NCBI RefSeq assembly: GCF_039982735.1
Contig: NZ_JBDWXV010000003.1
Span: 76,898-140,897 of the forward strand
Reading direction: 5' to 3'
DNA from: Saccharospirillum sp.
GTDB taxonomy: Bacteria; Pseudomonadota; Gammaproteobacteria; Pseudomonadales; Natronospirillaceae
Length of the DNA: 64,000 bases
Shown: piece by piece, positions 1 through 64,000 of the stretch
How the letters are laid out: each line of letters starts with the position of its first letter
Position numbering within the stretch: position 1 is the stretch's first letter
Notes under the pieces: model-generated
The model's database searches: none
Told to the model about the DNA's origin: nothing
What the model saw: the letters and a program-made list of their open reading frames with translations, nothing else
Translations under genes and position numbers: made by a program

Positions 1-233
1 TGGCCGACTGGTGGCCCCCAAACACTAGCCTGCCGGCGCGCATTCTGTGTGGCGATCAGGACACCATTACCACTCCCGAGACAGTACAGGCGCTGGCTAC
101 AGAGCTCTCTCTCCAATACCGGAGTATCGCCTGTGCAGGGCATGCCAGTTACCTCGATGCGCCCGAGGCTTTTGCCCGGGAACTGATTGACCTTGCTGGC
201 CAGACCAACTTTGAAATGGAGCACCAACCATGA
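1..233 (+). CDS. alpha/beta hydrolase, C-terminal fragment (5'-truncated by window)
   Basis: Frame from nt 3 reads ...ARILCGDQDTITTPETVQALA...AGHASYLDAPEAF..., the GxxD and GH acid/His motifs of alpha/beta hydrolases. Its TGA (231-233) overlaps the next ATG (ATGA). Not in the ORF track. Confidence 0.75.
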   Translation, partial: ADWWPPNTSLPARILCGDQDTITTPETVQALATELSLQYRSIACAGHASYLDAPEAFARELIDLAGQTNFEMEHQP

Positions 234-1024
234 GTTTTATGATTGAACAGCGCGTCGCGGTGGTAACCGGTGGCTCATCTGGAATCGGACTTGAAACCGT
301 TCGTCTGTTGTTGTCACAGGGTGCAAAAGTGGCTTTTTGCGGACGCAATGAAGACCGTCTAAACACCGCGCACGATCAACTCAAAAACGAGTTTCCCGAC
401 GCAAACATCGTCGCCTTGCAATGCGACGTACTCGATGCGGATTCCTGCAAGCAGTTAGCGGCGAATGTGGTTTCAATGCTCGGTCCGGTCGACATGCTGA
501 TTGCCAATGCAGGCCAGGGTTTTGTAGCTCGTTTCGACGACACACCCAGTGACGCCTGGCTATCGGAAGCCAACTTGAAATTGTTTGGAGTTATCAACCC
601 GCTGAATGCGTTTCGGAGCCAGCTTGCGGCATCCGAGATTGGTTCACTGACCTGCGTCAATTCTCTACTGGCTGTTCAACCCGAGCCGCATATGATCGCG
701 ACCTCCGCCGCCAGAGCCGCACTGTTAAACATGACTCACTCTTTAGCCGACCAACTGGTCTCCGAGGGTATTCGCGTTAACTCGATTCTGCTAGGTGTCG
801 TTGAATCCGGCCAGTGGCGTCGACGGTTTGAACGGCGCGGCGATCCCAGCCAGAGCTGGGAAGAGTGGACCGCAGGCATCGCCACTGATCGCGGTGTTCC
901 CATGAAACGTCTCGGCAAACCGGAAGAGCCAGCACGAGCGCTGGTGTTCCTGGCTTCGCCGCTGGCCTCTTTTACCACTGGCGCCGCGCTGGACGTTTCC
1001 GGCGGGTTTAACCGGCACATATAG
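230..1024 (+). CDS. short-chain dehydrogenase/reductase, atypical active site
   Basis: TGGSSGIG cofactor motif, ANAG motif, C-terminal TGAALDVSGG. TSAAR stands where YxxxK is expected. Confidence 0.9.
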   Translation: MSFMIEQRVAVVTGGSSGIGLETVRLLLSQGAKVAFCGRNEDRLNTAHDQLKNEFPDANIVALQCDVLDADSCKQLAANVVSMLGPVDMLIANAGQGFVARFDDTPSDAWLSEANLKLFGVINPLNAFRSQLAASEIGSLTCVNSLLAVQPEPHMIATSAARAALLNMTHSLADQLVSEGIRVNSILLGVVESGQWRRRFERRGDPSQSWEEWTAGIATDRGVPMKRLGKPEEPARALVFLASPLASFTTGAALDVSGGFNRHI

Positions 1025-1037
1025 GAGAACCCGCACA

Positions 1038-1832
1038 ATGACACAACGCATCATGATGATTGGCTATGGCGCCATGGGACGGGAAGTTCACCGCCTGCTG
1101 CCTGAAGGTCTATCTCTGGGCTGGCTGGTGCTGCCAGAAGCAGACATCGAAAAAGTCACCGCCGAATTACCGGCCAGCACAAAAATACTCAGCCGCATTG
1201 ACCAGTGCGACGCCGAGCCCACGCTGGTGGTTGAATGCGCCGGACATCCTGGTCTAGCCGCACACGGTGAGGCGGTATTAAGCCGCGGCTGGACCCTGGC
1301 CGTGGTATCCATCGGTGCTCTGGCCGACCCGGCCCTGTATCAACGGTTGCGACAGGCAGCAGTTGACGGAGGCGGACGGTTGCAGATTCTCTCAGGCGCT
1401 GTCGCCGGTATGGATGGTCTCGCATCAGCCCGCGAAGGCGGGCTGACCTCGGTTACCTATGAGGCCCGAAAAGCGCCGAAAAGCTGGAAGGGCTCACCGG
1501 CGGAATCAATGATCGACCTGGACTCAGTCACCGAGGCGACGGCCTTTTTCGAAGGCAGCGCGGGTGAGGCTGCCCATCAGTTTCCGGCCAATGCCAATGT
1601 GGCAGCGACCATCGCGTTGTGTGGACTCGGCATGGACGACACAAGGGTCCGCTTGATGGTAGACCCGGATACAAAATGCAACACCCACCGCATTCATGCC
1701 GTAGGCGAGTTTGGTGAATTTCAGGTTGAAATGCATGGCAATCCGCTCGCCAGCAACCCAAAAACCTCCATGCTGGCTGCACTGTCTGTTGTGCGTGTCT
1801 GCCGGCAATTACTCGACCCGGTGGTCCTGTAA
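1038..1832 (+). CDS. nadX: L-aspartate dehydrogenase-like (NadX family)
   Basis: GYGAMG Rossmann motif, VECAG, SIGAL, SGAVAGMD, FPANANVAAT and NPKTS motifs typical of the family; 264 aa. Confidence 0.88.
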   Translation: MTQRIMMIGYGAMGREVHRLLPEGLSLGWLVLPEADIEKVTAELPASTKILSRIDQCDAEPTLVVECAGHPGLAAHGEAVLSRGWTLAVVSIGALADPALYQRLRQAAVDGGGRLQILSGAVAGMDGLASAREGGLTSVTYEARKAPKSWKGSPAESMIDLDSVTEATAFFEGSAGEAAHQFPANANVAATIALCGLGMDDTRVRLMVDPDTKCNTHRIHAVGEFGEFQVEMHGNPLASNPKTSMLAALSVVRVCRQLLDPVVL

Positions 1833-1862
1833 ATCCTTTAACCGACCTGACGGAGAACGGAC

Positions 1863-3329
1863 ATGTCACACCCAATCTACATTGGAGGCCACTGGCGCGA
1901 AGGCCGCGGCGACGTCATCGTTTCCCGGTTTCCGGCAGACGATTCGATCAATGCCGAGCTGCGCGCGGCCAGCCTTGAAGACGTCGAAGACGCGGTCACC
2001 GCCGCCGATGCCGCCTGGCGCGACCCGGGCTGGGCTCAACGACTGCCACACCAACGGGCCGAAGTATTATACCGGGTCAGTGACCTGATCATGCAGCAGT
2101 TGGATACGCTCTCACGGCTGCAAACCCGCGACAACGGCAAGCCACTGTCGGAAACGCGCGCCCTGGTCGCCAGTGCCGCCGGAACAGCACGTTATATGGC
2201 CGCGGCCTGTGAAACGCTCGAAGGCGAATTGCCGACCCGGCGCAGTGCCGAGTTCATGACCTTCAGTGAATACGAACCCCTGGGTGTCATCGCTGCAATC
2301 ACACCCTGGAATTCACCAATAGCCAGCGACATGCAAAAAGTAGCTCCGGCATTGGCCGGCGGAAATGCCGTTGTATTAAAGCCGGCTGAAGCGACCCCTT
2401 TGATGGCGCTTAAACTGGCTGAGTTGTTTGAACAGGCCGGTTTACCAAAAGGTCTGCTGAGCGTATTGCCCGGGCGCGGCAGTGTCATCGGTGACGCACT
2501 GGTACGGCACCCAAAAGTTCGCAAGATTTCTTTTACCGGTGGCACCTCTACAGGCCGCCACCTGGCTCACATTGCGGCCGACAAACTGATTGGCACCTCG
2601 TTGGAACTGGGCGGCAAGTCGCCAACCATCGTCTGCAAAAGTGCGGATGTGGAACAGGCGGTACGTGGTATAGCCTACGGCATCTTCAGCTCGGGCGGTC
2701 AGGCGTGTATTGCTGGTTCCCGGCTGTTCATACACGAGCGTCAGTACAATGCTGTCATGGCTCGGTTGCTGGAAGTTACCTCGGGTCTGCGTGTAGGGCA
2801 TCCGGAGACTGATGGCGTTCATATTGGGCCGCTGATCAACACAGCCCACCGCGACAGTGTCTCGGCCTATGTTGATCAGGCAAGGCAGGAAGGCGGCAAG
2901 GTGTTGATCGGTGGCCAGGCACCCGATGATCCCGACCTGGCGGGTGGTAGTTATTACCTGCCCACCATTATTGAAGGCTTGCCGGCCAACAGCCAAGTCT
3001 GCCGCGAAGAAATCTTCGGGCCCGTGCTGGTCGCCCTGAAATACAAGGACGAAGCCGACTTGATACGTCAGGCCAACGACAGCGTTTATGGCCTGGCAGC
3101 GGGCATTTGGACGCAGGATTATCGTCAGGCCCTGACCCTGGCGCGTCAACTGGAGGCCGGAACTATCTGGATCAATACCTACAAAAAGTTTGCTATTTCA
3201 ACCCCGTTTGGTGGTTTCAAAGAGAGTGGGCTCGGCCGCGAAAAAGGCCGACAAGGTATTCAGGCCTACATGCAACAGAAAAGCATCTACCTGGGGCTGG
3301 ACTCGACACCCATGGGCTGGAGCCAATAA
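1863..3329 (+). CDS. NAD(P)-dependent aldehyde dehydrogenase
   Basis: ITPWN, KPAE, FTGGT, ELGGKSP, catalytic Cys in GQACIAG, EEIFGPV, PFGGFKESG. Confidence 0.95.
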   Translation: MSHPIYIGGHWREGRGDVIVSRFPADDSINAELRAASLEDVEDAVTAADAAWRDPGWAQRLPHQRAEVLYRVSDLIMQQLDTLSRLQTRDNGKPLSETRALVASAAGTARYMAAACETLEGELPTRRSAEFMTFSEYEPLGVIAAITPWNSPIASDMQKVAPALAGGNAVVLKPAEATPLMALKLAELFEQAGLPKGLLSVLPGRGSVIGDALVRHPKVRKISFTGGTSTGRHLAHIAADKLIGTSLELGGKSPTIVCKSADVEQAVRGIAYGIFSSGGQACIAGSRLFIHERQYNAVMARLLEVTSGLRVGHPETDGVHIGPLINTAHRDSVSAYVDQARQEGGKVLIGGQAPDDPDLAGGSYYLPTIIEGLPANSQVCREEIFGPVLVALKYKDEADLIRQANDSVYGLAAGIWTQDYRQALTLARQLEAGTIWINTYKKFAISTPFGGFKESGLGREKGRQGIQAYMQQKSIYLGLDSTPMGWSQ

Positions 3330-3356
3330 CAACACCCCTGTTTCAGAGGACATCGT

Positions 3357-4991
3357 ATGAGCACAATTACAGTGGGTGAGGCCATCGCCCGGACCCTTGA
3401 AGTCTACTCGGTCACCGCCGTTTACGGCGTGATCTCCATCCACAACTTACCCATCGCCGATGCGCTGGGGCAACGTGACCGAATCCGTTTTGTTCCAGCC
3501 CGCGGCGAGGCAGGTGCTGTCACCATGGCCGACGCTCATACCAGAGTCGGTTCACTGGGGGTTGCATTGACCAGTACCGGCGCTGGCGCTGGTAACGCTG
3601 TCGGTGCCTTACTTGAGGCCATGAACGCCGGTACGCCTATGGTCCATATTACCGGCCAGGTTGAAAAAGCTTACCTGGACAGAGATGCGGGCTTCATACA
3701 CGAGGCCCGTGATCAAATGGGCTTTTTACGGGCCAGCTCCAAACAGGCCTATCGGGTCTGTACGCCTGAGCAGGCAGTACCGATGCTGCACAGGGCCATT
3801 CAAGATGCGACGACGGCACCTTGCGGCCCGGTCAGCATTGAAATTCCCATCGACATTCAAGCTGCGCAAGTCGAATGGCGTGACACCACACCGCCCGCGG
3901 CAGCGCCCATGGCCAACCTGGCAGAAGAAACGATCACTGAACTGGTGAACGCAATACGTGAGGCGCGTCGCCCAGTGCTCTGGGTCGGTGGAGGCGCCCT
4001 GGACGCGGGTGTGGCCGTTCGCAGACTGGCCGACCTGGGTGTTGCGGTTCTATCCACCACTCATGGCCGTGGCATTCTGCCAGACAGCCATCCACGCAGC
4101 TTACGTGCATTTCACAATGCCGAACCGGTTCAGACCTTGCTTGCCAACTGCGACCTGATGCTCGTCGCTGGTTCACGCCTGCGCAGCAATGAAACACTGA
4201 CCTACTCATTGGCATTACCCCGCCCACTGCTGCAAATTGATATAAACCCGGCCGCTAATCAGCGCAACTACGACATCGACGGTTTCTTCTGCGGTGACTG
4301 CAACGATGCGTTAACCAGACTGGCCGACGCACTTGAAGGCAACTGGCAAGCAGATACTACCTTTGATGCTGACATCGCAAGCGCCGTGCAAAGCTCGGAG
4401 GACGCATTGCGCATTCAGGTGGGAGCCTACGCACGACTGTCGGATGCAGTGCACAAAGCGCTGCCCGTCAACGGCTTGTTTGTCCGTGACATCACGGTCT
4501 CAGGCAGTACCTGGGGAGCCCGACTGCTGCCTGCCGAAGCACCTCTGGGTAATATCCATTCCCTGGCGGGCGCCATTGGCATGGGACTGGCCATGGGTAT
4601 TGGCTGCGCTGTTGCTCAACCTGAGCGAAAAGTCGTGACACTGGTCGGCGACGGTGGGCTTGCTCTCGGACTCGGCGAGATAGCCACCCTGGCTCAGGAA
4701 CAAGCTGATATGGTGCTGCTGATCATGAATGATGGTGGTTATGGCGTCATGCGCGGCATCCAAACTAAATACTTCGAGGGTCGGCAGTACTTTAACGAAC
4801 TCCATACGCCAGACTTCGGAAAAATCGCTGAAGCAATGCAGCTACCCTTCTGGAAGGCGAGCCATGCCGACGATTTTTCAGCAATAATGACTGAAGCGGT
4901 TAATACAGCTGGCCCGGCAATCGTAGAAGTCGATATGAAGAGTGTTGGCGAACTTAAATTCTCAGGGCCACCTCAGAAGAAACTGTACTAA
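3357..4991 (+). CDS. thiamine pyrophosphate-binding enzyme (acetolactate synthase/decarboxylase-like)
   Basis: N-terminal RGEAGA Glu, TSTGAG, and the TPP motif GDGG...NDGGYG; 544 aa. Confidence 0.92.
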   Translation: MSTITVGEAIARTLEVYSVTAVYGVISIHNLPIADALGQRDRIRFVPARGEAGAVTMADAHTRVGSLGVALTSTGAGAGNAVGALLEAMNAGTPMVHITGQVEKAYLDRDAGFIHEARDQMGFLRASSKQAYRVCTPEQAVPMLHRAIQDATTAPCGPVSIEIPIDIQAAQVEWRDTTPPAAAPMANLAEETITELVNAIREARRPVLWVGGGALDAGVAVRRLADLGVAVLSTTHGRGILPDSHPRSLRAFHNAEPVQTLLANCDLMLVAGSRLRSNETLTYSLALPRPLLQIDINPAANQRNYDIDGFFCGDCNDALTRLADALEGNWQADTTFDADIASAVQSSEDALRIQVGAYARLSDAVHKALPVNGLFVRDITVSGSTWGARLLPAEAPLGNIHSLAGAIGMGLAMGIGCAVAQPERKVVTLVGDGGLALGLGEIATLAQEQADMVLLIMNDGGYGVMRGIQTKYFEGRQYFNELHTPDFGKIAEAMQLPFWKASHADDFSAIMTEAVNTAGPAIVEVDMKSVGELKFSGPPQKKLY

Positions 4992-5190
4992 CGTCGGTGA
5001 AAGCCTCAGGTGTCTTAATGAACTTGAGGCTCCACAACAGCAACACCTTATCAGTAGTAAAGTTAGAGTCTCGCCAGCCACCTGAAGCGGTTCAGGTAGT
5101 GAAGAAAATATAGGGAACAGGAATACAACCCGCTCTCTACCGGGCATTCAGATGAGGTGGCGGGTAATCACAAGTGCCCCCCCCTACAGG

Positions 5191-5895
5191 TCAAAACCCC
5201 TGAGATACCTCGCCCAACGACATGAGCAACTCGGTCTCACTGTCTTTATTAATGCCCAGGTAAACATCCACTGTCTTCACTACCCATGCCGATCTGGGCA
5301 TGGGGTAGCCCGCCTGGCGGGCGATGCTCTCTGCGTTCACGTTATAGGTTACCCAGGCATCAATATAGCCCAGGGTCAACTTTTTGAGGTTCAATGCATC
5401 GTAGGGCAGTTCATCCACATTTACCCCCCGCTCCGTCAGGTACTCGGTAATGGGCGAGTTCTGATACCCACCCACTCTCATACCCTGCAAGTCATCCAGA
5501 CTGCTGATCTCACGGTCACTGCTTGCCCGGGTGTAAACAACCCACTGGTACTCCGCTAAAGGCCCTATGAACTCAAAGGTGCTTTCGAGGTCGTCATGCC
5601 GTTCCAATGGAAAAATGCCATACCCTGGTCTTTCGGAAGCACGCCGGTAGGAGATCGGCCAGGTGCGCATCTGGATACTGTAGTCAACATCCACCTGATT
5701 CAGTATCTGCCGTACTCGCTGTGTTGTCTCGTCCTCCAGATCAATGGCACCGGTCTGACTCTGCAAATCGGTATTATAGTGAAACTGGCCATAATCCTCT
5801 TTCATAACCCTGAGTTCGGCAGCGGACAATGAACTGCACAAGGCCATCAGAACGGCAAACCACGTGAAATACTTCAATTCTGCACAAAAAGTCAT
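5191..5895 (-). CDS. periplasmic substrate-binding protein (polar amino acid/family 3-like)
   Basis: Start moved to the ATG at 5895 (aa 68 of the track ORF), which gives a signal peptide (MTFCAELKYFTWFAVLMALCSSLSA). Contains PLxR...FxGP, SLDDLQGMRVG, KLTLGYIDAW and YLGINK motifs. Confidence 0.75.
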   Translation of the reverse strand: MTFCAELKYFTWFAVLMALCSSLSAAELRVMKEDYGQFHYNTDLQSQTGAIDLEDETTQRVRQILNQVDVDYSIQMRTWPISYRRASERPGYGIFPLERHDDLESTFEFIGPLAEYQWVVYTRASSDREISSLDDLQGMRVGGYQNSPITEYLTERGVNVDELPYDALNLKKLTLGYIDAWVTYNVNAESIARQAGYPMPRSAWVVKTVDVYLGINKDSETELLMSLGEVSQGF

Positions 5896-5908
5896 ACCTA
5901 CCCCCAGA

Positions 5909-7993
5909 CTACAACTGGAATCGTTTAATCGCCTGGTCAAGATGATCGGCGATTTCATTAAGTTCGGCGGTTCTCTGAACAGTCGACTCAAAGTCTGCTG
6001 CCACGACGGCACCAGTGTCACTAATGGTATTGGTGCGTTTGGTGATGTCTTCCGAGACCGCCTGCTGTTCGTCCGTGGCCACAGAAACCTGCCCATTAAG
6101 TTCGCTTACACGGGCGATGAAAGTGAGGTATTCGCTGAATGCTCCTTGCACATCGCCGACGCGACCGGAAATGTCATTCGCATCTTTTACGCTGGTAGAG
6201 ATAGACGCTACCGCCTCCCGGGACCCTGCCATCACACAGTCTATTTTTTCCGCAATTTCCTGGGTGTAGGTTTGCGTGCGACTGGCCAGTGTACGAACTT
6301 CATCGGCCACAACGGCAAACCCTCTTCCCTGCTCGCCAGCTCGTGCTGCTTCAATAGCAGCGTTGAGAGCCAGAAGATTGGTTTGCTCTGTGATATTTCT
6401 GATTACGTCGAGAATCTGGTCAATACCGGCTACTTCGCCATCAAGCGTCTCTATAACACCGGTCGCTTCCTGCATGGAAACGGTCAGTTTTTGATTGGAA
6501 TTAACGGCGGCTCTGACCGCCGTTTCTATATCATGAGCTCGCTCCTCGCTGCGCACCATTTCACCTGCAGCCTGCCGGGTATTATGTGCCACGTCACGAA
6601 CACTGGCTGCCATTTCAGTGACCGCCGCCGCCACCGAGTTGAGATCTTCACTCTGAAGGTTTAGGCGGGACCGCACAGACTTCGTTGATTCAGCAGTATC
6701 TGTGGAAATTGCATTAATATCGCGGTTAAGGTCAGCAATCCTGACGATCATCTCTCTTATCTTGTCGACCAGTTGCTCGGTCGAGTGAAAAATCTCGCCA
6801 ATTTCATCATTAGGGTAATTACCCACCCTGGCGCTGAAATCACCGTTACCCACCTGCTTCATATACTTGCTCAGCCTGTGAATGGGACGGCGCACACTGC
6901 GCACCACAACCCAGGAGACCGCCAGACACAGCAGCAGTATGACAATTGTAGCCACGATGACGATGTAGCGACCAACCGCTACCTGATCCAGCGCCGCCTC
7001 ACTGATGCCTGTTACTGCGGTATCGACTTGCTGTGACAGTGCCTGAAGGTTTCCGCCCGTATTGGCAAGACTGGCTTGAACGGCCTCTATCTTACCGGGC
7101 AATTCTGAGCGTATATCCACAAAGAGGTTGGTTTGCCGGGCGATCAGTCCATCGTTGGCGGTTGCCAGACTGTTAACCTGGTCAAACAAGGGATCGATTG
7201 CATCGTTATAGTCAGCAAAAGCAGGGTCAGCATCGACCTGATCGAAGATATCAAAGGTTAGAGTGGCAACCGCATCCAGGCTGTCTCTAAGGTCTGCCTG
7301 GGCAGACTCAATAACATCCAGACTGTCAGCCAGGGAGGCATTGATCGCCAGCAAGCTGACAGTGTCGAACAGTCTCTGTAGCCGAAAGGCAAGGGTTACT
7401 GCTTCAGGCGCTTCCATTCGAGCGAGGTTGGTGTCAAATGCCGGACCGGCTTCGGCACGCAGCCGGTCTATTTCCCCTCTGACCTCGGTAATGCGGGTTT
7501 CGGCTTCTATGGAACGCTCGTGGGTATTCATGTTCAGCGCTACCCGTTCGAACTGCTCCCGCGCCTGCTGCACTGACTGCGTTAACCGCGCTTCTAGCTC
7601 TGGCGACTGACTCAGTAAGGGAAAGTCAGTCGCCAGTCTGTCTGCCCTCTCATTGAAAGCCTGGATGTCTGACTCGACTCTGCCACGAATGGTCGCCATG
7701 ACATCCGCTTGCCTCGCGTTATAGTGCTCGGCCGCACCGGTACTGATGTCTTTCAACGTCAACCTGGCATCTGCCAGTGCTTCCTTTACCGGCAAGGCCT
7801 CAGTAACAAGGGAGTTCACACTCTGGCTGGACTGTTGCAAACTGAACAGACTCACACCGAGCATACACAGCACACCAATACCGACTAGTCCAAAGCCGAC
7901 ACTCAGACGGGTCACCAGCGTCAGCCGCGGTAAACTGAGGTACTTTTTCAACACTGTGATCCGGGTCATTCCAAGGGAACTGACAACCATCAC
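5909..7993 (-). CDS. methyl-accepting chemotaxis protein
   Basis: Two TM helices flank a helical periplasmic domain, followed by HAMP (DEIGEI) and the signalling hairpin QTNLLALNAAIEAARAGEQGRGFAVVADEVR. AGGAGG RBS upstream; the start may be the ATG at 7990. Confidence 0.95.
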   Translation of the reverse strand: MMVVSSLGMTRITVLKKYLSLPRLTLVTRLSVGFGLVGIGVLCMLGVSLFSLQQSSQSVNSLVTEALPVKEALADARLTLKDISTGAAEHYNARQADVMATIRGRVESDIQAFNERADRLATDFPLLSQSPELEARLTQSVQQAREQFERVALNMNTHERSIEAETRITEVRGEIDRLRAEAGPAFDTNLARMEAPEAVTLAFRLQRLFDTVSLLAINASLADSLDVIESAQADLRDSLDAVATLTFDIFDQVDADPAFADYNDAIDPLFDQVNSLATANDGLIARQTNLFVDIRSELPGKIEAVQASLANTGGNLQALSQQVDTAVTGISEAALDQVAVGRYIVIVATIVILLLCLAVSWVVVRSVRRPIHRLSKYMKQVGNGDFSARVGNYPNDEIGEIFHSTEQLVDKIREMIVRIADLNRDINAISTDTAESTKSVRSRLNLQSEDLNSVAAAVTEMAASVRDVAHNTRQAAGEMVRSEERAHDIETAVRAAVNSNQKLTVSMQEATGVIETLDGEVAGIDQILDVIRNITEQTNLLALNAAIEAARAGEQGRGFAVVADEVRTLASRTQTYTQEIAEKIDCVMAGSREAVASISTSVKDANDISGRVGDVQGAFSEYLTFIARVSELNGQVSVATDEQQAVSEDITKRTNTISDTGAVVAADFESTVQRTAELNEIADHLDQAIKRFQL

Positions 7994-8187
7994 GGCCTCC
8001 TATTTGTTATTTTGGCCAGTGGTCTATAGATATTTTCTGTCACTGTTTGCTTTATCAGCAAGCCCCGGTTTCAGGCCGTTGCCACCGACATAGCACGCTA
8101 TCTCGATGGCTCAACATCCCTTGAACCGGGGTTGATATCAACGTGTTGGCTGTCCCCCCCCAGAAATGGAATATTACGCGCTTATCG

Positions 8188-8586
8188 TTAATGCTTGTGA
8201 CCACAGCTACCGCCTGAACCATGGCTGTGACCGCAGCTGCCGCCGTGACTGTGGCTATGTCCTTTAGCCGACCCGGTACTGACACCCCCGTGCACGGTGC
8301 GTCTACTGTTGACCGAGCCATAGACCGGGGTTTCCCGGCTATTGCTGTACATCTGTTGTGCTAGTGCAACGTTAGAGGCACAACCACAGGCAGTGGCAGC
8401 GGCACTTTTGTAGTTGACCTGGACGTGCTTTTTGAGCCCTTTCATGTGCAGTGCCGGAGCACCCATGATAACGCGCTCCAACAATTCTCCCGTCTCCGGA
8501 TGAGAGGTCAGTGCCGGGTCATGAATGCTGTGGGAGATCTCAAAGATCTCCCCGGAGTCGGTTGCCCGATAGGTGTAGGTAGGCAT
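8188..8586 (-). CDS. FmdB-like zinc-ribbon protein lacking canonical Cys, with His/Cys-rich tail
   Basis: MPTYTYR...GEIFEISHSIHD...HPETGELLERVI matches the FmdB pattern without the CxxC pairs. C-terminus is GHSHSHGGSCGHSHGSGGSCGHKH. Lies 22 nt downstream of the M24 gene. Confidence 0.75.
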   Translation of the reverse strand: MPTYTYRATDSGEIFEISHSIHDPALTSHPETGELLERVIMGAPALHMKGLKKHVQVNYKSAAATACGCASNVALAQQMYSNSRETPVYGSVNSRRTVHGGVSTGSAKGHSHSHGGSCGHSHGSGGSCGHKH

Positions 8587-8608
8587 AGTGTTTCCTCAAT
8601 TCCAATAC

Positions 8609-9913
8609 TTAATAGGGGTTCGCCACGAACAGATCCTGGGCTGGGAAAAGCGTGATGACCCGACAGCCATCAGCCGTCACCACAACTTCCTCTTCGATAC
8701 GGGCGGCGCCATTGCCATCTGCTGCCGGGCAGTAGGTCTCAAGGGCGAACACCATGCCTTCCTGCAGTTCAAACGGGTTCTCAAAGGAAACCAGTCGGCT
8801 GATGATGGGACGCTCATGAAGCGCAAGTCCAAGTCCATGCCCGAACTGCAGACCAAAGGCTTCCATTTCGCTTTGAAAGCCAAACTCGGTTGCTGCCGGC
8901 CATACGGCTGCAATCTTATCGGTGGTCATCCCCGGTCTGACCAGGTTAATAGCAGCGTCGATCCATTCGCGGGCTTTGCGATAGGCATCCACCTGGGCAA
9001 GCGTTTTACTGCCCACATTCAGCGTTCGGTAATAACAGGTGCGATAACCCATGTAAGACTGGATGATGTCAAAAAAAGCCTGATCGCCCGGACGATACAT
9101 GCGATCAGTAAAGTTATGTGGGTGTGGGCTGCAACGCTCCCCTGATACAGCGTTTATCGCCTCTACATCGTCCGACCCATTGTCATAAAGAAACTTGTTG
9201 GCGATGGCAACGAGCTCGTTCTCTCGTTTGCCTGGTTTCAGGTTGTCCGCTATCAACTGGTAACATCCATCGACCATCGATGCTGACTGATTCAGCAGGA
9301 TGATCTCATCCATGCTTTTGATCTGACGTGCATTCAGCATCACTTGCTGTACATCTCGAACATCGAGCCCTTGCTTTTGCAAGGCGAACAACATGGGCGG
9401 TTCACAGACATCCACACCGATGGGCATATCGGCAACCCCTTCGGACTGAAGAATATCGCGAATTTCTTTTGCCGCATTTTCGAATAGCCCGGCTTCTTCA
9501 GCCACGGAACCGCGCAAGCCCAACATGCCGGCACGCCAGTGATCGTTATCGAACCAGGGGTTATTCAATCGGTGGTGTGCCGCGGCACTGCCAAAGTCCC
9601 ACAGATAAGGGTCGGAATTACCCGTAAACAAGGCATACCGGCATATTTTGTCCCGCGACCACTCACCAATGACGCTGCTGGTGAGGTAACGAATGTTGTT
9701 GTTGTCGAAACACAACATGGCACCCAGGTCAGACTCACGAAGTGCCTGTCTGGCGCGTTCCACGCGATACTTGTGCAAACGTTTGAAGTCGACACGTTCT
9801 TCAAAATCAACATTCATACGCCCGGGTGCCGGTATAGGACGGCTCCAATCCCAGCGGGGGTCAAGTGCGTCGGTGTCAATGATGCTCGGCTCTACAATAA
9901 TGTTGTTACTCAT
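8609..9913 (-). CDS. M24 (Xaa-Pro peptidase/creatinase-like) metallohydrolase
   Basis: Creatinase-like N-domain plus pita-bread domain: FDIIQSYMGYRTC, GHGLGLALHERP, FALETY, RIEEEVVVT. Start moved to the ATG at 9913 (GAGAGG RBS). Confidence 0.88.
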   Translation of the reverse strand: MSNNIIVEPSIIDTDALDPRWDWSRPIPAPGRMNVDFEERVDFKRLHKYRVERARQALRESDLGAMLCFDNNNIRYLTSSVIGEWSRDKICRYALFTGNSDPYLWDFGSAAAHHRLNNPWFDNDHWRAGMLGLRGSVAEEAGLFENAAKEIRDILQSEGVADMPIGVDVCEPPMLFALQKQGLDVRDVQQVMLNARQIKSMDEIILLNQSASMVDGCYQLIADNLKPGKRENELVAIANKFLYDNGSDDVEAINAVSGERCSPHPHNFTDRMYRPGDQAFFDIIQSYMGYRTCYYRTLNVGSKTLAQVDAYRKAREWIDAAINLVRPGMTTDKIAAVWPAATEFGFQSEMEAFGLQFGHGLGLALHERPIISRLVSFENPFELQEGMVFALETYCPAADGNGAARIEEEVVVTADGCRVITLFPAQDLFVANPY

Positions 9914-9978
9914 GGTATTCCTCTCGCCCACGGTGTTGTGCCTGGCCACATCCCGGCACTTCACCACAGTGTCTTTGG

Positions 9979-11481
9979 TTATTTTGGTGTGATTCCGGAG
10001 ATCGCCTGGATCAGCTTATCTTCCGTTACATCTTCTGAGGTGAACGTTTTTATTATTTCGCCTGAGTACATGGCAACGATTCGGTCGGCAACATGCAATA
10101 CTTCGGGCATTTCCGAACTGATCACGATAACGGCGTAGCCACCGGCTGCGAGCTCCCGTATCAGCTTGTGAATTTCGGACTTGGAGCCTACGTCTATGCC
10201 TCGCGTTGGCTCATCAACAATCAGGACTTTCGGATGCATTGACAACCACTTGCCAATGACGATCTTCTGCTGGTTACCACCGGAGAGATTGCCCACGGTT
10301 TGTCGCCAGCCCGGTGTGCGAATATCCAGCCGATCCCGATACAGGTCGAAAAGCGCTACTTCTGCACCATCGGATACGAAAGGCCCTGCTTTCATGTCAT
10401 CAATCTGTGGCAACGTCATGTTGTCGCGACAGTTCATGCCAAGCACCAGGCCTTGCGTTTTACGGTCTTCAGGAACCAGGGAAATCCCTTCTCTAATAGC
10501 AGTAGCAGGCGAATTGATGACTGTTTCTTTGCCTTCCAGAAAGATCGCTCCTGAACTGGGTTGTCTGAGTCCAAACAGTGTTTCCGCTATTTCCGTTCTG
10601 CCCGCGCCCACCAAACCGTAAAACCCCAGGACTTCGCCGCACCGAACCTGAAAGCTAACGTTGTGGAATGAAGCCCCACAACTGAGATCTTTAACCTCAA
10701 TGGCAATCTCACCCAGCTCATGGTTAACAGGAGCACGGGACAAGTCGAGATTACGGCCAATCATCATTCGAGTAATGGCTTCCTCAGTGGTATCCGCCGT
10801 CAACACAGAATCCTGATACTGGCCGTCACGGAGCACACTGACCCGGTCGGTAATCTTGAAAATCTCCTCCATGCGATGGGATATATAAACAATGCCAACC
10901 CCCTGGCTCTTCAAGTCGTCGATTACTTCAAACAGGACCAGCTTCTCGGCATCGGTCAGTGAGGCGGTTGGTTCATCGAAAATCACCGCTTTGGCGTCCA
11001 CCGTCAAAGCCCGTGCAATCTCGACCATTTGCTGGTTGGCAATGGATAAATCCCCGACCCGGGTACGCGCATCGAAGTTCACTTTCAGGCGTGTTAGAAT
11101 CCCATCGGTTTTTTCAAAGAGTGTTTTCCAATCAACCCGACCCATCGACTTTCTCGGTAACTCACCCAGGTACACGTTTTCTGCCACAGACAGCTCTTCA
11201 GCGAGGCTGAGCTCCTGATGGATAAAAACGATGCCCTTATTCTTGGCATCGAGCGGGTTGGACATGACAACCGGCGTTTCAGCAACGTAGATCGTTCCAG
11301 CATCGGGTTGATAGATTCCGCCGAGTACTTTCATCAGCGTCGATTTTCCGGCACCGTTCTCTCCCATCAGCGCATGAACTTCACCTGCCATCACAGAAAG
11401 AGATACGTTATCGAGCGCCTTAACACCCGGAAATGCTTTGACAATGCCCTCCAGACGCAGGGCTGGCGTTGACTGAGTCAT
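9979..11481 (-). CDS. sugar ABC transporter ATP-binding protein (RbsA/CUT2 type)
   Basis: GENGAGKS Walker A, LSIANQQ, DEPT, and a second domain with LSGGNQQK and DEPTRGID. Confidence 0.95.
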   Translation of the reverse strand: MTQSTPALRLEGIVKAFPGVKALDNVSLSVMAGEVHALMGENGAGKSTLMKVLGGIYQPDAGTIYVAETPVVMSNPLDAKNKGIVFIHQELSLAEELSVAENVYLGELPRKSMGRVDWKTLFEKTDGILTRLKVNFDARTRVGDLSIANQQMVEIARALTVDAKAVIFDEPTASLTDAEKLVLFEVIDDLKSQGVGIVYISHRMEEIFKITDRVSVLRDGQYQDSVLTADTTEEAITRMMIGRNLDLSRAPVNHELGEIAIEVKDLSCGASFHNVSFQVRCGEVLGFYGLVGAGRTEIAETLFGLRQPSSGAIFLEGKETVINSPATAIREGISLVPEDRKTQGLVLGMNCRDNMTLPQIDDMKAGPFVSDGAEVALFDLYRDRLDIRTPGWRQTVGNLSGGNQQKIVIGKWLSMHPKVLIVDEPTRGIDVGSKSEIHKLIRELAAGGYAVIVISSEMPEVLHVADRIVAMYSGEIIKTFTSEDVTEDKLIQAISGITPK

Positions 11482-12482
11482 ACTTTTAACTCCTGTGCGC
11501 CCTTCACGTTGAGCTGGCGATCAATGAACAGAACCACAATCAGGATAAGGCCGAGAACCAGATTCACGGTTGAGGTATCAGCCCCAATGTAGCCCAGCCC
11601 TGTTCGCAGCAACTGGATAGCAATGACCCCTCCCAGGGTACCGATGATCGAGCCCGAACCACCGGCCAGCTTGGTACCACCCAGCACCACGGCGGTGATG
11701 ACCCACAATTCATACAACATGCCGTCATTCGGGTTTACCGAGCCCGATCCGGCGTAGAAAACGACCGCAGACAAGGCAGCCAGAAAGCCTATTAGCGCAA
11801 AATTGATCAACATATGCGGGCCTACCCGAATGCCTGCGTTGACGGCCGCATTCCGGTTGTCGCCTATCGCATACGCATTACGCCCGTGGACTGTGTAGCG
11901 GGTGATCAGCCAAACAACCAGAACGGTCAGCCCAAACACCCAGGTGGCTGTGTGTAATCCAAGAAATCGAGCCTCGGCAAGGTCGACCAGCGTCCAGTTG
12001 AGGTTTGACGTTGGGTTTTCACCGTTGAACATAAATACAAGACCACGATAGCCCAACATGGAACCCAGAGTGACGATGAAGGCATCGACGCCTGTCTTCC
12101 ACACGATCAACCCGTTTAAAGCGCCAAGTAAAACCCCGGTGGTCAAAGCAAGTAATACACTGGCAACAATTACCCAGTCGCCAATGCCCGAGAAAATACT
12201 CCAGGACAAACTGTCCAGCAGGATAATTCCCGCCATGGCAAAGATGGCCCCAACGCTCAAGTCAATGTTTCCGTTCACCATGACAATGGTCATACCGACA
12301 GCAATGATGCCAATGGGAGCGGACTGTTTGAGCAGAAGTAACATGTTTCCGCCATCCATGAACGCGACATCCGTTAACGACAAGTATTTTCCCGCAATAC
12401 TGAAAAATATGAGCTCAACAACAATGAACAACCAAATTGCGCTCGTGCTTAGGTTGCGTTTTATAAAATCAGAATTCATCAC
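11478..12482 (-). CDS. sugar ABC transporter permease (CUT2)
   Basis: Multiple TM helices; IDLSVG, FIVTLG, GRNAYAIGDN, AVVLGG motifs. Confidence 0.92.
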   Translation of the reverse strand: MMNSDFIKRNLSTSAIWLFIVVELIFFSIAGKYLSLTDVAFMDGGNMLLLLKQSAPIGIIAVGMTIVMVNGNIDLSVGAIFAMAGIILLDSLSWSIFSGIGDWVIVASVLLALTTGVLLGALNGLIVWKTGVDAFIVTLGSMLGYRGLVFMFNGENPTSNLNWTLVDLAEARFLGLHTATWVFGLTVLVVWLITRYTVHGRNAYAIGDNRNAAVNAGIRVGPHMLINFALIGFLAALSAVVFYAGSGSVNPNDGMLYELWVITAVVLGGTKLAGGSGSIIGTLGGVIAIQLLRTGLGYIGADTSTVNLVLGLILIVVLFIDRQLNVKGAQELKV

Positions 12483-12488
12483 CCGCTC

Positions 12489-13460
12489 CTATATCGTGGC
12501 CCAGAACTTGCCACGCTTGACTGAGATATCGAGCCACACCGCCAGGATGATAATGATCCACGTGATGACATACTGGATATAGAAGGGCCACCCAATCAGC
12601 AGGAGTCCGTTTTGAATGAAACCCAGAATCAATACGCCGATGACTGTCTTGAGAACCGTACCTGAACCCCCCAGAAGCGATGCACCTCCGAGAATGACAG
12701 CCGCGAGCACTTCCAGCTCCAGGCCTTGGCCAACCGTATTTTGGCTACCCATTGAACGACTGGCCTGAATCAACCCGGCCGTTGCCACGCAAAACGCTGA
12801 AATGAGATAACAGGTAAATACGGTACGGGCTCTGGGTATGCCAGAAAAAGACGCGGCGGTTGAGTTGCCACCGACGGCATAAACCTTCCTTCCGAACGGA
12901 GTTTTTGCCAGGAGTACGCCAAGAAATGCAGCCAGTGCGACAAACAGGATAATCGGCACGGGCAAGCCAAGAATTTCCCCCTGCCCGAAGAAGCTGAACC
13001 AGGTGCCTGCTTTGTCGTCAATATCCATGTTCTTACCGCCTGAATAGGTCAGCGTCAGTCCATGGATGGCCGAGAGCATGCCAAGGGTTACAATCAGGGA
13101 GTTGAGTCGTAGATAACCAACCAGGAAACCGATGGTCCCGCCCAAACCGAGTGTCATTAAGTACATGGTTGGAATGGCCAGGCTGGGCCCTAATTTATCG
13201 TGCAGATCAAGCACCACAATCGTGGAGAAAGACATCATGGAGCCGACCGACAAGTCGAGATTCCCGCTGATGACGACAAAGGTCACGCCAAGAGCCATCA
13301 CACCCAGAATCGCCGATGATCTGACCACGCTTTGTAGATTGTCCAACGACAGAAACTTGGGACTAGCAAGCGCAAAAACCACCATAAACACCACGAATGC
13401 GATGAGAATGCCTTGATTGCCAATCACCGTAAGAATTCGTTTTCTGGCTAGATTTGCCAT
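12489..13460 (-). CDS. sugar ABC transporter permease (CUT2)
   Basis: LDLSVGS, LIVTLG, FGRKVYAVGGN, AAVILGG motifs. Confidence 0.92.
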   Translation of the reverse strand: MANLARKRILTVIGNQGILIAFVVFMVVFALASPKFLSLDNLQSVVRSSAILGVMALGVTFVVISGNLDLSVGSMMSFSTIVVLDLHDKLGPSLAIPTMYLMTLGLGGTIGFLVGYLRLNSLIVTLGMLSAIHGLTLTYSGGKNMDIDDKAGTWFSFFGQGEILGLPVPIILFVALAAFLGVLLAKTPFGRKVYAVGGNSTAASFSGIPRARTVFTCYLISAFCVATAGLIQASRSMGSQNTVGQGLELEVLAAVILGGASLLGGSGTVLKTVIGVLILGFIQNGLLLIGWPFYIQYVITWIIIILAVWLDISVKRGKFWATI

Positions 13461-13504
13461 ATGGGTATCCCTGAAACCGTATTGTTTTTATTAAGGTTAA
13501 AGAG

Positions 13505-13537
13505 TGCCCCAGGCATTCGATTGAACGCCTTGGGGCA
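13505..13537 (-). promoter_or_regulatory. stem-loop between SBP and permease genes (mRNA stabiliser or partial terminator)
   Basis: TGCCCCAGGC...GCCTTGGGGCA hairpin with one bulge, in the SBP-permease spacer. Confidence 0.5.
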
Positions 13538-13589
13538 TTGACTTTTGGGAGTTTTAGGGCACCACTGGGCACCCCACCCAAAACCGGTA

Positions 13590-14543
13590 TCAGAATACTG
13601 GACGGGTAAACTCATCCATATTGTCTTGAGTGATTTTCGGCGTATCGAAATAGTTCAGGAAAGGAACGTCATTTCCTTCCAGAATTTCAATGGCGGTCAG
13701 CAGAGCCGCTTCTGCGTCATCTACAGGAGACTGGTAGATTGAACCCCAATAGTCGCCTTCAGCCATGGCATCGTAGCCGACAGAGAAATTGGTGGCGCCA
13801 ACGAAAATGATGCCATCGCGACCTGCTGCGCGAGCAGCGTTCAGTGCGCCAACACCCATGTTGTCGTCGCCTGAATAGACGCCGTCGATGTCATCGTACT
13901 TGGTCAAGAAGGCTTCCATCACCTGTTGAGACCGCTCCCGGTTCCAGTCACCAGGTTGCGTTTCCATCAGGTCTACATTGGGGCAAACCTCGGGCAGACG
14001 GTCCTCAAAACCAGCCGCACGTTCAATAGCCGTGGTGTAACCAGGTTGTCCTGAGATTTGTACAACTTTGGCTTCGTTCTCGATCCCCATGTCCTTGAAC
14101 TTGTCGCACATGATCTCGGCAGAGCGGCTGCCCTGGGTCACGTTATCCGGACCTGAGAAGGAGCGAATGAAATCAAAGCCCTGTTCAGCAATGTTTGAGT
14201 TGGTTACAACCACAGGGATACCGGCATTGTGGGCTCTGCGGACGGCCGGAATGACAGCTTCGCCATTGGTTGGCCAGATGATAATCGCGTCAACTTCCTG
14301 TTGAATGAGTGAATCCACCTGGGCAATTTGACGTGCAACATCACCCCCGGCGTCAAGCACGACGGCGCGAACCTCATCATTGGCGTCTGCGGCCGCGATA
14401 AAGGCGCTTTCATAGGTCGTCTGGTAGCTATCAACACCCACGTTATTCTGTGTGATACCAATTCTCATTTCGGCCACCGCCAGGGCTGGACCCATTAACA
14501 CGGTGGCAGTTACAGCGGTTGCTAGTAGTGTTTTAGTGCTCAT
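13590..14543 (-). CDS. sugar ABC transporter periplasmic binding protein (RbsB-like)
   Basis: Signal peptide, DAGGDVARQIAQV, VDAIIIWP, IPVVVTN, SGDDNMGVGA. Rich in acidic residues. Confidence 0.92.
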   Translation of the reverse strand: MSTKTLLATAVTATVLMGPALAVAEMRIGITQNNVGVDSYQTTYESAFIAAADANDEVRAVVLDAGGDVARQIAQVDSLIQQEVDAIIIWPTNGEAVIPAVRRAHNAGIPVVVTNSNIAEQGFDFIRSFSGPDNVTQGSRSAEIMCDKFKDMGIENEAKVVQISGQPGYTTAIERAAGFEDRLPEVCPNVDLMETQPGDWNRERSQQVMEAFLTKYDDIDGVYSGDDNMGVGALNAARAAGRDGIIFVGATNFSVGYDAMAEGDYWGSIYQSPVDDAEAALLTAIEILEGNDVPFLNYFDTPKITQDNMDEFTRPVF

Positions 14544-14678
14544 TTTTACTCTCCGTTATTTTTGTTCTGCTTTACTGCGTTACTGCTGCATCAGCTCGGT
14601 CAACGGCAAGTTACGCATTCCCAGTTTGAAACGGGCTGGATAACCATACCCCCGGCCGCATGTTGAAAAACCCCCCAA

Positions 14679-14753
14679 TATATCCAGTTTGGATATACCA
14701 TATCCATTTTGGACATCATAATGGTTAATATACTTACGCTCTCGGAGTATATT
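14679..14753. promoter_or_regulatory. divergent promoter region with tandem palindromic operators
   Basis: TATATCCA-GTT-TGGATATA (14679-14697, perfect), ATATCCA-TTT-TGGACAT (14700-14716, one mismatch), and AATATACT-N11-AGTATATT (14727-14753, perfect). Confidence 0.65.
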
Positions 14754-14825
14754 CAGTTCCCTAATAAGAACTAATTGCGGTCCACTGCATTTCAGTCGGC
14801 CCAGGCTAGGCACGGAGCGGTCTTT

Positions 14826-16571
14826 ATGTCGTCAATGCACCACAACTCGGTAGACAGAATTTCGGTGTTGGCCGCCCCGGATGAAGGCGTATTGCGCTTC
14901 CTCGACTACATGGACGAGCACATGCTGGCCTTCGAGTCGGCTCATTCACTGTTCAAACCGAATGCCCATATTCGTATGTGTGTTGAGCTCCTGAGGCGTC
15001 ATTTTCAGGGAAAAGTCACCTCGCCAACGCTGCTGATCGATATCAGTGGCGTACCCTATGCCACCGCTACCCGCCGGTTAAATGAACTGGTCGAATCAGG
15101 CTTGATTAACCGCAGAGCGCGCCACAAAAGCGAACGCAGCTTCACCTTGCACCCCAGCGATCAGCTTCTGTCTCTCTGGATCCAAATGGCCAAAGACAAC
15201 AACCTGCTGATCAACAGTACGGTCAATCTGGCGGATCAAAAGCATGAGCCCGACGAACGTTTCTTTGGCAGTGACTACTTCACTGAACGCCTGGGGCCAC
15301 CGCTGAATGTGCTGAGTACACCCCTGTCTCTGGCCGGCGGCCTGCGTATGCTGTCGCACAGCGACCCTACCTTCCTGATCATGAACAACCTCAAACGTCA
15401 TTTCGAACTGATTGTTGGCTGCCCCATCCATCACCGTTCCTACTCCCTGGATAAGCTGTATGACGAAGCTGTTGAAAATTCGAGTCGTGACAAAAGCAGT
15501 TACGATCTGGTTGCAGTGAACTTCCCGTGGATTGGCGAATTTGCCGAGCGCGGCATGCTATTGCCACTGGATACACTGATCGACATCGAGGCACTGAGCC
15601 CGACAGACTTTCACGCAGCCAGCTGGCGGGCATCCCACTGGGGTGGCCGTTGCTATGGCATTCCGGTAGAGACGACCTCCGAAGTATTGATGTACCGGAC
15701 CGATCTCTTTGCTCAGGAAGGCATTGAGCCGCCTACCACGATCGATGAGTTGTTAGCCGTTGCGGAAAAACTGCATAAACCGGAAAAGCAGATCTATGGT
15801 ATCGCCTGGAACGCAGCGAGAGGCACCGCGCTGAGCCATACCTTTATGATGGCGATGGCCGATTTTGGTCAACCGATCATTGATTTGGCCCCGGATGGCG
15901 AAGAGTTTTCAATTGCGGGCCTGGGCAGTCACAAGTATCGATCAATGATCGATTCAGAGGCGGGCCTGTCTGCTGCAAGATTCCTGCTGGAGCTTCTGAA
16001 GTACTCGCCTCCGGGCATTCTGAACATGTCCTGGTATGAGCGCACCAAAAGTTATGCCCAGGGCCAGGTCGCAATGACCTACAGTTTTTCCCAGATGACG
16101 CCCTACTTCGAAGATGACGACAATTCCCCGGCCAAAGACAATACCGGCTTCATCGCGCACCCGGCCGGTTCGGGCAAGAAACCCATTTCTCCACTGGGCG
16201 GCTTTGTGCTGGGCATTCCCAGCAATTTAAGCGAGCGGCGCAGGCAGGAAGCCGCCATCGCACTGGAAACATTCACCTCAGAACGGGCTCAGAGCCTCTA
16301 TGTCAAAAATGGCAGCCGCGGTTGTTCACGGTATTCGGCGAGCGAAGACCCCAACATCCGCATTAACTCACCGATCTTCGATGCGGTGGACCAATTGGCC
16401 ATTCAGGACCAACTGCAGGCATGGCCAAGACCACCCACTCCCGAGTTTGGCGCGATAACCCAGTTCTGCGGCGTTGTATTGCACGAAATGCTGCGCGGGG
16501 TCATCACACCCGAAGAGGCCCTGTCTCGGGCTCACGAAGGTGTCCAAAAACTCATCGAAAACTGGCAATAA
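14826..16571 (+). CDS. winged-helix DNA-binding domain fused to family-1 solute-binding domain (probable one-component regulator)
   Basis: N-terminal SGVPYATATRRLNELVESGLINRR helix-turn-helix/wing, then an SBP_bac_1-like domain (YDLVAVNFPWIGEFA, YGIPVET, LMYRTDLF, GQVAM). No signal peptide. Start moved to the ATG at 14826. Confidence 0.75.
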   Translation: MSSMHHNSVDRISVLAAPDEGVLRFLDYMDEHMLAFESAHSLFKPNAHIRMCVELLRRHFQGKVTSPTLLIDISGVPYATATRRLNELVESGLINRRARHKSERSFTLHPSDQLLSLWIQMAKDNNLLINSTVNLADQKHEPDERFFGSDYFTERLGPPLNVLSTPLSLAGGLRMLSHSDPTFLIMNNLKRHFELIVGCPIHHRSYSLDKLYDEAVENSSRDKSSYDLVAVNFPWIGEFAERGMLLPLDTLIDIEALSPTDFHAASWRASHWGGRCYGIPVETTSEVLMYRTDLFAQEGIEPPTTIDELLAVAEKLHKPEKQIYGIAWNAARGTALSHTFMMAMADFGQPIIDLAPDGEEFSIAGLGSHKYRSMIDSEAGLSAARFLLELLKYSPPGILNMSWYERTKSYAQGQVAMTYSFSQMTPYFEDDDNSPAKDNTGFIAHPAGSGKKPISPLGGFVLGIPSNLSERRRQEAAIALETFTSERAQSLYVKNGSRGCSRYSASEDPNIRINSPIFDAVDQLAIQDQLQAWPRPPTPEFGAITQFCGVVLHEMLRGVITPEEALSRAHEGVQKLIENWQ

Positions 16572-16653
16572 CAACAACGCAGTAACACGGAAATTTTAAA
16601 ACCAATAGACGGTTAACAACCCACTTCAAACAACAACAAGACTGGAGAGAAAA

Positions 16654-17463
16654 ATGGATCCGAAAAGACTGGCAGGAAAAAACATCGTCATCACCGGTGC
16701 AGCTCAAGGTATGGGCGCAGCAAATGCCATGTACTTTGCCGCGCAAGGCGCCAACGTGGTACTGGGCGATTTGAATCTCGACGGTGCTCAAGCCGTGGCC
16801 GAGAGTATCAATGCAGCCGGCGTAGGCAAAGCCGTTGCAGTGTCCATGAACGTCACCAAACGCGAAGACCACACAGCCGCGGTTCAAGCCTGTGTTGATG
16901 CCTTTGGTTCAATCAATGTTTATCTGAACAATGCGGGTGTGAACAAGCCCAAGATGTTTCTGGACATTGATGACGACAACTGGGACCTGATCATGAATGT
17001 CAACGCCAAGGGTGTGCTCTATGGCATGCAGGAAGCGACTAAGCAAATGATCAAGCAAGGCCCAATGGAGGATCACCCGTACAAGATCATCAACGTTGGT
17101 AGCATTCTGTCCCGTGCCGCCTTTCTGGACGTCATCCCCTACTCTTGCTCGAAACATGCGGTGCTGGCCATGACTACGGGCGGTGCTAAAGCGCTCTGGG
17201 AGCATAAGATCACGGTTAACGGCTACGGCCCCGGGGTTGTAAAAACCGAATTGTGGGAACAACTGGACAAAGACCTGGTCGAGATCGGGATGTTTGAGAA
17301 AGAAGGCCAGTCGATGGACCACCTGGCCGAAACCATGATTCTGATGAAAAAACTGTCAACACCGGATGATGTCATCGGCACCGCAGCCTTCCTGTGCTCG
17401 GATGAAAGTGACTACATGACCGGCCAGCTACTGATGATTGATGGCGGCATCATCATGCAGTAA
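16654..17463 (+). CDS. classical SDR, acetoin/diacetyl reductase or polyol dehydrogenase-like
   Basis: TGAAQGMG, NNAG, catalytic YSCSK, PGVVKTELW, YMTGQLLMIDGG. Confidence 0.92.
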   Translation: MDPKRLAGKNIVITGAAQGMGAANAMYFAAQGANVVLGDLNLDGAQAVAESINAAGVGKAVAVSMNVTKREDHTAAVQACVDAFGSINVYLNNAGVNKPKMFLDIDDDNWDLIMNVNAKGVLYGMQEATKQMIKQGPMEDHPYKIINVGSILSRAAFLDVIPYSCSKHAVLAMTTGGAKALWEHKITVNGYGPGVVKTELWEQLDKDLVEIGMFEKEGQSMDHLAETMILMKKLSTPDDVIGTAAFLCSDESDYMTGQLLMIDGGIIMQ

Positions 17464-17643
17464 AGCCAACCGGCAATCAGCGCAGTACCCTGAGACACAG
17501 CGATCAGGCAGACAGGCTCTAACCTGACCGTTCCCGGTACTGCGCTGCGGCCACCTGGCTTGATGCACTTGCCCTCAATTTTCGCCATGCCGGACTTGCT
17601 GGCCGATGTCACAGAGCCGCCTGACCAACCACAGAGGTTTGCA

Positions 17644-18645
17644 ATGAGTAACTCGAAGAAAAAATTGAGTGCGGACGAAGCGTTGAGAATGTTTCGCCAG
17701 ATGGTTCGTATACGCACCTTTGAAAATAACGCGAATCAGCTCTATTTATCGGCAAAAATGCCCGGACTGACACACATGTATTCCGGGGAAGAAGCGGTCG
17801 CTGTTGGCATTTGTGAAGCACTGCTGCCAACCGACAAGATTACATCGACCCACCGCGGCCATGGCCACTGCGTAGCCAAAGGCGCAGACTTTAAAGCCAT
17901 GTTCTGTGAGTTGCTCGGAAAGGAAGAGGGCTATTGCCGTGGTAAGGGCGGCTCCATGCACATTGCGGATCAGTCAAACGGAAACCTTGGCGCCAATGCG
18001 ATTGTCGGCGGCTCGATGGGTATCGCAACCGGAGCAGCACTGACCTCCAAATTGAAGAAGACGGGCGATGTTGCCGTTTGTTTCTTCGGCGATGGTGCTA
18101 CCGCCCAGGGGTTAATGTACGAAGTGATGAACATGGCTGCCCTATGGAACCTTCCGGTCATCTACGCCTGTGAAAACAATGGCTATTCGGAGTACACAAA
18201 AACTGAAGAAATTGCAGCCGGCTCCATTACGGCTCGAGCTGAAGCCTTTGGAATTGAATCGTATCAGGTCGATGGGCAGGACGTTATAGCCGTTAACGAG
18301 CTGTCGCAAAAACTGGTCGATCGAGCTCGAAAAGGTGAAGGGCCTTTTTTCCTCGAACTGATGACCTACCGGTACCACGGTCACCATGTGGGCGATATTA
18401 ACCGTGAGTATTATCGTGCCAAGGATGAAGAAGCAGACTGGAAGGAAAACCGGGACCCAATCATTCGCATGCGCGCCTGGCTGGTTGACAACGGATATGC
18501 CACAGAGGAGGCATTGGATGAGCTTCACAAAGAAGTGACAGAAGATGCCGAGAATGCAGTCGAATATGCACTGAACGCCCCCTACCCGGATGTCTCGGAG
18601 GTGGACATGCACGTCTACACCGATATTGAGCATGTCTTAGCCTGA
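17644..18645 (+). CDS. TPP-dependent dehydrogenase E1 alpha subunit (AcoA/PdhA-like)
   Basis: GEEAVAVG, HRGHGH, GKGGSMH, GDGA...ENN TPP motif, TYRYHGH. Start moved to the ATG at 17644. Confidence 0.93.
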   Translation: MSNSKKKLSADEALRMFRQMVRIRTFENNANQLYLSAKMPGLTHMYSGEEAVAVGICEALLPTDKITSTHRGHGHCVAKGADFKAMFCELLGKEEGYCRGKGGSMHIADQSNGNLGANAIVGGSMGIATGAALTSKLKKTGDVAVCFFGDGATAQGLMYEVMNMAALWNLPVIYACENNGYSEYTKTEEIAAGSITARAEAFGIESYQVDGQDVIAVNELSQKLVDRARKGEGPFFLELMTYRYHGHHVGDINREYYRAKDEEADWKENRDPIIRMRAWLVDNGYATEEALDELHKEVTEDAENAVEYALNAPYPDVSEVDMHVYTDIEHVLA

Positions 18646-18655
18646 GGAGAACAGT

Positions 18656-19651
18656 ATGCGGAAAATTACGTTATCAAAGGCCGTCAACGAAGCACTGGCT
18701 GAAGAGATGCGCCACGACGAGACGGTCATCATTCTCGGCGAAGACGTGGCAGAAGCCGGTACGCCGTTCAAGGTTCTATCAGGCCTGGTCGAAGAGTTTG
18801 GTACGGAACGCGTTATTGATACCCCCATTTCCGAACCCGGCTTTATGGGTATTGGGGTAGGTGCCGCCATGACGGGGATGCGTCCGGTTGTCGATTTGAT
18901 GTTCGGTGACTTTATTTTTCTGATCATGGATCAGCTTTGCAACCAGGCCGCTAAAACTCACTACATGTCCGGTGGCAAACTGAGTGTCCCTCTGGTGCTG
19001 CGCACCAACATGGGGGCAACACGGCGCTCAGCGGCCCAGCATTCACAGTCGTTACACGCCATTGTTGCTCATATACCGGGCTTGAAAGTAGCGATGCCGT
19101 CTTCTGCGTATGAAGCCAAGGGCCTGCTGAAAACGGCCATTCGCGACAATAACCCGGTGGTCATTTTCGAAGACAAGCTGATGTATCAGGACTCAGCCGA
19201 AGTCCCTGAAGAGGAGTACAGCATTCCTTTCGGTGAAGCCTGCGTGAAACGCGAAGGCACAGACATCACCCTCATCGGCACCTCGTCGATGGTTCAGGTC
19301 TGTGAGAAAGCCGCTGAAATGCTTCAGGCGGTGGGCATCAGTGCCGAAGTCATCGACCCCCGCACCATAGTACCGCTCGATGAAAAAACCCTGGTTGAAT
19401 CGGCCAAGAAGACCGGTCGGGTCATCGTGGTTGACGAAGGTCACCAGAGCTTTGGTGTGACCTCTGAAATCGCCAGCCGGATCAATGAAAAAGCCTTTTA
19501 TCATCTGGATGCACCCACCACCCGAATCGGGGCGATGGATGTTCCGATTCCGTTCTCACCGGCCCTGGAGGACATTACTGTTCCGACACCGGAGCGGGTG
19601 TTCGAACAGGCCAAAAAGCTGGTCAGCGGGGAGCTAATCGATGCGGCATGA
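18656..19651 (+). CDS. TPP-dependent dehydrogenase E1 beta subunit (AcoB/PdhB-like)
   Basis: GEDVAEAG, DTPISE, QHSQSL, IPGLKV, GLLKTAIRDNNPV, EVIDPRT. Confidence 0.93.
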   Translation: MRKITLSKAVNEALAEEMRHDETVIILGEDVAEAGTPFKVLSGLVEEFGTERVIDTPISEPGFMGIGVGAAMTGMRPVVDLMFGDFIFLIMDQLCNQAAKTHYMSGGKLSVPLVLRTNMGATRRSAAQHSQSLHAIVAHIPGLKVAMPSSAYEAKGLLKTAIRDNNPVVIFEDKLMYQDSAEVPEEEYSIPFGEACVKREGTDITLIGTSSMVQVCEKAAEMLQAVGISAEVIDPRTIVPLDEKTLVESAKKTGRVIVVDEGHQSFGVTSEIASRINEKAFYHLDAPTTRIGAMDVPIPFSPALEDITVPTPERVFEQAKKLVSGELIDAA

Positions 19652-20954
19652 CATCATCATGCCCGCGTTGGGCATGGCACAGGATACCGGAACCCTGCTC
19701 GCCTGGCACAAATCGGAGGGTGAGGCGGTAACTCAGGGTGAAACCCTATTCGAGGTGGAAACCGACAAAACCACCATGGAAGTGGAGGCGCCGGCCAGCG
19801 GCTTCCTGGTTGGCATTACGGCCAGTGACGGGGATGAGGTACCGGTGGGCCAGGTCATCGCCATCATCAGCGATTCGGCCGACACACCGGCCAAGGAACC
19901 TGACGCTGGAACCGAGTCTGCCAAAGCGGACGCCCCCGCGCAGGCCCTGCCAGAAGGTAAGCCGGTTATCATGCCCGTGCTCGGCATGTCTCAGGACTCG
20001 GGCGTGCTGGTCGGGTGGAACAAGGAACCCGGTGACGCCGTCAAACAGGATGACATTTTGTTCGAAGTGGAAACGGACAAAAGTGTGGTTGAGGTGCCTG
20101 CTGGCCTGGATGGCTACCTGGCTGCCCGACTGGCGGCCGCTGGCGATGACGTACCCACGGGTGAAACCATCGCCATTATCAGTGAAGGAAAGGTCGCTGA
20201 CCCGGTTGACCGGGCTTATTCGCAATCGGCTACAACAACCGCCAGTACCGAAGAGCCGCCGGCCGAACAGGCGGCAACGCCCGCCGACACATCGCCTGCG
20301 CCCAAAAAGCCAGAAACCGCCAAGCGGCCTGCGCCTGCACCGGGTGATAAAATACTGGCCTCTCCCAAGTTGAAGCGCCTGGCCTACCAGGCTGGCTACG
20401 ACCTGGCGTTGCTCGCCGCCACGGGTCACCCCCAACCCTTTCATGCCAGCGACTTTACAGCGCTCAAAGACGCTAATACATCGGCACACAAACGCACAGG
20501 AACGGCCGTAACCCATGAAGCGGTTACCCGGCTGTCCGCACGGGTATCACCGGTTGAACTCGACGCCTTTCTTGGCTGGGCTTCCGACCATGTTGAAGCG
20601 GCCAACGACGCGAGTGTCATTGCTGCCTTTGCCGGGGCCAGCCTGGGCGATCATTCGACGGTGCGAATTCACAGGCGAGGCATCAGTGAAACCTATGCTG
20701 CACACACGCAATTGTCGAAAACCGTGGCCACGGAAGGCGAGCCTGACCTGATCGTACACGATCTGCGGGGAACCCTAATATCCTCGGCGGAACTCCCACC
20801 CGACTCGGCTCCTGTCATCTCTATTGTGGGCTCTGGCAATGAATTGATACTGACACTGACCAGTATTGATTCTCTGTTGGCCGGAAAAGACGCCGCCGTC
20901 GTACTCGACAACTTTGCCGGACGCATGGCAGATCCACTTCGGCACCTCTTCTAA
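19641..20954 (+). CDS. di-lipoyl carrier protein with PSBD and degenerate E2 core-like C-terminus
   Basis: Two lipoyl domains (EVETDKTTME, EVETDKSVVE), Ala/Pro linkers and PSBD (ILASPKLKRLA). The short C-terminal domain ends like an E2 (NFAGRMADPLRHL) but has no DHRxxxG. Confidence 0.8.
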   Translation: MRHDIIMPALGMAQDTGTLLAWHKSEGEAVTQGETLFEVETDKTTMEVEAPASGFLVGITASDGDEVPVGQVIAIISDSADTPAKEPDAGTESAKADAPAQALPEGKPVIMPVLGMSQDSGVLVGWNKEPGDAVKQDDILFEVETDKSVVEVPAGLDGYLAARLAAAGDDVPTGETIAIISEGKVADPVDRAYSQSATTTASTEEPPAEQAATPADTSPAPKKPETAKRPAPAPGDKILASPKLKRLAYQAGYDLALLAATGHPQPFHASDFTALKDANTSAHKRTGTAVTHEAVTRLSARVSPVELDAFLGWASDHVEAANDASVIAAFAGASLGDHSTVRIHRRGISETYAAHTQLSKTVATEGEPDLIVHDLRGTLISSAELPPDSAPVISIVGSGNELILTLTSIDSLLAGKDAAVVLDNFAGRMADPLRHLF

Positions 20955-20968
20955 AGAAAGGTATTGGT

Positions 20969-22426
20969 ATGTCACAACATAACGATTTCATCAAAACGGT
21001 TCCAACCGACCTTTATATCAATGGTCAGTTTGTTTCAGCGTCTGAAAATGGCCGCTTTGGCGTATTTAATCCGGCGACGGAAGAAGCGCTGGCATCCGTC
21101 GCATCAGCAGAAATTGCTGACGCCGATGCTGCCCTTGATGCCGCTGAAAAAGCCATGGTTGAGTGGGCAGCAAGAACACCGCGTGAACGCTCAGAAGTGC
21201 TTCGAAAAGCCTGGGAGTTGATTCAGGATCGGCTCGAAGAGTTCGCCTATCTGATCACACTGGAAAACGGCAAAGGTAAAACCGATGCCATGGGCGAAAT
21301 TCGCTATGCCGCCGAATTCTTTCGCTGGTTCGCGGAAGAAGCCGTTCGGGCAGACGGCCTGATTGCCCATGCACCGGCTTCCGGCGCAAGAATCATCGTG
21401 CAACACAAGCCCGCGGGCTTAGCTGTGCTGGTCACACCCTGGAATTACCCGGCCGCGATGGGCACCCGGAAAATTGCGCCTGCGCTGGCCGCCGGCTGCG
21501 GTGTCATTATCAAACCCGCCGCTGAAACACCGCTGACGATGCTGGCACTGATGCCATTGCTTGAAGAGGCGGGTGTACCGGCGGGTCTGGTAAACGTCTT
21601 GCCCACCAGTAAGCCAGCCGAGGTTGTCGATCATATGATGCACGACCCTCGCGTTCGTGTTGTGTCTTTCACAGGCTCAACAGCGGTTGGTCGCAAGCTG
21701 CTCAAATCAGCGGCGGATCAGGTACTCACGCCCGCAATGGAGCTTGGTGGCAATGCCCCTGTCATCGTATTCGAAGATGCCGATATGGATACCGCCATTG
21801 AAGGCGTGATGCTCGCCAAAATGCGCAACCTGGGTGAAGCCTGTACAGCTGCCAACCGGGTTTACGTGCATAAAGATGTGGCTGACGAATTCACCAAACG
21901 CCTGACGCAAACAATGTCGGCGTTAAAGATCGGTAATGGTGCAGACCCGGATGTTGACGTAGGTGCACTGGTTAATCTGGATACGCTTGAAAAGGTGGTG
22001 GGCTTTGTCAACGATGCGGTCGCGAAAGGCGCCAAAGTAGAATGTGGCGGACAGCGGCTACCAGGAAAAGGCTTTTTCTTTCCGCCAACGGTGCTCTCCA
22101 ATGTGCCGGAAAACGCTGACTGTGTGCACGATGAAATATTTGGGCCGGTCGTTGCCATTCAAACATTCGAAGATCAGGACGACGTGATTCGCCGGGCAAA
22201 CGATACCGAGTATGGCCTTGTGGCCTACGTTTTTTCCGAAAACATGAAGCGTGCCATGCAAGTATGCGAACGGCTGGACTACGGCATGGTCGGCCTGAAC
22301 CGTGGCCTTGTCAGCGACCCGGCTGCTCCGTTTGGTGGCAGTAAACAATCCGGCCTTGGTCGTGAGGGCGGTCATGAAGGCATGCTGGAATTCATGGAAA
22401 CCCAGTACATCTCGGCAACCTGGTAA
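20969..22426 (+). CDS. NAD(P)-dependent aldehyde dehydrogenase, succinate-semialdehyde dehydrogenase (GabD) type
   Basis: TPWNYP, KPAAETP, SFTGST, MELGGNAP, GEACTAAN, DEIFGPV, PFGGSKQSG. Confidence 0.92.
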   Translation: MSQHNDFIKTVPTDLYINGQFVSASENGRFGVFNPATEEALASVASAEIADADAALDAAEKAMVEWAARTPRERSEVLRKAWELIQDRLEEFAYLITLENGKGKTDAMGEIRYAAEFFRWFAEEAVRADGLIAHAPASGARIIVQHKPAGLAVLVTPWNYPAAMGTRKIAPALAAGCGVIIKPAAETPLTMLALMPLLEEAGVPAGLVNVLPTSKPAEVVDHMMHDPRVRVVSFTGSTAVGRKLLKSAADQVLTPAMELGGNAPVIVFEDADMDTAIEGVMLAKMRNLGEACTAANRVYVHKDVADEFTKRLTQTMSALKIGNGADPDVDVGALVNLDTLEKVVGFVNDAVAKGAKVECGGQRLPGKGFFFPPTVLSNVPENADCVHDEIFGPVVAIQTFEDQDDVIRRANDTEYGLVAYVFSENMKRAMQVCERLDYGMVGLNRGLVSDPAAPFGGSKQSGLGREGGHEGMLEFMETQYISATW

Positions 22427-22443
22427 AGAGAGAGGATGTTCGC

Positions 22444-23325
22444 ATGCACACTGTTGTTGCATCACCAAGCGTTCGAGCGCAAGCGCGTCGCTTATCGATC
22501 GATCTTCAAGCTCTGGCCGACCGACTGGGCAGAACCCAACTTACCATGGATGACCTCAACGGCCATCAGACACCGGAGCAGCCTGTGAACGGTTATAGCA
22601 GCTATTGGAACGTGGATCACCGTCAATTCGGACCGGTTGACGAGCAAAAGACCAGCAAAATCGACCGGGTTGCCGCTGCGAATTTGACCGCTGCCAATGC
22701 GGTGATTCCCCAGGTCACTCATCACGATGAGGTGGATGTCAGTGAAATCGAACGCCTACGCGCTCAGTATCGCAGTGAATCCTCCGCACGAGGGGTGAAA
22801 CTGACGACACTGCCTTTCTTCGTGAAGGCATTGGCCGTTTCATTGAAAAAGTTTCCAAAGTTCAATGCGTCCCTGAGTTCAGACGGTGACATCCTCCATA
22901 TGAAGAACTACGTTCATATCGGCATTGCAGTGGATACCGAACACGGACTGATGGTCCCGGTTATTCGGGATGCTGACAAAAAAGGCTTGTGGCAGATTGC
23001 GGCAGAGATCGTCGATCTGGCAACCCGCGCCAAGTCGAGAAAGCTGGGCCCGGATGAAATGGGGGGTGCCTCCATGACGATCACCAATCTTGGGGGAATA
23101 GGCGGTACTGGTTTCAGCCCAATCGTAAACCCGCCAGAGGTTGCGATTCTGGGTATTACCCGTATGCAGCAACAACCGGTATGGAATGGCGAAGCCTTCG
23201 TTGCAACACCGATAGTGCCACTGGACTTGAGTTATGATCATCGCGTCATTAACGGTGCCGTTGCCGCCCGTTTTCTCAATGACTATGCACGCAGCCTGGC
23301 GGACCCTCGTTTACTGTTGATATGA
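22444..23325 (+). CDS. E2 dihydrolipoamide acyltransferase catalytic subunit without lipoyl domains
   Basis: PSBD-like N-terminus (VASPSVRAQARRL), IGIAVDTEHGLMVPVI, ITNLGGIGG, PIVNPPEVAILG, LSYDHRVINGA. Confidence 0.9.
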   Translation: MHTVVASPSVRAQARRLSIDLQALADRLGRTQLTMDDLNGHQTPEQPVNGYSSYWNVDHRQFGPVDEQKTSKIDRVAAANLTAANAVIPQVTHHDEVDVSEIERLRAQYRSESSARGVKLTTLPFFVKALAVSLKKFPKFNASLSSDGDILHMKNYVHIGIAVDTEHGLMVPVIRDADKKGLWQIAAEIVDLATRAKSRKLGPDEMGGASMTITNLGGIGGTGFSPIVNPPEVAILGITRMQQQPVWNGEAFVATPIVPLDLSYDHRVINGAVAARFLNDYARSLADPRLLLI

Positions 23326-23407
23326 AGGGGGTCACCCTTTCGTATACGGTGAGTCAGTGCTGCCTGCTCGGGCGCGCTGTCACCATAACGTGTCCTCGCT
23401 GCAAACG

Positions 23408-23818
23408 TCAGGGCGCCTCGTTTTCACTGCCCGAGCGAAGCCGAAAGGTCCCTTCGCCAAAGGCGATCAGAGTACCGTCGGCATCGAACACCTCGCCACT
23501 GGACATAAAGGTTTTGCGACCACCACCACGCACCCGGCCAACGACAGTCAACATTCTTGACTGTACCGGGCTCACAAAGGTCGTGGTCATCGACAGCGTT
23601 ACCGCCTTTCGTATCCAGTTCGGATCGGGGCTGTATAGCCCCGCAAAGCTCATGGCGGTATCCAGAAGCGATGCCAGAACACCCCCGTGAACGTAATCAC
23701 TGCGGTTCAGGTGGTGCGCCTCAAGCTGCAGTTCAAGGGTTACGGTGCCGGGCTGCCGCTCTTTGACCACCCAGCCTATGAGTGCCTGATAGCCTGAGTA
23801 CGGTTGTTCATCTGTCAT
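23408..23818 (-). CDS. PaaI-family hotdog thioesterase
   Basis: NRSDYVHGGVLASLLDTA motif, RGGGRKTFM; 136 aa. Confidence 0.88.
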   Translation of the reverse strand: MTDEQPYSGYQALIGWVVKERQPGTVTLELQLEAHHLNRSDYVHGGVLASLLDTAMSFAGLYSPDPNWIRKAVTLSMTTTFVSPVQSRMLTVVGRVRGGGRKTFMSSGEVFDADGTLIAFGEGTFRLRSGSENEAP

Positions 23819-25423
23819 TCACTGCTCACCCTTATTGGCCAGATCACGCAGCCGGCCTTTCAGAATTTTACCGGTAGCGGTCGCCGGCAATTGCTCCATG
23901 ATGGTAATTTCACTGGGCCGTTTGTAGGGCGCCAGCTGATCGGTGATGAAGTCTTGCAGTTCCGCACCGCTCACGATAGACCCTGGGTCACACTGTACGT
24001 AAGCCACCACTTCTTCATTGCCCGACACTTGCCTGCCAACCACCGCCGACATGATGACCGACGGGTGTCGATTGAGCGCGGCTTCTACATCGGGCGGGTA
24101 AATATTGAAGCCTGAACGGATGATCAGCTCCTTGCTGCGGCTGACGATGTACAGCTGGCCTTCCCCATCAACCCTGGCGATGTCACCGGTATTCAGCCAA
24201 CCGTCAGCGGTCAGACACCCCGCCGTTACCTCCGGCTGCCGATAGTAGCCCAGCATGATATTCGGGCCCCGTACCCACAGTTCGCCGGGTTCGACATCAC
24301 TGGCTGGCTGGTTAGGCGCAGCCGCAGTGTCCAGAGGCTGTAGCCGGTATTCAAGCATGGGCAATACGGCGCCTACGGTGTTGTCTTCTGGCTGCTGATC
24401 GATCCGGGTCTGGCTGATGGTCGGGCTGGCTTCGGTGAGCCCGTAGCCGTTGTGCAAGGTCAGGTTGAATACCGCTTCCACCCGCTGCTTTGTTTCCAGG
24501 TCCAGCGGCGAACCGCCGGCGGACATATAGACCAGTGAGTCTTTGTTCAGTGGTTGCTTGCGGGTACGCAGGTGTTCGAGCATTTTCGCGTACATGGCCG
24601 GAACGCCTTGCAACACCGTGATCGATTCCTGATCGAGCGCTTCAAAAACGGCTTCAGGCGTGAACCTGGGTACGGCATACAGGCAAGCTCCGTTGTAGAG
24701 TGAGCCCATGCACACCGACGACAAACCAAACACATGGGACATCGGCAATACGCCATACACCCGCTGACCTTCCGTCAGGTGTCGCATCCCCCCGGAAATG
24801 GAGGCAATGTAGAGAATGCCACGATGGCTGAGCATCACGCCTTTTGGGCGACCCGTAGTACCGGAGGTGTAAATCAGAGCGGCCAACTGACGATGCCCTT
24901 CCGGATACACCGGGTCGGGTTGTACGTCCTGAACCGCACTGATCATGAGCTCACCCAGGCTTGGGTGCCTGTAAGGTTCTGCCTTATGCCGCTGACCGTG
25001 GTTCGCAGCCTCGGTGGATACCCCTGAGGTGAAGTAGATACGCTTGGGCAAACAGTCGTCAGCAATGGCGTCAACCTCGCTGGCTGACAAGCGCGGATTG
25101 ACGATGGCAACGCTGGCATCAAGCTCGGTTGCGGCCAGTAACAGCACCACCAGTGCCCGACAGTTTTCGCTGACCACCATAATGCGATCACCCGGTTTAA
25201 CCTGCTGTTCCGTCAACCAGGTTTTCGCCGTCACAATCTTGGCCGACAATTGCCGATAGTTCCAGCGAACCGACCCTTCCACCAGGGCGGGCTGCTCGGG
25301 TATGCGTTTCGCGTTGTCGTGAATACGAGTACTGAGCCGATCCGGCAATTCGGCCACGAGGTCGCTAGCCCAGCGACCGAAAATCAATTCATCCGGTGCC
25401 TGACGGGGAGTCGACCAGTCCAT
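23819..25423 (-). CDS. AMP-dependent acyl-CoA synthetase
   Basis: YTSGTTGRPKG, NGYGLTE, GWLNTGD, SKELIIRSG, TGKILK. Confidence 0.93.
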   Translation of the reverse strand: MDWSTPRQAPDELIFGRWASDLVAELPDRLSTRIHDNAKRIPEQPALVEGSVRWNYRQLSAKIVTAKTWLTEQQVKPGDRIMVVSENCRALVVLLLAATELDASVAIVNPRLSASEVDAIADDCLPKRIYFTSGVSTEAANHGQRHKAEPYRHPSLGELMISAVQDVQPDPVYPEGHRQLAALIYTSGTTGRPKGVMLSHRGILYIASISGGMRHLTEGQRVYGVLPMSHVFGLSSVCMGSLYNGACLYAVPRFTPEAVFEALDQESITVLQGVPAMYAKMLEHLRTRKQPLNKDSLVYMSAGGSPLDLETKQRVEAVFNLTLHNGYGLTEASPTISQTRIDQQPEDNTVGAVLPMLEYRLQPLDTAAAPNQPASDVEPGELWVRGPNIMLGYYRQPEVTAGCLTADGWLNTGDIARVDGEGQLYIVSRSKELIIRSGFNIYPPDVEAALNRHPSVIMSAVVGRQVSGNEEVVAYVQCDPGSIVSGAELQDFITDQLAPYKRPSEITIMEQLPATATGKILKGRLRDLANKGEQ

Positions 25424-26574
25424 CAGCTGGCATCCCGCACCATGTTTCTGGCAATCACCAATTGCTGGATCTGACTGGTGCCTTCATAGATGCGGAACAA
25501 GCGAACGTCCCGGTAGAAGCGTTCGACCGCGTATTCGGCCATGTAACCGGCGCCGCCGTGAATCTGGACGGCCCGGTCTGCCACCCGGCCGACCATCTCC
25601 GAGCAGAACAATTTGCTGCAGGAGGCCAGGGTCGAGACGTTTTCGCCGGCGTCTTTGCGGCGGGCGCCATCGAGCACCATGCATTCGGCGGCGTAAGTTT
25701 CGGTTTTGCTGTCAGACAGCATCGCCTGTACCAGTTGCTGATCGGACAGGGGCACACCGAATTGCTTGCGCTCCATGGCATACCGCAGCGACTCGTCGAT
25801 CAGGCGATTCGCCACGCCAACACACACCGCGGCAATGTGCAGTCGGCCACGGTCGAGCACTTTCATCGCCGTCTTAAAGCCCTGCCCTTCTTTGAGACCA
25901 ATGATGTTGGCCGCCGGTACCCGACAGTCCTCAAAAATGATGTCGCAGGTATGAGAACCTTTCTGCCCCATTTTTTTGTCGATCGCCCCGCGGGATAAAC
26001 CCGGGGTATTGCCTTCGACCACAAAGGCCGTAATGCCGCCTGCGCCTTTATTCGACGGGTCGGTCCGTGCCATAACGGTGAACAGATCCGCTTCAGGGCC
26101 GTTGGTAATGTAGCGTTTGGTGCCATTCAACACATAGTGATCACCATCGCGTATTGCCGTGGTTCTCAGGCTGGCCGCATCTGAACCGGAATCGGGTTCG
26201 GTCAGACAAAACGCACTGATGATCTCGCCAGTCGCCATTCGAGGGACGTAATAGTCTTTTTGTTCATCGGTGCCATCAATCAGAATGCCCTGGGCACCAA
26301 TGCCGTTATTGGTGCCGAAAATGGAACGAAAGGCGGGCGATGTCTGCCCGATCTCCATCGCGACCCGGACTTCCTCTTCCATGGTCAGACCCAGACCGCC
26401 GTAGGCTTCCGGAATGGCCAGCCCAAACAGGCCGATGTCTTTCATTTCCTGAACGATGTCTGCCGGTACCTGATCGGTTTCAGCCAGCACGGCTTCATTG
26501 GGAATCAGTCGCTCACGCACAAACTTTCGCAGCGTACCCAGTATTTGGTCCAGTGTTTCCTGATCTCTGATCAT
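25423..26574 (-). CDS. acyl-CoA dehydrogenase
   Basis: FCLTEPDSGSDA, LNGTKRYITNG, KMGQKGS, AVQIHGGAGY, RIYEGTSQIQ. Confidence 0.95.
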   Translation of the reverse strand: MIRDQETLDQILGTLRKFVRERLIPNEAVLAETDQVPADIVQEMKDIGLFGLAIPEAYGGLGLTMEEEVRVAMEIGQTSPAFRSIFGTNNGIGAQGILIDGTDEQKDYYVPRMATGEIISAFCLTEPDSGSDAASLRTTAIRDGDHYVLNGTKRYITNGPEADLFTVMARTDPSNKGAGGITAFVVEGNTPGLSRGAIDKKMGQKGSHTCDIIFEDCRVPAANIIGLKEGQGFKTAMKVLDRGRLHIAAVCVGVANRLIDESLRYAMERKQFGVPLSDQQLVQAMLSDSKTETYAAECMVLDGARRKDAGENVSTLASCSKLFCSEMVGRVADRAVQIHGGAGYMAEYAVERFYRDVRLFRIYEGTSQIQQLVIARNMVRDAS

Positions 26575-26604
26575 GGTTGATCGTCTCCGCGTGCTATTTT
26601 TGTT

Positions 26605-26621
26605 ATTCCGCTATGCGGTAT
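26605..26621. promoter_or_regulatory. putative IclR operator in divergent promoter
   Basis: ATTCCGC-TAT-GCGGTAT (one mismatch from perfect). Related half-sites occur at 33853-33869 and 33949-33965. Confidence 0.45.
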
Positions 26622-26759
26622 CTTCTTCCGCATATATTGCGCCAAACTTTTACATAGCCTAGGATGTCAGTCAATCATTAGAATCCAGTTTTTCAGAGCG
26701 GAACCCATCCACCGGGTCCGCCATAACAATAAAACGCATAGGTCACAGGAAATTCCATT

Positions 26760-28301
26760 ATGTCGAGTGAACACCCTACTTCGACGCCAGCGTCACTGAC
26801 GGTCAAACGTCTGGGCATCGTCGGTACCGGCGCCATGGGTCGGGGCATTGCCCAAATTGCCGCTGAAGCGGGGCTTGAGGTCATCTTGTACGATCAAAAT
26901 GCCCGGGCGACGACCGCCGCAATCGACTTCGTCTCGGGCCTCTGGCAGAAGAAAGTCAGTAAGAACAAGCTGACCGAGGCAGACCACGACCGACTGCTGG
27001 CCCACCTGATACCCGGAGCCGAGCTTGCCAATCTGGCCGATTGCGACGTCATCATCGAGGCCATTGTTGAAAAGGTAGAGGTCAAACAAAGCCTGTTTTC
27101 AGAGCTGGAAGGCCTGGTCGGCGACGACACCATTCTGGCAACCAACACCTCATCGCTGTCGGTGACCGACATCGCCTCTGGCTGCAAGCGGCCGGAACAG
27201 GTGATCGGGTTTCATTTCTTCAACCCGGTGCCGCTGATGAAGATCGTCGAAGTGATTCCGGGCATCAAAACCGCACCTGAAGTCACCGGGCGCATGACAG
27301 CGCTCGGGCAGCAGCTTGGACATTTCACCGCACACACCACCGACACACCGGGGTTTCTCGTGAACCATGCTGGCCGCGCCTTCGGCACCGAAGCCTTGCG
27401 GATACTGTCAGAAGGCAGCGCCAGCTGTGCCGACATCGACCGCATCATGACCGACCAGGGCGGGTTCAGAATGGGCCCTTTTACCCTGATGGATCTCACC
27501 GGGCTCGATGTTTCCAGTGCCGTTATGGAATCCATTTACCACCAGTACTATCAGGAACCCCGGTATCGACCAGCGCAATTGATACGCCCGCGTGTCAGTG
27601 CCGGGCTGCTGGGTCGAAAGACGAGCGCGGGCTTCTACGCCTACGAAAATGGGCAGCAAGTGATGCCCGACGAACCCCCCATCGAGCGCACCCCGCCCTG
27701 CCCGGTCTGGATCAGCTCCGAGGATGAACCCAGCCATGCCCTGCTAACATCGCTGGTCGAAACGGCTGGCTGGCCCCTGGCCGATACAGCTCAGGACCCT
27801 CAGGCACTGTGCCTGATAACACCCTGGGGTGAAGACATCACCGGCTGCGCCCTGCGGCAAGGGCTGCCACCGGCACGTACCCTGGGTATCGACATGCTGG
27901 CGGGTCTCGATAAACGCCGCAGCGTCATGACCAGCCCGGCTACGGAACCTGGTTTCACCCGGGCCGCCACGACGCTGCTCAGTGAGGATGGCAGCGCCAT
28001 CACCCGCCTGAAAGACAGCCAGGGGTTCGTGTTGCAACGCATCATCGCTTGCATCGTCAACATCGGCTGCGATATGGCGCAGCAGGGCATTGCAGAACCC
28101 GCCACCATCAACCGGGCCGTAGAACTGGGCCTGGGCTACCCCAAAGGCCCCCTGGCCTTGGGCGACCACTTCGGCCCGGGCCTCATTCTCGAGATATTGA
28201 ACAACCTGTTGAACGTCACCGGTGATCCGCGTTACCGCCCCAGCCCCTGGCTGCGCCGCCGGGCCTTGCTTGGCCTGCCGCTGACGACTGAAGAACGCTA
28301 A
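26760..28301 (+). CDS. 3-hydroxyacyl-CoA dehydrogenase (PaaH-like, duplicated C-domain)
   Basis: GTGAMGRGIA, IEAIVEK, ATNTSSL, GFHFFNP, PGFLVN, GFRMGPF, LGYPKGP. Confidence 0.93.
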   Translation: MSSEHPTSTPASLTVKRLGIVGTGAMGRGIAQIAAEAGLEVILYDQNARATTAAIDFVSGLWQKKVSKNKLTEADHDRLLAHLIPGAELANLADCDVIIEAIVEKVEVKQSLFSELEGLVGDDTILATNTSSLSVTDIASGCKRPEQVIGFHFFNPVPLMKIVEVIPGIKTAPEVTGRMTALGQQLGHFTAHTTDTPGFLVNHAGRAFGTEALRILSEGSASCADIDRIMTDQGGFRMGPFTLMDLTGLDVSSAVMESIYHQYYQEPRYRPAQLIRPRVSAGLLGRKTSAGFYAYENGQQVMPDEPPIERTPPCPVWISSEDEPSHALLTSLVETAGWPLADTAQDPQALCLITPWGEDITGCALRQGLPPARTLGIDMLAGLDKRRSVMTSPATEPGFTRAATTLLSEDGSAITRLKDSQGFVLQRIIACIVNIGCDMAQQGIAEPATINRAVELGLGYPKGPLALGDHFGPGLILEILNNLLNVTGDPRYRPSPWLRRRALLGLPLTTEER

Positions 28302-28325
28302 TCGCCCTACTGACCGAGGTACATT

Positions 28326-29531
28326 ATGCAAGACGCCTACATTTACGACGGAATTCGAACGCCCTTTGGCCGGTTTGGCGGAAAACTCTCCAGCGTGCGG
28401 CCAGACGACCTGCTCGCCCTGGCGATCAGCACCCTGGTGCAACGCACCCCCTTTAACCCCGACCACTATGAAGATGTGGTGGCAGGCTGCACCAACCAGG
28501 CCGGTGAGGACTCCCGTAACGTCGCGCGGCATGCCGGGCTTCTCTCTGGTCTACCCGTTTCTGTGGCCGGCCAGACCGTCAACCGGCTGTGCGGCAGTGG
28601 CCTGGCCGCCGTCATCGATACTTCCCGTGCCATTCGCTGTGAAGAGGGCGGCCTGTACATTGCCGGGGGTGTTGAGAGCATGAGCCGTGCGCCCTACGTT
28701 CTGGCCAAAGCCGAAAGCCCCTTTGCCCGCAACCAGACGATGTATGACACGGTGATCGGTGCCCGTTTTGCCAACCCCCGCATTCAGGAACAGTTTGGTC
28801 TCGACAGTATGCCTGAAACCGCCGACAACATTGCCGCCGACATGGGTCTGCCGCGCGACCAGGCGGATGCCTTTGCGGCCCGCTCCCAGGCGCTCTATCA
28901 AAAAGCACTGGCTCAGGGCTTTTACGACGAAGAGTTGCTTGAGGTGGAAGTCAGCCAGGGACGGAAAAAGCCCGCGCTTCAGGTTACCCGGGATGAACAC
29001 CCGCGCGCAGAAAGCACTGCTGACACGCTCGCAAGACTGCCACCCTTATTCACGGATGGAGTGGTTACCGCGGGGAATGCCTCCGGCATCAACGATGGTG
29101 CGGCGGCCCTGATTCTCGGCAGCCAGCAGGCCGGCAACGATGCCGGCATCAAACCCCGGGGTCGTATCGTCAGTTGCGCGGTAGCCGGCGTTGAACCCAG
29201 AGTCATGGGACTGGGCCCGGTGCCCGCCTCGCGCAAGGCACTGGCGCTGGCCGGTTTGACATTGAACGATATGGACGTGATTGAAATCAACGAAGCCTTT
29301 GCGGTGCAGGTGATGGGTTGTGCACAGCATCTGGGGCTGGCCTTTGATGACGCTCGCCTGAATGCCCATGGTGGTGCCATTGCCATCGGTCACCCTCTGG
29401 GCGCTTCCGGTGCCCGGCTCGCGCTGACGGCCCTGAGACACCTTGAAGCACAGCAAACCCGATACGCTCTGGTCACCATGTGCATTGGGGTGGGCCAGGG
29501 TATTGCTGTGATCATTGAGCGTTGTCGCTGA
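28326..29531 (+). CDS. beta-ketoacyl-CoA thiolase (PcaF/PaaJ-like)
   Basis: NRLCGSG, GGVESMS, GNASGINDGA, EINEAFA, GHPLGASG, MCIGVGQG. Confidence 0.95.
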   Translation: MQDAYIYDGIRTPFGRFGGKLSSVRPDDLLALAISTLVQRTPFNPDHYEDVVAGCTNQAGEDSRNVARHAGLLSGLPVSVAGQTVNRLCGSGLAAVIDTSRAIRCEEGGLYIAGGVESMSRAPYVLAKAESPFARNQTMYDTVIGARFANPRIQEQFGLDSMPETADNIAADMGLPRDQADAFAARSQALYQKALAQGFYDEELLEVEVSQGRKKPALQVTRDEHPRAESTADTLARLPPLFTDGVVTAGNASGINDGAAALILGSQQAGNDAGIKPRGRIVSCAVAGVEPRVMGLGPVPASRKALALAGLTLNDMDVIEINEAFAVQVMGCAQHLGLAFDDARLNAHGGAIAIGHPLGASGARLALTALRHLEAQQTRYALVTMCIGVGQGIAVIIERCR

Positions 29532-29547
29532 TGTTACCAAACAATGG

Positions 29548-29698
29548 CTGAGTTACCATGTGGCAATGGGCCGCGCCGAATGCCGGTAGTGCCTCTGAGG
29601 GGTCGGCGTAGATCCATCCGTGGAGCCTAGGCCGCAGCATCCCTGCTGCGGACTCCCCCTCAGAGGCACTACCGGCACTCGTCGCTCGTCAACTCAGC
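29548..29698. repeat. intergenic palindromic repeat, copy 1 (REP/MITE-like)
   Basis: 22-bp perfect IR (29581-29602/29656-29677), internal hairpin CCGCAGCA-TCCC-TGCTGCGG, and outer GCTGAGTT/AACTCAGC. The core is shared with the copy at 35462-35610. Confidence 0.8.
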
Positions 29699-29741
29699 AA
29701 ATCCAAAACTTGAGTTAATATCTAAAGAGTGATGCCTTCAC

Positions 29742-30527
29742 ATGCAAGACGATCAACCCGAAGAAAAAGACCGTAATTTTGTCACTGCCCTGGCTCGTGG
29801 GCTTGAGTTACTGCGCGCCTTTGAAGCGGGTGAAACCTACCTGGGTAATGGTGAACTGTCGAAACGCACCGGTATTCCCAAACCCAGTGTGTCTCGTCTC
29901 ACTTACACACTCACCCAACTGGGCTACCTGAAATACAACAGCCACCTGGAAAAATATCTGCTCGGCCCGGGTGTGCTGGCGCTGGGTTACCGGTTTTTCG
30001 CCAGCCATGGCATTCGCCAGCTGGCTCGGCCCTATATGCAGGAGCTGGCCAATTCGACGGACTGTGCCATTGCGCTGGGCGATGTCGACCGCAACGCAAT
30101 TACCTATGTGGAAGTGTGCCAGGGTACTGGCCCGCTGGTGATGCGTCTGGAGGCAGGTTCGCGCCTGCCTGTAGTGAGCACGGCGATTGGCCGGGCGTGG
30201 TTGTGTGGCGTTAGTGAGCAGCGTCGCACTGCATTTCTGGAACAGCTCAAGACAGCCGACCCAAAGCAGTGGGAGGCGGCACAGGGCGTCATTGACAAGA
30301 GCCTGGCGGATTATCAGCGCTATGGTTTTGTGTTTTCCGAGGGCGATTGGGAGAACGAAATCAGCGCCGTTGCCGTGCCGTTAATTCTTGAAGGCGGTTC
30401 TGAGGTAATGGCCATCAACTGCGGCGGCGCGTCGCTCAGGTTGACCCATCAGATTCTGACTGAAAAGCTGGGGCCGCGCTTAAAACGTCTGGCCAGCTCC
30501 ATTCAGGATCAATTGAAACACGGCTAA
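29742..30527 (+). CDS. IclR-family transcriptional regulator
   Basis: FVTALARGLELL, TGIPKPSVSRLTYTL HTH, GSRLP...TAIGRA, EISAVAVP. Confidence 0.95.
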   Translation: MQDDQPEEKDRNFVTALARGLELLRAFEAGETYLGNGELSKRTGIPKPSVSRLTYTLTQLGYLKYNSHLEKYLLGPGVLALGYRFFASHGIRQLARPYMQELANSTDCAIALGDVDRNAITYVEVCQGTGPLVMRLEAGSRLPVVSTAIGRAWLCGVSEQRRTAFLEQLKTADPKQWEAAQGVIDKSLADYQRYGFVFSEGDWENEISAVAVPLILEGGSEVMAINCGGASLRLTHQILTEKLGPRLKRLASSIQDQLKHG

Positions 30528-30583
30528 ACCGATGACTGCGCAGCCCGTTGCTGCGCGATCATTCTACCCAGCGATGTCACCCA

Positions 30584-32602
30584 CTACGCGACCGCTTGTT
30601 TCCCCTGGCCCCACCGGGCCAGCCCGATCGCGGGCAGCAAGCAGGCCGCGGCTATCAGCAGCAATTGCCACTGTGTCACTGGAATCAAATCCCCCCCGCC
30701 CGGCAAGGCCAGTGCAAGGCCGGCAATCAGGACCAGACCACGAACGACAATTTCCTGGGCAATGCCATAGCCCAATCGACCCACGCCAATCATGTACCCT
30801 TGCATGGCCGATGCGAAAAAGACAATACCGACCACCGCCTGCACAAAGACAATCGCAATCTCCAGTGCCTCGCCCTGCATAATCAGCGCCGGGTTCAATA
30901 CAAACAGAAACGGGATAAAGTAAATGACACTGCCCAGCTTCATCGCCTGAAGACCGGTTTCTATCGGACGAGCGCCGGCGACTGTTGCCGCTGCGAACGC
31001 GCCAAGCGCCACCGGCGGTGTGATAAAGCTAAGCATGCCCCAGTAGAGAATGAACAGGTGCACCGCCATTGGGTCCAGACCCGCTCCCCGTGTCAGCGCC
31101 GGAGCCAGGGCAACGGCCAGAAAAATGTAGGCCGCCGTTACCGTCATGCCAATACCGAGTACGAAACTGGTCAGCGCACCCATCAACAGCAGCAGCAACA
31201 CACTGCCACCGGCCAGGAAAATCAGATCATTGGCGATGGTTCCGGACAAGCCGGTGATCGACAAGGCCCCTACCAACAAGCCGACACCGACCAGGATCGC
31301 CGTTAACTCAGCAAATAATTTCGCGCCATCCGTCAGGGCCATGTAAGCCTGCTTCCAGCCCCACCGATGTTTCTTCGAAAACTGATTCAACACCAGCAAC
31401 AACGCCGTTGCATAAAACGGCGCAACGGCTTCACGCTGCATCACCAGCAACATCCAGATCAACAGGGCAAACACGAAAATGAAATACCAGCCTTCCTTCA
31501 ACGTAGTCGACAAGGTCGGCAGATCTTCCTTTGGCAACCCCTCCAGCTCATTGCGAGCCGAATAAGCGTCTATTTGAATAAAAAGCCCGAGAAAATACAA
31601 AACGGACGGGATAATCGCGGCCAGCACGACGGCTGAATAGGGGACGTTCAGAAACATCGCCATAACAAAAGCGGTTGCCCCCATTACCGGGGGCATAAGC
31701 ACACCACCGGTAGACGCACAGGCCTCGACACCGGCCGCAAAAGACCGCTTCATGCCGATGCGCCGCATGGCAGGAATGGACAACGTACCGGTGGTCAGAA
31801 CATTGCTGATCACACTGCCACTCATCGAGCCCATCAACCCGCTTGAAAAAATGGACACCTTGGCCGGACCGCCTCTAACGTGGCCCAGTACCGAGAACGC
31901 CAGGTTGATAAAAAACTCGCCGCCACCGGTTTTCTGCAACACTACGCCAAACACCAGAAAGCCAACCACCAGGCTGGCGAACGCTTGCAGTGGAATGCCC
32001 ATGACACTTTCGGTGCTCATGGTGTGATACATGGCGGTTTCCGACAACGAGCTTGAAAACGCCTGAATCGGGCCAGGCATAACGTCAGCAACCAGCGGAT
32101 ACAGAGAAAAAACAGCCGCGATAATGGCGATTGGCCAGCCACCGGCACGGCGCGCCGCTTCAATAATCAGCACCCAGAACAGGTAGCTGAAATAGATGGC
32201 CAAGTCGGGTGCGGCAAATGCCCAGCCACGCTCAAGAATCGGTTCGGCGTGTATGACAAAATACGCGCCGGTGATCAGCGTCAGAAGGCTCAGCGCATAG
32301 TCATACCAGGGCACCGGCTTTGACGCCAGGGAAGGCACTGCAGGCCACAACAGAAAGACCAGTGGCAACAACAAGGTCACCACCGAATAATAGAATTGCG
32401 TTTCCAGACTGGAGACGAACAAAAACCAGCCAAAATTGAATAAGTAATCCAGTGTCATGACCAACAACAGGCTGGTTATCGCGGCCGGCAACCATGCCAG
32501 GAAAGTGGGTAAGGCGCGGATGCTGATGGTTTTTTCTGAATCTGGCGCGTTATGGTCTGTCTCGTCGGGACGGACAGGGTTACCCTGAGCCTTGGTCGTC
32601 AT
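30584..32602 (-). CDS. TRAP transporter fused 4TM/12TM permease (TAXI type)
   Basis: RGGPAKV, GSMSGSVISN, ASTGGVLMPPVMG, GMTVTAAY, ITPPVALGAF; 672 aa hydrophobic. Confidence 0.93.
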   Translation of the reverse strand: MTTKAQGNPVRPDETDHNAPDSEKTISIRALPTFLAWLPAAITSLLLVMTLDYLFNFGWFLFVSSLETQFYYSVVTLLLPLVFLLWPAVPSLASKPVPWYDYALSLLTLITGAYFVIHAEPILERGWAFAAPDLAIYFSYLFWVLIIEAARRAGGWPIAIIAAVFSLYPLVADVMPGPIQAFSSSLSETAMYHTMSTESVMGIPLQAFASLVVGFLVFGVVLQKTGGGEFFINLAFSVLGHVRGGPAKVSIFSSGLMGSMSGSVISNVLTTGTLSIPAMRRIGMKRSFAAGVEACASTGGVLMPPVMGATAFVMAMFLNVPYSAVVLAAIIPSVLYFLGLFIQIDAYSARNELEGLPKEDLPTLSTTLKEGWYFIFVFALLIWMLLVMQREAVAPFYATALLLVLNQFSKKHRWGWKQAYMALTDGAKLFAELTAILVGVGLLVGALSITGLSGTIANDLIFLAGGSVLLLLLMGALTSFVLGIGMTVTAAYIFLAVALAPALTRGAGLDPMAVHLFILYWGMLSFITPPVALGAFAAATVAGARPIETGLQAMKLGSVIYFIPFLFVLNPALIMQGEALEIAIVFVQAVVGIVFFASAMQGYMIGVGRLGYGIAQEIVVRGLVLIAGLALALPGGGDLIPVTQWQLLLIAAACLLPAIGLARWGQGKQAVA

Positions 32603-32616
32603 AAGATCTACTCATT

Positions 32617-32657
32617 AAAAAAACAGATCAGCCAACCAGCCGGGGGCTGGCTGGCTG
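32617..32657 (-). terminator. hairpin followed by U-tract between TAXI SBP and permease genes
   Basis: CAGCCAACCAGCC/GGCTGGCTGGCTG stem, followed on the minus strand by ATCTGTTTTTTT. Confidence 0.5.
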
Positions 32658-32666
32658 CACAGCCGA

Positions 32667-33824
32667 TTACTCGAATACCAGATCCATACCCGCAGCGTTC
32701 AAGGCGTCTGCGCGTGCCTGCATCCAGGCTACGGTAAAGGCATCGTTATCGCTTGGGGCATCGTCGATGAACGCATTCCAGGCGTCCAGAATCAGATTCT
32801 GGCGGTTGACCAGGTAATCCTGATGAGCCTGAAGATCATCGTTCCAGATGCCGATTTCCTGATAGTAACGAACCACCCCTTCATGGAACGGAATCACCCA
32901 TTTCAGGTTCTGATTGTCCAGTGCATAGCCGTTAGCACCGGGCGCCGAATCCTTGTACGCGTCAAACTTTTCCTGCATGGCCTTGATCAGGCTGTAAGCC
33001 ACATCGTCATCCAGCGTCTCATTACCAATGACAATCGGGTAAGGGTAACTGGCACTCGGAACCGGATTGTCAGCACTGACGCCGCCGGCACCCGCGGTCA
33101 CCTGGTGAGGCTGAAAGTAAGGCGCAACCGCTCTCATGCGCTCCCAGCCTTCGGTATCGTTCGGGTCAAGCACCGGCCAGCTGATGCCCCGGGGGCTGCT
33201 GGCCAATTGCTGGGCTGGCGGTGTCACCGATGTCGTGAAGGAGGCATCAACGTTCCCCGCAATGATCCCGTCGAACGACCGTGCGTAGCCGGGAAAATCG
33301 ACCCGCTCCACGTCATCCCAGGTCAGGCCACCGAACGCCAGGTACGCCTCGGTGCCTTTGTTCAGGGCATCGTCACCGCGAATGTAAGCCACCCGCTTGC
33401 CTCGTAAGTCAGCCGGCGTCTCAACGCCCATGTCACCTGCTACTGCAATCGATAAACCAAACGATGCCTTGGACGTTGTAATCAGACGAATCGGCTGAGG
33501 GCCCCAGTCCCGGTCGGCGAACATCAGCACACCTTCAGCCCCGTAGTAACTGGCAATACCGCAGGCGCACAGGTCGACGCGGCCGGTTTTCAACGGCGTC
33601 ATGCGCGATACATCGTTGTCACCCGGCAATATGCGAACCGAGGTACCGTATTGGGATTGCAGCATGTTGCCAATGGCAACCACCTGAGCGTAACCACTGG
33701 AATTCGTGCCGTAGGCCGTCCAGGCCATGGTAGAGGGTAATTCAACCTCGGATGCCAGGCTGGCGGATGCACCAAAAATCAGTGGCAAGCTGGCAACAGC
33801 AAGGCGTAGCGCAAAACGTCTCAT
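32667..33824 (-). CDS. TAXI-family TRAP solute-binding protein
   Basis: Signal peptide, YGTNSSGY, DLRGKRVA, GLTWDDV, GNVDA, IPFHEGVVRYYQEIG. Confidence 0.9.
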   Translation of the reverse strand: MRRFALRLAVASLPLIFGASASLASEVELPSTMAWTAYGTNSSGYAQVVAIGNMLQSQYGTSVRILPGDNDVSRMTPLKTGRVDLCACGIASYYGAEGVLMFADRDWGPQPIRLITTSKASFGLSIAVAGDMGVETPADLRGKRVAYIRGDDALNKGTEAYLAFGGLTWDDVERVDFPGYARSFDGIIAGNVDASFTTSVTPPAQQLASSPRGISWPVLDPNDTEGWERMRAVAPYFQPHQVTAGAGGVSADNPVPSASYPYPIVIGNETLDDDVAYSLIKAMQEKFDAYKDSAPGANGYALDNQNLKWVIPFHEGVVRYYQEIGIWNDDLQAHQDYLVNRQNLILDAWNAFIDDAPSDNDAFTVAWMQARADALNAAGMDLVFE

Positions 33825-34060
33825 AGTTCACTCCTGAGTGCTTCTTGTTTTTGTTTTGCTGTGCGGAATTATCTTTCGCATGCAGAGGTTATCCTAGCCC
33901 TCGCTGATTCCCCCTGTCAATGGCTGGCGGCGTTCAGGCACCCCAGCTGTTCCGCTCTGCAGTTTGGTATTTTGTTTCTATTGACTATTGATGCCGGGCT
34001 GACCACCCTAAACAGCAAATTCCGACGGCACCGTTAAGCGCGCAAACATAGAGGGTTAGG

Positions 34061-35449
34061 ATGAGCCAGACTGTTTACTTGAGCTGCCAGGGTGACACGG
34101 CCCTGATCGAGATTGATAACCCACCGGTCAACGCCCTGTCACAGTCCGTCCGTGCCGGTTTGCTGGAGGCACTGGACAAGGCGGAAACAGACCCTTCGAT
34201 CAACGTGATTGCCCTGATGGGACGCGGCAAGGTGTTTATTGCCGGCGCTGACATCAAAGAATTCGGCAAACCGCCCCAGTCACCCATCCTTCCGGATGTG
34301 ATCGCGACGCTGGAGCAAAGCACGAAAGCGGTAATTGCCGTCCTGCATGGTGTGGCCCTTGGCGGGGGCCTCGAAGTGGCCCTGGGTTGCCACTACCGGG
34401 TTGCTCTCAATGACACTCGCCTTGGCTTGCCGGAAGTAAAGCTGGGTCTGCTGCCCGGCGCCGGTGGCACCCAGCGCCTGCCCAGACTGACCGGCCTGGC
34501 AACCGCTGCCGACTGGATCACCCGGGGTAAACTGGTCGATGCCAAGACGGCGCTGAGCTCGGGTCTGGTCGACGCCATCAGCGATGCGGATTCCGCGCAG
34601 GAAGCAGCACTGGCTGTTGCCAGACAATGGCAAGAAGGGCGTATTGCGCTGCGCAAAACCGGCGCCCTGCCCAACCCCCAAGACGACAGCCATGTCATCG
34701 ACCGTGCTCGCCAGCAATTGCTCGACGAATGCCCGGAGCTTTATTCCCCGTTTCGCATTCTGGATGCCCTTGAAGCCAGCTGTAATTTACCTCTGTCAGA
34801 GGGTCTGACACTCGAGCGCGAACTGTTTTTTCAATGCATGGACTCACCGCAGCGCGCCGGGTTGATACATCATTTTCTTGCCAGCAAAGCCATCGGCAAG
34901 GTGCCGGGAGCAGACGGTCCAGCCAGGATCGCAAGCGTCGTTGTGTCCGGTGAGCATTCAGTAGTTAAAGCCCTGGCCGATCAGCCGCTGGTGGAGCGGT
35001 CTGAATCCGGTTCACCGGGGATGAGCGTCTGGCTGACTTCAGACGACAACGAAAGCGCTGACACCCCTGTTACCGTCACCTTTCTCGATCCGGATTCAGC
35101 ACAGGCTGACGTGGCGAGCGACTTTTCATTACTGCTCATTCCCCATAGCCAGTGGGCAGAACTGATTGACCACGGAGCACAGCCCGGCGCACAACAAGCT
35201 CTGCTCAACCTGCTCAAATCTTCCGGCTTGTCGGTCATTCCAAGCAAGCAATACAGTCTCTATCGCGCCTTAAAGGACAGCACAAAAGCATCAGAGGGCG
35301 ACAGAAACGCGCAGGAAAAAGCCGCCCTGAGTAGCTGGGAAGCCGGGCTGTGCTATCGCGGTTCTGACATAGACGTACTGGCCATTGAAACCCTGGGCTA
35401 CCCAAAACATCTGGGTGGGCCACATTACAAGGCTACTTTGTCGAAGTAG
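34061..35449 (+). CDS. enoyl-CoA hydratase domain fused to a shortened, degenerate 3-hydroxyacyl-CoA dehydrogenase domain
   Basis: Intact crotonase motifs (DNPPVNAL, FIAGADIKEF, GGGLEVAL, PEVKLGLLPGAGGTQRLPRL). C-part lacks GxGxxG but retains DIDV...LGYPKHLGGP. Confidence 0.8.
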   Translation: MSQTVYLSCQGDTALIEIDNPPVNALSQSVRAGLLEALDKAETDPSINVIALMGRGKVFIAGADIKEFGKPPQSPILPDVIATLEQSTKAVIAVLHGVALGGGLEVALGCHYRVALNDTRLGLPEVKLGLLPGAGGTQRLPRLTGLATAADWITRGKLVDAKTALSSGLVDAISDADSAQEAALAVARQWQEGRIALRKTGALPNPQDDSHVIDRARQQLLDECPELYSPFRILDALEASCNLPLSEGLTLERELFFQCMDSPQRAGLIHHFLASKAIGKVPGADGPARIASVVVSGEHSVVKALADQPLVERSESGSPGMSVWLTSDDNESADTPVTVTFLDPDSAQADVASDFSLLLIPHSQWAELIDHGAQPGAQQALLNLLKSSGLSVIPSKQYSLYRALKDSTKASEGDRNAQEKAALSSWEAGLCYRGSDIDVLAIETLGYPKHLGGPHYKATLSK

Positions 35450-35461
35450 CCTGGTAACACA

Positions 35462-35610
35462 AGTTTCGGAGTTCGGATTAATAGGGTGGCTGTAGCCCGC
35501 GGCGGATACCGGTGGTGCTTCTGTGGGGTCGGCGTTAATCCATCCATGGAGCCTAGACCGCAGAAGCACCACCGGCACCCGCCGCTCGTATTGTGCAAAC
35601 TCCGAAACCT
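35462..35610. repeat. intergenic palindromic repeat, copy 2 (internally deleted variant)
   Basis: 15-bp perfect IR CCGGTGGTGCTTCTG/CAGAAGCACCACCGG (35509-35523/35561-35575) and outer GTTTCGGAGTT/AACTCCGAAAC. Core is 35/39 identical to copy 1. Confidence 0.8.
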
Positions 35611-35633
35611 GAACTCGTAATTTATCGACCTGC

Positions 35634-36938
35634 TTAAGCGTCGAATGCCTCTCGCGTCAGGTTACGATGGCCGGTTGCGGTCACCAGCACATTGTCTTCA
35701 ATCCGAATGCCACCGAAAGGCTTAAGCTGTTCGATCAGCTCCAGATCCAGCCCGTGCTGTGGCTCGGCTTCGATCAGTTTGTTCAGCAACATCGGAATAA
35801 AATACAAGCCGGGCTCAATGGTAATCACCATGCCCTCTTCGAGTGTGCGGGTCAGCCGCAAGAAGGGATTGTCCGGATCGTTACGAACATCACCTTCGGG
35901 GGTTTGCTGATGACCGGCGACGTCGTGAACGTGCAAGCCCAGCAGATGCCCCAATCCGTGCGGGTAAAACGCCTGGGGAACTTTCTTGCTCAGTTGCTCC
36001 TCGACTGGGAGGCTGCAAATCTTGTGGTCGAGCAACAGCTGTGCAACACCCGCCTTGGTTTTTCGATGCAGGTCGGTCATTTTCACGCCGGGTTTGATGG
36101 CCGCATTGATGTCTTGTTGCAGCGCATCCACACCCGCCAGCAAAGCAGCGAAACGACCGGTATCGGTAGTGTGCGTACGGGTAATATCACTGGCGTAGCC
36201 ATTCACCTTGGCACCGGCATCGATCAGCAGGGTTCGGTGTTGGGCCGGTACTTCAAACGAGCGTCGTTCGTAGTGCAGCGTCGCCGCTGATTCGTTTAAC
36301 GCAATGATGCCGCTGTAGGGTTCGGTGCTTTCCAACTGACCACTGGCGGCCAGATAATCGCGATACACGCCGGCTTCAGACTGGCCGGCAAAAAAGGCGT
36401 CACGCGCTGCCCGGTGTCCGCGTACCGCGAGCCGGTTTGCCTCAGCCAGGCATTCAACTTCAAACTCGGTTTTATAGGCGCGGTCATAGGCCAATAGGGA
36501 TCTCAGCTCCGTCGGGTTTAGTTCGACCGCATTAGTAAACTGACTCAATGCAGGATGCTCCGGACCAACCCAGGCGATGCGACCGGTCAGCGAGGGCAGC
36601 CAATCATCCAGGCTTTCAGCCGGTTGAAGGCGCCACATGCCTGCCCAGTCGCCACTCGGTTCGGTGGGCGAAATATGCCAGAAATCCTGACGGGCTGGCC
36701 ACAGCAAACGCGGCTTGTCGCCAGGTTTGAAAACGATGAAGGTGTCGGGCAGGACGTCGTAGGGTAACCACTGCTGAGCGTAGGCTCTCGGCGTATAAGG
36801 GTAAGCGCGGTCGTCCTCAGCCACCATGACGAGGCTCCCTGCGCTGATAACAACCTGGTCGTACCCGGTTGTCGCAAGGGCTCGTTCATAGCGTTCCATC
36901 AGGGTGGCCAGGTGGCGGCTGTAGTGTTGTGTATTCAT
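35634..36938 (-). CDS. pepQ: Xaa-Pro dipeptidase (prolidase)
   Basis: LLIDAGA...GYASDITRT, YPHGLGHLLGLHVHDV, TIEPGLYFI, GGIRIEDNV, plus a PepQ-type N-terminus. Confidence 0.92.
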   Translation of the reverse strand: MNTQHYSRHLATLMERYERALATTGYDQVVISAGSLVMVAEDDRAYPYTPRAYAQQWLPYDVLPDTFIVFKPGDKPRLLWPARQDFWHISPTEPSGDWAGMWRLQPAESLDDWLPSLTGRIAWVGPEHPALSQFTNAVELNPTELRSLLAYDRAYKTEFEVECLAEANRLAVRGHRAARDAFFAGQSEAGVYRDYLAASGQLESTEPYSGIIALNESAATLHYERRSFEVPAQHRTLLIDAGAKVNGYASDITRTHTTDTGRFAALLAGVDALQQDINAAIKPGVKMTDLHRKTKAGVAQLLLDHKICSLPVEEQLSKKVPQAFYPHGLGHLLGLHVHDVAGHQQTPEGDVRNDPDNPFLRLTRTLEEGMVITIEPGLYFIPMLLNKLIEAEPQHGLDLELIEQLKPFGGIRIEDNVLVTATGHRNLTREAFDA

Positions 36939-36989
36939 GGTGTCTCCAGCGGGCCAGTCACTCAGCCCTGTCAGTAAAAAAGGTCACGA

Positions 36990-37721
36990 TTAAAAACTTT
37001 TCGACAGCAATTCGTTTCCGTATTCGCTGTTGAACTGCTGTTGTTTCAGCTGGTCAACGGTGGCAAGCTCAATTAATTGGCCCTGCTGCAAAATGCCCAG
37101 GTTGTCACACAGAAAGGACACCACGGGCAGATCATGAGTCACCAGAAAATACGTGAGCCCGCGCTCTTCCCGTAGCGTTTTCAACAGGTTCAGCACTTCA
37201 GCCTGTACCGACACATCCAGTGCCGAGGTCGGTTCATCGAGCAGCATGACCGGCGGGTCGAGCATCAGGGCACGCGCGATCGCTACGCGCTGGCGCTGAC
37301 CGCCCGACAATTGGTGCGGCAAACGAAACCGGAATTTGCGGGCCAGCCCAACGGCATCCAGCGTCTCCAGTACTCGCTGGTTCTGGTCACGAATGCCATG
37401 AATACTGAGCGGTTCACTGAGAATGGTATCGACCGTTTTGCGCGGGTGCAGCGAGCCAAACGGGTCCTGAAACACCATCTGACACAAACGGACCAGAGCC
37501 GGGTCACGGCCGTGCTGCAGGTCGTGCTCGCCCAGCCGAATCCGGCCGGTCCAGTTGGTGATCTGGCCGGCAATGGCTTTGAGAATGGTGGATTTACCCG
37601 ACCCACTCTCGCCCACCAACGCAAAGCTACCGCCTTCCGGTACGTGCAACGTCACGTCTTTGACCACTGAGGTTTCCCCATAGGCAATCGACAGGTGCTT
37701 GAGATCAATCATGTTAGACAC
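36990..37721 (-). CDS. dipeptide/oligopeptide ABC ATP-binding protein (DppF-like)
   Basis: GESGSGKS, VFQDP, LSGGQRQR, LDEPTSALD. Confidence 0.93.
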   Translation of the reverse strand: MSNMIDLKHLSIAYGETSVVKDVTLHVPEGGSFALVGESGSGKSTILKAIAGQITNWTGRIRLGEHDLQHGRDPALVRLCQMVFQDPFGSLHPRKTVDTILSEPLSIHGIRDQNQRVLETLDAVGLARKFRFRLPHQLSGGQRQRVAIARALMLDPPVMLLDEPTSALDVSVQAEVLNLLKTLREERGLTYFLVTHDLPVVSFLCDNLGILQQGQLIELATVDQLKQQQFNSEYGNELLSKSF

Positions 37722-38544
37722 CTCCCAGCTGGGTGCGGTCTAGTACCGGCAGGCGGTCCCGGTGTTCATCGAGCGTTGGCATTGAGGCGAGCAGACCCTG
37801 GGTATAGGGATGCCGGGCATTGGCCAGCTCACTGGCTTGACAGCTTTCCACTATTTCACCGTTGAACATCACCAGAATGCGGTCGCAATAACGGGCGACC
37901 ATATTCAGATCGTGACTGATGATGATCAACCCCATGCCGGTGCGGGTGACCAGGTCATCCATAATATCCAGCACCTGAGCCTGTACCGACACATCCAGTG
38001 CAGAGGTGGGTTCGTCGGCAATCATCAGGTCAGGCTCAAGAATCACCATCATGGCAATCATGATGCGCTGGCCCATACCACCCGACACTTCATGCGGGTA
38101 CAGCTTGTACACTCGCTCCGGGTCGGTAATGCGCACAGCTTCGAGGGACTCCAGCACGCGCTTGCGTCGTTCGCGTGCATTTAATGTGCTGTGAAAGCTC
38201 AGCACCTCGGCGATCTGATCACCAATGCGCATCACCGGGTTCAATGAAAACTTGGGGTCCTGCATCACCATGGACATGCGAGCGCCGCGCAGGGCCCGCA
38301 TTCGCTTGTTGGACAGCGTCATCAGATCCAGGCCATCGAACTCCATCCGGTCGGCCGTCACTTTACCCGGCTTTTCGATCAGGCGAAGGATGGAACGACC
38401 GGTCATCGATTTTCCGGACCCACTCTCACCCACAATTCCCAGACGCTCTCGCCCCAGTTCAAAACTGATGCCCTTTACAACCTCAATGGCACCCTGTTCG
38501 CCGGGAAAGCTGACGCGCAGGTTTTCTATGGTCAATAAACTCAT
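37714..38544 (-). CDS. dipeptide/oligopeptide ABC ATP-binding protein (DppD-like)
   Basis: GESGSGKS, YPHEVSGGMGQR, ADEPTSALD, HPYTQGLL. Confidence 0.93.
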   Translation of the reverse strand: MSLLTIENLRVSFPGEQGAIEVVKGISFELGRERLGIVGESGSGKSMTGRSILRLIEKPGKVTADRMEFDGLDLMTLSNKRMRALRGARMSMVMQDPKFSLNPVMRIGDQIAEVLSFHSTLNARERRKRVLESLEAVRITDPERVYKLYPHEVSGGMGQRIMIAMMVILEPDLMIADEPTSALDVSVQAQVLDIMDDLVTRTGMGLIIISHDLNMVARYCDRILVMFNGEIVESCQASELANARHPYTQGLLASMPTLDEHRDRLPVLDRTQLGGV

Positions 38545-39449
38545 TATCGGGTCCTGTTACGGGGGTCGAGTACGTCACGCAGACCGTCGCCAAAGAGACA
38601 AAAGCCAAGACTGACAATCACGATGGCAAAACCGGGCATGGTGGCTACCCACCACTGGTCAAGAATAAACGCCCGACCACTGGAAATCATCGCACCCCAT
38701 TCGGGCAACGGCGGCTGTGCACCCAGGCCAAGAAACCCCAGGCCGGCGGCGGTCAAAATGATGCCGGCCATATCGAGCGTTACCCGCACGATGGTGGACG
38801 ACAAACACAACGGCATGATGTGTCTGAGAATCACCCGGGTATGGCTGGCACCCTGCATTTGAATCGCAGAGATAAACTCTGCATTGCGAAACGTCAGGGT
38901 CTCGGCCCGGGCAATTCGGGCATAGACCGGCCAGGTGGTGATGGCAATGGCGATCACCGCGTTTTCAATGCCAGGCCCCAGAGCAGCGACAAACGCCAGC
39001 GCCAGAATCAGCTTCGGCATCGACAGGAAGACATCGGTCAGCCCCATCAATACGCGGTCAACCCAGCCACCAAAATAGCCGGCGACCGTACCGACCAGCA
39101 AACCCACCGGCGCCGAAATTACGGCGACTAACAGCACGATCATCAGGGTGATGCGCGCACCGTGGATGATGCGCGAAAGAATGTCGCGACCCAGCTCATC
39201 GGTGCCCATCCAGTGATCGGCAGAGGGTGCCAGAAGGCGGGCACCAAGGTTGCTTTCTATCGGAGAATAAGGTGCCAGTACCGGAGCGAAGGCGGCAACG
39301 ATGAGCAGACCAATGATGATCACCAGCCCGACCACCGCCAGCGGATTCCGCAGCAGCGCCCGTACCATCCGATAGGTTTGTCCGGCCCCGGCCTGAAAGC
39401 GGGTTTCCGGGTTTTCATCCACTAACCATGCGTGTGACAGCTGCATCAT
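38544..39449 (-). CDS. dipeptide/oligopeptide ABC permease (DppC-like)
   Basis: HWMGTDELGRDILSR, EAA-like loop, LGFLGLGAQPPLPEWG. Confidence 0.93.
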   Translation of the reverse strand: MMQLSHAWLVDENPETRFQAGAGQTYRMVRALLRNPLAVVGLVIIIGLLIVAAFAPVLAPYSPIESNLGARLLAPSADHWMGTDELGRDILSRIIHGARITLMIVLLVAVISAPVGLLVGTVAGYFGGWVDRVLMGLTDVFLSMPKLILALAFVAALGPGIENAVIAIAITTWPVYARIARAETLTFRNAEFISAIQMQGASHTRVILRHIMPLCLSSTIVRVTLDMAGIILTAAGLGFLGLGAQPPLPEWGAMISSGRAFILDQWWVATMPGFAIVIVSLGFCLFGDGLRDVLDPRNRTR

Positions 39450-40522
39450 CGTGCCCTCGGATCCAGTATGCGATACAACAGGTCGGAGACCTTGTTGACG
39501 CCAATAAACACAGCGCCAATCACCAGCGTGGCGCCCAGCACCGAGTTCATGTCGGCATTAAGCAGAGCATTGGTCAGGTAGTTGCCAATGCCGGGCCAGG
39601 AGAAAACCGTCTCGATCATCACGGACCCTTCCAGCAACTGGGCGAAGGACAGGCCAATCACCGTTACCAGTTGGATCCGAATCGGGCGAAACGCATGCCG
39701 CCAGATCACAACCCGTTCCGGCGCACCCTTTACCCGCGCGGTAATCACGTATTCCTGACTGAGCTGTTCGAGCATGAATGACCGCGTCATCCGGGCGATG
39801 TAGGCCAGGCTAAAGAAGCCGAGAATCGTGGCGGGCAAAATAATATGAGACCAGGCACTGCGGAACACCGCCCAGTCACCCGAGAGCATGCTGTCGATCA
39901 GCAACAGGCCGGTTCGGCTCGGTACGATGCCTTCCATAAATATATCGATCCGGCCCGGCCCGCCCACCCAGCGCAGGTTGGCGTAAAACAGGGCCAGGCC
40001 CACCAGGCCCAGCCAGAAGGCGGGTATGGCGTAGCCCGCCAGGCCAAGCACCCGAATAACCTGATCAATCCAGGAACCCTGACGAGCGGCCGCCAACACC
40101 CCGGCTGGTACACCGACCAGCACGCCAATCAGAATACCCAGCGTGGCCATTTCCAGTGTCGCCGGAAACACTCGCGCCAATTCTTCAGCGACTGGCCGCT
40201 GACTGGTGACAGCCATGCCCAGATCACCGCTGATTACCGCTCCAACGTACTGCACGAACTGAACGATCAGCGGACTGTCGAGCCCCATCTCAGCCCGAAC
40301 GGCGTCGTAGACATCCTGCGGGGCACGGTCGCCCACCACGGCTAGAACCGGGTCGATGGGTACCACTCGGCCGATTACGAAGGTAATGGCCAGCAGGCCC
40401 AGAAAGGTCATCGCGATGGTAGCCGCAAAGCCGCCCAGCGAAACCAGCCAGCGCAGTGACTGCTGACGCCGCCTTTTCCAGGGGTCGTCAGCGGCTGGGT
40501 TTGTCAGCACAAGGCTTTTCAT
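39446..40522 (-). CDS. dipeptide/oligopeptide ABC permease (DppB-like)
   Basis: PATLEMA, RSFMLEQLSQEYVITARVKG, ETVFSWPGIG. Start taken at the ATG at 40522. Confidence 0.92.
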   Translation of the reverse strand: MKSLVLTNPAADDPWKRRRQQSLRWLVSLGGFAATIAMTFLGLLAITFVIGRVVPIDPVLAVVGDRAPQDVYDAVRAEMGLDSPLIVQFVQYVGAVISGDLGMAVTSQRPVAEELARVFPATLEMATLGILIGVLVGVPAGVLAAARQGSWIDQVIRVLGLAGYAIPAFWLGLVGLALFYANLRWVGGPGRIDIFMEGIVPSRTGLLLIDSMLSGDWAVFRSAWSHIILPATILGFFSLAYIARMTRSFMLEQLSQEYVITARVKGAPERVVIWRHAFRPIRIQLVTVIGLSFAQLLEGSVMIETVFSWPGIGNYLTNALLNADMNSVLGATLVIGAVFIGVNKVSDLLYRILDPRAR

Positions 40523-40544
40523 GGAAGACAAAATCCTTTGTTGT

Positions 40545-40605
40545 TGTAAAAAACATTTTTTGACTTAACTAAATTTTTTTACTAGTGTCAAATAACTTTC
40601 ATAAA
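40545..40605. promoter_or_regulatory. AT-rich overlapping divergent sigma70-type promoters
   Basis: Plus strand TTGACT-N16-TAGTGT (40561-40588); minus strand perfect TTGACA (40591-40586); A/T tracts. Confidence 0.45.
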
Positions 40606-40618
40606 AACAGGTAGCCCG

Positions 40619-41227
40619 ATGAACGACCCGAAACCGGCTCAAGTCCTCGAAAAACCGCCCCTCAGCGGCCAACGCATTCGCGATTTGCGACGCCGGGCCG
40701 GGCTCACGCTTCAGGCGCTGAGTGATCAGGCTGGGATTTCAGTGGGATTTCTCAGCCAGGTGGAACGTGACAAGGGCACACCTTCGCTTGGGACGCTGGC
40801 TCAATTGGCATCAGCACTGGGCGTTAGCATTGAATACTTCATCGCCACACCGCGCGCCAATGACAGCATTACACGGGGACAAGAGCGGGAACGGTTTGCC
40901 ATTGCCGATTCCTCGCTACAGTACGAACGCCTGTCGACAGACCTGCCAGGGGGCACCCTGACGTCGCTCATGATTCACATTCCGGTCGGATACAGCTCCG
41001 AACTCACCAAGCACGCCGGGGAAGAACTGATCGTTCTTCTGGAAGGCACTGTCCGACAGACATTGGGTGACAGCGCCTTTGTTCTGAATGCCGGGGACAC
41101 CCTGCATTTTATGGGTGATACCCCACACAGTTTCGCCAATATTGGAGACGTACCGGTCCGTATGGTCTGGACCGGCACCTCACCCCGACTGATTGGCCAA
41201 AAAAGAACCCCGCTCGCTCGGGGCTAA
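40619..41227 (+). CDS. XRE-cupin transcriptional regulator (PuuR/SutR-like)
   Basis: IRDLRRRAGLTLQALS...SVGFLSQVERD HTH, followed by cupin HAGEE...GDTLHF...PHSF. Confidence 0.93.
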   Translation: MNDPKPAQVLEKPPLSGQRIRDLRRRAGLTLQALSDQAGISVGFLSQVERDKGTPSLGTLAQLASALGVSIEYFIATPRANDSITRGQERERFAIADSSLQYERLSTDLPGGTLTSLMIHIPVGYSSELTKHAGEELIVLLEGTVRQTLGDSAFVLNAGDTLHFMGDTPHSFANIGDVPVRMVWTGTSPRLIGQKRTPLARG

Positions 41228-41264
41228 ACGATAAAAACGGTAAACACTCTGGAGAGCTATAACT

Positions 41265-42851
41265 ATGGTTAACCGCTTTAAAACCGTCGCAGCTGCTGCG
41301 CTGCTGACGCTGACTGGTGCGTATGCATCGGCGGCCACGCCCGATAATGCGTTGGTCGTCGCACAGAACATCGATGACATCGTCAGCATTGATCCGGCTC
41401 AGGCCTATGAATTTTCATCCGGTGAGTTTGTCGCCAACGTCTACGACCAGCTGGTGCAATACGACGCTGAAGACACCACCACCCTGGTCGCCGGCCTGGC
41501 TTCTGATTGGGAAATCGATGCAGCCGATCAGGAAATTGTGTTCACCTTGCGTGATGGCGTGACCTTTCATTCCGGCAATCCACTGCGCACCGACGACGTG
41601 CTCTACTCGTTCGAGCGGGTTATCAAACTGAACAAGGCCCCGGCCTTCATCCTGACCCAGCTCGGCTGGACACCCGACAACGTGCTGGACATGGTCACTG
41701 CTGATGGCAACCAAGTGACGGTGCGTTATGAAGGCGAGTTTGCGCCTTCGTTCGTAATGAACGTGCTGGCGTCTCGCCCGGCATCCATCGTCGATGCAGA
41801 GACCGTCAAGGCCCAGGCCGTTGATGGCGACATGGGCAACAGCTGGCTGAACCGGAACTCCGCCGGCACCGGTCCCTTCAAGCTGCGCACCTACCGCCCC
41901 GCCGAGCTGCTGATTATGGATGCAAACCCGGATTACTTTGCCGGCGCGCCGGAAATGGATTCGGTGATCATTCGTCACGTCGCAGAAGCCGCCACCCAGC
42001 GGCTGCTACTGACCTCCGGCGATGTCGACATCGCCATGAACCTGACGCCAGACCAGGTCAGCGGCCTGGCCGGCAACGACGAGGTTCGGGTTGAAACCTT
42101 TCCGCAAGCCGCCGTGCACTTCCTGTCGTTTAACCAGATGAACGATACACTGACGTCTGAAGCCTTGTGGGAAGCGGCCCGTTACCTGGTCGACTACAAC
42201 GGCATGGCCGACTCCTTCCTGAACGGTCAGATGCGCGTTCACCAGGCCTTCTGGCCCGCTGGCTTCCCCGGTGCGGTCACTGAGACGCCCTTCAACTACG
42301 ATCCGGAACGGGCTCGGAGCATTCTTGAGGACGCCGGTTTTGACTTGCCGATGACGATGACGCTGGATGTCATCAACTCGGCGCCGTTTACCGATATGGC
42401 TCAGGCACTGCAAGCTACCTTCGCGCCCATAGGCCTGAACTTTGACATTCTGCCCGGCACCGGTGCCCAGGTGATCACCAAATACCGCGCCCGCACCCAT
42501 GAAGCCATGCTGCTTTACTGGGGCCCGGATTTCATGGACCCGCACTCGAATGCCAAGGCGTTTTCCTACAACAGCGACAATTCAGACGACAACTACCAGA
42601 GCACCACAACCTGGCGCAACGGCTGGCAGCCATCTGATGCGATGAATGAAATGACCATGGCGGCACTCAGTGAACAGGACGCGGACCAGCGCCTGGCCAT
42701 GTATGAAGAATTGCAACGGGGTGTACAAGAGTCATCACCCATTGTGATCATGTTCCAGGCAACCAAACAGGTCGCCATGGCGAACCAGGTGCAGGGCTTT
42801 GTTAACGGTGCCATTTCCGACTATGTGTTCTACCGTCTGGTCACCAAGTAA
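41265..42851 (+). CDS. peptide ABC transporter periplasmic binding protein (family 5)
   Basis: Signal peptide, SIDPAQ, FTLRDGVTFHSGN, AGTGPFKL, YWGPDFMDP. Confidence 0.93.
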   Translation: MVNRFKTVAAAALLTLTGAYASAATPDNALVVAQNIDDIVSIDPAQAYEFSSGEFVANVYDQLVQYDAEDTTTLVAGLASDWEIDAADQEIVFTLRDGVTFHSGNPLRTDDVLYSFERVIKLNKAPAFILTQLGWTPDNVLDMVTADGNQVTVRYEGEFAPSFVMNVLASRPASIVDAETVKAQAVDGDMGNSWLNRNSAGTGPFKLRTYRPAELLIMDANPDYFAGAPEMDSVIIRHVAEAATQRLLLTSGDVDIAMNLTPDQVSGLAGNDEVRVETFPQAAVHFLSFNQMNDTLTSEALWEAARYLVDYNGMADSFLNGQMRVHQAFWPAGFPGAVTETPFNYDPERARSILEDAGFDLPMTMTLDVINSAPFTDMAQALQATFAPIGLNFDILPGTGAQVITKYRARTHEAMLLYWGPDFMDPHSNAKAFSYNSDNSDDNYQSTTTWRNGWQPSDAMNEMTMAALSEQDADQRLAMYEELQRGVQESSPIVIMFQATKQVAMANQVQGFVNGAISDYVFYRLVTK

Positions 42852-42891
42852 CACGGCATGACGAACGCATTACCTTCATAATGTACGACTT

Positions 42892-42917
42892 GGGGCGCTC
42901 TGCGCCCCCTTTTTTTT
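42892..42917 (+). terminator. intrinsic terminator
   Basis: GGGGCGC-TCT-GCGCCCC followed by a T-run. Confidence 0.8.
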
Positions 42918-42952
42918 GACCGAATTTTTTCTCTAATAATGCTGGATACGCA

Positions 42953-43408
42953 ATGACACTCGATTCATCCGCTCCAATTTATAAGGCACTGCATCAGGAA
43001 GCGAAAACCATCGCAGGCGCCAAACTGTTTACCATCATGGTGTTGGACAACGACGCTGGGCTAGCGCACAGAGCTTACACCTCTCATCCAACCGACTATC
43101 CGGCAACCGGCTCCAAGCCAATGCGACAGGACCGTTGGAGTGCCCAGGTCATCGACGCCAAGCAGTCGTTTGTTGCCAACTCAACCGACGGTTTTTCCGA
43201 TGTGTTTTCCGACCACCCGCTGATTAATCAACTCGGTTGCGAGTCCGTACTGAACGTTCCGGTCATTGAACAGAACAGGGTTGTCGGTACCGTGAACTTT
43301 CTGGATGGCAAAAACCATTTCACACCAGAACGCGTTACCGCCCTCGAGAATCTGGTCAACGCTCATCATCAGTCGCTGGTTACCGCGCTGGCAAAGGAAC
43401 TGGGCTGA
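42953..43408 (+). CDS. stand-alone GAF-domain protein
   Basis: LFTIMV, FVAN...VFSDHPLINQLGCESVLNVPV...VVGTVNFL is the GAF beta-sheet pattern; 151 aa. Confidence 0.8.
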   Translation: MTLDSSAPIYKALHQEAKTIAGAKLFTIMVLDNDAGLAHRAYTSHPTDYPATGSKPMRQDRWSAQVIDAKQSFVANSTDGFSDVFSDHPLINQLGCESVLNVPVIEQNRVVGTVNFLDGKNHFTPERVTALENLVNAHHQSLVTALAKELG

Positions 43409-43431
43409 GGCCTGGCGACGCTAAAATGTAA

Positions 43432-43447
43432 CGGGGCAACTGCCCCG
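43432..43447 (-). terminator. short hairpin between convergent genes
   Basis: CGGGGCA-AC-TGCCCCG, followed on the minus strand by TTACATTTT. Confidence 0.4.
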
Positions 43448-43448
43448 C

Positions 43449-46148
43449 TTACCCCTTCCTTTTTTCCCACCGTTTTAAAAACTCAATGGCTATAAAGCTC
43501 GGGAAAAAACACGCCAGAATATAGGGCCACCATGCCAGCGGAAAAGGCGCCGTGCGAAACAGCTCGTTGGCAGCCGGTATCGCCGTTGGTATCAGCCGAA
43601 TCCCTATGCTGATGGCAATGCCGCCCAGCAGCCAGGGGTTGCTGAAGGGGCTGAAGCTGAAGGCCGACTGTTTCAGCGACCGGGCAGACACCACATAGCC
43701 GATATGCGCCAGCAAGATACCCCAGAATGCGGCGGTCTGCGCCTGGGTCAGCAGTAACGCATCGACCCGTTGACCACCCACCACCGCTGGTGCCCCAAAA
43801 TAGTAATAGAGCGCAAAGCCCGGTAGCGAAATGGCCAGCCCCATAATCAGCAATCGCTGAACAAACCGTGCATTGATGATGCCCTCGTCTGCCGCCCTGG
43901 GGGGTGCCTTGAGCAAGTCGCGCTCCTTGCGTTCCATCACAAGAGGCATGGTGAGCAGCACCGAATCGAGCAGGTTGATCCAGAGTATTTGCACCGGCTC
44001 CAGAACAAACCGTACGCCAAACAGTGGCACCTGAGCGGCAAGTAGCACTGCTCCCAGAATCAGAAACGCCTGGGCGGCGTTGGTGGGCAGGGTATATAAA
44101 ATGGCCTTCTGTACATTGTTCCAGGCGTGTCGGCCTTCCTCGACCGCCGCGACGATGGTGGCAAAGTTATCATCCTGCAGCACCATATCGGCGGCTTCCC
44201 GGGCGACCTCGGTGCCACTGCGGCCCATGGCGATGCCAATATCGGCGGCTTTCAGGGCGGGTGCATCATTAACGCCGTCGCCCGTCATCGCGACCACGTG
44301 CCTGTTAGCCTGCAGCGCCTGAGCTATGGCCTTCTTGTGCTCCGGCGCCACCCGGGCAAATACCGACACCGTTTCAACCAGGGTGCGCAGGTCGGCTTCG
44401 TTCATGCCGGTCAGTTCAGCGCCAGTGACGGCCCTGCTAGCTTCAATGCCCAACAGATGCGCCACCGCCCGGGCGGTATCCGGGTGGTCACCGGTAATCA
44501 TCATGGTCCGGATGCCCGCCTCCTTGCAGATTGCCACGGCGTCTTTCGCTGCGGCCCTGGGCGGGTCGATCATGCCCTGAAGGCCGACAAACACCAGACC
44601 GGACAGGTCTTCATGGCGCAGGTCGGCGTGATCTAAAGACACCGATTTCATGGCAAACCCAAGGGTACGCAGTGCGTTGCTGGCGAAGGCGGTGGCCTGA
44701 CCGGCAACACGGGCGCTGTCGAGACTGGTCGGCTGACCCTGTGCATCTAGGGATTGATCGCACATACCCAGCACCACTTCCGGGGCTCCTTTCACCCACA
44801 CCTGACGACCCTGGTCGGTATCTACCAGCACCGCCATGTATTTGGTGCTGGAGTCGAATGGAATTTCCTCCACCCGACGGATCTGCTCGAGGCGGACACC
44901 CCCCTTGTGACCGGACTGACGCAAGGCAATCTCCGTCGGATCACCCGTACCACCGTCGCCGGACAGGTGGGCGTTATTGCAGTAGCTACCGGCCGTCAGC
45001 AACGTCGACAAGGCAGGATGACCCGTTACATCGACGGGCGCTTCAAGGCTGAACTCGCCCTCGAGTGGCGTCGCGCCGGTGCTGACGTCATACACCCGGT
45101 CACCGGCGTATACCCGGGTCACCGTCATTCGGTTTTCGGTTAGTGTGCCGGTTTTGTCGGAACAGATGACCGTGGTTGCACCCAGCGTTTCAGCGGCGGG
45201 TAAATGGCGAATCAGTGCCTTACGCCGGGCCATCACCACGCCCGAGAGTGCAAGAATGGAGGTCATCAGCGCGGGCAGCATTTCAGGAATAGAAGCCACC
45301 ACCAGCGAGACCGCCCCTAGAAAACCGTAGCTGATGCTGAACCCGAGATAAAGGGTATAGAAGAAGCTGACCGTACCCACCGCCAATATGGCGATGATCA
45401 GACTGCGAACAAACTCATTCAGCTTGCGTTGCATCGGGGTGATTTTGACCTGGGCGGACTTCACCATACCCGCGATCTGGCCAAAAACGGTCTGATGGCC
45501 GGTGGCAATCACCACCGCTGTGGCGGTTCCCTGGCTGACGTACGTGCCGGAAAAGCCGGTATTACGCTGATCGCCGGGTACCAGATCCTGGCCCGCCAAA
45601 GCACCGGTTATTTTCTGCACTGGTACGGATTCGCCGGTTAGCGACGACTCATCGACATGCAGATTACTGACACGAACAAAACGAACATCTGCCGGGATTT
45701 TATCGCCGGCTTCAAGAGCTACCAGATCCCCCGGTACCAGTTCTCGGGCGGGCAAGCGGTGCTCGGTGCCGGCTCGAATGATCAGGCACTCCTGTACCAG
45801 CAGGGTGCGCAATGCATCGAGGGCCCCTTCGGCTTTGCCCTCCTGAACAAACCCGAGCAAGGCGTTTAGCACCACCACACCGATAATCACCAGGGTGTCT
45901 GGCAACATGTGCTCACCCAGTAACGTCAGGGTGGTCGTTATGCCCGCGGTCACCAGCAGAATAATTACCATCGGGTCGTAAAACTGCGCCAGCAACCGGC
46001 GCCAGGCAGGTGTTTTCCGAAAGGTGATTTCGTTGGCACCAAAGCGCGCGAGGCGCTCTGCCGCCTCTGCTGCGCTCAGCCCTTCGGCGCTGGTTTCCAG
46101 GTGCGCAAAGACGGTATCCAGATCCTGTGAGTAGTCGACGGCCTTCAT
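43449..46148 (-). CDS. cation-transporting P-type ATPase (type II, Ca2+-ATPase-like)
   Basis: TGES, IPEMLP, DKTGTLT phosphorylation site, KGAPE, MITGDH, TGDGVNDAPAL. Confidence 0.95.
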   Translation of the reverse strand: MKAVDYSQDLDTVFAHLETSAEGLSAAEAAERLARFGANEITFRKTPAWRRLLAQFYDPMVIILLVTAGITTTLTLLGEHMLPDTLVIIGVVVLNALLGFVQEGKAEGALDALRTLLVQECLIIRAGTEHRLPARELVPGDLVALEAGDKIPADVRFVRVSNLHVDESSLTGESVPVQKITGALAGQDLVPGDQRNTGFSGTYVSQGTATAVVIATGHQTVFGQIAGMVKSAQVKITPMQRKLNEFVRSLIIAILAVGTVSFFYTLYLGFSISYGFLGAVSLVVASIPEMLPALMTSILALSGVVMARRKALIRHLPAAETLGATTVICSDKTGTLTENRMTVTRVYAGDRVYDVSTGATPLEGEFSLEAPVDVTGHPALSTLLTAGSYCNNAHLSGDGGTGDPTEIALRQSGHKGGVRLEQIRRVEEIPFDSSTKYMAVLVDTDQGRQVWVKGAPEVVLGMCDQSLDAQGQPTSLDSARVAGQATAFASNALRTLGFAMKSVSLDHADLRHEDLSGLVFVGLQGMIDPPRAAAKDAVAICKEAGIRTMMITGDHPDTARAVAHLLGIEASRAVTGAELTGMNEADLRTLVETVSVFARVAPEHKKAIAQALQANRHVVAMTGDGVNDAPALKAADIGIAMGRSGTEVAREAADMVLQDDNFATIVAAVEEGRHAWNNVQKAILYTLPTNAAQAFLILGAVLLAAQVPLFGVRFVLEPVQILWINLLDSVLLTMPLVMERKERDLLKAPPRAADEGIINARFVQRLLIMGLAISLPGFALYYYFGAPAVVGGQRVDALLLTQAQTAAFWGILLAHIGYVVSARSLKQSAFSFSPFSNPWLLGGIAISIGIRLIPTAIPAANELFRTAPFPLAWWPYILACFFPSFIAIEFLKRWEKRKG

Positions 46149-46335
46149 GGCGGAATCCTGCTTGGGCGGTGTAACATGGGTTAACCGGTTTCAGTATCCC
46201 GGGATCGACAGCCGGTTGCAAAGCCCGTTCTCAGGCCCATCGTACACCCATTCAGACAGCAGCGTTCCAGCGAGGTCTGCCTTTCTGCGATATAGTGCTG
46301 CAACGCTTACGCTCACCGACAAGGACCGACTTTTA

Positions 46336-47535
46336 ATGGCTCTAAACCCTGCTTTTCTGATCCTGATTCTGACGCTCCTGCTGGGTTTGCAGCCGTTCAC
46401 GACCGACCTTTACCTGCCTGCCCTGCCGTACATCACCGAGTCGTTCGATACCACGATCGCCCATGCCCAGTTAACCCTGTCGGTTATGCTGCTCGCTTTC
46501 GGCGGGTCCCAACTGATTTGGGGGCCAGTGTCCGACCGGTATGGCCGCAGGCCTGTCTTGATGGCAGGCCTGGGCTTATACGCCTTATCGGCCATAGGCG
46601 CGGCACTGGCACCGGCCATGGAGTGGCTGATTGGCTGGCGCCTGATTCAGGGCATTGCTTTGGGCGCGGCAGTGATGTGTGCCCGGGCCCTGGTGCGCGA
46701 TTTGTTTGACGACCCGGTACAGTCGGCGCACGCGCTCAGCCGGGGCTTATCCGGCCTTGGCGTTCTGGCCTGTATTTCCGCACCGCTCGGTGCCCTGTTA
46801 ACCGCCTATCTCGGCTGGCAGTTTACCTTTGTGTTTCTGGCGGTATTCAGCTTTGCGGTTTTGCTGCTAATTGCTTTTCGCCTTGACGAGACACTGCGCG
46901 AGCCACGCACCCAGTCGTTGCGACCGAGCCGCCTGGTGCGCACCTGGGCCGGCATTCTCACCCACCACACGTTCTGGTCTTACGCGCTGCTTCAGACCGC
47001 CACTTACGGGGGCCTTTATGTATTCCTTGCGTCGTCTTCGTTTGTGTTTATGGACTACCTGAGCCTGTCGGCAACGCATTACGGCATCATCATGTTTTCG
47101 ATGTCTGCGTCTTACATCAGCGGCACATTACTGTGCCGTCGTCTGCTGCTGCGCGTCAGCATTCAGCGAACGGTTGTGGTCGGTGGTGTGTTTGCACTGA
47201 CGGGCAGTTCGGCGATGATTCTGCTGGTTGTACTGGGCTTTACCTCACTCTGGGCGTTGCTGCTGCCGTTTTACGTCTTCATGATTGGGCACGGCATAAA
47301 CCAGCCCTGTGCACAAAGCGGCGTTATGGGGCCTTTCCCTCAGGCCGCCGGGGCAGCATCGGCACTCAGCAGCCTGGTGATGGTGATCGGCTCGTTTCTG
47401 ATCGGGCTCTGGCTGGGCCAGGCCATGGATGGGTCACCGCTGCCGATGGCGCTGGGCATCTGGTTTTGCGGCATTGCGGTGGCCATCTTTGGCTGGGGCT
47501 TTGCCGCCCGGATTCGAATGGCCGCTACAGCGTAA
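46336..47535 (+). CDS. Bcr/CflA-family MFS efflux transporter
   Basis: TDLYLPALP, GPVSDRYGRRPV, about 12 TM helices, AGAASAL. Start moved to the ATG at 46336. Confidence 0.9.
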   Translation: MALNPAFLILILTLLLGLQPFTTDLYLPALPYITESFDTTIAHAQLTLSVMLLAFGGSQLIWGPVSDRYGRRPVLMAGLGLYALSAIGAALAPAMEWLIGWRLIQGIALGAAVMCARALVRDLFDDPVQSAHALSRGLSGLGVLACISAPLGALLTAYLGWQFTFVFLAVFSFAVLLLIAFRLDETLREPRTQSLRPSRLVRTWAGILTHHTFWSYALLQTATYGGLYVFLASSSFVFMDYLSLSATHYGIIMFSMSASYISGTLLCRRLLLRVSIQRTVVVGGVFALTGSSAMILLVVLGFTSLWALLLPFYVFMIGHGINQPCAQSGVMGPFPQAAGAASALSSLVMVIGSFLIGLWLGQAMDGSPLPMALGIWFCGIAVAIFGWGFAARIRMAATA

Positions 47536-47547
47536 TCAGGTTTCAAT

Positions 47548-48780
47548 CTAGTTCACCTGCCCTCCTTCGGTTCTGATCCGTATTTCCCGGGTCAGGGTTT
47601 TATGCACCGGGCAGCGATCGGCGATTTCCAGAAAACGTTGCTGTTCGGCCTCGGTCAGGTTGCCCTGGTAGCTTATGTGGCGCTCCAGTTGTTCGATCTG
47701 TCCGTTCTTCGACTCGCACTCCTGGCAGTCTTCGGCGTGAATCCTCGAATGCCGCAGCCGCACCCGAATGTCGCTGACAGCCAACGATTTGTGATTGGCG
47801 TACATGCGCAAGGTCATTGAGGTGCAGGCGCCAAGCGACATCAGCAACAGATCATAGGGGGTTGGGCCCTGGTCGGTGCCGCCATTGCTTTCAGGCTCAT
47901 CGGCCAGTACTTCATGTCGTGTTGTGTACAGGCCTCGCAAAAAGCGGGCGTCCTGTTCGGTTACGATGACCTCGTCTTCTGCGACCTTCGGCCGATCTGT
48001 CGGAGTGGCTTCATCGCCAAATTCCAGGTACCGGCTGGCCCAGGCCGCCAGTGTCGCCGCCACATAGTCAGCGTCTGCGCGCTTTGACAACAGGTGATCG
48101 GCGTTGTCGAGTGACACAAAACTCTTTGGATGCATGGCCGCCTGATAAAGTTCGGCGGCTTCACTGACGGGCACTACGGCATCGACCGGTGAATGGAAAA
48201 TCAGCAAGGGTTTGCGCAAGGTGGCAACCAGGTTGCGTGACGACCAGTCCTCCAGGTCTTCCAGTAATTGCGACCTGATGTTGAAGTGGCGACCGCCAAT
48301 ATCCACCTCGGCCTGGCCATCCCGGGTAATGTCGCAGTGCTGGTCGGCAAATAAATGCTGAACGTGCGAAGGCGTAGAAGGGGCGGCAATGGTCACCACT
48401 GCTTCTACCGATTCAAGCCGGGAGGCCGCGACCAGTGCAGCCGCGCCACCCAGGCTATGGCCAATCAGCAATTTGGGGGCCTGGTAGTGTTCAGTCAGAA
48501 ACTCAGCGGCATCAAGCAGATCTTCAACATTGGAACTGAAATTGGTGTTGCCGAAATCGCCGTCGCTGCCACCCAGGCCGGTAAAGTCGAAGCGAAATAC
48601 GGCGATGCCCTGCTCGGCCAACGCACTGGCAATGCGAGTCGCGGCGACCACGTCCTTGCCGCAGGTGAAACAATGGGCGAACAGGGCCATCACCCGAACA
48701 GGGCCGGCATCCGGTTGTTCCAGTGCACCGGTCAGGGTATGCCCCTCCCGGTTGGTAAACTCGATTTTACGGCGTGTCAT
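47548..48780 (-). CDS. bifunctional alpha/beta hydrolase-OsmC protein
   Basis: AHCFTCGK, GHSLGG, HSPVD, ADHLL; C-terminal OsmC domain with LGACTSMT and IADRCPVH. Start moved to the ATG at 48780. Confidence 0.92.
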   Translation of the reverse strand: MTRRKIEFTNREGHTLTGALEQPDAGPVRVMALFAHCFTCGKDVVAATRIASALAEQGIAVFRFDFTGLGGSDGDFGNTNFSSNVEDLLDAAEFLTEHYQAPKLLIGHSLGGAAALVAASRLESVEAVVTIAAPSTPSHVQHLFADQHCDITRDGQAEVDIGGRHFNIRSQLLEDLEDWSSRNLVATLRKPLLIFHSPVDAVVPVSEAAELYQAAMHPKSFVSLDNADHLLSKRADADYVAATLAAWASRYLEFGDEATPTDRPKVAEDEVIVTEQDARFLRGLYTTRHEVLADEPESNGGTDQGPTPYDLLLMSLGACTSMTLRMYANHKSLAVSDIRVRLRHSRIHAEDCQECESKNGQIEQLERHISYQGNLTEAEQQRFLEIADRCPVHKTLTREIRIRTEGGQVN

Positions 48781-48903
48781 GGTGGCTCCCGGAAACAGAT
48801 AACAGACCAGCACACTAGCACATTCGCCAGGGCCTAAGGGAAACCGCCCTCAACCGACCATCCTCTGGTAGGCTACTCCAAAATCTCTAACTGAGGACAA
48901 TCG

Positions 48904-50415
48904 ATGAGCAGTAATCTGCTGAATCTGGGCCTGATCGCACTAGCCGCGTTGGGGCTATTACTCGTGCTGGCGTTGCTGGTTGGATTGATCACTCTGGCGG
49001 TTTTGTATCTGATCGACCGCAATCAGAGTAAACACAGCATTCGCCGCAACTACCCGGTGGTGGGTCGCTTCCGGTATTTCTTTGAACACATGGGTGAATT
49101 CTTTCGACAGTATTTCTTTGCCATGGACCGTGAGGAGCTGCCTTTCAACCGGGCAGAGCGCAGCTGGGTGTACCGGGCAGCCAAAAACCTCGATAACACC
49201 ATTGCCTTCGGGTCCACCCGCTCACTGGAGCCAACCGGAACGGTGATGTTCATGAATTCGGCCTTCCCGACTCTGAGCGACACCGCCGCCCACTGGCAAC
49301 CCAAACGCATTGGCCCGGGCTGCCGTCACCCCTATGAACCCCAGTCTTTCTTTAACATCTCCGGCATGAGTTACGGGGCCCTGTCCAAGCCAGCCGTCCA
49401 GGCGCTTTCCCGGGGGGCCAAACAGGCCGGCTGCTGGATGAATACCGGCGAAGGCGGTTTGTCACCGTTTCACCTCGAAGGTGGCTGTGACCTGGTGTTT
49501 CAAGTGGGTACCGCCAAATATGGCGTTCGGGACCAAACGGGTGAACTCAGTGACGACAAGTTGCGCGCACTGGCAGCTCACGACCAGATCCGCATGTTCG
49601 AGATCAAGCTCAGCCAGGGGGCCAAACCAGGGAAAGGAGGCATTCTGCCCGGCGATAAGGTAACTGAGCAAATCGCAAAGATCCGGGGCATCCCCATCGG
49701 TCAGGATTCAATCAGTCCGAACCGCCATCTGGACATTACCTCGAACGCTGAACTGTTGGCGATGATCCACCGGGTCAGAGAAATCACCGGCAAACCGGTT
49801 GGCTTTAAATGCGTGCTGGGTGATACCGACTGGCTGGTTGCGTTGTTCGAGCTGATTCGCGAACGCGGCCCCGAGTACGCTCCAGATTTCATTACTCTCG
49901 ACAGTGCCGATGGGGGCACCGGCGCGGCGCCACAGCCGCTGATGGATTACGTCGGTCTGCCAATCCGGGAAAGCTTGCCATGGCTCGTAGACCAGCTTAT
50001 CGCCAGTGGCCTGCGCGAGCGTATCCGGATCGTCGCGTCCGGCAAGTTAATGGTACCCAGCAAAGTCGCCTGGGCGCTGGCGACCGGCGCTGACTACGTG
50101 GTATCGGCCCGGGGCTTCATGTTTTCGCTCGGGTGTATTCAGGCATTGCAGTGCAACCGAAATACCTGCCCGACGGGCGTCACCACGCACGACCCCAAGC
50201 TGCAACGCGGCCTGGTGCCGGCCGACAAAGCCGCCCGGGTGGCCCATTACCATCGACAGATGGTGTATTTTCTGGAAATGATTGCCCACTCCTGTGGCGT
50301 TTCCGGCCCCTCCGAGCTGGAACGCAAACACGTGCGCATGGTGACCGACAATGGCTTTTCGGCGCCGCTGGATTATTTCTACCAAAACCGCATACCGTTG
50401 CATTCGGTTAAGTAG
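48904..50415 (+). CDS. FMN-binding glutamate synthase-family protein with N-terminal TM helix
   Basis: SGMSYGALS, NTGEGG, EIKLSQGAKPGKGG, and the [3Fe-4S] motif GCIQALQCNRNTCPTG. Confidence 0.9.
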   Translation: MSSNLLNLGLIALAALGLLLVLALLVGLITLAVLYLIDRNQSKHSIRRNYPVVGRFRYFFEHMGEFFRQYFFAMDREELPFNRAERSWVYRAAKNLDNTIAFGSTRSLEPTGTVMFMNSAFPTLSDTAAHWQPKRIGPGCRHPYEPQSFFNISGMSYGALSKPAVQALSRGAKQAGCWMNTGEGGLSPFHLEGGCDLVFQVGTAKYGVRDQTGELSDDKLRALAAHDQIRMFEIKLSQGAKPGKGGILPGDKVTEQIAKIRGIPIGQDSISPNRHLDITSNAELLAMIHRVREITGKPVGFKCVLGDTDWLVALFELIRERGPEYAPDFITLDSADGGTGAAPQPLMDYVGLPIRESLPWLVDQLIASGLRERIRIVASGKLMVPSKVAWALATGADYVVSARGFMFSLGCIQALQCNRNTCPTGVTTHDPKLQRGLVPADKAARVAHYHRQMVYFLEMIAHSCGVSGPSELERKHVRMVTDNGFSAPLDYFYQNRIPLHSVK

Positions 50416-50480
50416 TGGCTGCAGTGTGCTGAAACCGGTGATCTGCAGTCGATTTTTAAGGCAATCGCCGCAGGCAGCTA

Positions 50481-50500
50481 CTATTATCAATTACTAATAT
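50481..50500. promoter_or_regulatory. 7-6-7 palindrome, site C (upstream of diguanylate cyclase)
   Basis: CTATTAT-CAATTA-CTAATAT, 12/14 match to ATATTAG-N6-CTAATAT. Confidence 0.55.
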
Positions 50501-50526
50501 GTTTGTCGGCTGTGGTAGTGCCCCTG

Positions 50527-52821
50527 ATGCAAAATTTTTATGTGCGAACGCTGCTGATCGCTGCCGCCCTTAGCCTGGGGTTGCTGTCGCTTCAGGCGCA
50601 GGCGTCAGGGCAACCGCTGGACGAAGGCTGGCAATACCGCTGGGGCGATTCCCCCTTCAACGCAGACGGCGTGCCAGCGTGGACAGACGACCCAGCCGAC
50701 AGCAGCGAGTGGCAGGCCATCGATTTTCCGTCCAACCCGCCCGATCGCGATGGCCAGACCAATGTGTGGTATCGGGTCACCCTGCCTGCGGATGAATGGC
50801 GGGACCCAATTCTCTATATTTACAGCGTTGATCTGATTACCGAGGTCTACCTCGAGGGTGAGCAGATCTACCATTATGGCGCCTTCGATGAACAGGGCCA
50901 GGGGTCTTTTGAAGGCTGGCCCTGGCATATGGTGCCTCTGCCGGAGGGGTATAGCGGCAAAACCCTGTATTTCAGAATCTTTTCGAGCTACAGCGACATC
51001 GGCCTCTGGGGCGAGGTGAGACTGAACAGTCGGCAGGATCAGATTCTCACCCTGCTGATCGATTCGGCGGATGCGCTAGCCGCCAGTGCCTTTTCCCTGA
51101 TCATAGCCGTGCTTGCCTTGTTTTTCGCCTTGATCGAAACCCAGCGTCGAACCTTTGTCAGCGTGGGCCTGTTTTCTCTGGCCTCGGCACTGATGGTCAC
51201 CGCCGAAAGTCCCGCCAGCTTGTTGCTGTTGTACCAGCCTATTGTCTGGGACTACGTCGCCGCGGGCGCTTACTTCACGTTGCCAGTGGCCATTGCTTTG
51301 CTGCTGGAACAATGGCTGCCGGAATCCCGAATCGGGCTGATTCGCAAACTGTGGCAAGGGCATGTGTTGTACGTGATTGGTGCCCTTGGCTTGTCGTTGC
51401 TCGGTGTCATTATTCTGCCCTCGGCGTTCTATGTATTTGACTATCTGCTGCTAGCGACACTGACCCTGCTGTTTGTATTAGTCGCACCTAACCTGCGCCG
51501 GGTAAGCCGGGAGCAACAGGCAGTCATCGCCACCTTCGCGCTCTACTCGGCCCTGCTGATTATCGATATGGCAGTCGCCCACGGCTTCTTGCCCTGGAAT
51601 CGAACCCCACTGAGCTGGGGCGGACTGGCGTTTTCTCTGGTCATCAGCCTGGTGTCGCTGCGCCAATATCACCAAACCCGCCAGGAACTGTACGCGCTCA
51701 ATCAACAATTGGAACTGAGAGTCGATGAACGCACCCGCAAGCTTGAAACGCTGGCTGACGAGGAGCGCTTGCGTACCCGAATTCTGTCTTATGAGCATGA
51801 AAAAACCCTCCTGCTCAATGACATGGTCACCCGCCTGCACGCCAGCCAATCACTGGAGCAGGGCTTTGACAACCTCGCCGCTGATCTGCCGGCTTACACT
51901 CGACCTCTGGTTGGCGCACTCTATCGTCGCCTTAACACCAAACCGGTATTCACGTTACTGTCGCAATGGGGCGAACACGGACTGGAGCTGCCTGAAACCT
52001 GGTCAGGAAGCGATTTCCCCGGCATATCAGCCTCTGCCTACCTGGACCCGATGAGCCAGGCACGGGTCGATCTTGACGGTTATCCATACTGGGTATTCCC
52101 CATTACTGTTGAAGATGTCGACCGGGGCTCTGATGTGCTGGGCCTGCTGATAATCGCCTTGCCTGAACTGGTCGCCGAAGGCGAACGTCGCAGCGGTCGC
52201 GGCCATTTGTTTCAATCTGTCCGCCAGGCAATGGACAAGGTAGGCGTGGTTTTGTCGAGCCTGATTCTGAGACAACGGCTGGAGACGCTATCGTATGAGG
52301 ACTCGCTCACCGGTCTGAAGAACCGGCGTTACTTTAACGAACTCTATGCCCGGGAGTCGGCCATTGCACTGCGTACCCAGGTGCCACTGAGTTTCATCAT
52401 GGTCGACCTCGACCACTTCAAACAGTTCAACGACCAATACGGGCACCAGGCCGGCGACGAAGCCCTGCGCCTGGTCGCTGATACCATGCGCATCCGGTTT
52501 CGTGAAACCGATGTGGTGTGCCGCTATGGTGGCGAAGAATTCATTGCCATTTTGCCCGGTGCCAGTTCGGCCGATGCCGAAGCCCTGGCCGGAGAAATTC
52601 GCATTGCCGTAAATCAGGTGCCCATCTTTCATGAAAACCGGAACCTGGGGCATCTGACGCTATCAGCCGGCATTGCAACCTGGCCCGAGCACTGCACCGA
52701 CCCGGACAAACTGCTGGTTCTGGCCGACAATGCCCTGTACCTCGCAAAGGATTCCGGTCGTAACCGGGTTTGCACCCCCGCCCGTCCGGCGCACAGCACT
52801 GCCCCCAGCCCCGCAAACTGA
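50527..52821 (+). CDS. membrane diguanylate cyclase (sugar-binding-like periplasmic domain, 7TM, GAF-like, GGDEF)
   Basis: Signal peptide, beta-sandwich (GWQYRWG, VWYRVTLP), about 7 TM helices, and RETD I-site before RYGGEEF. Start moved to the ATG at 50527. Confidence 0.9.
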   Translation: MQNFYVRTLLIAAALSLGLLSLQAQASGQPLDEGWQYRWGDSPFNADGVPAWTDDPADSSEWQAIDFPSNPPDRDGQTNVWYRVTLPADEWRDPILYIYSVDLITEVYLEGEQIYHYGAFDEQGQGSFEGWPWHMVPLPEGYSGKTLYFRIFSSYSDIGLWGEVRLNSRQDQILTLLIDSADALAASAFSLIIAVLALFFALIETQRRTFVSVGLFSLASALMVTAESPASLLLLYQPIVWDYVAAGAYFTLPVAIALLLEQWLPESRIGLIRKLWQGHVLYVIGALGLSLLGVIILPSAFYVFDYLLLATLTLLFVLVAPNLRRVSREQQAVIATFALYSALLIIDMAVAHGFLPWNRTPLSWGGLAFSLVISLVSLRQYHQTRQELYALNQQLELRVDERTRKLETLADEERLRTRILSYEHEKTLLLNDMVTRLHASQSLEQGFDNLAADLPAYTRPLVGALYRRLNTKPVFTLLSQWGEHGLELPETWSGSDFPGISASAYLDPMSQARVDLDGYPYWVFPITVEDVDRGSDVLGLLIIALPELVAEGERRSGRGHLFQSVRQAMDKVGVVLSSLILRQRLETLSYEDSLTGLKNRRYFNELYARESAIALRTQVPLSFIMVDLDHFKQFNDQYGHQAGDEALRLVADTMRIRFRETDVVCRYGGEEFIAILPGASSADAEALAGEIRIAVNQVPIFHENRNLGHLTLSAGIATWPEHCTDPDKLLVLADNALYLAKDSGRNRVCTPARPAHSTAPSPAN

Positions 52822-52872
52822 GCCTTTGAATCCCGCAGTTGACGTTTTAACCAAGGCGCCCTATTCTTCTTT

Positions 52873-52892
52873 ATATTAGTTTTTACTTATTT
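52873..52892. promoter_or_regulatory. 7-6-7 palindrome, site B (upstream of sqr)
   Basis: ATATTAG-TTTTTA-CTTATTT, 12/14 match. Confidence 0.55.
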
Positions 52893-52938
52893 AATGAGAT
52901 GCAACTGTGATGACTCGCCCATACACAAGGAGAACAGG

Positions 52939-54141
52939 ATGAAGACCTACCAGATACTGATCGCCGGTGGAGGGGCTGCCGGCCTGTCCGTCGCGGCGTC
53001 GCTGAAGCGACGCGATGCGTCACTGACCATTGCGATAATCGAACCGTCTGAGACCCACGTTTACCAGCCTGGTCAGACGTTGGTTGGGCGAGGCGTTATG
53101 TCGCTGGAGGAACTGAAAAGACCGACTCAGTCGTTTATTCCAGCGGGTGTCGACTGGATCAAAGCCTCGGTCACCGCATTCAACCCTGAAGCCAGCGAAA
53201 TCGATCTCGACAACGGCACTACCCTGGCCTACGAACACCTGGTCGTCAGCCTGGGCCTGAAACTGAACCTCGAGGGCATTGAAGGCCTGGCGGATACACT
53301 GGGCCAGAATGGGGTGACGTCAAATTACGTCACCGAGTTATCGGCCTATACCTGGGATCAGGTGCAACAACTGAAGACGGGCCGGGCTCTGTTCACCCAG
53401 CCACCCATGCCGATCAAATGTGCCGGGGCGCCGCAAAAAGCGATGTACCTCAGTTGCGATTACTGGCTAAAGGAAAATCGCTTGTCTGGCGTTGATGTCG
53501 AGTTTCACAATGCTGGAGCGGTCATGTTCGGCGTCGCCGAGTTTGTGCCGGTACTCGAAAGCTATGTTAAAAAGTACGGCGTAAAAACCTGCTTCAGCAG
53601 CACGCTAGTCAAAGTGGATGGCCCTGCCAGGAAAGCCTGGTTCAAACAGGGCGATGGCAGCGTTGAAGAAACCACGTTTGACCTGCTGCATGTAACACCG
53701 CCGCAATGTGCGCCGGATGTAGTCGCCTCCAGCGCACTGGCCAACGAAGCTGGCTGGGTCGATGTCGATCAGACAACACTGCAACACACTCGATTTACCA
53801 ATGTCTTTTCGCTTGGTGACGTGTGCTCAGCACCCAATGCGAAAACGGCGGCCGCAGTACGCAAACAGGTTCCGATTGTCGCCGACAATCTGTTAGCTGC
53901 CAGAAAGCAGGAGGCAATGCCTGGCGTTTACGATGGGTACGGCGCCTGCCCACTGACCGTGGAAGTTGGGAAAGTCGTGCTCGCTGAGTTTGGTTACGGT
54001 GGCAGCCTAAAACCCAGCTTTCCACTGGACCCAAGAGTACCGCGCAGCCTCTACTGGTGGATGAAAACCACGGGTTTTCCTTGGGTTTACTGGAACCTGA
54101 TGATGCGTGGCAGAGAATGGCTGGTGAAAACCAACCCTTAA
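52939..54141 (+). CDS. sqr: sulfide:quinone oxidoreductase (type II-like)
   Basis: GGGAAG FAD motif, YQPGQTLVG, IKCAGAPQK and YGACPL redox Cys motifs, FSLGD, AKTAAA. Start at the ATG at 52939. Confidence 0.85.
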   Translation: MKTYQILIAGGGAAGLSVAASLKRRDASLTIAIIEPSETHVYQPGQTLVGRGVMSLEELKRPTQSFIPAGVDWIKASVTAFNPEASEIDLDNGTTLAYEHLVVSLGLKLNLEGIEGLADTLGQNGVTSNYVTELSAYTWDQVQQLKTGRALFTQPPMPIKCAGAPQKAMYLSCDYWLKENRLSGVDVEFHNAGAVMFGVAEFVPVLESYVKKYGVKTCFSSTLVKVDGPARKAWFKQGDGSVEETTFDLLHVTPPQCAPDVVASSALANEAGWVDVDQTTLQHTRFTNVFSLGDVCSAPNAKTAAAVRKQVPIVADNLLAARKQEAMPGVYDGYGACPLTVEVGKVVLAEFGYGGSLKPSFPLDPRVPRSLYWWMKTTGFPWVYWNLMMRGREWLVKTNP

Positions 54142-54143
54142 TT

Positions 54144-54173
54144 AAAAAACCCCGGTTAACCGGGGTTTTTTTT
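54144..54173. terminator. bidirectional intrinsic terminator
   Basis: AAAAAACCCCGG-TTAA-CCGGGGTTTTTTT between the convergent sqr and peroxiredoxin genes. Confidence 0.9.
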
Positions 54174-54186
54174 GCCTGATTGGAAA

Positions 54187-54813
54187 TCAGACTTTGGTGG
54201 TGCGCAAGTAGGGACGAATTTCGTTCCAGCCTTGTGGGAAGATGTCTTTGGCTTCCTCGTTGCTGATCGACGGCGGAATAATAACGTCCTCACCCGGACG
54301 CCAGTCGGCCGGCGTTGCAACCCGCTTGGCATCGCCCAACTGCAGGGCATCGATAACACGCAAAATTTCATCGAAGTTACGACCCACCGACATCGGGTAG
54401 GTCAGCGTCAGCCGAATCTTTTTATTCGGGTCGACAATGAAGACAGAGCGAACGGCCGCTGTCTGGCTTTCGCCGGGGTGAATCATATCGTACTGCTTGG
54501 CAATCGACAGGTCTGCATCAGCGACGATCGGAAAGTTCAGGGTAGTGTTCTGAGTGTCGTTGACGTCGAAGATCCACTTGTTGTGCTCTTCAACGGTATC
54601 AGTCGACAGCCCCAACGGCTTGACGTTGCGCTTGGCAAATTCGTCAGACAGCTGCGCCGTGCGTCCCATCTCGGTGGTGCACACGGGCGTAAAGTCAGCG
54701 GGGTGGCTGAAGAAGAAGGCCCAGGAATCGCCCAGCCACTCGTGGAAGGTGATCTTTCCCTGAGTGGTCTCAACGGTAAAATCGGGTGCGGTATCGCCTA
54801 AACGTAGTGTCAT
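54187..54813 (-). CDS. 1-Cys peroxiredoxin (Prx6/LsfA-like)
   Basis: SHPADFTPVCTTE, VRSVFIVDP, YPMSVGRNFDEILR, ATPADW. Start moved to the ATG at 54813. Confidence 0.93.
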   Translation of the reverse strand: MTLRLGDTAPDFTVETTQGKITFHEWLGDSWAFFFSHPADFTPVCTTEMGRTAQLSDEFAKRNVKPLGLSTDTVEEHNKWIFDVNDTQNTTLNFPIVADADLSIAKQYDMIHPGESQTAAVRSVFIVDPNKKIRLTLTYPMSVGRNFDEILRVIDALQLGDAKRVATPADWRPGEDVIIPPSISNEEAKDIFPQGWNEIRPYLRTTKV

Positions 54814-54877
54814 CGTCTTGCTCCTGTTTACAGTGAGAACATGAAAGCACGGTGATGTGCCATCCTTATAACTCATT

Positions 54878-54897
54878 ATATTAGGTTTATCTAATAT
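54878..54897. promoter_or_regulatory. 7-6-7 palindrome, site A (upstream of peroxiredoxin)
   Basis: Perfect ATATTAG-GTTTAT-CTAATAT. Confidence 0.65.
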
Positions 54898-55145
54898 TTA
54901 TGCAATTCTATTACTATACTGTCGATAGTGACTGACTATCCAGCGTTATACTGATCCACATCAGGCTGGCATCCTGGCTGCACCGCGATGCGGCCCTCGT
55001 GTTCTTCCCTACATCTGGTCCCTGTGGCACTTTTTAAAGGCCTTTTACATTTGCTGACAACGCCACCCTGAGTCAAAACCCGTTCAGTGGCCCGAATCCG
55101 AGAATCGCCCGTATATGGTTCAAACGATAGTCAATCGGAGTCATC

Positions 55146-55322
55146 ATGCTCAGTTTTTTGAAACGAGATACCACCAAGTCTTTGCAAAAAGCCTACGAAA
55201 AAAAGCTGACGGAAGCCCAGCAGGCACAACGCAACGGCGATATCCGCAGCTATTCAATGCTGTCTGAAGAGGCCGATAAGCTGTACCAGATGCTGCAGAC
55301 GGCTCAACAAGACAAGTCGTAA
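55146..55322 (+). CDS. small helical protein (DUF6435/Lacal_2735-like), 58 aa
   Basis: MLSFLKRDTTKSLQKAYEKKLTEAQQAQRNGDIRSYSMLSEEADKLYQMLQTAQQDKS; GGAG upstream. Below the ORF-track length cutoff. Confidence 0.75.
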   Translation: MLSFLKRDTTKSLQKAYEKKLTEAQQAQRNGDIRSYSMLSEEADKLYQMLQTAQQDKS

Positions 55323-55348
55323 CCACCCGCTTCACTGCCAGCCCGGTT

Positions 55349-56635
55349 TTAGGGTTTTGTTGTTTTGACAAACGGATCGTCACCCGCTTTGAAATGACCT
55401 GCTTTGCGGCGTTTCATCACCGAGTTGATGTAATCTTCCGTCGCTGCCGCCTGACCGACATCCCGTCCGGCGGCCTGGCTCAGATACCAGCGATGCTCGA
55501 GAATTTCATGGAAAACCTCGGCGTCATCGAGACTGCCTTTCAGATCGCTGGAAATGCTCTGCAAGCTGGGGTTAAACACCTCGGATAACCAGCGATAGGC
55601 AGCCACTGGCTCGGGAATGTCCCGGCCTTCGTGTTCGGCGAGAAAGGCTTTGTAGCGGCTCAGGTCATTTAGCAACCGGCGTGCCTGGTTTTCCTGCACT
55701 TGCAACCCGGTCAGGCTGTTCAGGCGGCGTCGGTGATGCCAGTGTTCCACCACTCGCGGCACCATGCGTACGCGTTGGCCATCGTCGACCGTGGTTATCT
55801 CCATTTCCTCGACATCGAAGCCCAGGTCATTCAGCCGTCGCACCCGCTGTTCAATTTTGAACTGATCTTCGGGTTCGAAGACCTCATCATGGGTCAGTTC
55901 CTGCCAGAGCTTGTTGTAACGGTCGACCACCGAATTGGCCAGTTCAACCGGGTCGGAGCCCGCCGGGAGCTGTTCGGCCGCCTCCAGATCCATCAGATCG
56001 CCGGCCAGATTTAACTCGGCCAGTTCCAGATCGTAGGCACGCTGGCCATCACTCAGCGTCGGGTAGATTTCACTGGTTTCAGCGTCGACCAGGTAGGCCG
56101 CCATCAGGCCCGCATCACGCCGGAACAGCGTATTGGAGAGTGAGCAATCGCCCCAGTAAATGCCACTGAGATGCAGCCGGGCGAGCAACTCAACCAGAGC
56201 GTCCAGCATCTGGCCGAGCTGCTCCATGGTGATGCCTTGCTGGATAATGATGCGGTAAGGCAAGGCGCCTTCCAGATAGTGTGTAACCAGCAGCGCACGG
56301 TTGCTCATGTCCATGCTATCCCCCACCAGATCGAAGTTCGATCGGGCCTGGGAGACGCCCTCATCCCGGTTGGTGACCAGGCCGACAGGTTCGACTACTG
56401 GCAAGCCCATTTCCTCCATCTCACGCAATAAGTTGTATTCATTGCGGGCGATGGGCGTCATCAGTTCCTTGAGTGCATAGACCCGCCCCTTGTTGCTGAT
56501 GAAACGAACCACGTTGCGATGAATTCCTCGCGCCACCTCAACAAAAAGATCCGGCGGCCATTGCGTCAGGTGCTTGGACCAGGGGTATCGCAAGTCGGTT
56601 ATGTAGTGGCTTGGCGAGTGAATCTGAATTTTCAT
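55349..56635 (-). CDS. DUF4032-type protein with protein/small-molecule kinase-like N-domain
   Basis: GIHRNVVRF, YALKE, LHLSGIYWGDCSLSNTLF catalytic-loop-like segment, LVDAET, and C-terminal HEILEHRWYLS. Start moved to the ATG at 56635. Confidence 0.8.
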   Translation of the reverse strand: MKIQIHSPSHYITDLRYPWSKHLTQWPPDLFVEVARGIHRNVVRFISNKGRVYALKELMTPIARNEYNLLREMEEMGLPVVEPVGLVTNRDEGVSQARSNFDLVGDSMDMSNRALLVTHYLEGALPYRIIIQQGITMEQLGQMLDALVELLARLHLSGIYWGDCSLSNTLFRRDAGLMAAYLVDAETSEIYPTLSDGQRAYDLELAELNLAGDLMDLEAAEQLPAGSDPVELANSVVDRYNKLWQELTHDEVFEPEDQFKIEQRVRRLNDLGFDVEEMEITTVDDGQRVRMVPRVVEHWHHRRRLNSLTGLQVQENQARRLLNDLSRYKAFLAEHEGRDIPEPVAAYRWLSEVFNPSLQSISSDLKGSLDDAEVFHEILEHRWYLSQAAGRDVGQAAATEDYINSVMKRRKAGHFKAGDDPFVKTTKP

Positions 56636-56658
56636 GAAGGGATCCCTGACACTGAAAC

Positions 56659-56686
56659 AAAAAAACCGGCTAACAAGCCGGCTTTC
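56659..56686 (-). terminator. intrinsic terminator between ABC ATPase and DUF4032 genes
   Basis: Minus strand CCGGCT-TGTT-AGCCGG followed by TTTTTTT. Confidence 0.65.
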
Positions 56687-56724
56687 GAGGGGCACTACAC
56701 ACGGTGGTTAACGCCAAACCGACC

Positions 56725-57819
56725 TTACAGACGGTTGGTGGTTTCACCGTCAAAAATGTGCAGTTTGTCGGCGTTCACATACAACACCAGGTCGTCGCCA
56801 ACCTTCGGTGTCTTATGCACATCCATTTTGGCAACGATGCTTTTATCGTCATTGGCCAACTTAGAGTGGACAACCACTTCATGACCCAGGGTTTCGACGA
56901 TTTGAGCCTTGGATTTAATTTCAGCAACGTTTTTCCAGTCGTGTTCGCCTTCGCCGCGAATGTGCTCGGGACGGAAACCAACATAGACCATCTTGCCTTT
57001 ACGTTCGCTGACGGACGCTTTCCACGCCTCTGGCGTTTTGTAGGTGATGTCCGGGTGCGTCAGTTCGGACCCGTCGTCCGACACGGTCATCTTCAGGATG
57101 TTCATGTTCGGGGTGCCGATAAACTGCGCAACAAAAACGTTTTGCGGATTGTCGTACAGATCGAGCGGTGTACCCACCTGACGCAGGTTACCGTCGTGCA
57201 ATACCGCGATGCGATCGCCCATGGTCATGGCTTCAACCTGGTCATGCGTTACATAAACCGAGGTGATGGAAAGACGCTTCTGCAGGTTGGCGATTTCAGC
57301 ACGCATGTGAACCCGCAGTTCGGCATCAAGGTTCGATAACGGCTCGTCAAACAGAAACACCGATGGTTTGCGCACAATGGCGCGACCCAGCGCTACACGC
57401 TGACGCTGACCACCGGACAAGGCTTTGGGCTTACGATCCAGCAAGGGCGTCAGGCCCAGAGTGTCGGCGGCTTCGCTGACCAGGCGGTCAATCTCGTCTT
57501 TGGGGAGCTTGCGCAAACGCAGACCAAAGGCAATGTTTTCATAGACCGACATGTGCGGATAGAGGGCGTAGCTCTGGAACACCATGGCAACGTCACGGTC
57601 TTTGGGATGGACGTTGTTAACCACCCGGTCGCCGATAAACAGCTTACCATCGGTGATCTCTTCCAGGCCGGCAATCATCCGCAGCGTGGTTGATTTACCA
57701 CAACCAGACGGGCCAACCAGAACCATAAATTCCTTGTCGCGGATCTCCAGATCGAGACCCTTGATGATGTCTACGTCGCCGTAGCTCTTCACTACGTTGT
57801 CAAATTTTATGCTAGCCAT
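56725..57819 (-). CDS. carbohydrate ABC ATP-binding protein (MalK/MsmX/UgpC type)
   Basis: GPSGCGKST, VFQSYALYPHM, LSGGQRQR, DEPLSNLD, FVAQFIGTP, C-terminal TOBE domain. No cognate permeases nearby. Confidence 0.95.
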   Translation of the reverse strand: MASIKFDNVVKSYGDVDIIKGLDLEIRDKEFMVLVGPSGCGKSTTLRMIAGLEEITDGKLFIGDRVVNNVHPKDRDVAMVFQSYALYPHMSVYENIAFGLRLRKLPKDEIDRLVSEAADTLGLTPLLDRKPKALSGGQRQRVALGRAIVRKPSVFLFDEPLSNLDAELRVHMRAEIANLQKRLSITSVYVTHDQVEAMTMGDRIAVLHDGNLRQVGTPLDLYDNPQNVFVAQFIGTPNMNILKMTVSDDGSELTHPDITYKTPEAWKASVSERKGKMVYVGFRPEHIRGEGEHDWKNVAEIKSKAQIVETLGHEVVVHSKLANDDKSIVAKMDVHKTPKVGDDLVLYVNADKLHIFDGETTNRL

Positions 57820-58017
57820 CAGCTTCCACTCATTTTTGTCGTTATACGAACCCAGTGCCGGGGCAAAGGATGTTTCAAGTGCCTTTGTAGTTTTCTTACA
57901 GGCATTTTCGACTCATCCGACGAATGGCTCCATTATAGCCGTAATAATACTACCAATTGCAAGCCCGAATCCGGACCTAACGCTGTAATTTCCTTCCAAA
58001 CCGCTCTGGAATGGGCC

Positions 58018-60231
58018 TTAGCCATCACCTCTTAGGGTGTTCAACTGCTGGCAAAAGGCCTTTATCGACGGTTTTGAGAACAACTCCGGCAGGGTTTCAG
58101 TCAGTTTCCGACGCCAGTTGGGGTATTCATCGCTGGTTCCGGGGATATTGACCGGCGCGTTGATCAGCATCAGATCCTCCAGTTGCACCGCCACAATTTG
58201 CGAGTGGCAGGCCGCCAGATGCCGGTGGATAGCCAGGCACAGTGGCAGCGTCATTTCGGGTACCTGTTCGGCATCGCTGGAGATACCGTCCGGCAGTCGA
58301 TTATGGGCGACAAGGGCATCGATGATTGCTTGTTTGGCTTTCGACCTGGCGTCGCGTTCGCCCTGAAAATCCGCCTCGGTGGCAAACATACCCAATTGCT
58401 GGCGCAGATCCAGATCCGACATGGCCCAGAAGGCATGCACGGTCGGCATGTCGTGGTTGCAGACGATGGCAAGGGCCCGCTGGGCGTAGTCTTCCGGCGG
58501 TGTACAGACGCCATCGGCCATTTCAAAGTAAAAGACCTTGTTTGAATAAAGCTGCGCACGCGGAAAAGTGTCGATCACCTCGTCCGGAACAGTGCCCAGG
58601 TCTTCAGCGATGACCATGCACTGGTTGCGCTGCGACTCCAGATTCAGAATACCCAGCAAATCGTACAGGTCGTAATACACATAAGCGCCATAAGCCGCCG
58701 ACTCGCCGGGCGGGCACCACCACAGACGCAACAGCGCCATGGCATGATCGATTCGCAGGGCACCACAGGCACGCATGTTGTTGCGCAACAGTGTAATGAA
58801 AGACTGGTAACCCTGGGCTTTCAGTTTAACCGGGTCAAATGGAGGCAACCCCCAGTTCTGACCGTTGGGCCCCAGAGCATCGGGCGGGGCTCCGACCGCT
58901 GCATTCAGGCAAAAACTCTCCCGGTTGCCCCAGACCTCCGCCCCACCGCGGTCGGCACCTACGGCGAGATCACGGTACAAGCCGATGCGCATACCGCGCG
59001 CTTTGGTTTGCCGGTCAACCGCCTGAAGCTGTTCGTCAGCCACAAACTGCAGGTACTGAAAGTAGCTAATGTCGTCGTCATGCTCGGCGGCAAACGCCTG
59101 CACCGCATCGCTGTGATGGTCCTGATACGCCTGCGGCCACTTTGGCCAGCCCCATGCCATGGGGTCTTGCTGGCGAAAATGGGCCAGTAGGGCTTCGAAG
59201 GTGGCATGCTCACGCAAGGGGTCACCCTGCTGCTCGACAAACGCCTGAAAGGCACGGTCACGATCGGTACCCCGCCCCAGATGGTCTCGCTGAAATACCC
59301 GATAGAGTGCATTAAGTGCCTGGTATTTGAGGGCACTGACGCCACTGTAATCGACCATGGGCAGTTCGCGCAGACGGCTCAGTTGTGCTTGCGTTTCAGC
59401 GCCAGCCAGTGTCTGTTGCAGCTCGGTCGCCGACTGGAATTCGGGCACCTGCTCAATAACCACGTAGAGCGGATTAACGTAGCTGCGGTTCGACGGGCTG
59501 TAGGGGCTGGCGTGTTCGGGACTGATCGGATAGAGCGAGTGAATCGGGTTCAGGCCGATCACATCCGCCCCCTGATCGGCCAGGGTATCAACCAGCTCGG
59601 CCAGATCCCCAAAATCGCCCATGCCCCAGTTCTTCGACGAGCGCAGCGTATACAACTGAATGGCCGTACCCCAGACACGATCGCCCCGTGCCATGGGTTC
59701 AGGCTGAAAACTGGTGGCCGGGGTCACGATCAGGGCGGTTTCATCGGTTTGACCGGCCAGAGTCAGATAAATGCGATGGTAGCCTTCGGGCAAATCTACA
59801 GGCAACGGCAGTGCCAGCCGCAGGTGTTCGATGTCGCCAATCCAGTAATCGCCGGTTTGCGTCAGTTCAGAGGGGTCAAACTGCCCTTCGCGCGCGGATG
59901 CATCGTGCTCAAATTCAATACGCCAGTGGCCGGTCTGCTGGCATTCATCACGGGTCAGGTAGAGGTTCAGGTCGTGACCGCGCAGCGGGTTAAGCACCAC
60001 CACCGGCTCAAGACGTTGCCGCCATTGCTGCTGATCCAGCTGCATGGCGCGCTGTGCCAGCCCGGCGTCATCGTCGAGGTCATAGCCCATGGCGGCGAGA
60101 ATGCGTTCAATGTTGGCCGCGTCGACTTGCGTGGCGACCCCACGATAGTCCTGAAAGGTGGAGGAAATGTTTCGCAAGTGAGCAAGCTTGCTGACCAGCT
60201 CCCCATTCGTCATAGAAACCCCAGTCGCCAT
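58018..60231 (-). CDS. malQ: 4-alpha-glucanotransferase (amylomaltase, GH77)
   Basis: WGMGDFGDL, SPYSPSNR, DLAVG, GAPPD, RIDHAMAL, AEDLG, CNHDMPT, NIPGT...YPNWRRKL. Start at the ATG at 60231 (GAGG RBS). Confidence 0.95.
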   Translation of the reverse strand: MATGVSMTNGELVSKLAHLRNISSTFQDYRGVATQVDAANIERILAAMGYDLDDDAGLAQRAMQLDQQQWRQRLEPVVVLNPLRGHDLNLYLTRDECQQTGHWRIEFEHDASAREGQFDPSELTQTGDYWIGDIEHLRLALPLPVDLPEGYHRIYLTLAGQTDETALIVTPATSFQPEPMARGDRVWGTAIQLYTLRSSKNWGMGDFGDLAELVDTLADQGADVIGLNPIHSLYPISPEHASPYSPSNRSYVNPLYVVIEQVPEFQSATELQQTLAGAETQAQLSRLRELPMVDYSGVSALKYQALNALYRVFQRDHLGRGTDRDRAFQAFVEQQGDPLREHATFEALLAHFRQQDPMAWGWPKWPQAYQDHHSDAVQAFAAEHDDDISYFQYLQFVADEQLQAVDRQTKARGMRIGLYRDLAVGADRGGAEVWGNRESFCLNAAVGAPPDALGPNGQNWGLPPFDPVKLKAQGYQSFITLLRNNMRACGALRIDHAMALLRLWWCPPGESAAYGAYVYYDLYDLLGILNLESQRNQCMVIAEDLGTVPDEVIDTFPRAQLYSNKVFYFEMADGVCTPPEDYAQRALAIVCNHDMPTVHAFWAMSDLDLRQQLGMFATEADFQGERDARSKAKQAIIDALVAHNRLPDGISSDAEQVPEMTLPLCLAIHRHLAACHSQIVAVQLEDLMLINAPVNIPGTSDEYPNWRRKLTETLPELFSKPSIKAFCQQLNTLRGDG

Positions 60232-60452
60232 AAAAACCTCAGTCAAAGTGCGGTTCAAACCTGACCGGCTGCGGACGCTGCATGCGACGATGTGTGTAGT
60301 CGTTGGTATCGCACCAGGCTCCGGGGCCAGTCACCCGTCTAGCCAGTGTAGCGAGCCTTGGCCCGGTTTTCGCGGTTCGTCCGCACCGGGCCGGAAGGAT
60401 TTATCGCCAGGAGGATTTCCCCGGCCGGGTGCAGCCGCACCAGCGCGCCTTA

Positions 60453-63400
60453 TCAGGCCATTTCCGGTGCATTCTCAACCAGGTAGGCGAGCGATTCCAG
60501 TAACCAGTACCGCACGGTCTCCGGCGGTGCCTGATAAAACTGCTGCCAGGCTTCACCTCGGAACTGGTTGTAGGCATCCGCCTGGCTGGCATGTTGGTGC
60601 TGCCAGCTTAAGCGCACGGCATGGGAAATCACCACATCGAGAATCACGAAGTCGTCGAGTTCCAGCAGCGGGTTCGCTTCCGCAAAAGCCATCAGTGCCG
60701 CAAGCGCTTCAACCGACATCTGGCGATACTCTGCACTTTCTATCTGGCTGAGCAATCGCTCAACCAGTTGGGCAAACTGGGGTTCGCCCCCGGTCATGTG
60801 ACTGGTCACCAGATCACTTTGCAGTCGGCTACGCGGATCAAACCGGTCGCCCACGACAACGCCCCGGCATTGTTGCAAAACCGACCATAGCCGCTGATGG
60901 AAGGATTCAGGGAAGCGAGGCATAACGCCCTGTTCTTCACGCCAGCTCTGCCAGTCAGCAACGTCGCTCTCGACCGTGGCGCCCGGCAAACCCTCCGCGC
61001 CCGAGTCGGCCCGATGCAGAACACCCGGCAGGCTGCGCAAATGCAGCGCTTCGGTGGAAAACAATCGACCCACTTCCTCGGTATAGCTTTCCAGAATGTC
61101 GCGAATCCGGCTCTGAATGTCGAAGGGGCTCATCGCCGCCAGGCGCTCAAAGGCCTGGTCAGGCTCCAGTGAGGCTTCCTGGGCAAATCGGCCCATCATC
61201 AGTTGGGCCAGGTGGCCCGGTCGTATGGTCATCATGCCGTCGAACAGTTCAGGCTCGCCTCGCATAATGACCGACAGAATGACGAGAATTTCCTGGTTGA
61301 GTATGGCCTCGCGCACATCGGCACCGCAGTTCTGGCGAATCAGCGCCAGCGTTTCCCGGTTGCTCAGCGGCATGCGAATAAGCCCCTGATCGGAGTAGGC
61401 CCGGCCGACATTGATGATGCGCTGACGCGCCAGTATTTCGGCCACTGAATCTTCCAGGCCACCCCAGTACTTGCCGAGCACCCCGGCGGCCTTGCGCAAC
61501 ACGCTCCATTCGTGGCGACAACTGGCTTTGCGATAGACCTCTTCCAGCAATACCTTAACCGTGACCCGCGGAGCAATGCCGGGCTCGAAATCCAGCCCAT
61601 GCACCTGGGCCCAGTCGGTGATGATGTCCATCTGTTCGCGCAGGTTCGTGCTGTTTTGCAGTCGGTCGCGTTGCTGATCGAGGTTTTCGCTCGGCTCCAG
61701 TAACGACAATACTGAGGGCTGAACCGGCTGACACTGATCGGCCTCGGGCAACCAGTTTTTACGGCGCAGTCGAACCAGGCTCAGTGCATCGGGTACGTAA
61801 TAATCGTTCAGGTCATCAATGCGTTCTGTGCCGACGTCATCCAGCAGTTCAAGCAAAGGACCGGTGCGCACGGTGACGCCGTTGCAGCTACCGGCGCTCA
61901 GCTCGGCAACCAGATCGAATACCGCCCCGGCGTCACGGGCGGTTGTCATGGTGTCCGTCAGGTAGAGCATCATCAGCGGTTGCTTGTCCTGATTCCAGTG
62001 ACGGCTGACGTACTTCAGCTCTGCCTGGACTTTTTCACACAGCAATTGGTTATCGGACGCCAGATAAAAAGTATCCCGATTCTGGAACTGGGGCAGAAAC
62101 ACGCAGCTCTCGCCACCCAGCTGATAAAGCTGTGCCGTTGCCAGCGAGCGCGGCCGGCGTTGTGGGCGACCGGTGAGGCCAAGCGTTCGGTTCTGACCGA
62201 CCACATTGAAGACTCGCGCCAGTTCCAGCGGTGGCAACACCCGCACCGGGTCCAACTGGTCGACGGTTTCCGACCAGAGGCCGCGCGCCGCCAGCCGGTC
62301 TTTCACCGCCTCGTTCTCGGCCAGCAGACCAACCAGCACCGGTGACCGCTGCTTGCGGCCAATGCGTTTGTGCGCGGCAACCGGGTCGAGTTCTTCGGTG
62401 GTGACCAGACCTTCGTGCACCAGACAACCGAGTACATAGAGCGACTGGGTCCACACCAGTGGCACGTTGGCATTGGCCACGCGTGGCTGGCTGCCCGGGT
62501 CTGCCCGTTCGGCATCGATGTGTTCCTGATCGACGTAGTACAGCTCGGGCAGCAGCCACAGGCCGTCTTTTTCGACGCGCAACGCATCCAGCTTGAGCCG
62601 GTATTCGTCGCTGCGTTCACGGTCTTCGGCGAACAGTGCATCGAGATACAGAAACGCAAAAAACAGCGGCCATTCAGATTCTATGTTTTCGAAATTACGC
62701 AGTTCGTCCGGCTCGTAATGCAGCCGGTCGTGGTTTTCCAGCACGGTCTGGTGTCCATCGAGCAGAAAACGCTTGCAGCCATAGCGACCGGCCAGTTTGT
62801 CGAGTATGTGTTCGCGGGTGGTATTGACCAGGCTCTTCTTTTCCACGGCAAACGCCGGGTAACCGATGACCGACAGACAGGCGGCATCGACTTCCTTCGA
62901 CAGGGATTCGCGCGGCAATAGGTTTTCGAGCGTCGTCCGGCAGCGGGCTATTTCATCCGGTACCACATGAATAACACCGCGGTAGCTGTGAGCGTCGTGC
63001 AACAGGTTCAGGCCACGCATCGCCTGCAGTGCAGCTTTTACCATGCCAACCGAAGACGCATTGATTTCAACGTGACCGTTGTTGATCTTGTTGCCCCGCT
63101 CCCAGATCCCGTAATCCGGTGTGCGGTAACCACGGCCGATGTACCAGACCAGGTTCTGGACAAAATTCACTTCGTCAACGCTGTGAATCAGGCGCAACCC
63201 GGAGCGTGTCATCTGTGCCAGCATCAACAGAAATATCGAGGTGGCATCGAGTTGCAGATGGCCCCATTTGTCGTCGTCGACCACGACGTCGCCACTTTGG
63301 GTGCCGTACTTGGCGTGCAGTGCATCCATAGGGTTCTGGGTGTATTTGAACCGCTCGACTTTGTGCGACTGGCGCAACATGGCCGACAACAGGCCGCGCA

Positions 63401-63671
63401 TCAGCCGGGTCACACAGTCGCCCAGGTATTCGGTACGCCCCGGGTTATGGTTGGTGCGCCGATAGCCGAGCCAAAGGCCCCAGACTGCCTGAACGGAATA
63501 AACGTTGTCACGCACCCAGGCATCGGTGTAGTCACCGTGACCGTTTACGTCAGTACTGGCCGGAAACAGACCGGTTTTGGCATCCTGACGGCTTAAAATG
63601 GTGGCGTAGACTTCGTCGAAATACTGATCAAGGCGCTCGCTCGCGCCCTGTTGATCGATAGCATCGTTCAT
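60453..63671 (-). CDS. phosphorylase kinase alpha/beta-subunit-like protein (GH15-like)
   Basis: DAWVRDNVY, WGHLQLDATS, PDYGIWERGNK, YGCKRFLLDG, ESEWPLF and C-terminal MTGGEPQFA...EYRQMSVEAL match eukaryotic PHKA/PHKB motifs as recalled; 1072 aa. Confidence 0.88.
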   Translation of the reverse strand: MNDAIDQQGASERLDQYFDEVYATILSRQDAKTGLFPASTDVNGHGDYTDAWVRDNVYSVQAVWGLWLGYRRTNHNPGRTEYLGDCVTRLMRGLLSAMLRQSHKVERFKYTQNPMDALHAKYGTQSGDVVVDDDKWGHLQLDATSIFLLMLAQMTRSGLRLIHSVDEVNFVQNLVWYIGRGYRTPDYGIWERGNKINNGHVEINASSVGMVKAALQAMRGLNLLHDAHSYRGVIHVVPDEIARCRTTLENLLPRESLSKEVDAACLSVIGYPAFAVEKKSLVNTTREHILDKLAGRYGCKRFLLDGHQTVLENHDRLHYEPDELRNFENIESEWPLFFAFLYLDALFAEDRERSDEYRLKLDALRVEKDGLWLLPELYYVDQEHIDAERADPGSQPRVANANVPLVWTQSLYVLGCLVHEGLVTTEELDPVAAHKRIGRKQRSPVLVGLLAENEAVKDRLAARGLWSETVDQLDPVRVLPPLELARVFNVVGQNRTLGLTGRPQRRPRSLATAQLYQLGGESCVFLPQFQNRDTFYLASDNQLLCEKVQAELKYVSRHWNQDKQPLMMLYLTDTMTTARDAGAVFDLVAELSAGSCNGVTVRTGPLLELLDDVGTERIDDLNDYYVPDALSLVRLRRKNWLPEADQCQPVQPSVLSLLEPSENLDQQRDRLQNSTNLREQMDIITDWAQVHGLDFEPGIAPRVTVKVLLEEVYRKASCRHEWSVLRKAAGVLGKYWGGLEDSVAEILARQRIINVGRAYSDQGLIRMPLSNRETLALIRQNCGADVREAILNQEILVILSVIMRGEPELFDGMMTIRPGHLAQLMMGRFAQEASLEPDQAFERLAAMSPFDIQSRIRDILESYTEEVGRLFSTEALHLRSLPGVLHRADSGAEGLPGATVESDVADWQSWREEQGVMPRFPESFHQRLWSVLQQCRGVVVGDRFDPRSRLQSDLVTSHMTGGEPQFAQLVERLLSQIESAEYRQMSVEALAALMAFAEANPLLELDDFVILDVVISHAVRLSWQHQHASQADAYNQFRGEAWQQFYQAPPETVRYWLLESLAYLVENAPEMA

Positions 63672-63755
63672 TCACTGACACTCCAGAGTGGCGCAGTACA
63701 ACAACCCATTGTGCAACCTTTATGCCTAACGGGTACCGAGCTCAAAAAAGCATGA

Positions 63756-64000
63756 TCAGTTCTGATTCGCCAACTCACAGGCTTCACGGGCGAGTTGCTC
63801 AATGCGATCCCAGTCGCCCTGATTCAGCGCATCGGCCGGCACCACCCAGGAGCCACCAACGCACACCACATTGGGCAGCGCCAGGTACTGGGTAAAGTCG
63901 TTCACTGAAATGCCGCCTGTGGGGCAGAATTTCACATCCGGGAAAGGCCCGGCAAAGGCCTTCAGCGCCGAAACACCGCCCGAGGCAGCAGCCGGGAAAA
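63756..64000 (-). CDS. eda: KDPG/KHG aldolase, C-terminal fragment (truncated by window end)
   Basis: [30 protein letters not shown]...[10 protein letters not shown]. Not in the ORF track. Confidence 0.9.

Follow-up and report, generated by a model that had tools for sequence, protein, structure and literature searches.

A small FmdB-like protein without ribbon cysteines is genetically linked to a clade of M24-fold enzymes and is a candidate metal-handling helper for it

Proteins of the FmdB type (Zn_ribbon_8) begin at the initiator Met with a ribbon domain of about 40-50 residues and the pattern MP.Y.Y ... F ... L..P..G...R.I, which carries four zinc-ligand cysteines in two CxxC knuckles spaced by about 17 residues, and continue into a flexible C-terminal region. 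A selenocysteine in a U/CxxU-type motif is usually a sign of redox activity. For FmdB, selenoprotein forms with U/CxxU have been listed (PMC9312934). The only characterized protein of such an architecture that we found is Ruc (Rv0991c), with a zinc-ribbon-type domain of about 50 amino acids and an intrinsically disordered C-terminal half (PMC7448276). Ruc binds one zinc via four cysteines, acts as a holdase upon cysteine oxidation and is linked to chaperone genes (PMC7448276). Flexible segments rich in Cys and His and a gene position by a metalloenzyme are features of UreE, HypB, SlyD, CooJ and the COG0523 protein ZNG1. Variable His-rich tails occur in UreE, HypB and CooJ, and the high-affinity nickel site of Escherichia coli HypB is a CxxCGC motif. 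Among M24 enzymes, METAP1 is metalated by ZNG1, and a structural model sets the CxCC motif of ZNG1 beside the METAP1 active site (PMC11672702). In DddP all six metal ligands are carboxylates or His (Asp295, Asp297, Asp307, His371, Glu406 and Glu421), and the metals are mainly iron (PMC4108388).

Here we analyzed a 64,000-nt stretch of Saccharospirillum sp. (the window) in which a protein of 132 amino acids is encoded right behind an M24-fold enzyme. From the initiator Met onwards its N-terminal domain is homologous to that of FmdB/Zn_ribbon_8, and a flexible C-terminal region follows in both. The small protein, however, lacks the four zinc-ligand cysteines, scores just under both curated cut-offs, has an invariant eight-residue motif in its tail in place of degenerate sequence and is tied to one enzyme clade. 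The knuckles that hold U/CxxU in the FmdB selenoproteins are lost here. With Ruc it shares the ribbon-type domain and the disordered C-terminal half, but it has no cysteine switch, and its context is a catabolic M24 operon rather than a set of chaperone genes. It resembles UreE, HypB, SlyD, CooJ and ZNG1 in its flexible Cys/His-rich segments, its variable His-rich tail and its place by a metalloenzyme gene; in contrast to these proteins, to which it has no sequence relationship, it has no GTPase domain and is built as a ribbon plus an arm, and its function is one that we infer. The M24 partner has the two-domain "pita-bread" layout of DddP and the prolidases, but it differs from DddP by a Cys at the position of the second Asp ligand, by the absence of an Asp297 equivalent and by extra invariant Cys and His residues. 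In a literature search we came across no account of an FmdB-like protein that partners an M24 enzyme; as far as we found, the small protein is undescribed and its partner represents an undescribed Cys-liganded M24 clade.

The gene of the small protein occupies positions 8188-8586 of the minus strand, stop codon included, with its ATG at 8586-8584 and its TAA at 8190-8188. Conservation among homologs together with the dN/dS ratios rules out a chance open reading frame; this is a real gene that is under purifying selection in every region. By reading of the sequence, a Shine-Dalgarno-like GAGGA lies at 8593-8597 of the same strand, with 6 nt between it and the ATG and 11 nt between the M24 stop and it. 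The latter, at 8609-9913 on the minus strand, codes for a DddP/prolidase-like enzyme with a PF00557 match. Its longest open reading frame starts at GTG 9967 (8609-9967); the orthologs have 434 residues, and hence ATG 9913, which yields this same length, is the likely start. Further upstream, open reading frames and an ABC_tran match define genes for a two-domain ABC ATPase (9979-11481), two permeases and a periplasmic binding protein (13590-14543), which together span 9979-14543, again on the minus strand. The operon thus reads binding protein, permease, permease, ATPase, M24 enzyme, with successive gaps of 129, 6, -4 and 11 nt, and the small gene, starting 22 nt beyond the M24 stop, comes last, as the earlier note had stated. 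The same order is retained in the Saccharospirillaceae loci L001-L004 and L006, while locus L007 is cut off before the binding-protein gene. After the small gene a gap of 194 nt, with no terminator predicted on the strand of the small gene, leads to a methyl-accepting chemotaxis gene, which is not found downstream in all relatives. A promoter scan of 7900-8700 returned no promoter-like site, consistent with co-transcription of the small gene with the M24 gene.

Residues 1-40 (8467-8586, minus strand) form a zinc-ribbon-like domain without cysteines, as judged from the PF09723 match, an alignment with Cys4 relatives and an AF2 model. The Zn_ribbon_8 profile PF09723 matches these residues over positions 1-41 of 41 (E 7.4e-8), with 32.7 bits just under the cut-off of 34.4 bits, and the FmdB model TIGR02605 (CxxC_CxxC_SSSS) gives 30.1 bits against a cut-off of 31.3. 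A profile search of the genome scored the same Zn_ribbon_8 stretch at 35.4 bits, above the PF09723 cut-off. Where the canonical ribbon reads YRCAECGH ... NCPECGK, the window protein has YRATDSGE ... SHPETGE. A8, S11, H29 and T32 thus occupy the positions of the four zinc-ligand cysteines, and both knuckles are Cys-free, in agreement with the earlier description. Among 101 distinct family sequences, taken from 130 fetched loci, 92 have no Cys in their first 45 residues and the other nine have one; the Cys-less ribbon is hence a stable trait of the family. It is not unique to this family, since other FmdB-like proteins with unrelated tails are Cys-free as well. In these proteins the Cys-less ribbon is common, with "HPETGE" followed by differing tails that are Ser/Lys-rich or contain CCGGGC. 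A profile search detected no canonical Cys4 FmdB gene in this genome.

In the AF2 model, residues 1-40 form three strands at a pLDDT of about 90. From residue 41 on, pLDDT is 40-57 and the chain is predicted to be disordered, with short low-confidence helices, one of them at residues 73-82. Structural matches of the model by Foldseek and VIA-align were weak and did not discriminate (Z at most 3.8, Foldseek E at least 0.3); all of them were small zinc-ribbon-type domains, the best being RbpA, the MCM zinc subdomain and small ribosomal proteins of the large subunit. The ESM Atlas, at lead level, gave FmdB-type clusters only, with a score of about 0.8, and a sequence search of the PDB with the family profile found no match at E up to 1.

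The disordered part contains the most strongly conserved segment of the protein. Residues 61-70, SAAATACGCA (8377-8406, minus strand), constitute the family signature according to alignment and dN/dS, and enclose the central CGC at residues 67-69 (8380-8388) that the earlier note had seen. The motif [SL][PAQ]AATACGC is present in 100 of the 101 distinct sequences, the exception being a truncated 58-residue reading, and 99% of them share A63 to C69 unchanged, while overall identity drops to about 40%. The most distant relatives carry the variants TPCKC, TACTC and TPCQC. A word-indexed search of 5.8 billion proteins returned 53 homologs, and an exhaustive phmmer search of 1.84 billion representatives returned 61, of which just seven were below 1e-10. 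Two canonical FmdB relatives from the sampled Gammaproteobacteria have Cys/Gly/Ala-rich C-termini such as ACGAGGCGAGAC, and the ACGCA motif may derive from tails of this kind.

The family comes in two forms. Short forms have about 82 residues and end in CGCATG(R/K)PH(R/K)H, with two Cys and two His within 11 residues and in some cases a third Cys. Long forms, with 110-136 residues, add a middle module (SN.ALA.QM..SRETP.YG ... TV.GG) and a His/Cys tail, and hold 4-15 His and 3-4 Cys between the CGC motif and the C-terminus. In the window protein the middle module, which by ortholog conservation is found in long forms only, covers residues 71-108 (8263-8376, minus strand) with SN.ALA.QM., SRETP.YG and the basic TV.GG. 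Residues 109-132 (8191-8262, minus strand) make up the tail, in which two GH.H..GG.C units, GHSHSHGGSC and GHSHGSGGSC, precede a terminal GHKH; the sequence bears out the imperfect ten-residue repeats described before. By manual count the two units agree at 8/10 residues and 21/30 bases, and Tandem Repeats Finder detected no DNA-level repeat in the tail, which together indicate an old, diverged duplication. Long-form orthologs have one or two tail units and variable (HS)n runs, and usually end in C-G-H-K-H. The dN/dS ratios among close relatives are 0.19 for the ribbon, 0.13 for the linker, 0.019 for the motif, 0.13 for the middle module and 0.11 for the tail, from which it follows that the tail is constrained and not drifting. 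The repeated His/Cys tail that the earlier note described is not a constant element; about half of the family, the short forms, do without it. Constant throughout are AATACGCA and an H-x-H near the C-terminus, the latter in about 90% of family sequences. A search for fusions found no fused or longer form, including one of the M24 enzyme with the small protein, which is weak evidence.

The M24 partner matches PF00557 at E 4e-35 but remains under every NCBIfam equivalog cut-off; with the DddP model NF043017 it scores 104.7 bits against a cut-off of 600. Its nearest solved structures are prolidase and DddP (E about 1e-20), and the alignment with DddP covers nearly the whole length. In the alignment with structure chains, Cys311 (452-residue numbering; codon 9035-9037, minus strand) falls on the second metal-ligand Asp of M24 enzymes. 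In the DddP chain 4s01_A this residue lies in ...GICVDISRT and is Asp307; in the prolidase chain 1pv9_A it lies in ...YNSDITRT and, as we read the numbered alignment, is D220 of the Pyrococcus enzyme. The ligand set is D-C-H-E-E, so four of the five classical ligands are retained, and Asp297 of DddP has no equivalent. Cys311 is a Cys in 119 of 119 orthologs. C279, H282, H284 and C413 are likewise invariant in this set, and DddP has neither Cys nor His at any of these four positions. With all orthologs at least 76% identical across phyla, the enzyme forms a discrete, hyperconserved clade; comparison within the genus gave a dN of 0.008 and a dS of 1.06, most other pairs being saturated in dS. 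The next relatives in a sample of 401 Gammaproteobacteria are 38% and 30% identical. The former, a paralog, also has a Cys at the ligand position, with no small gene within 1.5 kb, and the latter has the DddP-type Asp. An AF2 model of the partner, built from a 24-sequence alignment of orthologs about 80% identical, reached a pLDDT of 56, with active-site segments below 50, and was too poor for placing the invariant Cys and His residues.

Linkage of the two genes was evident from either side. Among 46 genome loci found via the small protein, 39 hold an M24 ortholog (76-99% identity). A whole-genome search for five leftover loci located the M24 gene in four, three times on the same contig shortly beyond the retrieved flank and once on another contig; in the fifth, a 2.4-Mb metagenome-assembled genome bearing the small gene, this search found no M24 ortholog. 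Conversely, the small gene lies within 1.5 kb in 73 of 80 metagenome loci found via the M24 protein. It is directly downstream on the same strand in 38 of them, with gaps of 16-76 nt and mostly as a long form, and divergent upstream in 35, at a distance of 61-1473 nt and as a short form. The seven M24-anchored loci without it are all limited by contig ends or short flanks (less than 600 nt on one side or less than 2.5 kb downstream). Across the 401 sampled Gammaproteobacteria, only three genomes encode the M24 ortholog, and full-length matches to the small-protein profile occur in exactly these three (E 7e-61, 9e-36 and 1e-31). The other 181 profile matches, a generic-ribbon tally that takes in one unpublished genome (G296) on which none of our conclusions depends, cover little beyond the generic ribbon at E 6e-13 or weaker. 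Kinship inflates formal statistics on the pairing, and the three genomes with both genes represent different families. The earlier note had suggested co-occurrence analysis and had named orthologs unlinked to the M24 gene as an outcome that would count against its idea; the opposite is seen, and linkage is near-obligate in both directions.

The pairing persists across changes of orientation, gene order and host phylum, and its hosts include SAR324, Woeseiaceae, Salinisphaera, Marinomonas, Thiotrichales and Saccharospirillum. Both genes are present in the cultured strains Saccharospirillum impatiens DSM 12546, Marinomonas hwangdonensis HDW-15 and Salinisphaera hydrothermalis EPR70. The M24 tree consists of two clades with strong support. 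In one of them all 44 rows have a short form; in the other, 44 of 48 rows have a long form, and among the four rows scored as short at least one (L069) is truncated by a contig end. In a third arrangement the two genes share an operon, with the small gene placed after an E3 gene and 7-10 kb behind the M24 gene. The small gene hence belongs to the cluster and, strictly, is not always adjacent to the M24 gene. Recurrent neighbors are genes for the M24 enzyme, an ALDH, E1/E2/E3, SDR and VOC proteins, ABC or TRAP transporters, LacI and TauE, and the two genes always sit in a catabolic-looking cluster. We rejected a link to organosulfonates via TauE/SafE, as this exporter gene is found in a minority of loci and is absent from the window. 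The small protein and its M24 enzyme are not peculiar to one genome. Databases contain thousands of relatives of the M24 partner, the best 120 listed being at least 78% identical, and more than 400 metagenome stretches encode it. By database names, proteins of Psychromonas, Vibrio and Legionella fall into the same M24 clade.

With somewhat less than even confidence, we propose that the small protein is a dedicated metal-binding accessory or metallochaperone for the thiolate-containing M24 site. The suggestion of the earlier note, that the protein stores or delivers metal for the M24 hydrolase, is thus supported in part, by the genomic context. The N-terminal 40 residues, with the shape of the FmdB zinc ribbon but no zinc, would be a small folded module for docking, and the remainder would act as a flexible arm. 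On this arm, the segment A-A-T-A-C-G-C-A together with the nearby or terminal H-x-H could build a compact metal site of the Cys2His2 type. The arm might then deliver metal to, or help to retain metal in, the M24 active site in which an invariant Cys replaces a ligand Asp. In long forms, including the window protein, the extra His/Cys-rich tail would add capacity for metal capture or storage. We infer in this proposal that the small protein binds metal and contacts the enzyme, and likewise which metal is bound and in which direction it is transferred.

Several observations favor a metal-handling role. The constant elements amount to a putative Cys2His2 or Cys3His site within about 11 residues, and the His-rich extension varies yet is constrained. 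A thiolate site in a carboxylate-using family tends to need help in acquiring the correct metal, and the invariant Cys in place of a ligand Asp in the partner makes a dedicated helper more plausible. Moreover, ZNG1 and METAP1 provide a precedent of an M24 enzyme with its own metal donor (PMC11672702). Co-divergence also counts for a dedicated helper, with the form of the small protein following the M24 clade, and so may the arm that is predicted to be disordered beside a confidently modeled ribbon. No known metallochaperone family was among the Pfam and NCBIfam matches of the small protein at E up to 1, and no GTPase partner was among the annotated recurrent neighbor genes. The 38% identical paralog, with its Cys and no adjacent small gene, indicates that a Cys ligand alone does not demand an adjacent helper. 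Furthermore, a small gene 7-10 kb from the M24 gene, as found in some operons, could serve the whole pathway. Eight invariant small residues are more than a simple metal loop needs and suggest a segment that enters a narrow peptide-binding cleft. Such a segment would suit a permanent subunit, a carrier arm or a cysteine-switch-like inhibitor equally, and the data fit a permanent subunit, a Cys-arm partner or a regulator almost as well as a metal helper.

A permanent small subunit or Cys-arm partner, with AATACGCA acting inside the M24 active site in catalysis, is a rather unlikely alternative. The small protein could provide, in trans, thiolate ligands of a hetero-subunit metal center, or it could be a dithiol, disulfide or covalent carrier arm like the Cys arms of SoxY and DsrC, with the His tail being secondary. 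For such a partner speak the invariance of the eight-residue motif and its small residues, the position of most long forms immediately behind the M24 gene at a distance of 16-76 nt, and the tracking of the M24 clade by the small-protein form. The extreme conservation of the M24 enzyme also suits a protein with an obligate partner. Moreover, the small gene comes after the gene for dihydrolipoamide dehydrogenase in several operons and is itself followed by one for a TauE/SafE exporter in some, but TauE is confined to a minority of loci and is absent from the window. On the other hand, a His-rich tail and an H-x-H close to the C-terminus are hallmarks of metal handling rather than of known Cys-arm carriers, the search for M24-small-protein fusions found none, and divergent transcription in 35 of the 80 M24-anchored loci does not enforce a fixed stoichiometry. 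More specifically, the small protein might be an integral part of a new kind of M24 enzyme, its AATACGCA arm entering the active site either to form a thiolate-rich hetero-subunit metal center with Cys311 and perhaps C279 and C413, or to act as a covalent or redox Cys arm; this we regard as improbable, a little more so than a subunit or Cys-arm role in general.

Regulation is a still weaker explanation, which we consider distinctly unlikely. Here CGC and HxH would sense metal or redox state, whereupon the small protein would block the M24 site as a cysteine-switch-like pseudo-substrate or control the operon at the transcriptional level. Such a role would match the old label "FmdB putative regulatory protein", and in the short-form clade the divergent, sometimes stand-alone small gene by the M24 operon recalls regulator genes; many short-form loci, however, have it co-oriented behind the dehydrogenase gene, and the long forms are the last cistron of a catabolic operon. 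M24 enzymes bind extended peptides, and a two-thiol peptide of small residues could conceivably fill the cleft. Against a regulator speak the loss of the zinc ligands from the ribbon, the absence of a detectable DNA-binding domain in Pfam and NCBIfam searches and the presence of LacI-type or MarR-SBP regulators in the clusters already.

A general holdase chaperone like Mycobacterium tuberculosis Rv0991c, whose tail would bind unfolded proteins under stress, is very improbable. The architecture agrees at the family level, with an N-terminal ribbon of about 50 residues and a disordered C-terminal half, but activation of Ruc requires four zinc-binding cysteines, all of which the small protein lacks (PMC7448276). 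In addition, the neighbors are catabolic, with no dnaK, grpE, clpB, hrcA or groEL among the recurrent ones, the tail motif is invariant here while non-conserved sequence was described for Ruc homologs, and the restriction to one enzyme clade is narrower than a general chaperone would show. With the cysteines absent and the wrong neighbors, we rejected this explanation. We likewise rejected, and give hardly any credence to, a role as precursor, either of a ribosomal peptide or of a cofactor derived from a peptide, from which the M24-fold protein as peptidase would release a Cys/His-rich metal-binding peptide. In favor of this role, the TIGR02605 description is said to liken FmdB tails to those of bacteriocin precursors that contain heterocycles, the M24 fold is that of peptidases, and the conserved N-terminus and the invariant motif of the small protein recall a leader and a core. 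On the other hand, M24 peptidases are exopeptidases, the cluster looks catabolic, and among the annotated recurrent neighbors there is neither a maturase, whether YcaO, radical-SAM, lanthipeptide or other, nor an exporter of the kind usual in such systems.

The assignment matters for the M24 family as well as for FmdB. Should the small protein be a subunit or a Cys arm, the M24 family would gain a new type of active site, and as an integral subunit it would endow a widespread marine enzyme with chemistry new to this family. Should it be a metal donor, as we tentatively prefer, its partner would be the first bacterial M24 enzyme with a dedicated helper known to us, and the pair would be a GTPase-independent counterpart of eukaryotic ZNG1-METAP1. 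Heterologous expression of the M24 enzyme would then probably fail without the partner, which is relevant to searches for the pathway substrate. For the poorly understood FmdB family, metal donation would be a second defined function.

The gene of the M24 partner, the DddP/prolidase-like enzyme encoded just upstream of the small gene, occupies 8609-9967 on the minus strand as its longest ORF, which opens with GTG 9967 and would encode 452 aa. Its orthologues, however, are 434 aa long and their first residue corresponds to ATG 9913, which hence probably is the true start. Identity among orthologues from gammaproteobacterial and SAR324 loci was 76% or higher, and a Rhodobacteraceae member is listed in databases as well. 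A within-genus comparison gave a dS of 1.06 vs. a dN of 0.008, and in a sample of 401 genomes the nearest homologues beyond these proteins showed 38% and 30% identity. By sequence, the M24 partner is a member of a discrete, hyperconserved clade.

The 38% identical protein is a paralogue (1507-2709 of locus L152, G335:C123:4120-8325), and its genome also encodes an M24 partner orthologue. It too carries Cys at the position of the second Asp ligand (GYHTCVYRC), so that the Cys-liganded M24 group extends beyond the hyperconserved clade. No FmdB-like gene was present within 1.5 kb of this paralogue.

In other hosts, the M24 gene and the small gene lie in wider clusters (L019 834-10182; L024 459-12605; L008 4281-15061), together with genes for ALDH, an AcoAB-like E1, either fused or split, E2, Lpd (E3), a VOC/glyoxalase protein, a TauE/SafE exporter, LacI, an HIBADH-like dehydrogenase and GST. 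Transporters in these clusters are of the CUT2 ABC or TRAP type. TauE, VOC and E3 genes are absent from the window's own cluster. From this gene content, the pathway substrate may be a hydroxy-ketone that is anionic and possibly sulfonated. In several Woeseiaceae-type loci (L029 8280-13596; also L028, L034 and L039), the short-form small gene faces, in convergent orientation, genes for SCO1/SenC, a beta-propeller protein, a DsbD_TM protein and a cupredoxin-like protein; this arrangement may reflect a copper link or coincidence.

The sole candidate exception to the pairing is a small gene of typical short/intermediate form on a contig of a Luminiphilus MAG (L042 7995-8282). Pathway genes are absent from the 8 kb around it, and no M24 partner orthologue was found in the 2.4 Mb assembly.

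In the window's own genome (4.7 Mb), the Cys-less small gene was the single Zn_ribbon_8 match, and a search at E values up to 0.01 yielded no FmdB/Ruc gene of the canonical Cys4 type. Other bacteria commonly encode FmdB-like ribbons that also lack the Cys residues ('HPETGE' or 'DPETG') and end in unrelated tails, either CCGGGC-type or Ser/Lys-rich (L139 1501-1743, plus strand; L140 1396-1650, minus strand; proteins P0067, P0078, P0096 and P0103). Part of the FmdB family has therefore lost its zinc ligands either repeatedly or long ago.

Follow-up and report, generated by a model that had tools for sequence, protein, structure and literature searches.

We analyzed positions 8188-23325 of a 64,000-nucleotide stretch of Saccharospirillum sp. 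DNA (the window) and found two divergent operons arranged around a single palindrome-bearing intergenic region of 282 nt, as defined by open reading frames and Pfam and NCBIfam matches (Table 1). Neighboring genes inside either arm are separated by gaps of 10-129 nt or overlap. A first-pass annotation had listed these genes, and their identities, order, and strands were all confirmed. None of the cluster proteins reached a curated family cut-off, with the sole exception of the match of E1 beta to a PDH E1-beta subfamily model. For the M24 gene, the ATG at 9913 is a likelier start than the GTG at 9967, because the resulting length of 434 aa is common to all homologues and a GAGAGG ribosome site is present; E1 alpha and the regulator probably start at 17644 and 14826, respectively. 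The open reading frame at 23322-23690 would encode a Pro/Arg-rich protein without homologues and probably does not represent a gene.

Table 1. Genes and promoter elements of the divergent locus (positions are those of the window)
Feature	Positions	Strand	Supporting match
Small FmdB-like protein, 132 aa	8188-8586	-	Pfam Zn_ribbon_8 32.7 bits, TIGR02605 30.1 bits (both slightly under cut-off)
M24-fold enzyme of the "M24-Cys" family, 434 aa	8609-9913	-	Pfam Peptidase_M24 121.8 bits
CUT2-type ABC ATPase, RbsA-like, double	9979-11481	-	Pfam ABC_tran x2; RbsA 565.9 bits (under cut-off of 745)
CUT2 permease 2	11478-12482	-	BPD_transp_2 126 bits
CUT2 permease 1	12489-13460	-	BPD_transp_2 131 bits
Periplasmic binding protein (SBP), Peripla_BP_4, with signal peptide	13590-14543	-	Pfam 175 bits
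Operator-like palindromes, divergent promoter region	14679-14753		Inverted repeats 8-3-8 and 8-11-8
wHTH + SBP_bac_1 one-component regulator	14826-16571	+	Pfam SBP_bac_1 99 bits, residues 241-492
SDR alcohol dehydrogenase	16654-17463	+	adh_short 159 bits
TPP-dependent E1 alpha	17644-18645	+	E1_dh 269 bits; PDH_E1_alph_y 350 bits (under cut-off of 393.85)
E1 beta	18656-19651	+	Transket_pyr + Transketolase_C; NF006667 394 bits (over cut-off of 321)
Lipoyl carrier subunit, two lipoyl domains + PSBD	19641-20954	+	Biotin_lipoyl x2
GabD-type NAD(P) aldehyde dehydrogenase (ALDH)	20969-22426	+	Aldedh 539 bits; SSADH subfamily 548 bits (under cut-off of 646)
E2 catalytic subunit, PSBD + 2-oxoacid_dh core	22444-23325	+	2-oxoacid_dh 272 bits; PDHac_trf_long 321.7 bits (under cut-off of 552)

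We compared 83 related loci from Gammaproteobacteria, Alphaproteobacteria, and SAR324, of which 53 were fully flanked (8 kb or more on either side). The genes of both arms often formed one single operon, and in Legionella, Salinisphaera, Marinomonas, and others this operon comprised M24, SDR, E1 alpha/beta, the lipoyl protein, and ALDH, confirming that the two arms are co-conserved. Among the fully flanked loci, we observed the ALDH in 42, a dehydrogenase in 44, the small FmdB-like protein in 45, and E1 in 37 (∼70%); in six further Saccharospirillum-type loci the ALDH lies past the 10-kb flank, as it does in the window. Thirteen fully flanked loci, for example in Marinobacter and Rariloculaceae, carried M24 and ALDH without E1/E2 within 10 kb, and the smallest versions of the cluster (e.g., Marinobacter) consisted of three enzymes only: SDR, M24, and ALDH. 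The invariant core is the M24-Cys enzyme (with its small FmdB-like protein), a GabD-type ALDH, and an alcohol dehydrogenase, here the SDR; the PDH-like complex is an optional add-on to this core.

The divergent arms share a palindrome-rich promoter, as had been described. It contains a perfect 8-3-8 palindrome, TATATCCA-N3-TGGATATA, at 14679-14697, which is followed 20 nt downstream by an imperfect but phased second copy; positions 14727-14753 form a further perfect palindrome, of the 8-11-8 type. Its core, TATCCA-N3-TGGATA, occurred at the equivalent position in five further loci with the same regulator and in a sixth matching locus (L015), which has an extra copy elsewhere; in the window, five matches to the core were found against 1.15 expected (up to two mismatches). 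The regulator joins an N-terminal winged-helix domain to a cytoplasmic SBP_bac_1 sensor domain; the closest solved structure is the sugar-ABC binding protein 5iai (109 bits). We found this regulator in 13 related loci, and the CUT2 importer was present every time. Among solved structures, the SBP is closest to 4rs3, 5hko, and 4rsm (∼110 bits), CUT2 binding proteins of Mycobacterium smegmatis, which we take to bind polyols. LacI-family regulators were found in 32 of the 53 fully flanked loci.

The M24-Cys enzyme carries Cys293 in place of the second (bridging) metal Asp and keeps His359, Glu392, and Glu407. This Cys is invariant, even in relatives at about 30-38% identity, and the first metal Asp varies among distant relatives. 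Homologues are 77-99% identical across classes, with 52% of positions at least 98% invariant (84 sequences). The top NCBIfam match was DddP over the full length, at 104.7 bits well under the cut-off of 600, and an AF2 model (pLDDT 87.9) gave the DMSP lyase DddP as its top PDB fold match (TM 0.79, E 1e-27), a closer match than that to DoeA or creatinase. With the canonical D-D-H-E-E site altered in this way, the enzyme is compatible with non-peptidase chemistry. The small FmdB-like protein, the constant partner of this enzyme, has lost both CxxC knuckles and kept a conserved AAATACGC motif and a His/Cys/Gly-rich tail; its sequence and motif are common to the Legionella and Psychromonas homologues.

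The closest structures to E1 alpha were those of human PDH E1 alpha. The lipoyl subunit has two lipoyl domains, then a linker and a PSBD; its C-terminal domain is truncated (∼150 aa) and, although similar to an E2 core, lacks the catalytic His. In the family alignment it has an ILASPKA motif in the PSBD and ends ...PLRHLL with DHRxxDG absent, and BLASTP of the subunit against the E2 core gave no significant match. The E2 catalytic subunit has the active site DHRVING and no lipoyl domain. No E3 was found in the cluster, and two lipoamide dehydrogenases over cut-off are encoded elsewhere in the genome; the description of the pathway as complete was slightly generous in view of the missing E3. 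Across related loci, E1 was either split and 66-96% identical to that of the window, of a split Enterovibrio/Emcibacter type (39-47%), or a fused alpha-beta protein (30-35%). These three distinct types indicate that the downstream 2-oxoacid step was recruited repeatedly. Identity among the three forms of E1/E2 does not exceed 46%. In the 23 loci with a fused E1, a VOC/glyoxalase-fold gene always sits between E1 and E2.

On the surface, AcoABC plus a butanediol dehydrogenase would account for the SDR, the E1 alpha/beta pair, and the lipoyl E2. However, it is extremely unlikely that a plain acetoin/2,3-butanediol system lies here by chance beside an unrelated transporter-peptidase operon: M24 shares an operon with SDR, E1, and ALDH in many genomes, the regulator is not of the AcoR type, and no component reached an acetoin-specific cut-off. 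The SDR scored 213.7 bits against the acetoin reductase subfamily (cut-off 304), and the sole AcoC-model match was confined to the lipoyl domains. The first-pass annotation had also set the locus apart from such a system, and the M24-ALDH pair proved to be the conserved element.

The ALDH has invariant Asn159, Glu258, and Cys292, and its closest structures were SSADHs (442-454 bits), to which it is slightly nearer than to RlGabD (408 bits). An anion-binding Arg pair (Arg167 and Arg286), retained in 59 of 61 cluster ALDHs, aligns with RlGabD Arg171/Arg289, proposed sulfonate or carboxylate binders (10.1101/2023.03.13.532361). The pair is that of succinate-semialdehyde and sulfolactaldehyde dehydrogenases (SSADH/SLADH) and disfavors a neutral sugar-derived aldehyde; Legionella and one Thiotrichales genome have an ALDH of another lineage, without the pair.

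The order of steps first proposed was acetoin-like: M24 would hydrolyze a conjugate, the SDR would oxidize the freed polyol to an alpha-hydroxyketone, E1/E2 would cleave a C-C bond to give an acyl-CoA and an aldehyde, and the ALDH would oxidize the aldehyde. The closest structures to the SDR, diacetyl reductase/butanediol dehydrogenase and sorbitol dehydrogenase, are enzymes for secondary alcohols, acetoin dehydrogenase, like PDH, is built from a heterotetrameric E1 alpha/beta and a lipoyl E2, and both the SBP and the regulator's sensor resemble polyol binders. However, the ALDH substrate cannot be an E1 cleavage product, because 13 fully flanked loci pair M24 with ALDH in the absence of any E1/E2. 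Furthermore, the ALDH bears the Arg pair, the SDR falls under the acetoin-reductase cut-off, neither AcoR nor AcoX is present, and the E1 lineage switches while M24 stays nearly constant. We regard this order as improbable; the three-enzyme clusters also suggest a small substrate instead of the larger sugar-like one proposed with it.

The dehydrogenase varied with the transporter: the SDR was present in 25 of 25 CUT2-bearing loci and in no TRAP locus, and a beta-hydroxyacid dehydrogenase was present in 9 of 11 TRAP loci. The latter scored best to tartronate-semialdehyde reductase and also matched an L-threonate dehydrogenase model; its family includes DhpA/YihU and 4-hydroxybutyrate dehydrogenases. 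The TRAP binding protein matched, at ∼335 bits, DctP proteins that had been deposited as C4-dicarboxylate binders. In-operon TauE/SafE genes of two lineages were found in 17 of the 83 loci, against a chance expectation of ∼3% derived from the eight copies in the 4.7-Mb genome of the strain itself. An Ldh_2 protein in three loci had L-sulfolactate dehydrogenase as its best match. Gfo/Idh/MocA and Amidohydro_2 (lactonase-type) genes are neighbors at related loci, and GST genes and a groEL paralogue also occur among the neighbors.

We tentatively favor a scheme, read from these sequence and fold similarities, in which an alcohol is converted via an aldehyde to an alpha-hydroxy acid, and beta-elimination by M24 yields a 2-oxoacid for E1/E2. 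The CUT2 importer would bring in a small polyol-like alcohol bearing an anionic group, and the wHTH-SBP protein would sense it and relieve repression of both arms at the palindromic operators that they share. Oxidation of the terminal alcohol by the SDR would give an aldehyde, from which the ALDH would form the alpha-hydroxy acid, with the Arg pair holding the anionic group. The DddP-like M24-Cys enzyme would then carry out a metal-assisted beta-elimination that strips off the beta substituent. The resulting 2-oxoacid would be turned into an acyl-CoA by the PDH-like E1 alpha/beta together with the split E2, made up of lipoyl carrier and catalytic core, and with an E3 from another place in the genome. 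The leading candidate would be 2,3-dihydroxypropanesulfonate (DHPS), passing through sulfolactaldehyde and sulfolactate to pyruvate plus sulfite and on to acetyl-CoA. Such a route would follow the layout of the known one through DhpA, SlaB, and SuyAB, with M24-Cys in place of SuyAB; Desulfovibrio sp. DF1 reportedly offers a precedent for this dehydrogenase, SLADH, and sulfo-lyase logic. The E1 beta score over the PDH cut-off (394 against 321), the sugar/polyol-type relatives of the SBP and sensor, and the C4-dicarboxylate-type TRAP binder count for the scheme; on chemical grounds, sulfolactate would be an isostere of malate.

A hydrolytic first step fits less well. M24-Cys might cleave an ester, amide, lactone, or amidine to an omega-hydroxy acid such as 4-hydroxybutyrate, which a dehydrogenase and the SSADH-like ALDH would take to succinate, with E1/E2, if present, handling the other fragment. 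The likeness of the ALDH to genuine SSADHs, the 4-hydroxybutyrate dehydrogenases among beta-hydroxyacid dehydrogenases, the C4-dicarboxylate-type TRAP binder, and the M24 relatives DoeA and creatinase, which are C-N hydrolases, are all in its favor. However, this route leaves the recurrent PDH-like complex and TauE without a role, polyol-like binding proteins would be unexpected for such conjugates, and the altered metal site and DddP-like fold disfavor a standard hydrolase, making the route as a whole an unlikely one.

Alternatively, the favored step order could act on a substrate without sulfur, for example a C3-C4 polyol or a sugar acid such as threonate, erythronate, or tartrate semialdehyde. 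M24-Cys would then be a dehydratase supplying a 2-keto-3-deoxy acid or oxaloacetate to E1/E2. The LacI-family regulators, Gfo/Idh/MocA and Amidohydro_2 genes, and polyol-like binding proteins lend the loci a sugar-acid flavor, which the tartronate-semialdehyde reductase and L-threonate dehydrogenase matches and the C4-dicarboxylate-type TRAP binder share. However, the TauE/SafE enrichment would be unexplained, the three-enzyme Marinobacter clusters could not carry a C4-C5 polyol into central metabolism, and the Arg pair needs an aldehyde that is already anionic. We hold this version to be doubtful.

For DHPS as the substrate of the favored beta-elimination scheme, there are hints in TauE/SafE, in Ldh_2, and in the strain's own genome, which has HpsN-like genes but gave no SuyB-type (PF04295) match and no Xsc over cut-off. 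Several observations count against it. The TRAP binding protein has no near relatives among characterized DHPS binders: the 60 PDB matches listed for it include neither a DHPS-binding entry nor one for HpsK (for HpsK structures, see PMC13335735). TauE/SafE is a broad family and is absent from the window's own cluster, and a further route for DHPS would overlap in part with the HpsN-like dehydrogenases that another operon of the genome already encodes. For the scheme in general, CUT2 systems usually transport neutral sugars and polyols, the ALDH has a slightly closer kinship to true SSADHs than to RlGabD, and the Arg pair is missing in Legionella and one Thiotrichales genome. Were pyruvate itself the product, the cluster would seem to have little need for a PDH-like complex of its own, and the VOC/glyoxalase-fold gene, GST genes, and groEL paralogue find no place in the scheme.

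We found no description of this cluster in the literature, in line with its initial designation as apparently uncharacterized. Overall, our analyses establish it as a real, widely conserved bacterial catabolic locus, the substrate of which would be a small alcohol, probably a negatively charged one.

ORF calls confirmed a divergent two-arm cluster in the window, and its gene content and layout were exactly those described in the first-pass annotation (see the table). The minus arm runs from a Peripla_BP_4 binding protein with a signal peptide through two BPD_transp_2 permeases and an RbsA-like double ATPase to an M24-fold enzyme (M24-Cys) and a small FmdB-like protein. The plus arm runs from the regulator through the SDR, E1 alpha, E1 beta, a lipoyl protein and a GabD-like ALDH to an E2 core. 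The M24 gene most likely starts at 9913, giving a product of the same length as all its homologues, and the regulator and E1 alpha probably start at 14826 and 17644. The cluster ends at a chemoreceptor gene on its left side and at fatty-acid-type CoA genes on its right. No E3 gene lies within it, and a profile search recovered two lipoamide dehydrogenases above cut-off elsewhere in the genome. The ORF that overlaps the E2 stop codon is Pro/Arg/Ser-rich, has no Pfam, NCBIfam or locus homologues, and is probably not a gene; Salinisphaera, Marinomonas and the related locus L018 carry an E3 gene at this position. Beyond the chemoreceptor gene lies a separate upstream operon encoding an SDR, an aspartate-dehydrogenase-like protein, a second ALDH and an ALS-type TPP enzyme; a related set comes after the M24 locus in a Saccharospirillum MAG (L009).

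Coordinates of features in the window and in related M24 loci (L handles)
Feature	Location	Strand	Length (aa)	Remarks
Upstream operon	230-4991			second ALDH lacks the Arg pair
Divergent cluster	8188-23325			
Small FmdB-like protein	8188-8586	-	132	beside M24 gene
M24-Cys	8609-9913	-	434	most likely start
Intergenic regulator sites	14679-14753			candidate operator
Regulator	14826-16571	+	581	N-terminal winged helix, C-terminal SBP_bac_1 domain; probable start
Lipoyl protein	19641-20954	+	437	two lipoyl domains, peripheral-subunit-binding domain (PSBD)
GabD-like ALDH	20969-22426	+		
E2 core	22444-23325	+	293	PSBD, 2-oxoacid_dh core, active-site motif DHRVING
ORF after E2	23322-23690		122	probably not a gene
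Second groEL	L001:2190-3824			
Second groEL	L070:16391-18016			
VOC-fold protein	L001:15000-15530			
VOC-fold protein	L006:9311-9850			
HisD-family paralogue, first	L091:5522-6829			contig C21, same genome as window
HisD-family paralogue, second	L091:12802-14112			contig C21, same genome as window

The intergenic region holds a perfect palindrome, TATATCCA-N3-TGGATATA, an imperfect second copy 20 nt from it, and a perfect 8-11-8 palindrome. The core, TATCCA-N3-TGGATA, recurs at the equivalent position in six other loci with the same regulator, including Marinomonas and Marinobacterium, which makes the first palindrome a credible operator candidate. The winged-helix regulator with its family-1 solute-binding domain is present in 13 related loci, always with a CUT2 importer, and the candidate operator is kept in six of the 13; in other lineages LacI-family regulators replace it or come in addition. 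A SmoF-like (sulfoquinovosyl-glycerol) match of its sensor reached only 53 bits, as the seventh match, and was uninformative.

We compared 80 genome loci and five contexts, scored against all window proteins and against genes from other contexts, and took core and accessory counts from the 53 loci with at least 8 kb on each side. In many genomes a single operon holds genes of both window arms: Legionella spiritensis has SDR-M24-small protein-E1 alpha-E1 beta-lipoyl protein-ALDH-LacI, and Salinisphaera and Marinomonas have this set plus an E2 core and E3. The two arms are therefore co-conserved, and the possibility that they do not belong together was not borne out. Among the fully flanked loci, the small protein was found in 45/53, a dehydrogenase of any type in 44/53, the ALDH in 42/53 and E1 in 37/53; six Saccharospirillum-type loci have the ALDH just past the fetched flank, as in the window. 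Thirteen loci combine M24 and ALDH without E1/E2 nearby, for example in Marinobacter (SDR, groEL, CUT2, LacI, M24, ALDH), in Rariloculaceae (small protein, M24, ALDH) and in the TRAP/TauE type (TRAP, TauE, small protein, M24, ALDH, beta-hydroxyacid dehydrogenase).

Where E1 is present it takes three forms: split and 66-96% identical to the window E1; split, of the Enterovibrio/Emcibacter kind, at 39-47%; or fused alpha-beta at 30-35%, in which case a VOC-fold gene and a complete E2 always come next. The M24 enzyme is at least 77% identical across loci of all three forms. This switching of E1 around a constant M24, together with the 13 loci without E1/E2, identifies the lipoate complex as a downstream module that has been recruited repeatedly and is not the step supplying the ALDH. 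The chemistry proposed in the first-pass annotation, in which E1/E2 cleavage fed the ALDH, thus stands only in part: the M24 and ALDH loci without E1/E2 contradict its order of steps, which is probably wrong. One SAR324 locus has an ALS-type TPP enzyme in place of E1; an Xsc-like role for this enzyme was unsupported (253 bits against a cut-off of 676).

Several further genes recur near M24-Cys. A second full-length groEL lies inside or beside the cluster in Psychromonas, Marinobacter, Enterovibrio/Grimontia and Glaciecola (L001 and L070, as well as L051, L052, L056, L058, L048, L066, L067, L069 and L077). It scores 668 bits to the GroEL model in Enterovibrio, is ∼47-50% identical between lineages, and may be a dedicated chaperonin for a cluster enzyme. 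The VOC/Glyoxalase_4-fold protein (176-182 aa) always stands between fused E1 alpha-beta and E2 (23 type B loci), GST genes recur in TRAP variants, and neither has a part in any proposed scheme.

At the center of these loci stands an enzyme that is both abundant and strongly conserved. The window protein is 99% identical to the M24 of S. alexandrii, and a protein database search returned at least 8000 candidates. Among these, the best 120 matches share 78-99% identity with the window protein; their sources are Gammaproteobacteria (Salinisphaera, Vibrio, Psychromonas, Legionella, Woeseiaceae), Alphaproteobacteria, SAR324 and a large number of marine metagenomes. In an alignment of 84 sequences, 52% of positions were at least 98% invariant. 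The protein has the M24 pita-bread fold (Pfam PF00557, 121.8 bits), and its AF2 model matches prolidases with TM 0.66-0.72; however, it lacks the dinuclear Asp, Asp, His, Glu, Glu metal site. The second, bridging Asp is an invariant Cys (Cys293 in 84/84 family members and 30/30 sequences of alignment A1), and the first (D282) is N, P or S in 8/30 sequences of the same alignment; the motif string reads FFD282...GYRTC293YYRT...GH359G...E392...E407. Relatives ∼30-38% identical (Chloroflexota, Thermodesulfobacteriota) keep the Cys, the His and both Glu invariant, with the first Asp variable, a pattern that suggests a metal site altered to Cys/His/Glu and perhaps mononuclear. The Cys motif, GY-x-[TS]-C-[YV]-YR, marks a far wider M24 superfamily at ∼30-55% identity (Chloroflexota, Thermodesulfobacteriota and others; L088, L089, L090 and P0124-P0273), in which N, P or S often takes the place of the first metal Asp. 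Distant relatives neighbor TctABC transporters, Liv-type ABC systems and, once, a sulfite-oxidase-family gene, contexts too mixed to point to a substrate.

The AlphaFold model (pLDDT 87.9) has the DMSP lyase DddP as its top fold match over the full length (TM 0.79, E 1e-27), followed by prolidases, DoeA and creatinase. M24-Cys and DddP (PDB 4s01, 4rzy, 4b28) are built alike, from two domains over the full length. DddP is an M24 enzyme but no peptidase: it performs beta-elimination on a small carboxylate, and it is abundant in marine bacteria. However, the two are only 22% identical. M24-Cys has the invariant Cys in place of the second metal Asp, its distant relatives vary at the first, the small FmdB-like partner is obligatory, and the neighbors (ALDH, dehydrogenase, sugar-type or TRAP importers) are unlike those of dddP. 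DddP is also the best NCBIfam match (NF043017), aligned full length at 104.7 bits against a cut-off of 600; this score, and a gene context that does not point to DMSP, argue against its being a DMSP lyase. The small partner falls just short of the FmdB zinc-ribbon models (30.1 vs 31.3 bits for TIGR02605, 32.7 vs 34.4 for Pfam): it has lost the Cys of both CxxC knuckles, and a AAATACGC motif is common to the proteins from Saccharospirillum through Legionella.

The ALDH carries the catalytic Asn159, Glu258 and Cys292 together with Arg167 and Arg286, which align with Arg171 and Arg289 of RlGabD and with the carboxylate-binding arginines of human SSADH. The roles of these residues, including the distal-anion-binding Arg pair of the GabD type, have been described (10.1101/2023.03.13.532361). 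The pair is kept in 59/61 cluster ALDHs, from which the substrate aldehyde very likely bears an anionic group three or four atoms away. The window ALDH reached 548.1 bits with the SSADH subfamily model TIGR01780, below its cut-off of 646. For the cluster as a whole, a hydrolase-first route ending in succinate is a possible, less likely reading. Another variant, considered because of the VOC and GST genes, had M24 convert sulfolactaldehyde to methylglyoxal, with the ALDH and the glyoxalase-fold protein acting next; we set it aside, as the Arg pair implies an anionic aldehyde.

The E2 is unusual in being split. Proteins of the lipoyl family carry a single lipoyl domain or two, then a PSBD, and finish with a C-terminal domain of ∼150 residues. 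The end of this domain is like that of an E2 core (...PLRHLL), but the catalytic His motif is lost. This likeness is based on the family alignment, the BLASTP comparison of the lipoyl-protein C terminus with the E2 core not being significant. Four lineages (the window's own, Salinisphaera, Marinomonas and Natronospirillum) pair a carrier that has a His-less, truncated "pseudo-core" with a separate lipoyl-less catalytic core, and the ALDH gene lies between the two. The catalytic core is absent from the cluster, and the carrier present, in Legionella spiritensis, in a Thiotrichales genome and in L019. Loci bearing on this arrangement include L003, L019 and L035.

Uptake and dehydrogenase types vary together. 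The window importer has the CUT2 composition, with Peripla_BP_4, two BPD_transp_2 permeases and a fused double ATPase, and scores below every substrate-specific equivalog cut-off (best RbsA, 566 bits vs 745). An SDR accompanies the CUT2 importer in 25/25 loci, whereas TRAP loci have no SDR and, in 9/11, a beta-hydroxyacid dehydrogenase. Against DctP proteins deposited as C4-dicarboxylate-binding, the binding protein of the TRAP type reaches ∼335 bits. For the CUT2 binding protein and for the regulator sensor, the nearest matches are CUT2/CUT1 sugar-type binding proteins (4rs3, 4rsm, 5iai), which we take to be binders of xylitol, threitol or ribitol. From this split and these likenesses, the two variants seem to import related compounds, one in a neutral-looking, polyol-like form and the other in a diacid-like form.

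None of the known systems compared matches the cluster in full. With curated NCBIfam cut-offs, each component fell below that of its best model, the sole exception being the PDH subfamily of E1 beta (NF006667, 394.1 bits against 321); E1 alpha, for example, reached 350.2 bits with the TIGR03182 equivalog (cut-off 393.85). Full-text searches of the open-access literature yielded no description of this gene combination, and a Psychromonas genome paper lists the gene only as "peptidase M24". The view that the pathway is uncharacterized is therefore supported: the locus consists of known enzyme families around an uncharacterized, very abundant M24-Cys enzyme. The acetoin system AcoABC(L)/AcoR, with its butanediol dehydrogenase, shares with it the heterotetramer-type E1 alpha/beta and an E2 that bears lipoyl domains; the SDR of the cluster, too, is a relative of butanediol dehydrogenases. 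However, the cluster has no E3 and no sigma-54 AcoR, its winged-helix and SBP_bac_1 regulator falling outside that family. Its E2 is split around the ALDH gene, its SDR lies below the acetoin reductase/butanediol dehydrogenase cut-off (TIGR02415, 213.7 vs 304.35 bits), and the lipoate complex is dispensable for the conserved M24-ALDH core, so that a plain acetoin system is very unlikely. The ectoine route (DoeA-DoeB-DoeD-DoeC with TRAP uptake) likewise pairs an M24-fold non-peptidase with a semialdehyde dehydrogenase, and some cluster variants have TRAP importers; unlike it, the cluster has no deacetylase or aminotransferase, M24-Cys scores 56-60 bits to DoeA models with cut-offs of 575-613, and the TRAP binder is of the C4-dicarboxylate type and not TeaA/UehA-like (about 101 bits).

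We propose an order of steps in which the dehydrogenase would oxidize a terminal alcohol to an aldehyde, the Arg-pair ALDH would convert the aldehyde to an acid, and the DddP-like M24-Cys would turn this acid, an alpha-hydroxy acid, into a 2-oxoacid by metal-assisted beta-elimination; where present, the PDH-like E1/E2 would then convert the 2-oxoacid to an acyl-CoA. In three-enzyme clusters such as that of Marinobacter, the product after three steps would already be a central metabolite. Of the schemes in which each conserved part has a function, this is the simplest, and we consider it plausible, if somewhat short of probable. It is weakened in that it leaves the VOC-fold and GST genes and the groEL paralogues unexplained, and also by the Legionella and Thiotrichales versions, whose ALDH is of another kind, with no Arg pair, and whose lipoyl protein has no E2 core at all.

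Within this scheme the best-fitting candidate substrate is DHPS, which would pass through sulfolactaldehyde and sulfolactate to pyruvate and sulfite, although we hold this specific sulfonate reading only tentatively. In the known route (beta-hydroxyacid dehydrogenase DhpA, sulfolactaldehyde dehydrogenase SlaB/GabD and sulfolactate sulfo-lyase SuyAB, with a TauE/SuyZ exporter), both oxidation steps use the same enzyme families as the cluster, namely the beta-hydroxyacid dehydrogenase of TRAP variants and the GabD-type ALDH with its Arg pair, and pyruvate as end product would match the PDH-like complex. DHPS is a sulfonated glycerol, which suits a polyol-type binder; sulfolactate is a malate isostere, which suits the C4-dicarboxylate-type TRAP binder; and DddP has the regiochemistry needed, a beta-elimination alpha to a carboxylate. 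TauE-type exporters recur as well: TauE/SafE-family genes of two lineages stand in-operon in 17/83 loci, in both variants, ∼6-fold more often than predicted from genomic density. Three loci also hold an Ldh_2 enzyme, for which L-sulfolactate dehydrogenase is the best model. Finally, the window's own genome, which is 100% complete, has HpsN-like genes and neither a SuyB-type protein nor Xsc (PF04295, 0 matches; best Xsc-model score 321 bits vs a cut-off of 676). Two HisD-family paralogues lie on its contig C21; the second scores 372 bits as sulfopropanediol 3-dehydrogenase HpsN versus 253 as histidinol dehydrogenase, and its operon also encodes a CUT1 ABC importer, an SDR, a cupin, an amidase and an RraA-like protein.

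The cluster also differs from the known route: SuyAB is absent and the third enzyme is M24-Cys with its small protein, the window dehydrogenase is an SDR, and the importer is a CUT2 ABC system. The sulfonate reading is further weakened because TauE is a broad family with no member in the window cluster, no HpsK-like TRAP binder was among the matches listed, and a dedicated PDH for pyruvate seems superfluous. CUT2 systems, moreover, typically transport neutral sugars. The scheme may also apply to a substrate free of sulfur, M24-Cys then acting as the dehydratase of a small sugar acid. Under the sulfonate reading, M24-Cys and its partner would be a new metal-dependent C-S lyase, a sulfo-lyase for sulfolactate or a related C3-sulfonate, replacing SuyAB, CuyA or Xsc, an assignment we regard as possible but less likely than not.

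M24-Cys is an abundant and very strongly conserved enzyme without an assigned function, at the center of a modular pathway whose importers, dehydrogenases and downstream 2-oxoacid complexes can be exchanged, and assigning its substrate would annotate thousands of genes. Even if the sulfonate reading is wrong, the locus offers a tractable non-peptidase M24 test case with a probable Cys/His/Glu metal site, a split E2 whose lipoyl carrier ends in a catalytically dead "pseudo-core", and a one-component regulator that uses a family-1 solute-binding domain and has a defined candidate operator. If it is true, M24-Cys would represent a new class of C-S cleaving enzyme and supply a missing piece of marine organosulfur cycling; the cluster would then define an unrecognized marine route, widespread among Gammaproteobacteria, Alphaproteobacteria and SAR324, that leads from DHPS/sulfolactate to pyruvate and sulfite and finally to acetyl-CoA.

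Follow-up and report, generated by a model that had tools for sequence, protein, structure and literature searches.

We have found that a 581-residue protein (P0002), encoded at positions 14,826 to 16,571 on the plus strand of the 64,000-nucleotide stretch of DNA that we analysed (the window), joins a predicted MarR-like winged-helix (wHTH) head to a complete family-1 solute-binding protein (SBP) domain in a single polypeptide. It is very likely that this protein is a cytoplasmic one-component regulator whose head is predicted to bind DNA and whose SBP domain is predicted to bind a ligand and to serve as the sensor. Of the possible modes of action we favour ligand-relieved repression with autoregulation, because the candidate operators overlap the predicted core promoter of a divergent transporter operon and because MarR-type proteins are usually repressors. 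Most likely the protein belongs to a widespread family of regulators that carry the wrong name in the databases, that of the exported binding protein of a transporter.

The gene was delimited from its open reading frame and translation, its domains and its full-length homologues. The open frame runs from 14,775 to 16,571 on the plus strand; the ATG at 14,826 is preceded by a GGAG-type ribosome-binding site and yields an N-terminus that agrees with those of aligned orthologues, which lend no support to a longer start at the TTG at 14,775. From this ATG the protein is made up of a MarR-like wHTH DNA-binding domain (residues ~16-133; 14,871-15,224, plus strand), assigned from AlphaFold models, Foldseek and a profile match to 5eri; a linker (residues ~134-169; 15,225-15,332, plus strand) that is of low confidence, with pLDDT below 50 at residues 133-158, and is poorly conserved, with variable alignment columns; and a complete family-1 (MalE-type, CUT1-like) SBP domain (residues ~170-581; 15,333-16,568, plus strand), recognised by Pfam, by PDB profile matches and by Foldseek. 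In Pfam, SBP_bac_1 (PF01547) matches residues 224-475 with an E-value of 6e-28 (99.1 bits against a cut-off of 26) and SBP_bac_8 matches with an E-value of 8e-21 (75.5 bits against a cut-off of 27), while NCBIfam is without a model for the fusion protein and gives only weak partial matches to MalE-type binding proteins. We found no kinase or receiver domain with Pfam and no transmembrane segment by hydropathy. We presume that the family-1 domain is the ligand sensor, and the protein as modelled, in which a single chain combines an input domain with an output domain for DNA binding, fits the definition of a one-component system. SgrR_N and SBP_bac_5 are absent among its Pfam matches up to E = 1, and Pfam matches neither HTH_LacI with Peripla_BP_1/3 nor HTH_1 with LysR_substrate; since the defining Pfam domains are missing, membership of the SgrR, LacI/GalR or LysR family is ruled out.

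The N-terminal ~130 residues match no Pfam family above threshold. Sub-threshold matches to MarR, MarR_2, TrmB, HTH_24 and IclR-HTH fall over residues ~59-105 with E-values of 0.006 to 0.2, and the gathering scores of MarR and MarR_2 are both missed (16.9 against 24.6 bits and 16.8 against 27 bits, respectively). When the domain is modelled alone with AlphaFold, it reaches a pLDDT of 90.7 and takes the form helix-helix-HTH-wing-helix, with helices at residues 18-39, 47-60, 67-73 and 78-90, a wing of strands 94-98 and 106-110, and a last helix at 112-133. The top ~50 Foldseek matches of this model are nearly all MarR-family proteins (probability 1.0, TM 0.43-0.54), including ZitR, MftR (with DNA), MarR, HpaR, MepR and SlyA, and a sequence profile of the domain finds the MarR protein 5eri in the PDB with an E-value of 6e-4. 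Because of this model, the MarR-family Foldseek matches and the 5eri match, we call the domain a MarR-like winged helix, which it is by predicted fold only and not as a member at the Pfam threshold. The helix at residues 78-90 (15,057-15,095, plus strand) is the predicted recognition helix, on the grounds of invariant alignment columns and predicted DNA contacts. Here a 27-sequence alignment places the motif P77-Y78-A79-T80-A81-x-R83-R84, which is invariant or nearly so in orthologues; P77, Y78, T80, A81 and R83 do not vary among the orthologues with the operator described below, matching the conservation of the operator half-site, and the recognition-helix residues differ in distant relatives without the motif.

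The AlphaFold model of the whole protein, made with 27 homologues (mean pLDDT 75), consists of the N-domain, the low-confidence linker at 133-158 and an alpha/beta domain spanning residues ~170 to 581. Its best Foldseek match is the family-1 SBP 5iai (E-value 5e-23, TM 0.82 normalised to the target), and further matches, 1eu8 and 6dtq included, are trehalose/maltose-, sophoro-oligosaccharide-, sulfoquinovose- and trehalose-binding proteins; a profile search of the PDB with the fusion protein returns the same order, with 5iai at 1e-39 and 1eu8 at 1e-30. Across the 27 sequences about 100 positions of the SBP domain are invariant, and many of these are Trp, His, Asp, Glu, Arg or Asn. Residues of the type found in sugar pockets thus abound among the invariant positions, and from the sequence it may be presumed that ligand binding has been retained.

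A scan of hydropathy and motifs detected no signal peptide, lipobox, Tat-like motif or transmembrane segment in the fusion protein. Its maximum 19-residue Kyte-Doolittle hydropathy is 1.14; that of the exported CUT2 binding protein encoded next to it reaches 1.92, and among 27 family members none goes beyond 1.42. The nearest unfused relatives in a library of 1.8 billion proteins are 418-451 residues long and ~30-37% identical, and all of them have a signal peptide, some with a lipobox. In these relatives a '...L..GDPF' motif, which aligns to residues 171-183 of the fusion protein, comes directly after the signal peptide; the fused family has therefore swapped the signal peptide for ~165 residues of wHTH and linker, and the fusion protein is predicted to be cytoplasmic. 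Two hallmarks of a transporter SBP, an export signal and cognate CUT1 (BPD_transp_1) permeases, are missing. The adjacent transporter is of another type, CUT2, and has its own exported binding protein, so that the fused CUT1-type domain cannot be its receptor and forms no part of a transporter.

More than 1000 database proteins of 560-620 residues match the fusion protein over its full length, and relatives of it are encoded in 417 GTDB species genomes among those scanned. With clustering at 50%, 71 of the 150 best representatives have the N-domain and 36 are full length, with identities that go down to 23-30%. The gene is present in single copy in its own 4.7-Mb genome, the stretch that carries it is unchanged in independent genome assemblies, and of the named relatives of the window Saccharospirillum alexandrii (97%) is the nearest. 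A tree places the gammaproteobacterial proteins (Saccharospirillaceae, Natronospirillaceae and an Oceanospirillaceae MAG) together in a well-supported clade, with a long branch between them and the alphaproteobacterial proteins (Roseobacteraceae, Paracoccaceae, Hoeflea and Stappiaceae); between alpha and gamma orthologues the regulator is ~50% identical and the transporter, E1 and ALDH genes are 75-89% identical. Conservation of the fusion at full length in so many proteins and genomes therefore rules out a sequencing or assembly artefact. In the source annotations every homologue is called either an 'extracellular solute-binding protein' or an 'ABC transporter substrate-binding protein'. Two putative RNA runs hold short contigs over parts of the fusion gene and its neighbours; these are from near relatives, are unstranded and may reflect DNA carry-over, and the two best-matching runs in the putative RNA libraries are genome assemblies.

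An earlier note on this DNA, made from the sequence alone, had described ~130 residues of wHTH followed by a full sugar-SBP fold, with no signal peptide or lipobox, and had read the protein as a one-component regulator built by recruiting a transporter SBP. Pfam, AlphaFold and Foldseek confirm this layout, the domain analysis that the note proposed (Foldseek included) having returned a MarR-like head and a family-1 SBP; the maximum hydropathy of 1.14 and the missing lipobox agree with what it said of the N-terminus; and its reading of the protein gains support from the wHTH fold, the lack of an export signal, a conserved palindrome and the separate CUT2 SBP. The note had also raised the possibilities that the N-domain does not fold as a wHTH, that a sequencing artefact had joined two genes, and that the protein is exported. 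As it turns out, the N-domain models as a MarR-like wHTH with high confidence, the fusion is conserved across hundreds of genomes, and an export signal, which the nearest unfused SBPs carry, is missing from the protein.

Uptake and oxidation genes flank the regulator. The divergent, presumed target operon (8,609-14,543, minus strand; assigned from Pfam, NCBIfam and conserved synteny) encodes an exported CUT2 binding protein, two BPD_transp_2 permeases, an ABC ATPase and an M24 hydrolase that is creatinase/prolidase/DddP-like. The product of the binding protein gene (13,590-14,543, minus strand) is a Peripla_BP_4 protein with a classical signal peptide, and Pfam finds no CUT1 (BPD_transp_1) permeases among the neighbours of the fusion gene. 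The genes 3' of the regulator, which we presume to be co-regulated with it (16,654-23,325, plus strand; again from Pfam, NCBIfam and conserved synteny), encode an SDR, E1 alpha, E1 beta, a carrier with two lipoyl domains, an ALDH and an E2 catalytic domain, and no terminator-like site was found between 16,571 and 16,654. We compared the proteins of the window by tblastn with 80 related loci, 77 of which hold both the regulator and the transporter genes. In every one of these 77 loci the regulator and the CUT2 SBP-permease-permease-ATPase operon point away from each other; an SDR gene lies 3' of the regulator gene with M24 alongside, E1/E2/ALDH genes are present too in about half, and the conserved block contains no other regulator. 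Among more distant fused relatives, one that is 32% identical (L089) is divergent from E1a-E1b-E2-M24, one that is 30% identical (L091) adjoins SDR, AP_endonuc_2, SDR and a CUT2 transporter, and one that is 27% identical (L092) is divergent from SDR-M24-E1a-E1b-lipoyl-ALDH, with a second fused paralogue there adjoining a CUT2 transporter. The family is strictly co-inherited with genes of uptake and oxidation even where identity has fallen to 27-32%, which fits a metabolite sensor.

The intergenic region between the regulator and the transporter is 282 bp long in the window and contains two palindromic sites 20 bp apart. Candidate operator 1, ATATCCAGTTTGGATAT (14,680-14,696, no strand assigned), is a perfect 7-3-7 palindrome, and candidate operator 2, ATATCCATTTTGGACAT (14,700-14,716, no strand assigned), has one mismatch; each is backed by its retention in related loci and by a genome scan. 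Their consensus is the 17-bp palindrome ATATCCA-N3-TGGATAT. At up to two mismatches, the DNA between regulator and transporter in the 77 loci (26.5 kb in all) contains 87 sites and the 1.27 Mb of flanks none, with at least one site in 62 of the 77 loci, two sites 20-21 bp apart in 25, and none at this threshold in 15. The 4.7-Mb genome itself has only two sites with at most one mismatch, both of them in this intergenic region; a site with two mismatches at position 52,080 of the window lies inside a 772-residue open reading frame and is probably there by chance. The operator is conserved in the divergent promoter region of the regulator across alpha- and gammaproteobacteria. In the 27%-identical relative, L092, a perfect variant, ATATTCA-N3-TGAATAT, is found before both fused-regulator genes; in L089 and L091 we saw neither the motif nor any evident palindrome, and the recognition helices of these two are different. 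Modelling of two N-domains on a 25-bp operator fragment gave an ipSAE of 0.73, against 0.07-0.32 when the DNA was shuffled and 0.26 with an unrelated protein; in this tool, however, the score cannot separate protein-DNA binders from non-binders. The predicted contacts to the operator involve residues 66-69, 76-80, 82-84 and 102-106, that is, the recognition helix and the wing, and we take the modelled dimer on operator DNA as a hint at best.

A consensus scan for promoters gave one weak promoter-like site for each operon, TGGATA-18-TATATT for the transporter operon (14,677-14,706, minus strand) and TTAATA-17-TATATT for the regulator/catabolic operon (14,725-14,753, plus strand), a yield that is at chance level (2 sites found against 1.9 expected). 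In the minus-strand site the -35, the spacer and the -10 are fully overlapped by the two operators; the plus-strand site lies just 3' of operator 2, so placed that the operators abut its -35.

We propose that the MarR-like head, presumably dimeric by way of MarR-like helices, would read ATATCCA-N3-TGGATAT, and that dimers would occupy the two operators 20 bp apart in the promoter region that the regulator gene has in common with the divergent CUT2 operon. The SBP domain, having lost its signal peptide, would act as an intracellular Venus-flytrap sensor that closes around the imported substrate or an early intermediate of the pathway. Closure would alter the arrangement of the two DNA-binding heads and with it the binding of DNA, and this change would switch both the transporter operon and the regulator-SDR-E1/E2-ALDH operon. 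The regulator probably represses until a polyol-like ligand releases it, although we infer the sign of this effect. As to the ligand, a polyol-like or otherwise hydroxylated small molecule is probable; we guess at this class because of the nearest solved relatives of both binding proteins (4rs3, 5hko and 4rsm for the CUT2 binding protein, 5iai and 4rya for the sensor domain), structures in which polyols are, we assume, bound, and because the clusters with fused regulators are rich in SDRs. We also think it likely that the protein represents the gammaproteobacterial branch of a large family of allosteric factors in which a MalE-type SBP without a signal peptide became the sensor of a MarR-like head, the two dimers on tandem operators perhaps being bridged by their SBP domains.

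It is possible, if rather unlikely, that the same architecture and operator serve a ligand-dependent activator of the plus-strand regulator/catabolic operon, or a dual regulator. The operators stand directly 5' of the plus-strand -35 (14,725-14,730) and, counted from an assumed transcription start near 14,760, are centred near -52 and -72, positions at which an activator could sit; tandem sites two helical turns apart occur with activators as well. However, the operators also span the whole minus-strand promoter-like site, from its -35 to its -10, regulators of the MarR fold are mostly repressors, and the plus-strand promoter prediction is, like the minus-strand one, at chance level. It is because the promoter scan performs no better than chance that an activating or dual role stays a live rival to repression.

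We consider it improbable that the wHTH binds DNA while the SBP domain binds no small molecule and acts instead as an oligomerisation or scaffold module, or as the sensor of a protein partner. The much faster evolution of the regulator (alpha-gamma identity of ~50%, where the transporter, E1 and ALDH genes have 75-89%) would suit such a role, but the ~100 invariant positions of the domain, many of sugar-pocket residue types, and the co-inheritance with uptake and oxidation genes that persists at 27-32% identity both argue against it. It is scarcely credible that the protein is an exported ABC-transporter SBP that is unusually extended at its N-terminus, or a product of faulty assembly or annotation, even though every source annotation names an extracellular or ABC-transporter binding protein. 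Hydrophobic segment, lipobox and Tat-like motif are all missing in a protein whose unfused relatives carry signal peptides; the N-domain is predicted to fold as MarR; the neighbouring transporter is of the CUT2 type and has its own Peripla_BP_4 protein, with no CUT1 permeases nearby; and the full-length fusion recurs in 417 genomes and in independent assemblies. A cytoplasmic regulator with a family-1 sensor, probably acting as a repressor, is thus the reading we prefer.

A full-text literature search returned no published description of a wHTH plus family-1 SBP regulator or of its gene cluster, an absence that is no proof of novelty, nor did we find either described in a review of SBP signalling (PMC8050422). 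If our reading is correct, hundreds of 'extracellular solute-binding proteins' of marine Alpha- and Gammaproteobacteria would be mis-annotated regulators of a polyol-like catabolic pathway. The mis-annotation would then be a systematic one that runs through hundreds of genomes, inflates transporter counts and hides a family of regulators. The operator is simple, conserved and confined to one locus per genome, which makes it an easy target for binding and reporter assays and the protein a natural scaffold for biosensors of the MBP type. The ligand, for its part, would indicate which compound is the substrate for a widespread marine catabolic cluster comprising a CUT2 importer, SDRs, an M24 hydrolase, E1/E2 and an ALDH.

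Among known regulators, those of the MarR family resemble the fusion protein in the order of elements in the N-domain (helix, helix, HTH, beta-wing and long C-terminal helix) and in having a palindromic operator in their own divergent promoter region, with the gene placed for autoregulation. Classical MarR proteins, however, are ~140-170 residues long and bind their ligand within the wHTH or the dimer interface, whereas the N-domain of the fusion protein falls below the Pfam thresholds and has a 410-residue transporter-type domain appended to it as the presumed sensor. SgrR of E. coli, which combines an SgrR_N winged helix with an SBP_bac_5 solute-binding domain, shares with it a cytoplasmic wHTH head, a full ABC-type solute-binding domain, the lack of a signal peptide and a sugar-related one-component logic, but differs in that the fusion protein has a family-1 sensor (SBP_bac_1/8) and a MarR-like head. 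The LacI/GalR and LysR-type regulators are allosteric transcription factors with a bilobed sensor of the periplasmic-binding-protein fold, LacI consisting of HTH_LacI and a class I domain of this fold and LysR of HTH_1 and a small class II domain. The fusion regulator has this allosteric logic in common with them; unlike theirs, its sensor is full-size and recognisable as a CUT1 transporter SBP, and the unfused proteins nearest to it continue to be exported, which makes its recruitment from an exported CUT1 SBP unusually clear. It would represent a fourth natural use of the periplasmic-binding-protein fold as the sensor of a transcription factor, besides LacI, LysR and SgrR.

The earlier note had held that a family-1 sensor is not a textbook architecture, which is fair, but the arrangement is not unique. 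A language-model feature search of the ESM Atlas ranked as look-alikes clusters in which GntR (PF00392) is fused to SBP_bac_1, in Chloroflexota, Bacillota and Actinomycetota; we know of no characterised member. These too join an N-terminal wHTH to a family-1 SBP, but the head is of the GntR type, the proteins are shorter (440-490 residues) and the phyla are others. If the function we propose is correct, nature has already made the 'MBP-biosensor' design that synthetic biologists build by hand. Engineered fusions of periplasmic-binding proteins and DNA-binding domains that respond to ligand and work as biosensors are described by Juarez et al. 2018 (PMC6079105); these synthetic chimeras follow the same design principle but are artificial and were selected in the laboratory, whereas the fusion family is natural and widespread.

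The window region at 8609-23325, which comprises the genes presumed to be controlled by the predicted MarR-like wHTH-SBP_bac_1 fusion, looks like a catabolic pathway. It encodes a CUT2 importer, an M24 hydrolase that is prolidase/DddP/creatinase-like, an SDR, the E1 alpha and beta subunits, a two-lipoyl-domain carrier, an SSADH-like ALDH and an E2 catalytic domain; the ALDH gene interrupts E2, separating the lipoyl carrier from the catalytic domain. Directly adjoining the cluster is a gene on the minus strand for a methyl-accepting chemotaxis protein whose sensor is of the TarH type (5909-7993). Another small group of enzyme genes is located upstream on the plus strand (230-4991), specifying an SDR, an aspartate-dehydrogenase-like protein, an ALDH and a three-domain TPP enzyme that is acetolactate-synthase-like.

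The make-up of the cluster varies among loci that encode relatives of the regulator. In the window the M24 gene closes the transporter operon, whereas in alphaproteobacterial loci it follows the SDR gene; the transporter operon of these alphaproteobacterial loci also contains an additional SDR gene. E1 and E2 are absent from about half of the related loci; in one of these (L012) their place is taken by genes for two further SDRs and for an FMN-dependent hydroxy-acid dehydrogenase.

The transporter, E1 and ALDH proteins share 75-89% identity between Gamma- and Alphaproteobacteria, but the regulator only approximately 50% (window 8000-16000; loci L008-L080). The G+C content of the cluster region (0.515-0.535) is lower than that of most of the window (0.56-0.59), and the regulator tree within the Alphaproteobacteria is at odds with taxonomy. 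Together, this identity gap, lower G+C content and mismatch between tree and taxonomy suggest that the cluster is an island that has spread horizontally and that its regulator is evolving fast. We note that in the same tree the regulator from a MAG labelled Ectothiorhodospiraceae (L042) is nested among Roseovarius sequences, a placement explained by horizontal transfer or, alternatively, by an error in binning.

A more distant relative belongs to a locus in an AT-rich genome (L092) that carries two diverged fused regulators, of 566 and 564 aa. A perfect ATATTCA-N3-TGAATAT palindrome lies ahead of each regulator gene (5879-5895 and 13534-13550 of that locus) and is a variant of the window's candidate operator, ATATCCA-N3-TGGATAT.

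Other fusions that include a family-1 SBP domain are found in the ESM Atlas. GntR (PF00392) is joined to SBP_bac_1 in separate clusters of proteins of 440-490 aa from Chloroflexota, Bacillota and Actinomycetota, and Peripla_BP_1 is joined to SBP_bac_1 in one cluster (744 aa). Family-1 SBP domains may have been recruited more than once as cytoplasmic sensors.

Follow-up and report, generated by a model that had tools for sequence, protein, structure and literature searches.

SqrR of Rhodobacter capsulatus is a dimeric ArsR repressor with two sensing cysteines and with sqr and rhodanese genes as targets. Its box is ATTC-N8-GAAT (bioRxiv 10.64898/2026.05.15.721447), and it modulates the c-di-GMP level and biofilm in R. 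capsulatus (PMC9143464). HlyU of Vibrio cholerae and V. vulnificus reacts with persulfides and then releases DNA (PMC10509353); no strict consensus site was recognized by its authors, and its half-sites alone fail to bind in EMSA (PMC4330345). BigR (Xylella/Agrobacterium, Acinetobacter) and YgaV (Escherichia coli) belong to the same ArsR cluster, are autoregulated and adjoin their target operon, with blh/PDO, DUF442, YeeE and rhodanese (ygaP) genes as targets. The cysteines C31 and C98 of YgaV form the tetrasulfide (PMC9774250), and BigR has been linked to biofilm genes (PMC7315123).

The locus described here is a fresh instance of this known type of persulfide-sensor regulon. It lies in a 64-kb stretch of DNA (the window) from a 4.7-Mb genome and is marked by the palindrome ATATTAG-N6-CTAATAT, which, judged by comparison of sequences, is a conserved operator of a sulfide/persulfide-sensing repressor of the HlyU/BigR/SqrR type. 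A sequence-only reading of the window had placed the palindrome at 54878-54897 without mismatch and at 52873-52892 and 50481-50500 with 12 of 14 positions matching, all three in intergenic spacers and with no further copy. The scan confirmed each of these points, giving exactly three matches at ≤2 mismatches in the whole window, all located in spacers. The putative targets that we assign firmly from the sequence comparisons are, within the window, a 1-Cys peroxiredoxin (Prx, with the strongest site) and a type II sulfide:quinone oxidoreductase (SQR), and elsewhere a 117-aa rhodanese, a persulfide dioxygenase (PDO)-rhodanese fusion, a DUF442 protein and a DUF2798 membrane protein; SulP, MFS and MBL-YeeE genes are probably also targets. 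This resembles the target sets of BigR and YgaV. The only CydA homologue (cytochrome bd) of this genome (G000) has no site.

The Prx gene (54187-54813, minus strand) encodes a protein of 208 aa of the Prx6/LsfA type, with AhpC-TSA and 1-cysPrx_C domains in Pfam and 230 bits against NCBIfam PRK13189 peroxiredoxin (cut-off 211). Its translation contains a single Cys, in PVCTTE, and no resolving Cys, as expected for a 1-Cys enzyme of the Prx6 type. The perfect palindrome at 54878-54897, a putative operator, lies 65 nt before the ATG at 54813, which is itself preceded by the ribosome-binding site AGGAG (site-to-ATG distances throughout use start codons corrected from the sequence). A matrix built solely from foreign sites, that is, regulator-adjacent sites of distant taxa, gives it a score of 28.4, rank 1 of the genome, and the Prx orthologue promoters in seven genomes of the genus carry a site scoring 23-32. 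A putative −10 hexamer, TATAAT, can be read on the minus strand at 54875-54880, overlapping the promoter-proximal arm by 3 nt, and TATAAT, TATATT or TATAGT stands at the equivalent position in 7/7 orthologous Prx promoters. According to the promoter scan tool, the promoter lies elsewhere, at 54942-54913. With either one, the operator would sit at or just after the core promoter.

The sqr gene (52939-54141, plus strand, ATG at 52939) converges on the Prx gene, and a bidirectional terminator consisting of an A-run, the hairpin CCCCGGTTAACCGGGG and a T-run can be read between the two at 54144-54173. It was not listed by the scan tool, probably because the palindrome has no loop. The 400-aa SQR aligns over its full length (residues 1-391) with human mitochondrial SQOR at E 1.7e-97 and has a Pyr_redox_2 domain, and its features are those of a type II SQR. 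Cysteine motifs KCAGAPQK and GACPL are present, whose cysteines we take to correspond to the catalytic pair of human SQOR. The putative operator ATATTAG-N6-CTTATTT (52873-52892), 47 nt before the sqr ATG, has a perfect distal arm and a proximal arm matching at 5/7 positions; its matrix score of 27.7 is rank 2 of the genome. Sites scoring 21-28 were found upstream of sqr in all eight genomes of the genus that have the gene, including three in which sqr lies ≥77 kb away from Prx.

A lack of conservation in relatives had been named by the sequence-only reading as grounds for refuting its claim; the palindrome is conserved in them. The exact 12-base core TATTAG-N6-CTAATA occurs in 10/12 same-genus genomes, at one to three copies each, while the reversed core used as control gives no match in them. 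The genus sites stand upstream of Prx (7 genomes), rhodanese (4) and DUF2798 (3) genes and of sqr (three with the exact core and five near-exact), and further sites precede PDO-rhodanese, DUF442, TsoY and thioredoxin genes. The motif precedes these genes whether linked or unlinked. In the genome under study, the foreign-site matrix ranks the rhodanese site third, behind Prx and sqr, followed by DUF2798 (5), DUF442 (6) and PDO-rhodanese (7).

The third site of the window precedes a diguanylate cyclase (DGC) gene (50527-52821, plus strand). The encoded 764-aa membrane protein is predicted to be composed of a signal peptide, a periplasmic domain, six to seven transmembrane segments, a linker and a GGDEF domain (161 bits in Pfam; TIGR00254). 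With regard to a possible 7TMR-DISM type of periplasmic and seven-helix module, hydropathy places six hydrophobic segments besides the signal peptide above threshold, with a seventh likely, and residues 1-600 have no Pfam match even at E 0.01. The active site is intact, with GGEEF at residue 668 and an I-site RETD (RxxD) five residues upstream. The candidate weak operator CTATTAT-N6-CTAATAT (50481-50500) is located 27 nt before the DGC ATG, with two mismatches, a matrix score of 13.1 and rank 30. Its proximal arm is perfect; its distal arm is −10-like (TATTAT), without A1 and G7, the two positions that carry most information in the matrix (91% each). That this gene is coupled to sqr and Prx through the same palindrome had been part of the sequence-only reading, and persulfide-sensor control of the DGC through 50481-50500 seems plausible, though it is the weakest part of that claim: the conserved blocks and the hybrid design described below speak for it, the missing A1 and G7, the low rank and two orthologues scoring below 7 against it.

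A competing explanation, to which we give only slightly less than even odds, is that the DGC element is nothing more than a promoter, namely a −10 TATWAT and, behind it, a conserved start region whose sequence is CTAATRT by chance, the Prx and sqr sites being true operators. The DGC would then stand outside persulfide-sensor control, and the regulon would comprise two genes and a neighbour. The distal block is indeed a near-perfect −10 and reads TATAAT in three orthologues. The matrix scores of the seven DGC orthologues (13.1, 11.1, 9.9, 7.5, below 7, below 7 and 12.7) drop in the more distant ones, compared with 21-32 at the Prx and sqr sites, and for such a composition about seven sites (≤2 mismatches) are expected per genome. 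The failure of HlyU half-sites to bind in EMSA points the same way, as does the other clade of the genus, where the gene preceding sqr is an unrelated PAS-GGDEF gene that lacks a site. On the other hand, all seven orthologous promoters keep the blocks CTATWAT and CTAATRT at exactly the same distance, separated by 6 nt of variable sequence. The proximal block is an exact regulon half-site, set 6 nt from a block in which 4-5 of the 7 arm positions are retained; the sequences flanking the element have diverged beyond alignment in these genomes. The same hybrid design, a −10-like distal arm with a consensus proximal arm, is also found at the PDO-rhodanese, DUF442 and SulP genes: TATWAT-N6-CTAATRY occurs just five times in 4.7 Mb (reversed control, once), and four of these are directed towards the next called gene on their strand, 2-39 nt off, namely the PDO-rhodanese, DUF442, SulP and DGC genes. 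The fifth lies 169 nt upstream of an opposite-strand PAS-GGDEF gene. Moreover, the footprinted V. cholerae hlyA operator itself scores merely 15.0. A second DGC, outside the window, has a site as well, and the candidates for DGC repression are the putative 7TM DGC of the window and a PAS-PAS-GGDEF gene (G000 C3:281920-283584). Taken on its own, direct targeting of the DGC by an HlyU-like repressor is about an even bet, and the more specific proposal that an HlyU-type sensor directly represses DGC genes through operators doubling as −10 boxes is tentative, standing somewhat below even.

Two further ideas about the DGC were discarded. An ancestral DGC-sqr pair does not fit, as the GGDEF genes that precede sqr in one clade and in the other are unrelated, with 31% identity confined to the GGDEF domain, and are not mutual best matches. 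Decay of the DGC in the genome without sqr (G008) was also rejected; the gene is intact there, the reported TAG being its normal stop codon.

As for the regulator, the sequence-only reading had supposed a trans-encoded ArsR protein of the SqrR/BigR/HlyU type controlling sqr and Prx, with no regulator gene in the window. The window indeed contains no ArsR-family gene, and comparative evidence upholds the remainder of the proposal, with the regulator gene now identified on another contig (G000 C11:193474-193785). It encodes a 103-aa ArsR protein with PF01022 at 43.4 bits, above cut-off (G000 C11:193564-193692), and 80.7 bits against NCBIfam HTH_metalloreg (cut-off 55), and it is single-copy in 13/13 genus genomes. 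Among PDB sequences, the eight best matches comprise three of HlyU, two of SqrR and one each of NolR, BigR and YgaV, with V. cholerae HlyU at E 4e-30, followed by V. vulnificus HlyU, SqrR (3e-20), BigR (2e-17) and YgaV (1e-13). Against the BigR equivalog NF040642 it reaches 84.1 bits, below the cut-off of 155, and by these scores the protein is BigR-like without being a BigR equivalog, and nearer to HlyU. The HlyU proteins, its closest solved relatives (E 4e-30 to 3e-28, residues 9-103), share a nearly identical recognition helix (LSQSALSQHLA-LRRD-LV) and the same cysteine pair. All 18 aligned homologues retain C36 and C102, which correspond to C31/C98 of E. coli YgaV, the pair being common to BigR and YgaV. 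Our reading, to which we assign a probability of about 85%, is that the palindrome is the operator of this HlyU-like repressor.

The connection between motif and regulator is best seen in other taxa. In relatives from other families, the regulator homologues have the motif in their own promoters, beside genes for YgaP-like rhodaneses or DUF2892 proteins. Among 80 alpha- and gammaproteobacterial loci with regulator homologues, found by the recognition-helix pattern SQ[SP]A[LM]SQHL, there are 37 sites (≤2 mismatches), compared with none for the reversed control; most lie up to about 700 nt upstream of the regulator gene or just after it. BigR-like genes of Lysobacterales have paired sites, with starts 16 nt apart, about 90-700 nt upstream of the regulator. 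The foreign-site matrix recovers the footprinted hlyA operator AAATTAA-N6-CTAAATT in the same register (PMC4330345). In the E. coli ygaV promoter, to which YgaV binds, it finds a pair of sites that are spaced 16 nt apart and score 21.9 and 13.1 (PMC9774250). HlyU-, BigR- and YgaV-type proteins of many proteobacteria thus appear to share the box ATATTAG-N6-CTAATAT, which is useful given that no strict consensus had been reported for HlyU.

The comparison with the described systems also brings out differences. The 16-bp-core inverted-repeat geometry is identical to that of SqrR, with ATTA-N8-TAAT here, but one base per half-site differs, SqrR having C/G where A/T stands here. The foreign-site matrix gives the SqrR operator a score of only 0.9, which together with this one-base change suggests distinct specificities for SqrR and the C11 protein, the latter being closer to HlyU. 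Vibrio HlyU is a toxin-gene activator or anti-silencer whose binding position is some 170 bp upstream of the promoter, whereas the sites here fall on the predicted −10/start regions and hence the core promoters of genes for sulfur detoxification, an arrangement seen with the repressors BigR, SqrR and YgaV. Unlike BigR and YgaV, the regulator here is unlinked to its targets and has no site of its own. Autoregulation within the genus was rejected, as the 1.5 kb on either side of the regulator gene contain no site with ≤3 mismatches in any of 13 genus and four other same-family genomes; its assignment is accordingly based on homology, together with the joint occurrence of motif and regulator in other taxa.

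The bare promoter of the regulator gene within the genus also leaves room for the palindrome being read by something else, either an ArsR-rhodanese fusion (G000 C20:133945-134661) or a non-ArsR factor. An ArsR-type HTH is present in at least seven proteins of this genome, and the sulfur-transferase domain of the fusion would suit sulfur sensing. We nevertheless consider this improbable: the helix pattern on which the co-occurrence is based is present in the C11 protein and absent from the fusion, another inverted repeat, ATTC-N12-GAAT, stands upstream of the fusion gene, and the HlyU and YgaV operators with experimentally demonstrated binding are in keeping with the matrix. A LysR-type T-N11-A reading was discarded, since a −65 recognition site would need more distance from the start codon than these sites have, and since ArsR genes accompany the motif. 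A complex prediction for the C11 dimer with the 30-bp Prx operator gave 0.78, versus 0.75 with shuffled DNA, and carries no weight here. Among RNA-seq data, three raw-read runs contained no reads of this organism, and a run consisting of contigs derives from a related strain and is uninformative on transcription.

The number of sites in the genome is by itself a poor guide. At ≤2 mismatches there are 13 sites genome-wide, all outside crude gene calls, and 60 permuted-arm palindromes average 6.9 sites and reach up to 28, so that the significance of the motif comes from site location and conservation and not from the count; at ≤1 mismatch, the real motif has three sites and exceeds every permuted-arm palindrome (mean 0.4, maximum 2). 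That the three matches of the window are random similarity among spacers that are indeed AT-rich is next to inconceivable, as 100 dinucleotide-preserving shuffles of the window contain no match and this view is already contradicted by the conservation upstream of orthologous, unlinked genes in sister genomes, by the co-occurrence at foreign loci and by the matrix ranking, in which the top matches are all sulfur genes.

In the mechanism that we infer for the C11 protein, the reduced dimer would occupy operators overlapping the −10/start region of its targets and block RNA polymerase. Once sulfide is oxidized to persulfide or polysulfide, a polysulfide link would bridge C36 (helix α2) and C102 (C-terminus), and the bridged repressor would leave the DNA, allowing the target genes to be expressed. 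The hybrid DGC element may confer weak repression.

An orphan HlyU-like regulator of a marine gammaproteobacterial genus thereby gains a putative operator and regulon, and a 1-Cys peroxiredoxin is placed at the top of a persulfide regulon. In the literature searched, no 1-Cys Prx was found as top target of a BigR/YgaV-type regulator; if it is truly the highest-scoring target of the sensor, a sulfide-dependent peroxidase or a persulfide-forming role would be suggested for it. A link between a sulfide sensor and c-di-GMP is not new in kind, with SqrR and BigR as precedents, and so far the connection is only indirect, in Rhodobacter and Acinetobacter. With the two candidate DGC promoters, a direct path leading from the sensing of sulfide to c-di-GMP becomes open to testing. 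If DGC repression is true, persulfide stress would raise c-di-GMP transcriptionally, and the direct DGC target that was sought and not found for SqrR in R. capsulatus would be supplied here.

Three matches to ATATTAG-N6-CTAATAT with at most two mismatches occur in the 64-kb window, versus none in 100 shuffles, and they agree with the sequence-only reading of one perfect palindrome, two sites matching at 12 of 14 positions and no further copy. The perfect site (54878-54897) precedes the 1-Cys peroxiredoxin (Prx) gene, ATATTAG-N6-CTTATTT (52873-52892) precedes the sulfide:quinone oxidoreductase gene sqr, and CTATTAT-N6-CTAATAT (50481-50500) precedes a membrane diguanylate cyclase (DGC) gene. The start codons were revised by sequence reading to ATG 54813 on the minus strand, with AGGAG in front (Prx), ATG 52939, with AAGGAG in front (sqr), and ATG 50527, with a signal peptide after it (DGC), so that the distance from the end of the site to the gene is 65, 47, and 27 nt, respectively. 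The Prx product is of the 1-Cys type, and the oxidoreductase is a type II SQR because it matches human mitochondrial SQOR over its whole length (E = 1.7e-97). In the DGC the GGEEF motif is intact and accompanied by an RxxD I-site; the protein also has a signal peptide and 6-7 membrane segments, and its first 600 residues have no match in Pfam. A fusion of an alpha/beta hydrolase with a C-terminal OsmC-like peroxidase domain, encoded 1.7 kb upstream of the DGC (47548-48813, minus strand), has no motif site.

In the whole genome (4.7 Mb, 56% GC), where the window occupies C3:76898-140897, 13 sites have at most two mismatches, all outside called genes according to crude gene calls. The motif count by itself is unimpressive at this threshold, as 60 palindromes with permuted arms gave a mean of 6.9 and a maximum of 28 matches; an excess over expectation stands out only at one mismatch or fewer, with three real sites against a permuted-arm mean of 0.4. 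The decisive point is where the sites lie, not how many there are. The two one-mismatch sites are upstream of a 117-aa rhodanese gene and a DUF2798 membrane protein gene, and four two-mismatch sites precede sqr and the genes for a DUF442 (BLH_phosphatase) protein, a persulfide dioxygenase (PDO)-rhodanese fusion, and an MFS transporter.

A search for ArsR genes in the window was empty, as the sequence-only reading had proposed in placing the regulator in trans. The outstanding candidate is a 103-aa protein encoded on another contig (C11:193474-193785). Compared with solved structures, it matches V. cholerae HlyU best (E = 4e-30), then V. vulnificus HlyU, SqrR, NolR, BigR, and YgaV. The protein is nearest to HlyU and scores under the BigR equivalog cut-off; in the regulator scan, Saccharospirillum is the organism's closest labelled relative (67% identity). 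C36 and C102 are invariant in 18 aligned homologues and correspond to YgaV C31/C98, which form a tetrasulfide upon sulfide treatment (PMC9774250), and HlyU reacts only with persulfides, upon which DNA binding is lost (PMC10509353). The gene is single-copy in 13/13 genus genomes, with no motif site near it in any of them. In other families of the order, its homologues carry the motif in their own promoters, beside YgaP-like rhodanese or DUF2892 genes. A scan limited to one genome per species turned up 584 relatives, and the best 80 of these loci, totalling 479 kb from alpha- and gammaproteobacteria plus a single Verrucomicrobium, contain the motif with at most two mismatches 37 times, versus 0 for the reversed control, which ties it to the HlyU-like family. 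Most copies in these 80 loci either directly follow the regulator gene or precede it by no more than ~700 nt, and Lysobacterales BigR-like genes have paired sites 16 nt apart. The genome also encodes a 238-aa ArsR-rhodanese fusion with a CRGPYC motif (C20:133945-134661); the inverted repeat upstream of it is a different one (ATTC-N12-GAAT, C20:133900-133945), so the fusion may be another sulfur-responsive regulator, distinct from the C11 protein.

A position weight matrix was built from the 37 foreign sites and made symmetric; only its position weights are independent, because the sites were chosen for similarity to the consensus. In the genome-wide ranking the Prx and sqr sites come first and second (28.4 and 27.7), followed by those of the rhodanese gene (26.6), an AraC-type gene (C25:114812-114831, locus L174; 25.3), the DUF2798 gene (21.0), the DUF442 gene (19.6), and the PDO-rhodanese gene (19.5). 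Ranks 8 and 9 fall between a SulP gene and a metallo-beta-lactamase (MBL)-YeeE pair (19.1) and near a PAS-PAS-GGDEF gene (C3:281732-281751; 18.9), with the MFS site (17.9) and that of a second SulP gene (17.3) further down; the DGC site is at rank 30 (13.1). Sites at C3:187604 (19.1) and C3:188688 (13.5; locus L172) lie on either side of the MBL-fold gene, which stands between the SulP transporter gene and a YeeE/YedE-type sulfur transport gene, much like the BigR-controlled yeeE-yedE-pdo2 operon of Acinetobacter. Applied to known operators, the matrix gives 15.0 on the hlyA operator of V. cholerae, which was defined by footprinting (sequence taken from PMC4330345; register AAATTAA-N6-CTAAATT), and 21.9 and 13.1 on the E. 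coli K-12 ygaV promoter (L091:2172-2207), which YgaV binds (PMC9774250). The latter two sites stop 4 nt short of the ygaV start codon and have the same 16-nt spacing as the Lysobacterales pairs. The SqrR operator scores only 0.9; its box, ATTC-N8-GAAT (bioRxiv 10.64898/2026.05.15.721447), is alike in geometry to the ATTA-N8-TAAT found here but differs by one base per half-site.

The motif is also conserved in relatives: 10/12 other genus genomes contain the exact 12-base core TATTAG-N6-CTAATA (1-3 copies each), and its reversed letters occur nowhere in the genus. The core lies upstream of the Prx orthologue in seven sister genomes, sqr in three, the rhodanese gene in three, and the DUF2798 gene in two, and elsewhere precedes genes for the PDO-rhodanese fusion, DUF442, TsoY-family proteins, and a thioredoxin. 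Matrix scores are 21-28 upstream of sqr in all eight genomes with sqr and 23-32 upstream of Prx in seven. Conservation is independent of synteny, since in the G001 and G012 clade Prx and sqr are apart (77 kb in G001) and each retains its site. In G008 (L059, G008:C298; assembly 90% complete), no sqr lies between DGC and Prx, only one arm (ACATTAG) is left of the Prx operator, and both the regulator gene and DGC are intact. Exact-core sites in G009 (L040:271-1491) and G013 (L032:1613-2806) are followed by a gene for a 400-aa TsoY-family membrane protein (NCBIfam NF047644, 491 bits); NCBIfam couples this family name with an ArsR-type "TsoR". In G011 (L039:1410, 1500) and G006 (L047:1500, 1590), two sites 90 nt apart occupy the spacer between Prx and a divergent gene for a cytochrome bd-type oxidase subunit I. 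Oxidases of the bd type are sulfide-resistant terminal oxidases. The studied genome has no such divergent pair, and its sole CydA homologue has no site.

Oriented to their genes, the predicted operators overlap likely core promoters. The proximal arm at Prx runs on to form a perfect TATAAT (minus strand, 54880-54875), and TATAAT, TATATT or TATAGT is found at that position in 7/7 orthologous promoters; sqr has TTTAAT there, then the same GAG as Prx. A promoter scan proposes other promoters, relative to which the operators would fall at roughly +1 to +28. Either reading gives a repressor layout, which is shared by BigR, SqrR, and YgaV, whereas Vibrio HlyU has distal anti-silencer sites. By analogy with its family, the C11 protein would bind the operators, repress the targets and be released by persulfide. 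One-cysteine peroxiredoxins can form persulfides from H2S, according to work cited in PMC7315123, which offers a rationale for Prx in the regulon.

For the DGC as a target, the evidence points both ways. On the negative side, A1 and G7, positions with 91% conservation each in the matrix, are missing from the distal arm of its site, isolated HlyU half-sites fail to bind (PMC4330345), orthologous sites score 11.1, 9.9, 7.5, and below 7, and some 7 chance sites with at most two mismatches are expected per genome. In favour, the blocks CTATWAT and CTAATRT, separated by a variable 6-nt spacer, are kept in seven orthologous promoters whose flanks are no longer alignable, and the second block is an exact regulon half-site. 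TATWAT-N6-CTAATRY has five genome copies versus one for the control, and in 4/5 cases the first called gene downstream on that strand is 2-39 nt away (PDO-rhodanese, DUF442, SulP, and DGC). This shared design suggests a promoter class in which the distal arm also serves as the -10 box, and to which the DGC belongs by sequence. The fifth copy, ATATTAG-N6-ATTATAT (L009:3001-3020), is 169 nt upstream of the opposite-strand PAS-PAS-GGDEF gene (555 aa; C3:281920-283584, L009:3189-4856), in an AT-rich stretch following a tRNA-like region. The corresponding region scores 16.7 in G003 and has no site in G010; a 51%-identical homologue in G011 has a site (16.5) in unalignable sequence. The C25 site, 34 nt upstream of the AraC-type gene, is 50 nt past the stop of a PAS-GGDEF-EAL gene, making this a third c-di-GMP gene beside a site. 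In the other clade, sqr is directly preceded by the gene for an unrelated, roughly 320-aa PAS-GGDEF protein (L043:455-1420, L048:1598-2566, and L038:424-1386 in G001, G012, and G007); this gene has no site of its own, which counts against the DGC as a target. That the two clades have different GGDEF genes beside sqr may reflect either coincidence or a functional pairing. We put direct control of the window DGC by the regulator at about 0.5, and consider control of at least one DGC slightly better than an even bet.

The regulon is of the BigR/SqrR/YgaV/HlyU type. The proposal that one palindrome and a trans-encoded persulfide sensor link sulfide oxidation, peroxiredoxin and c-di-GMP synthesis appears right, as judged from sequence, for Prx and sqr, and stands about even for the DGC. 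A link from persulfide sensors to c-di-GMP or biofilm has already been reported: deletion of sqrR in R. capsulatus lowers c-di-GMP and biofilm, with no direct DGC target found (PMC9143464), and in A. baumannii BigR has an effect on genes for pili and biofilm (PMC7315123). New here are the regulon assignment for this genus, an operator consensus for HlyU/BigR-type regulators that extends across taxa, and a 1-Cys Prx ranking first among the targets, along with candidate operators at DGC genes.
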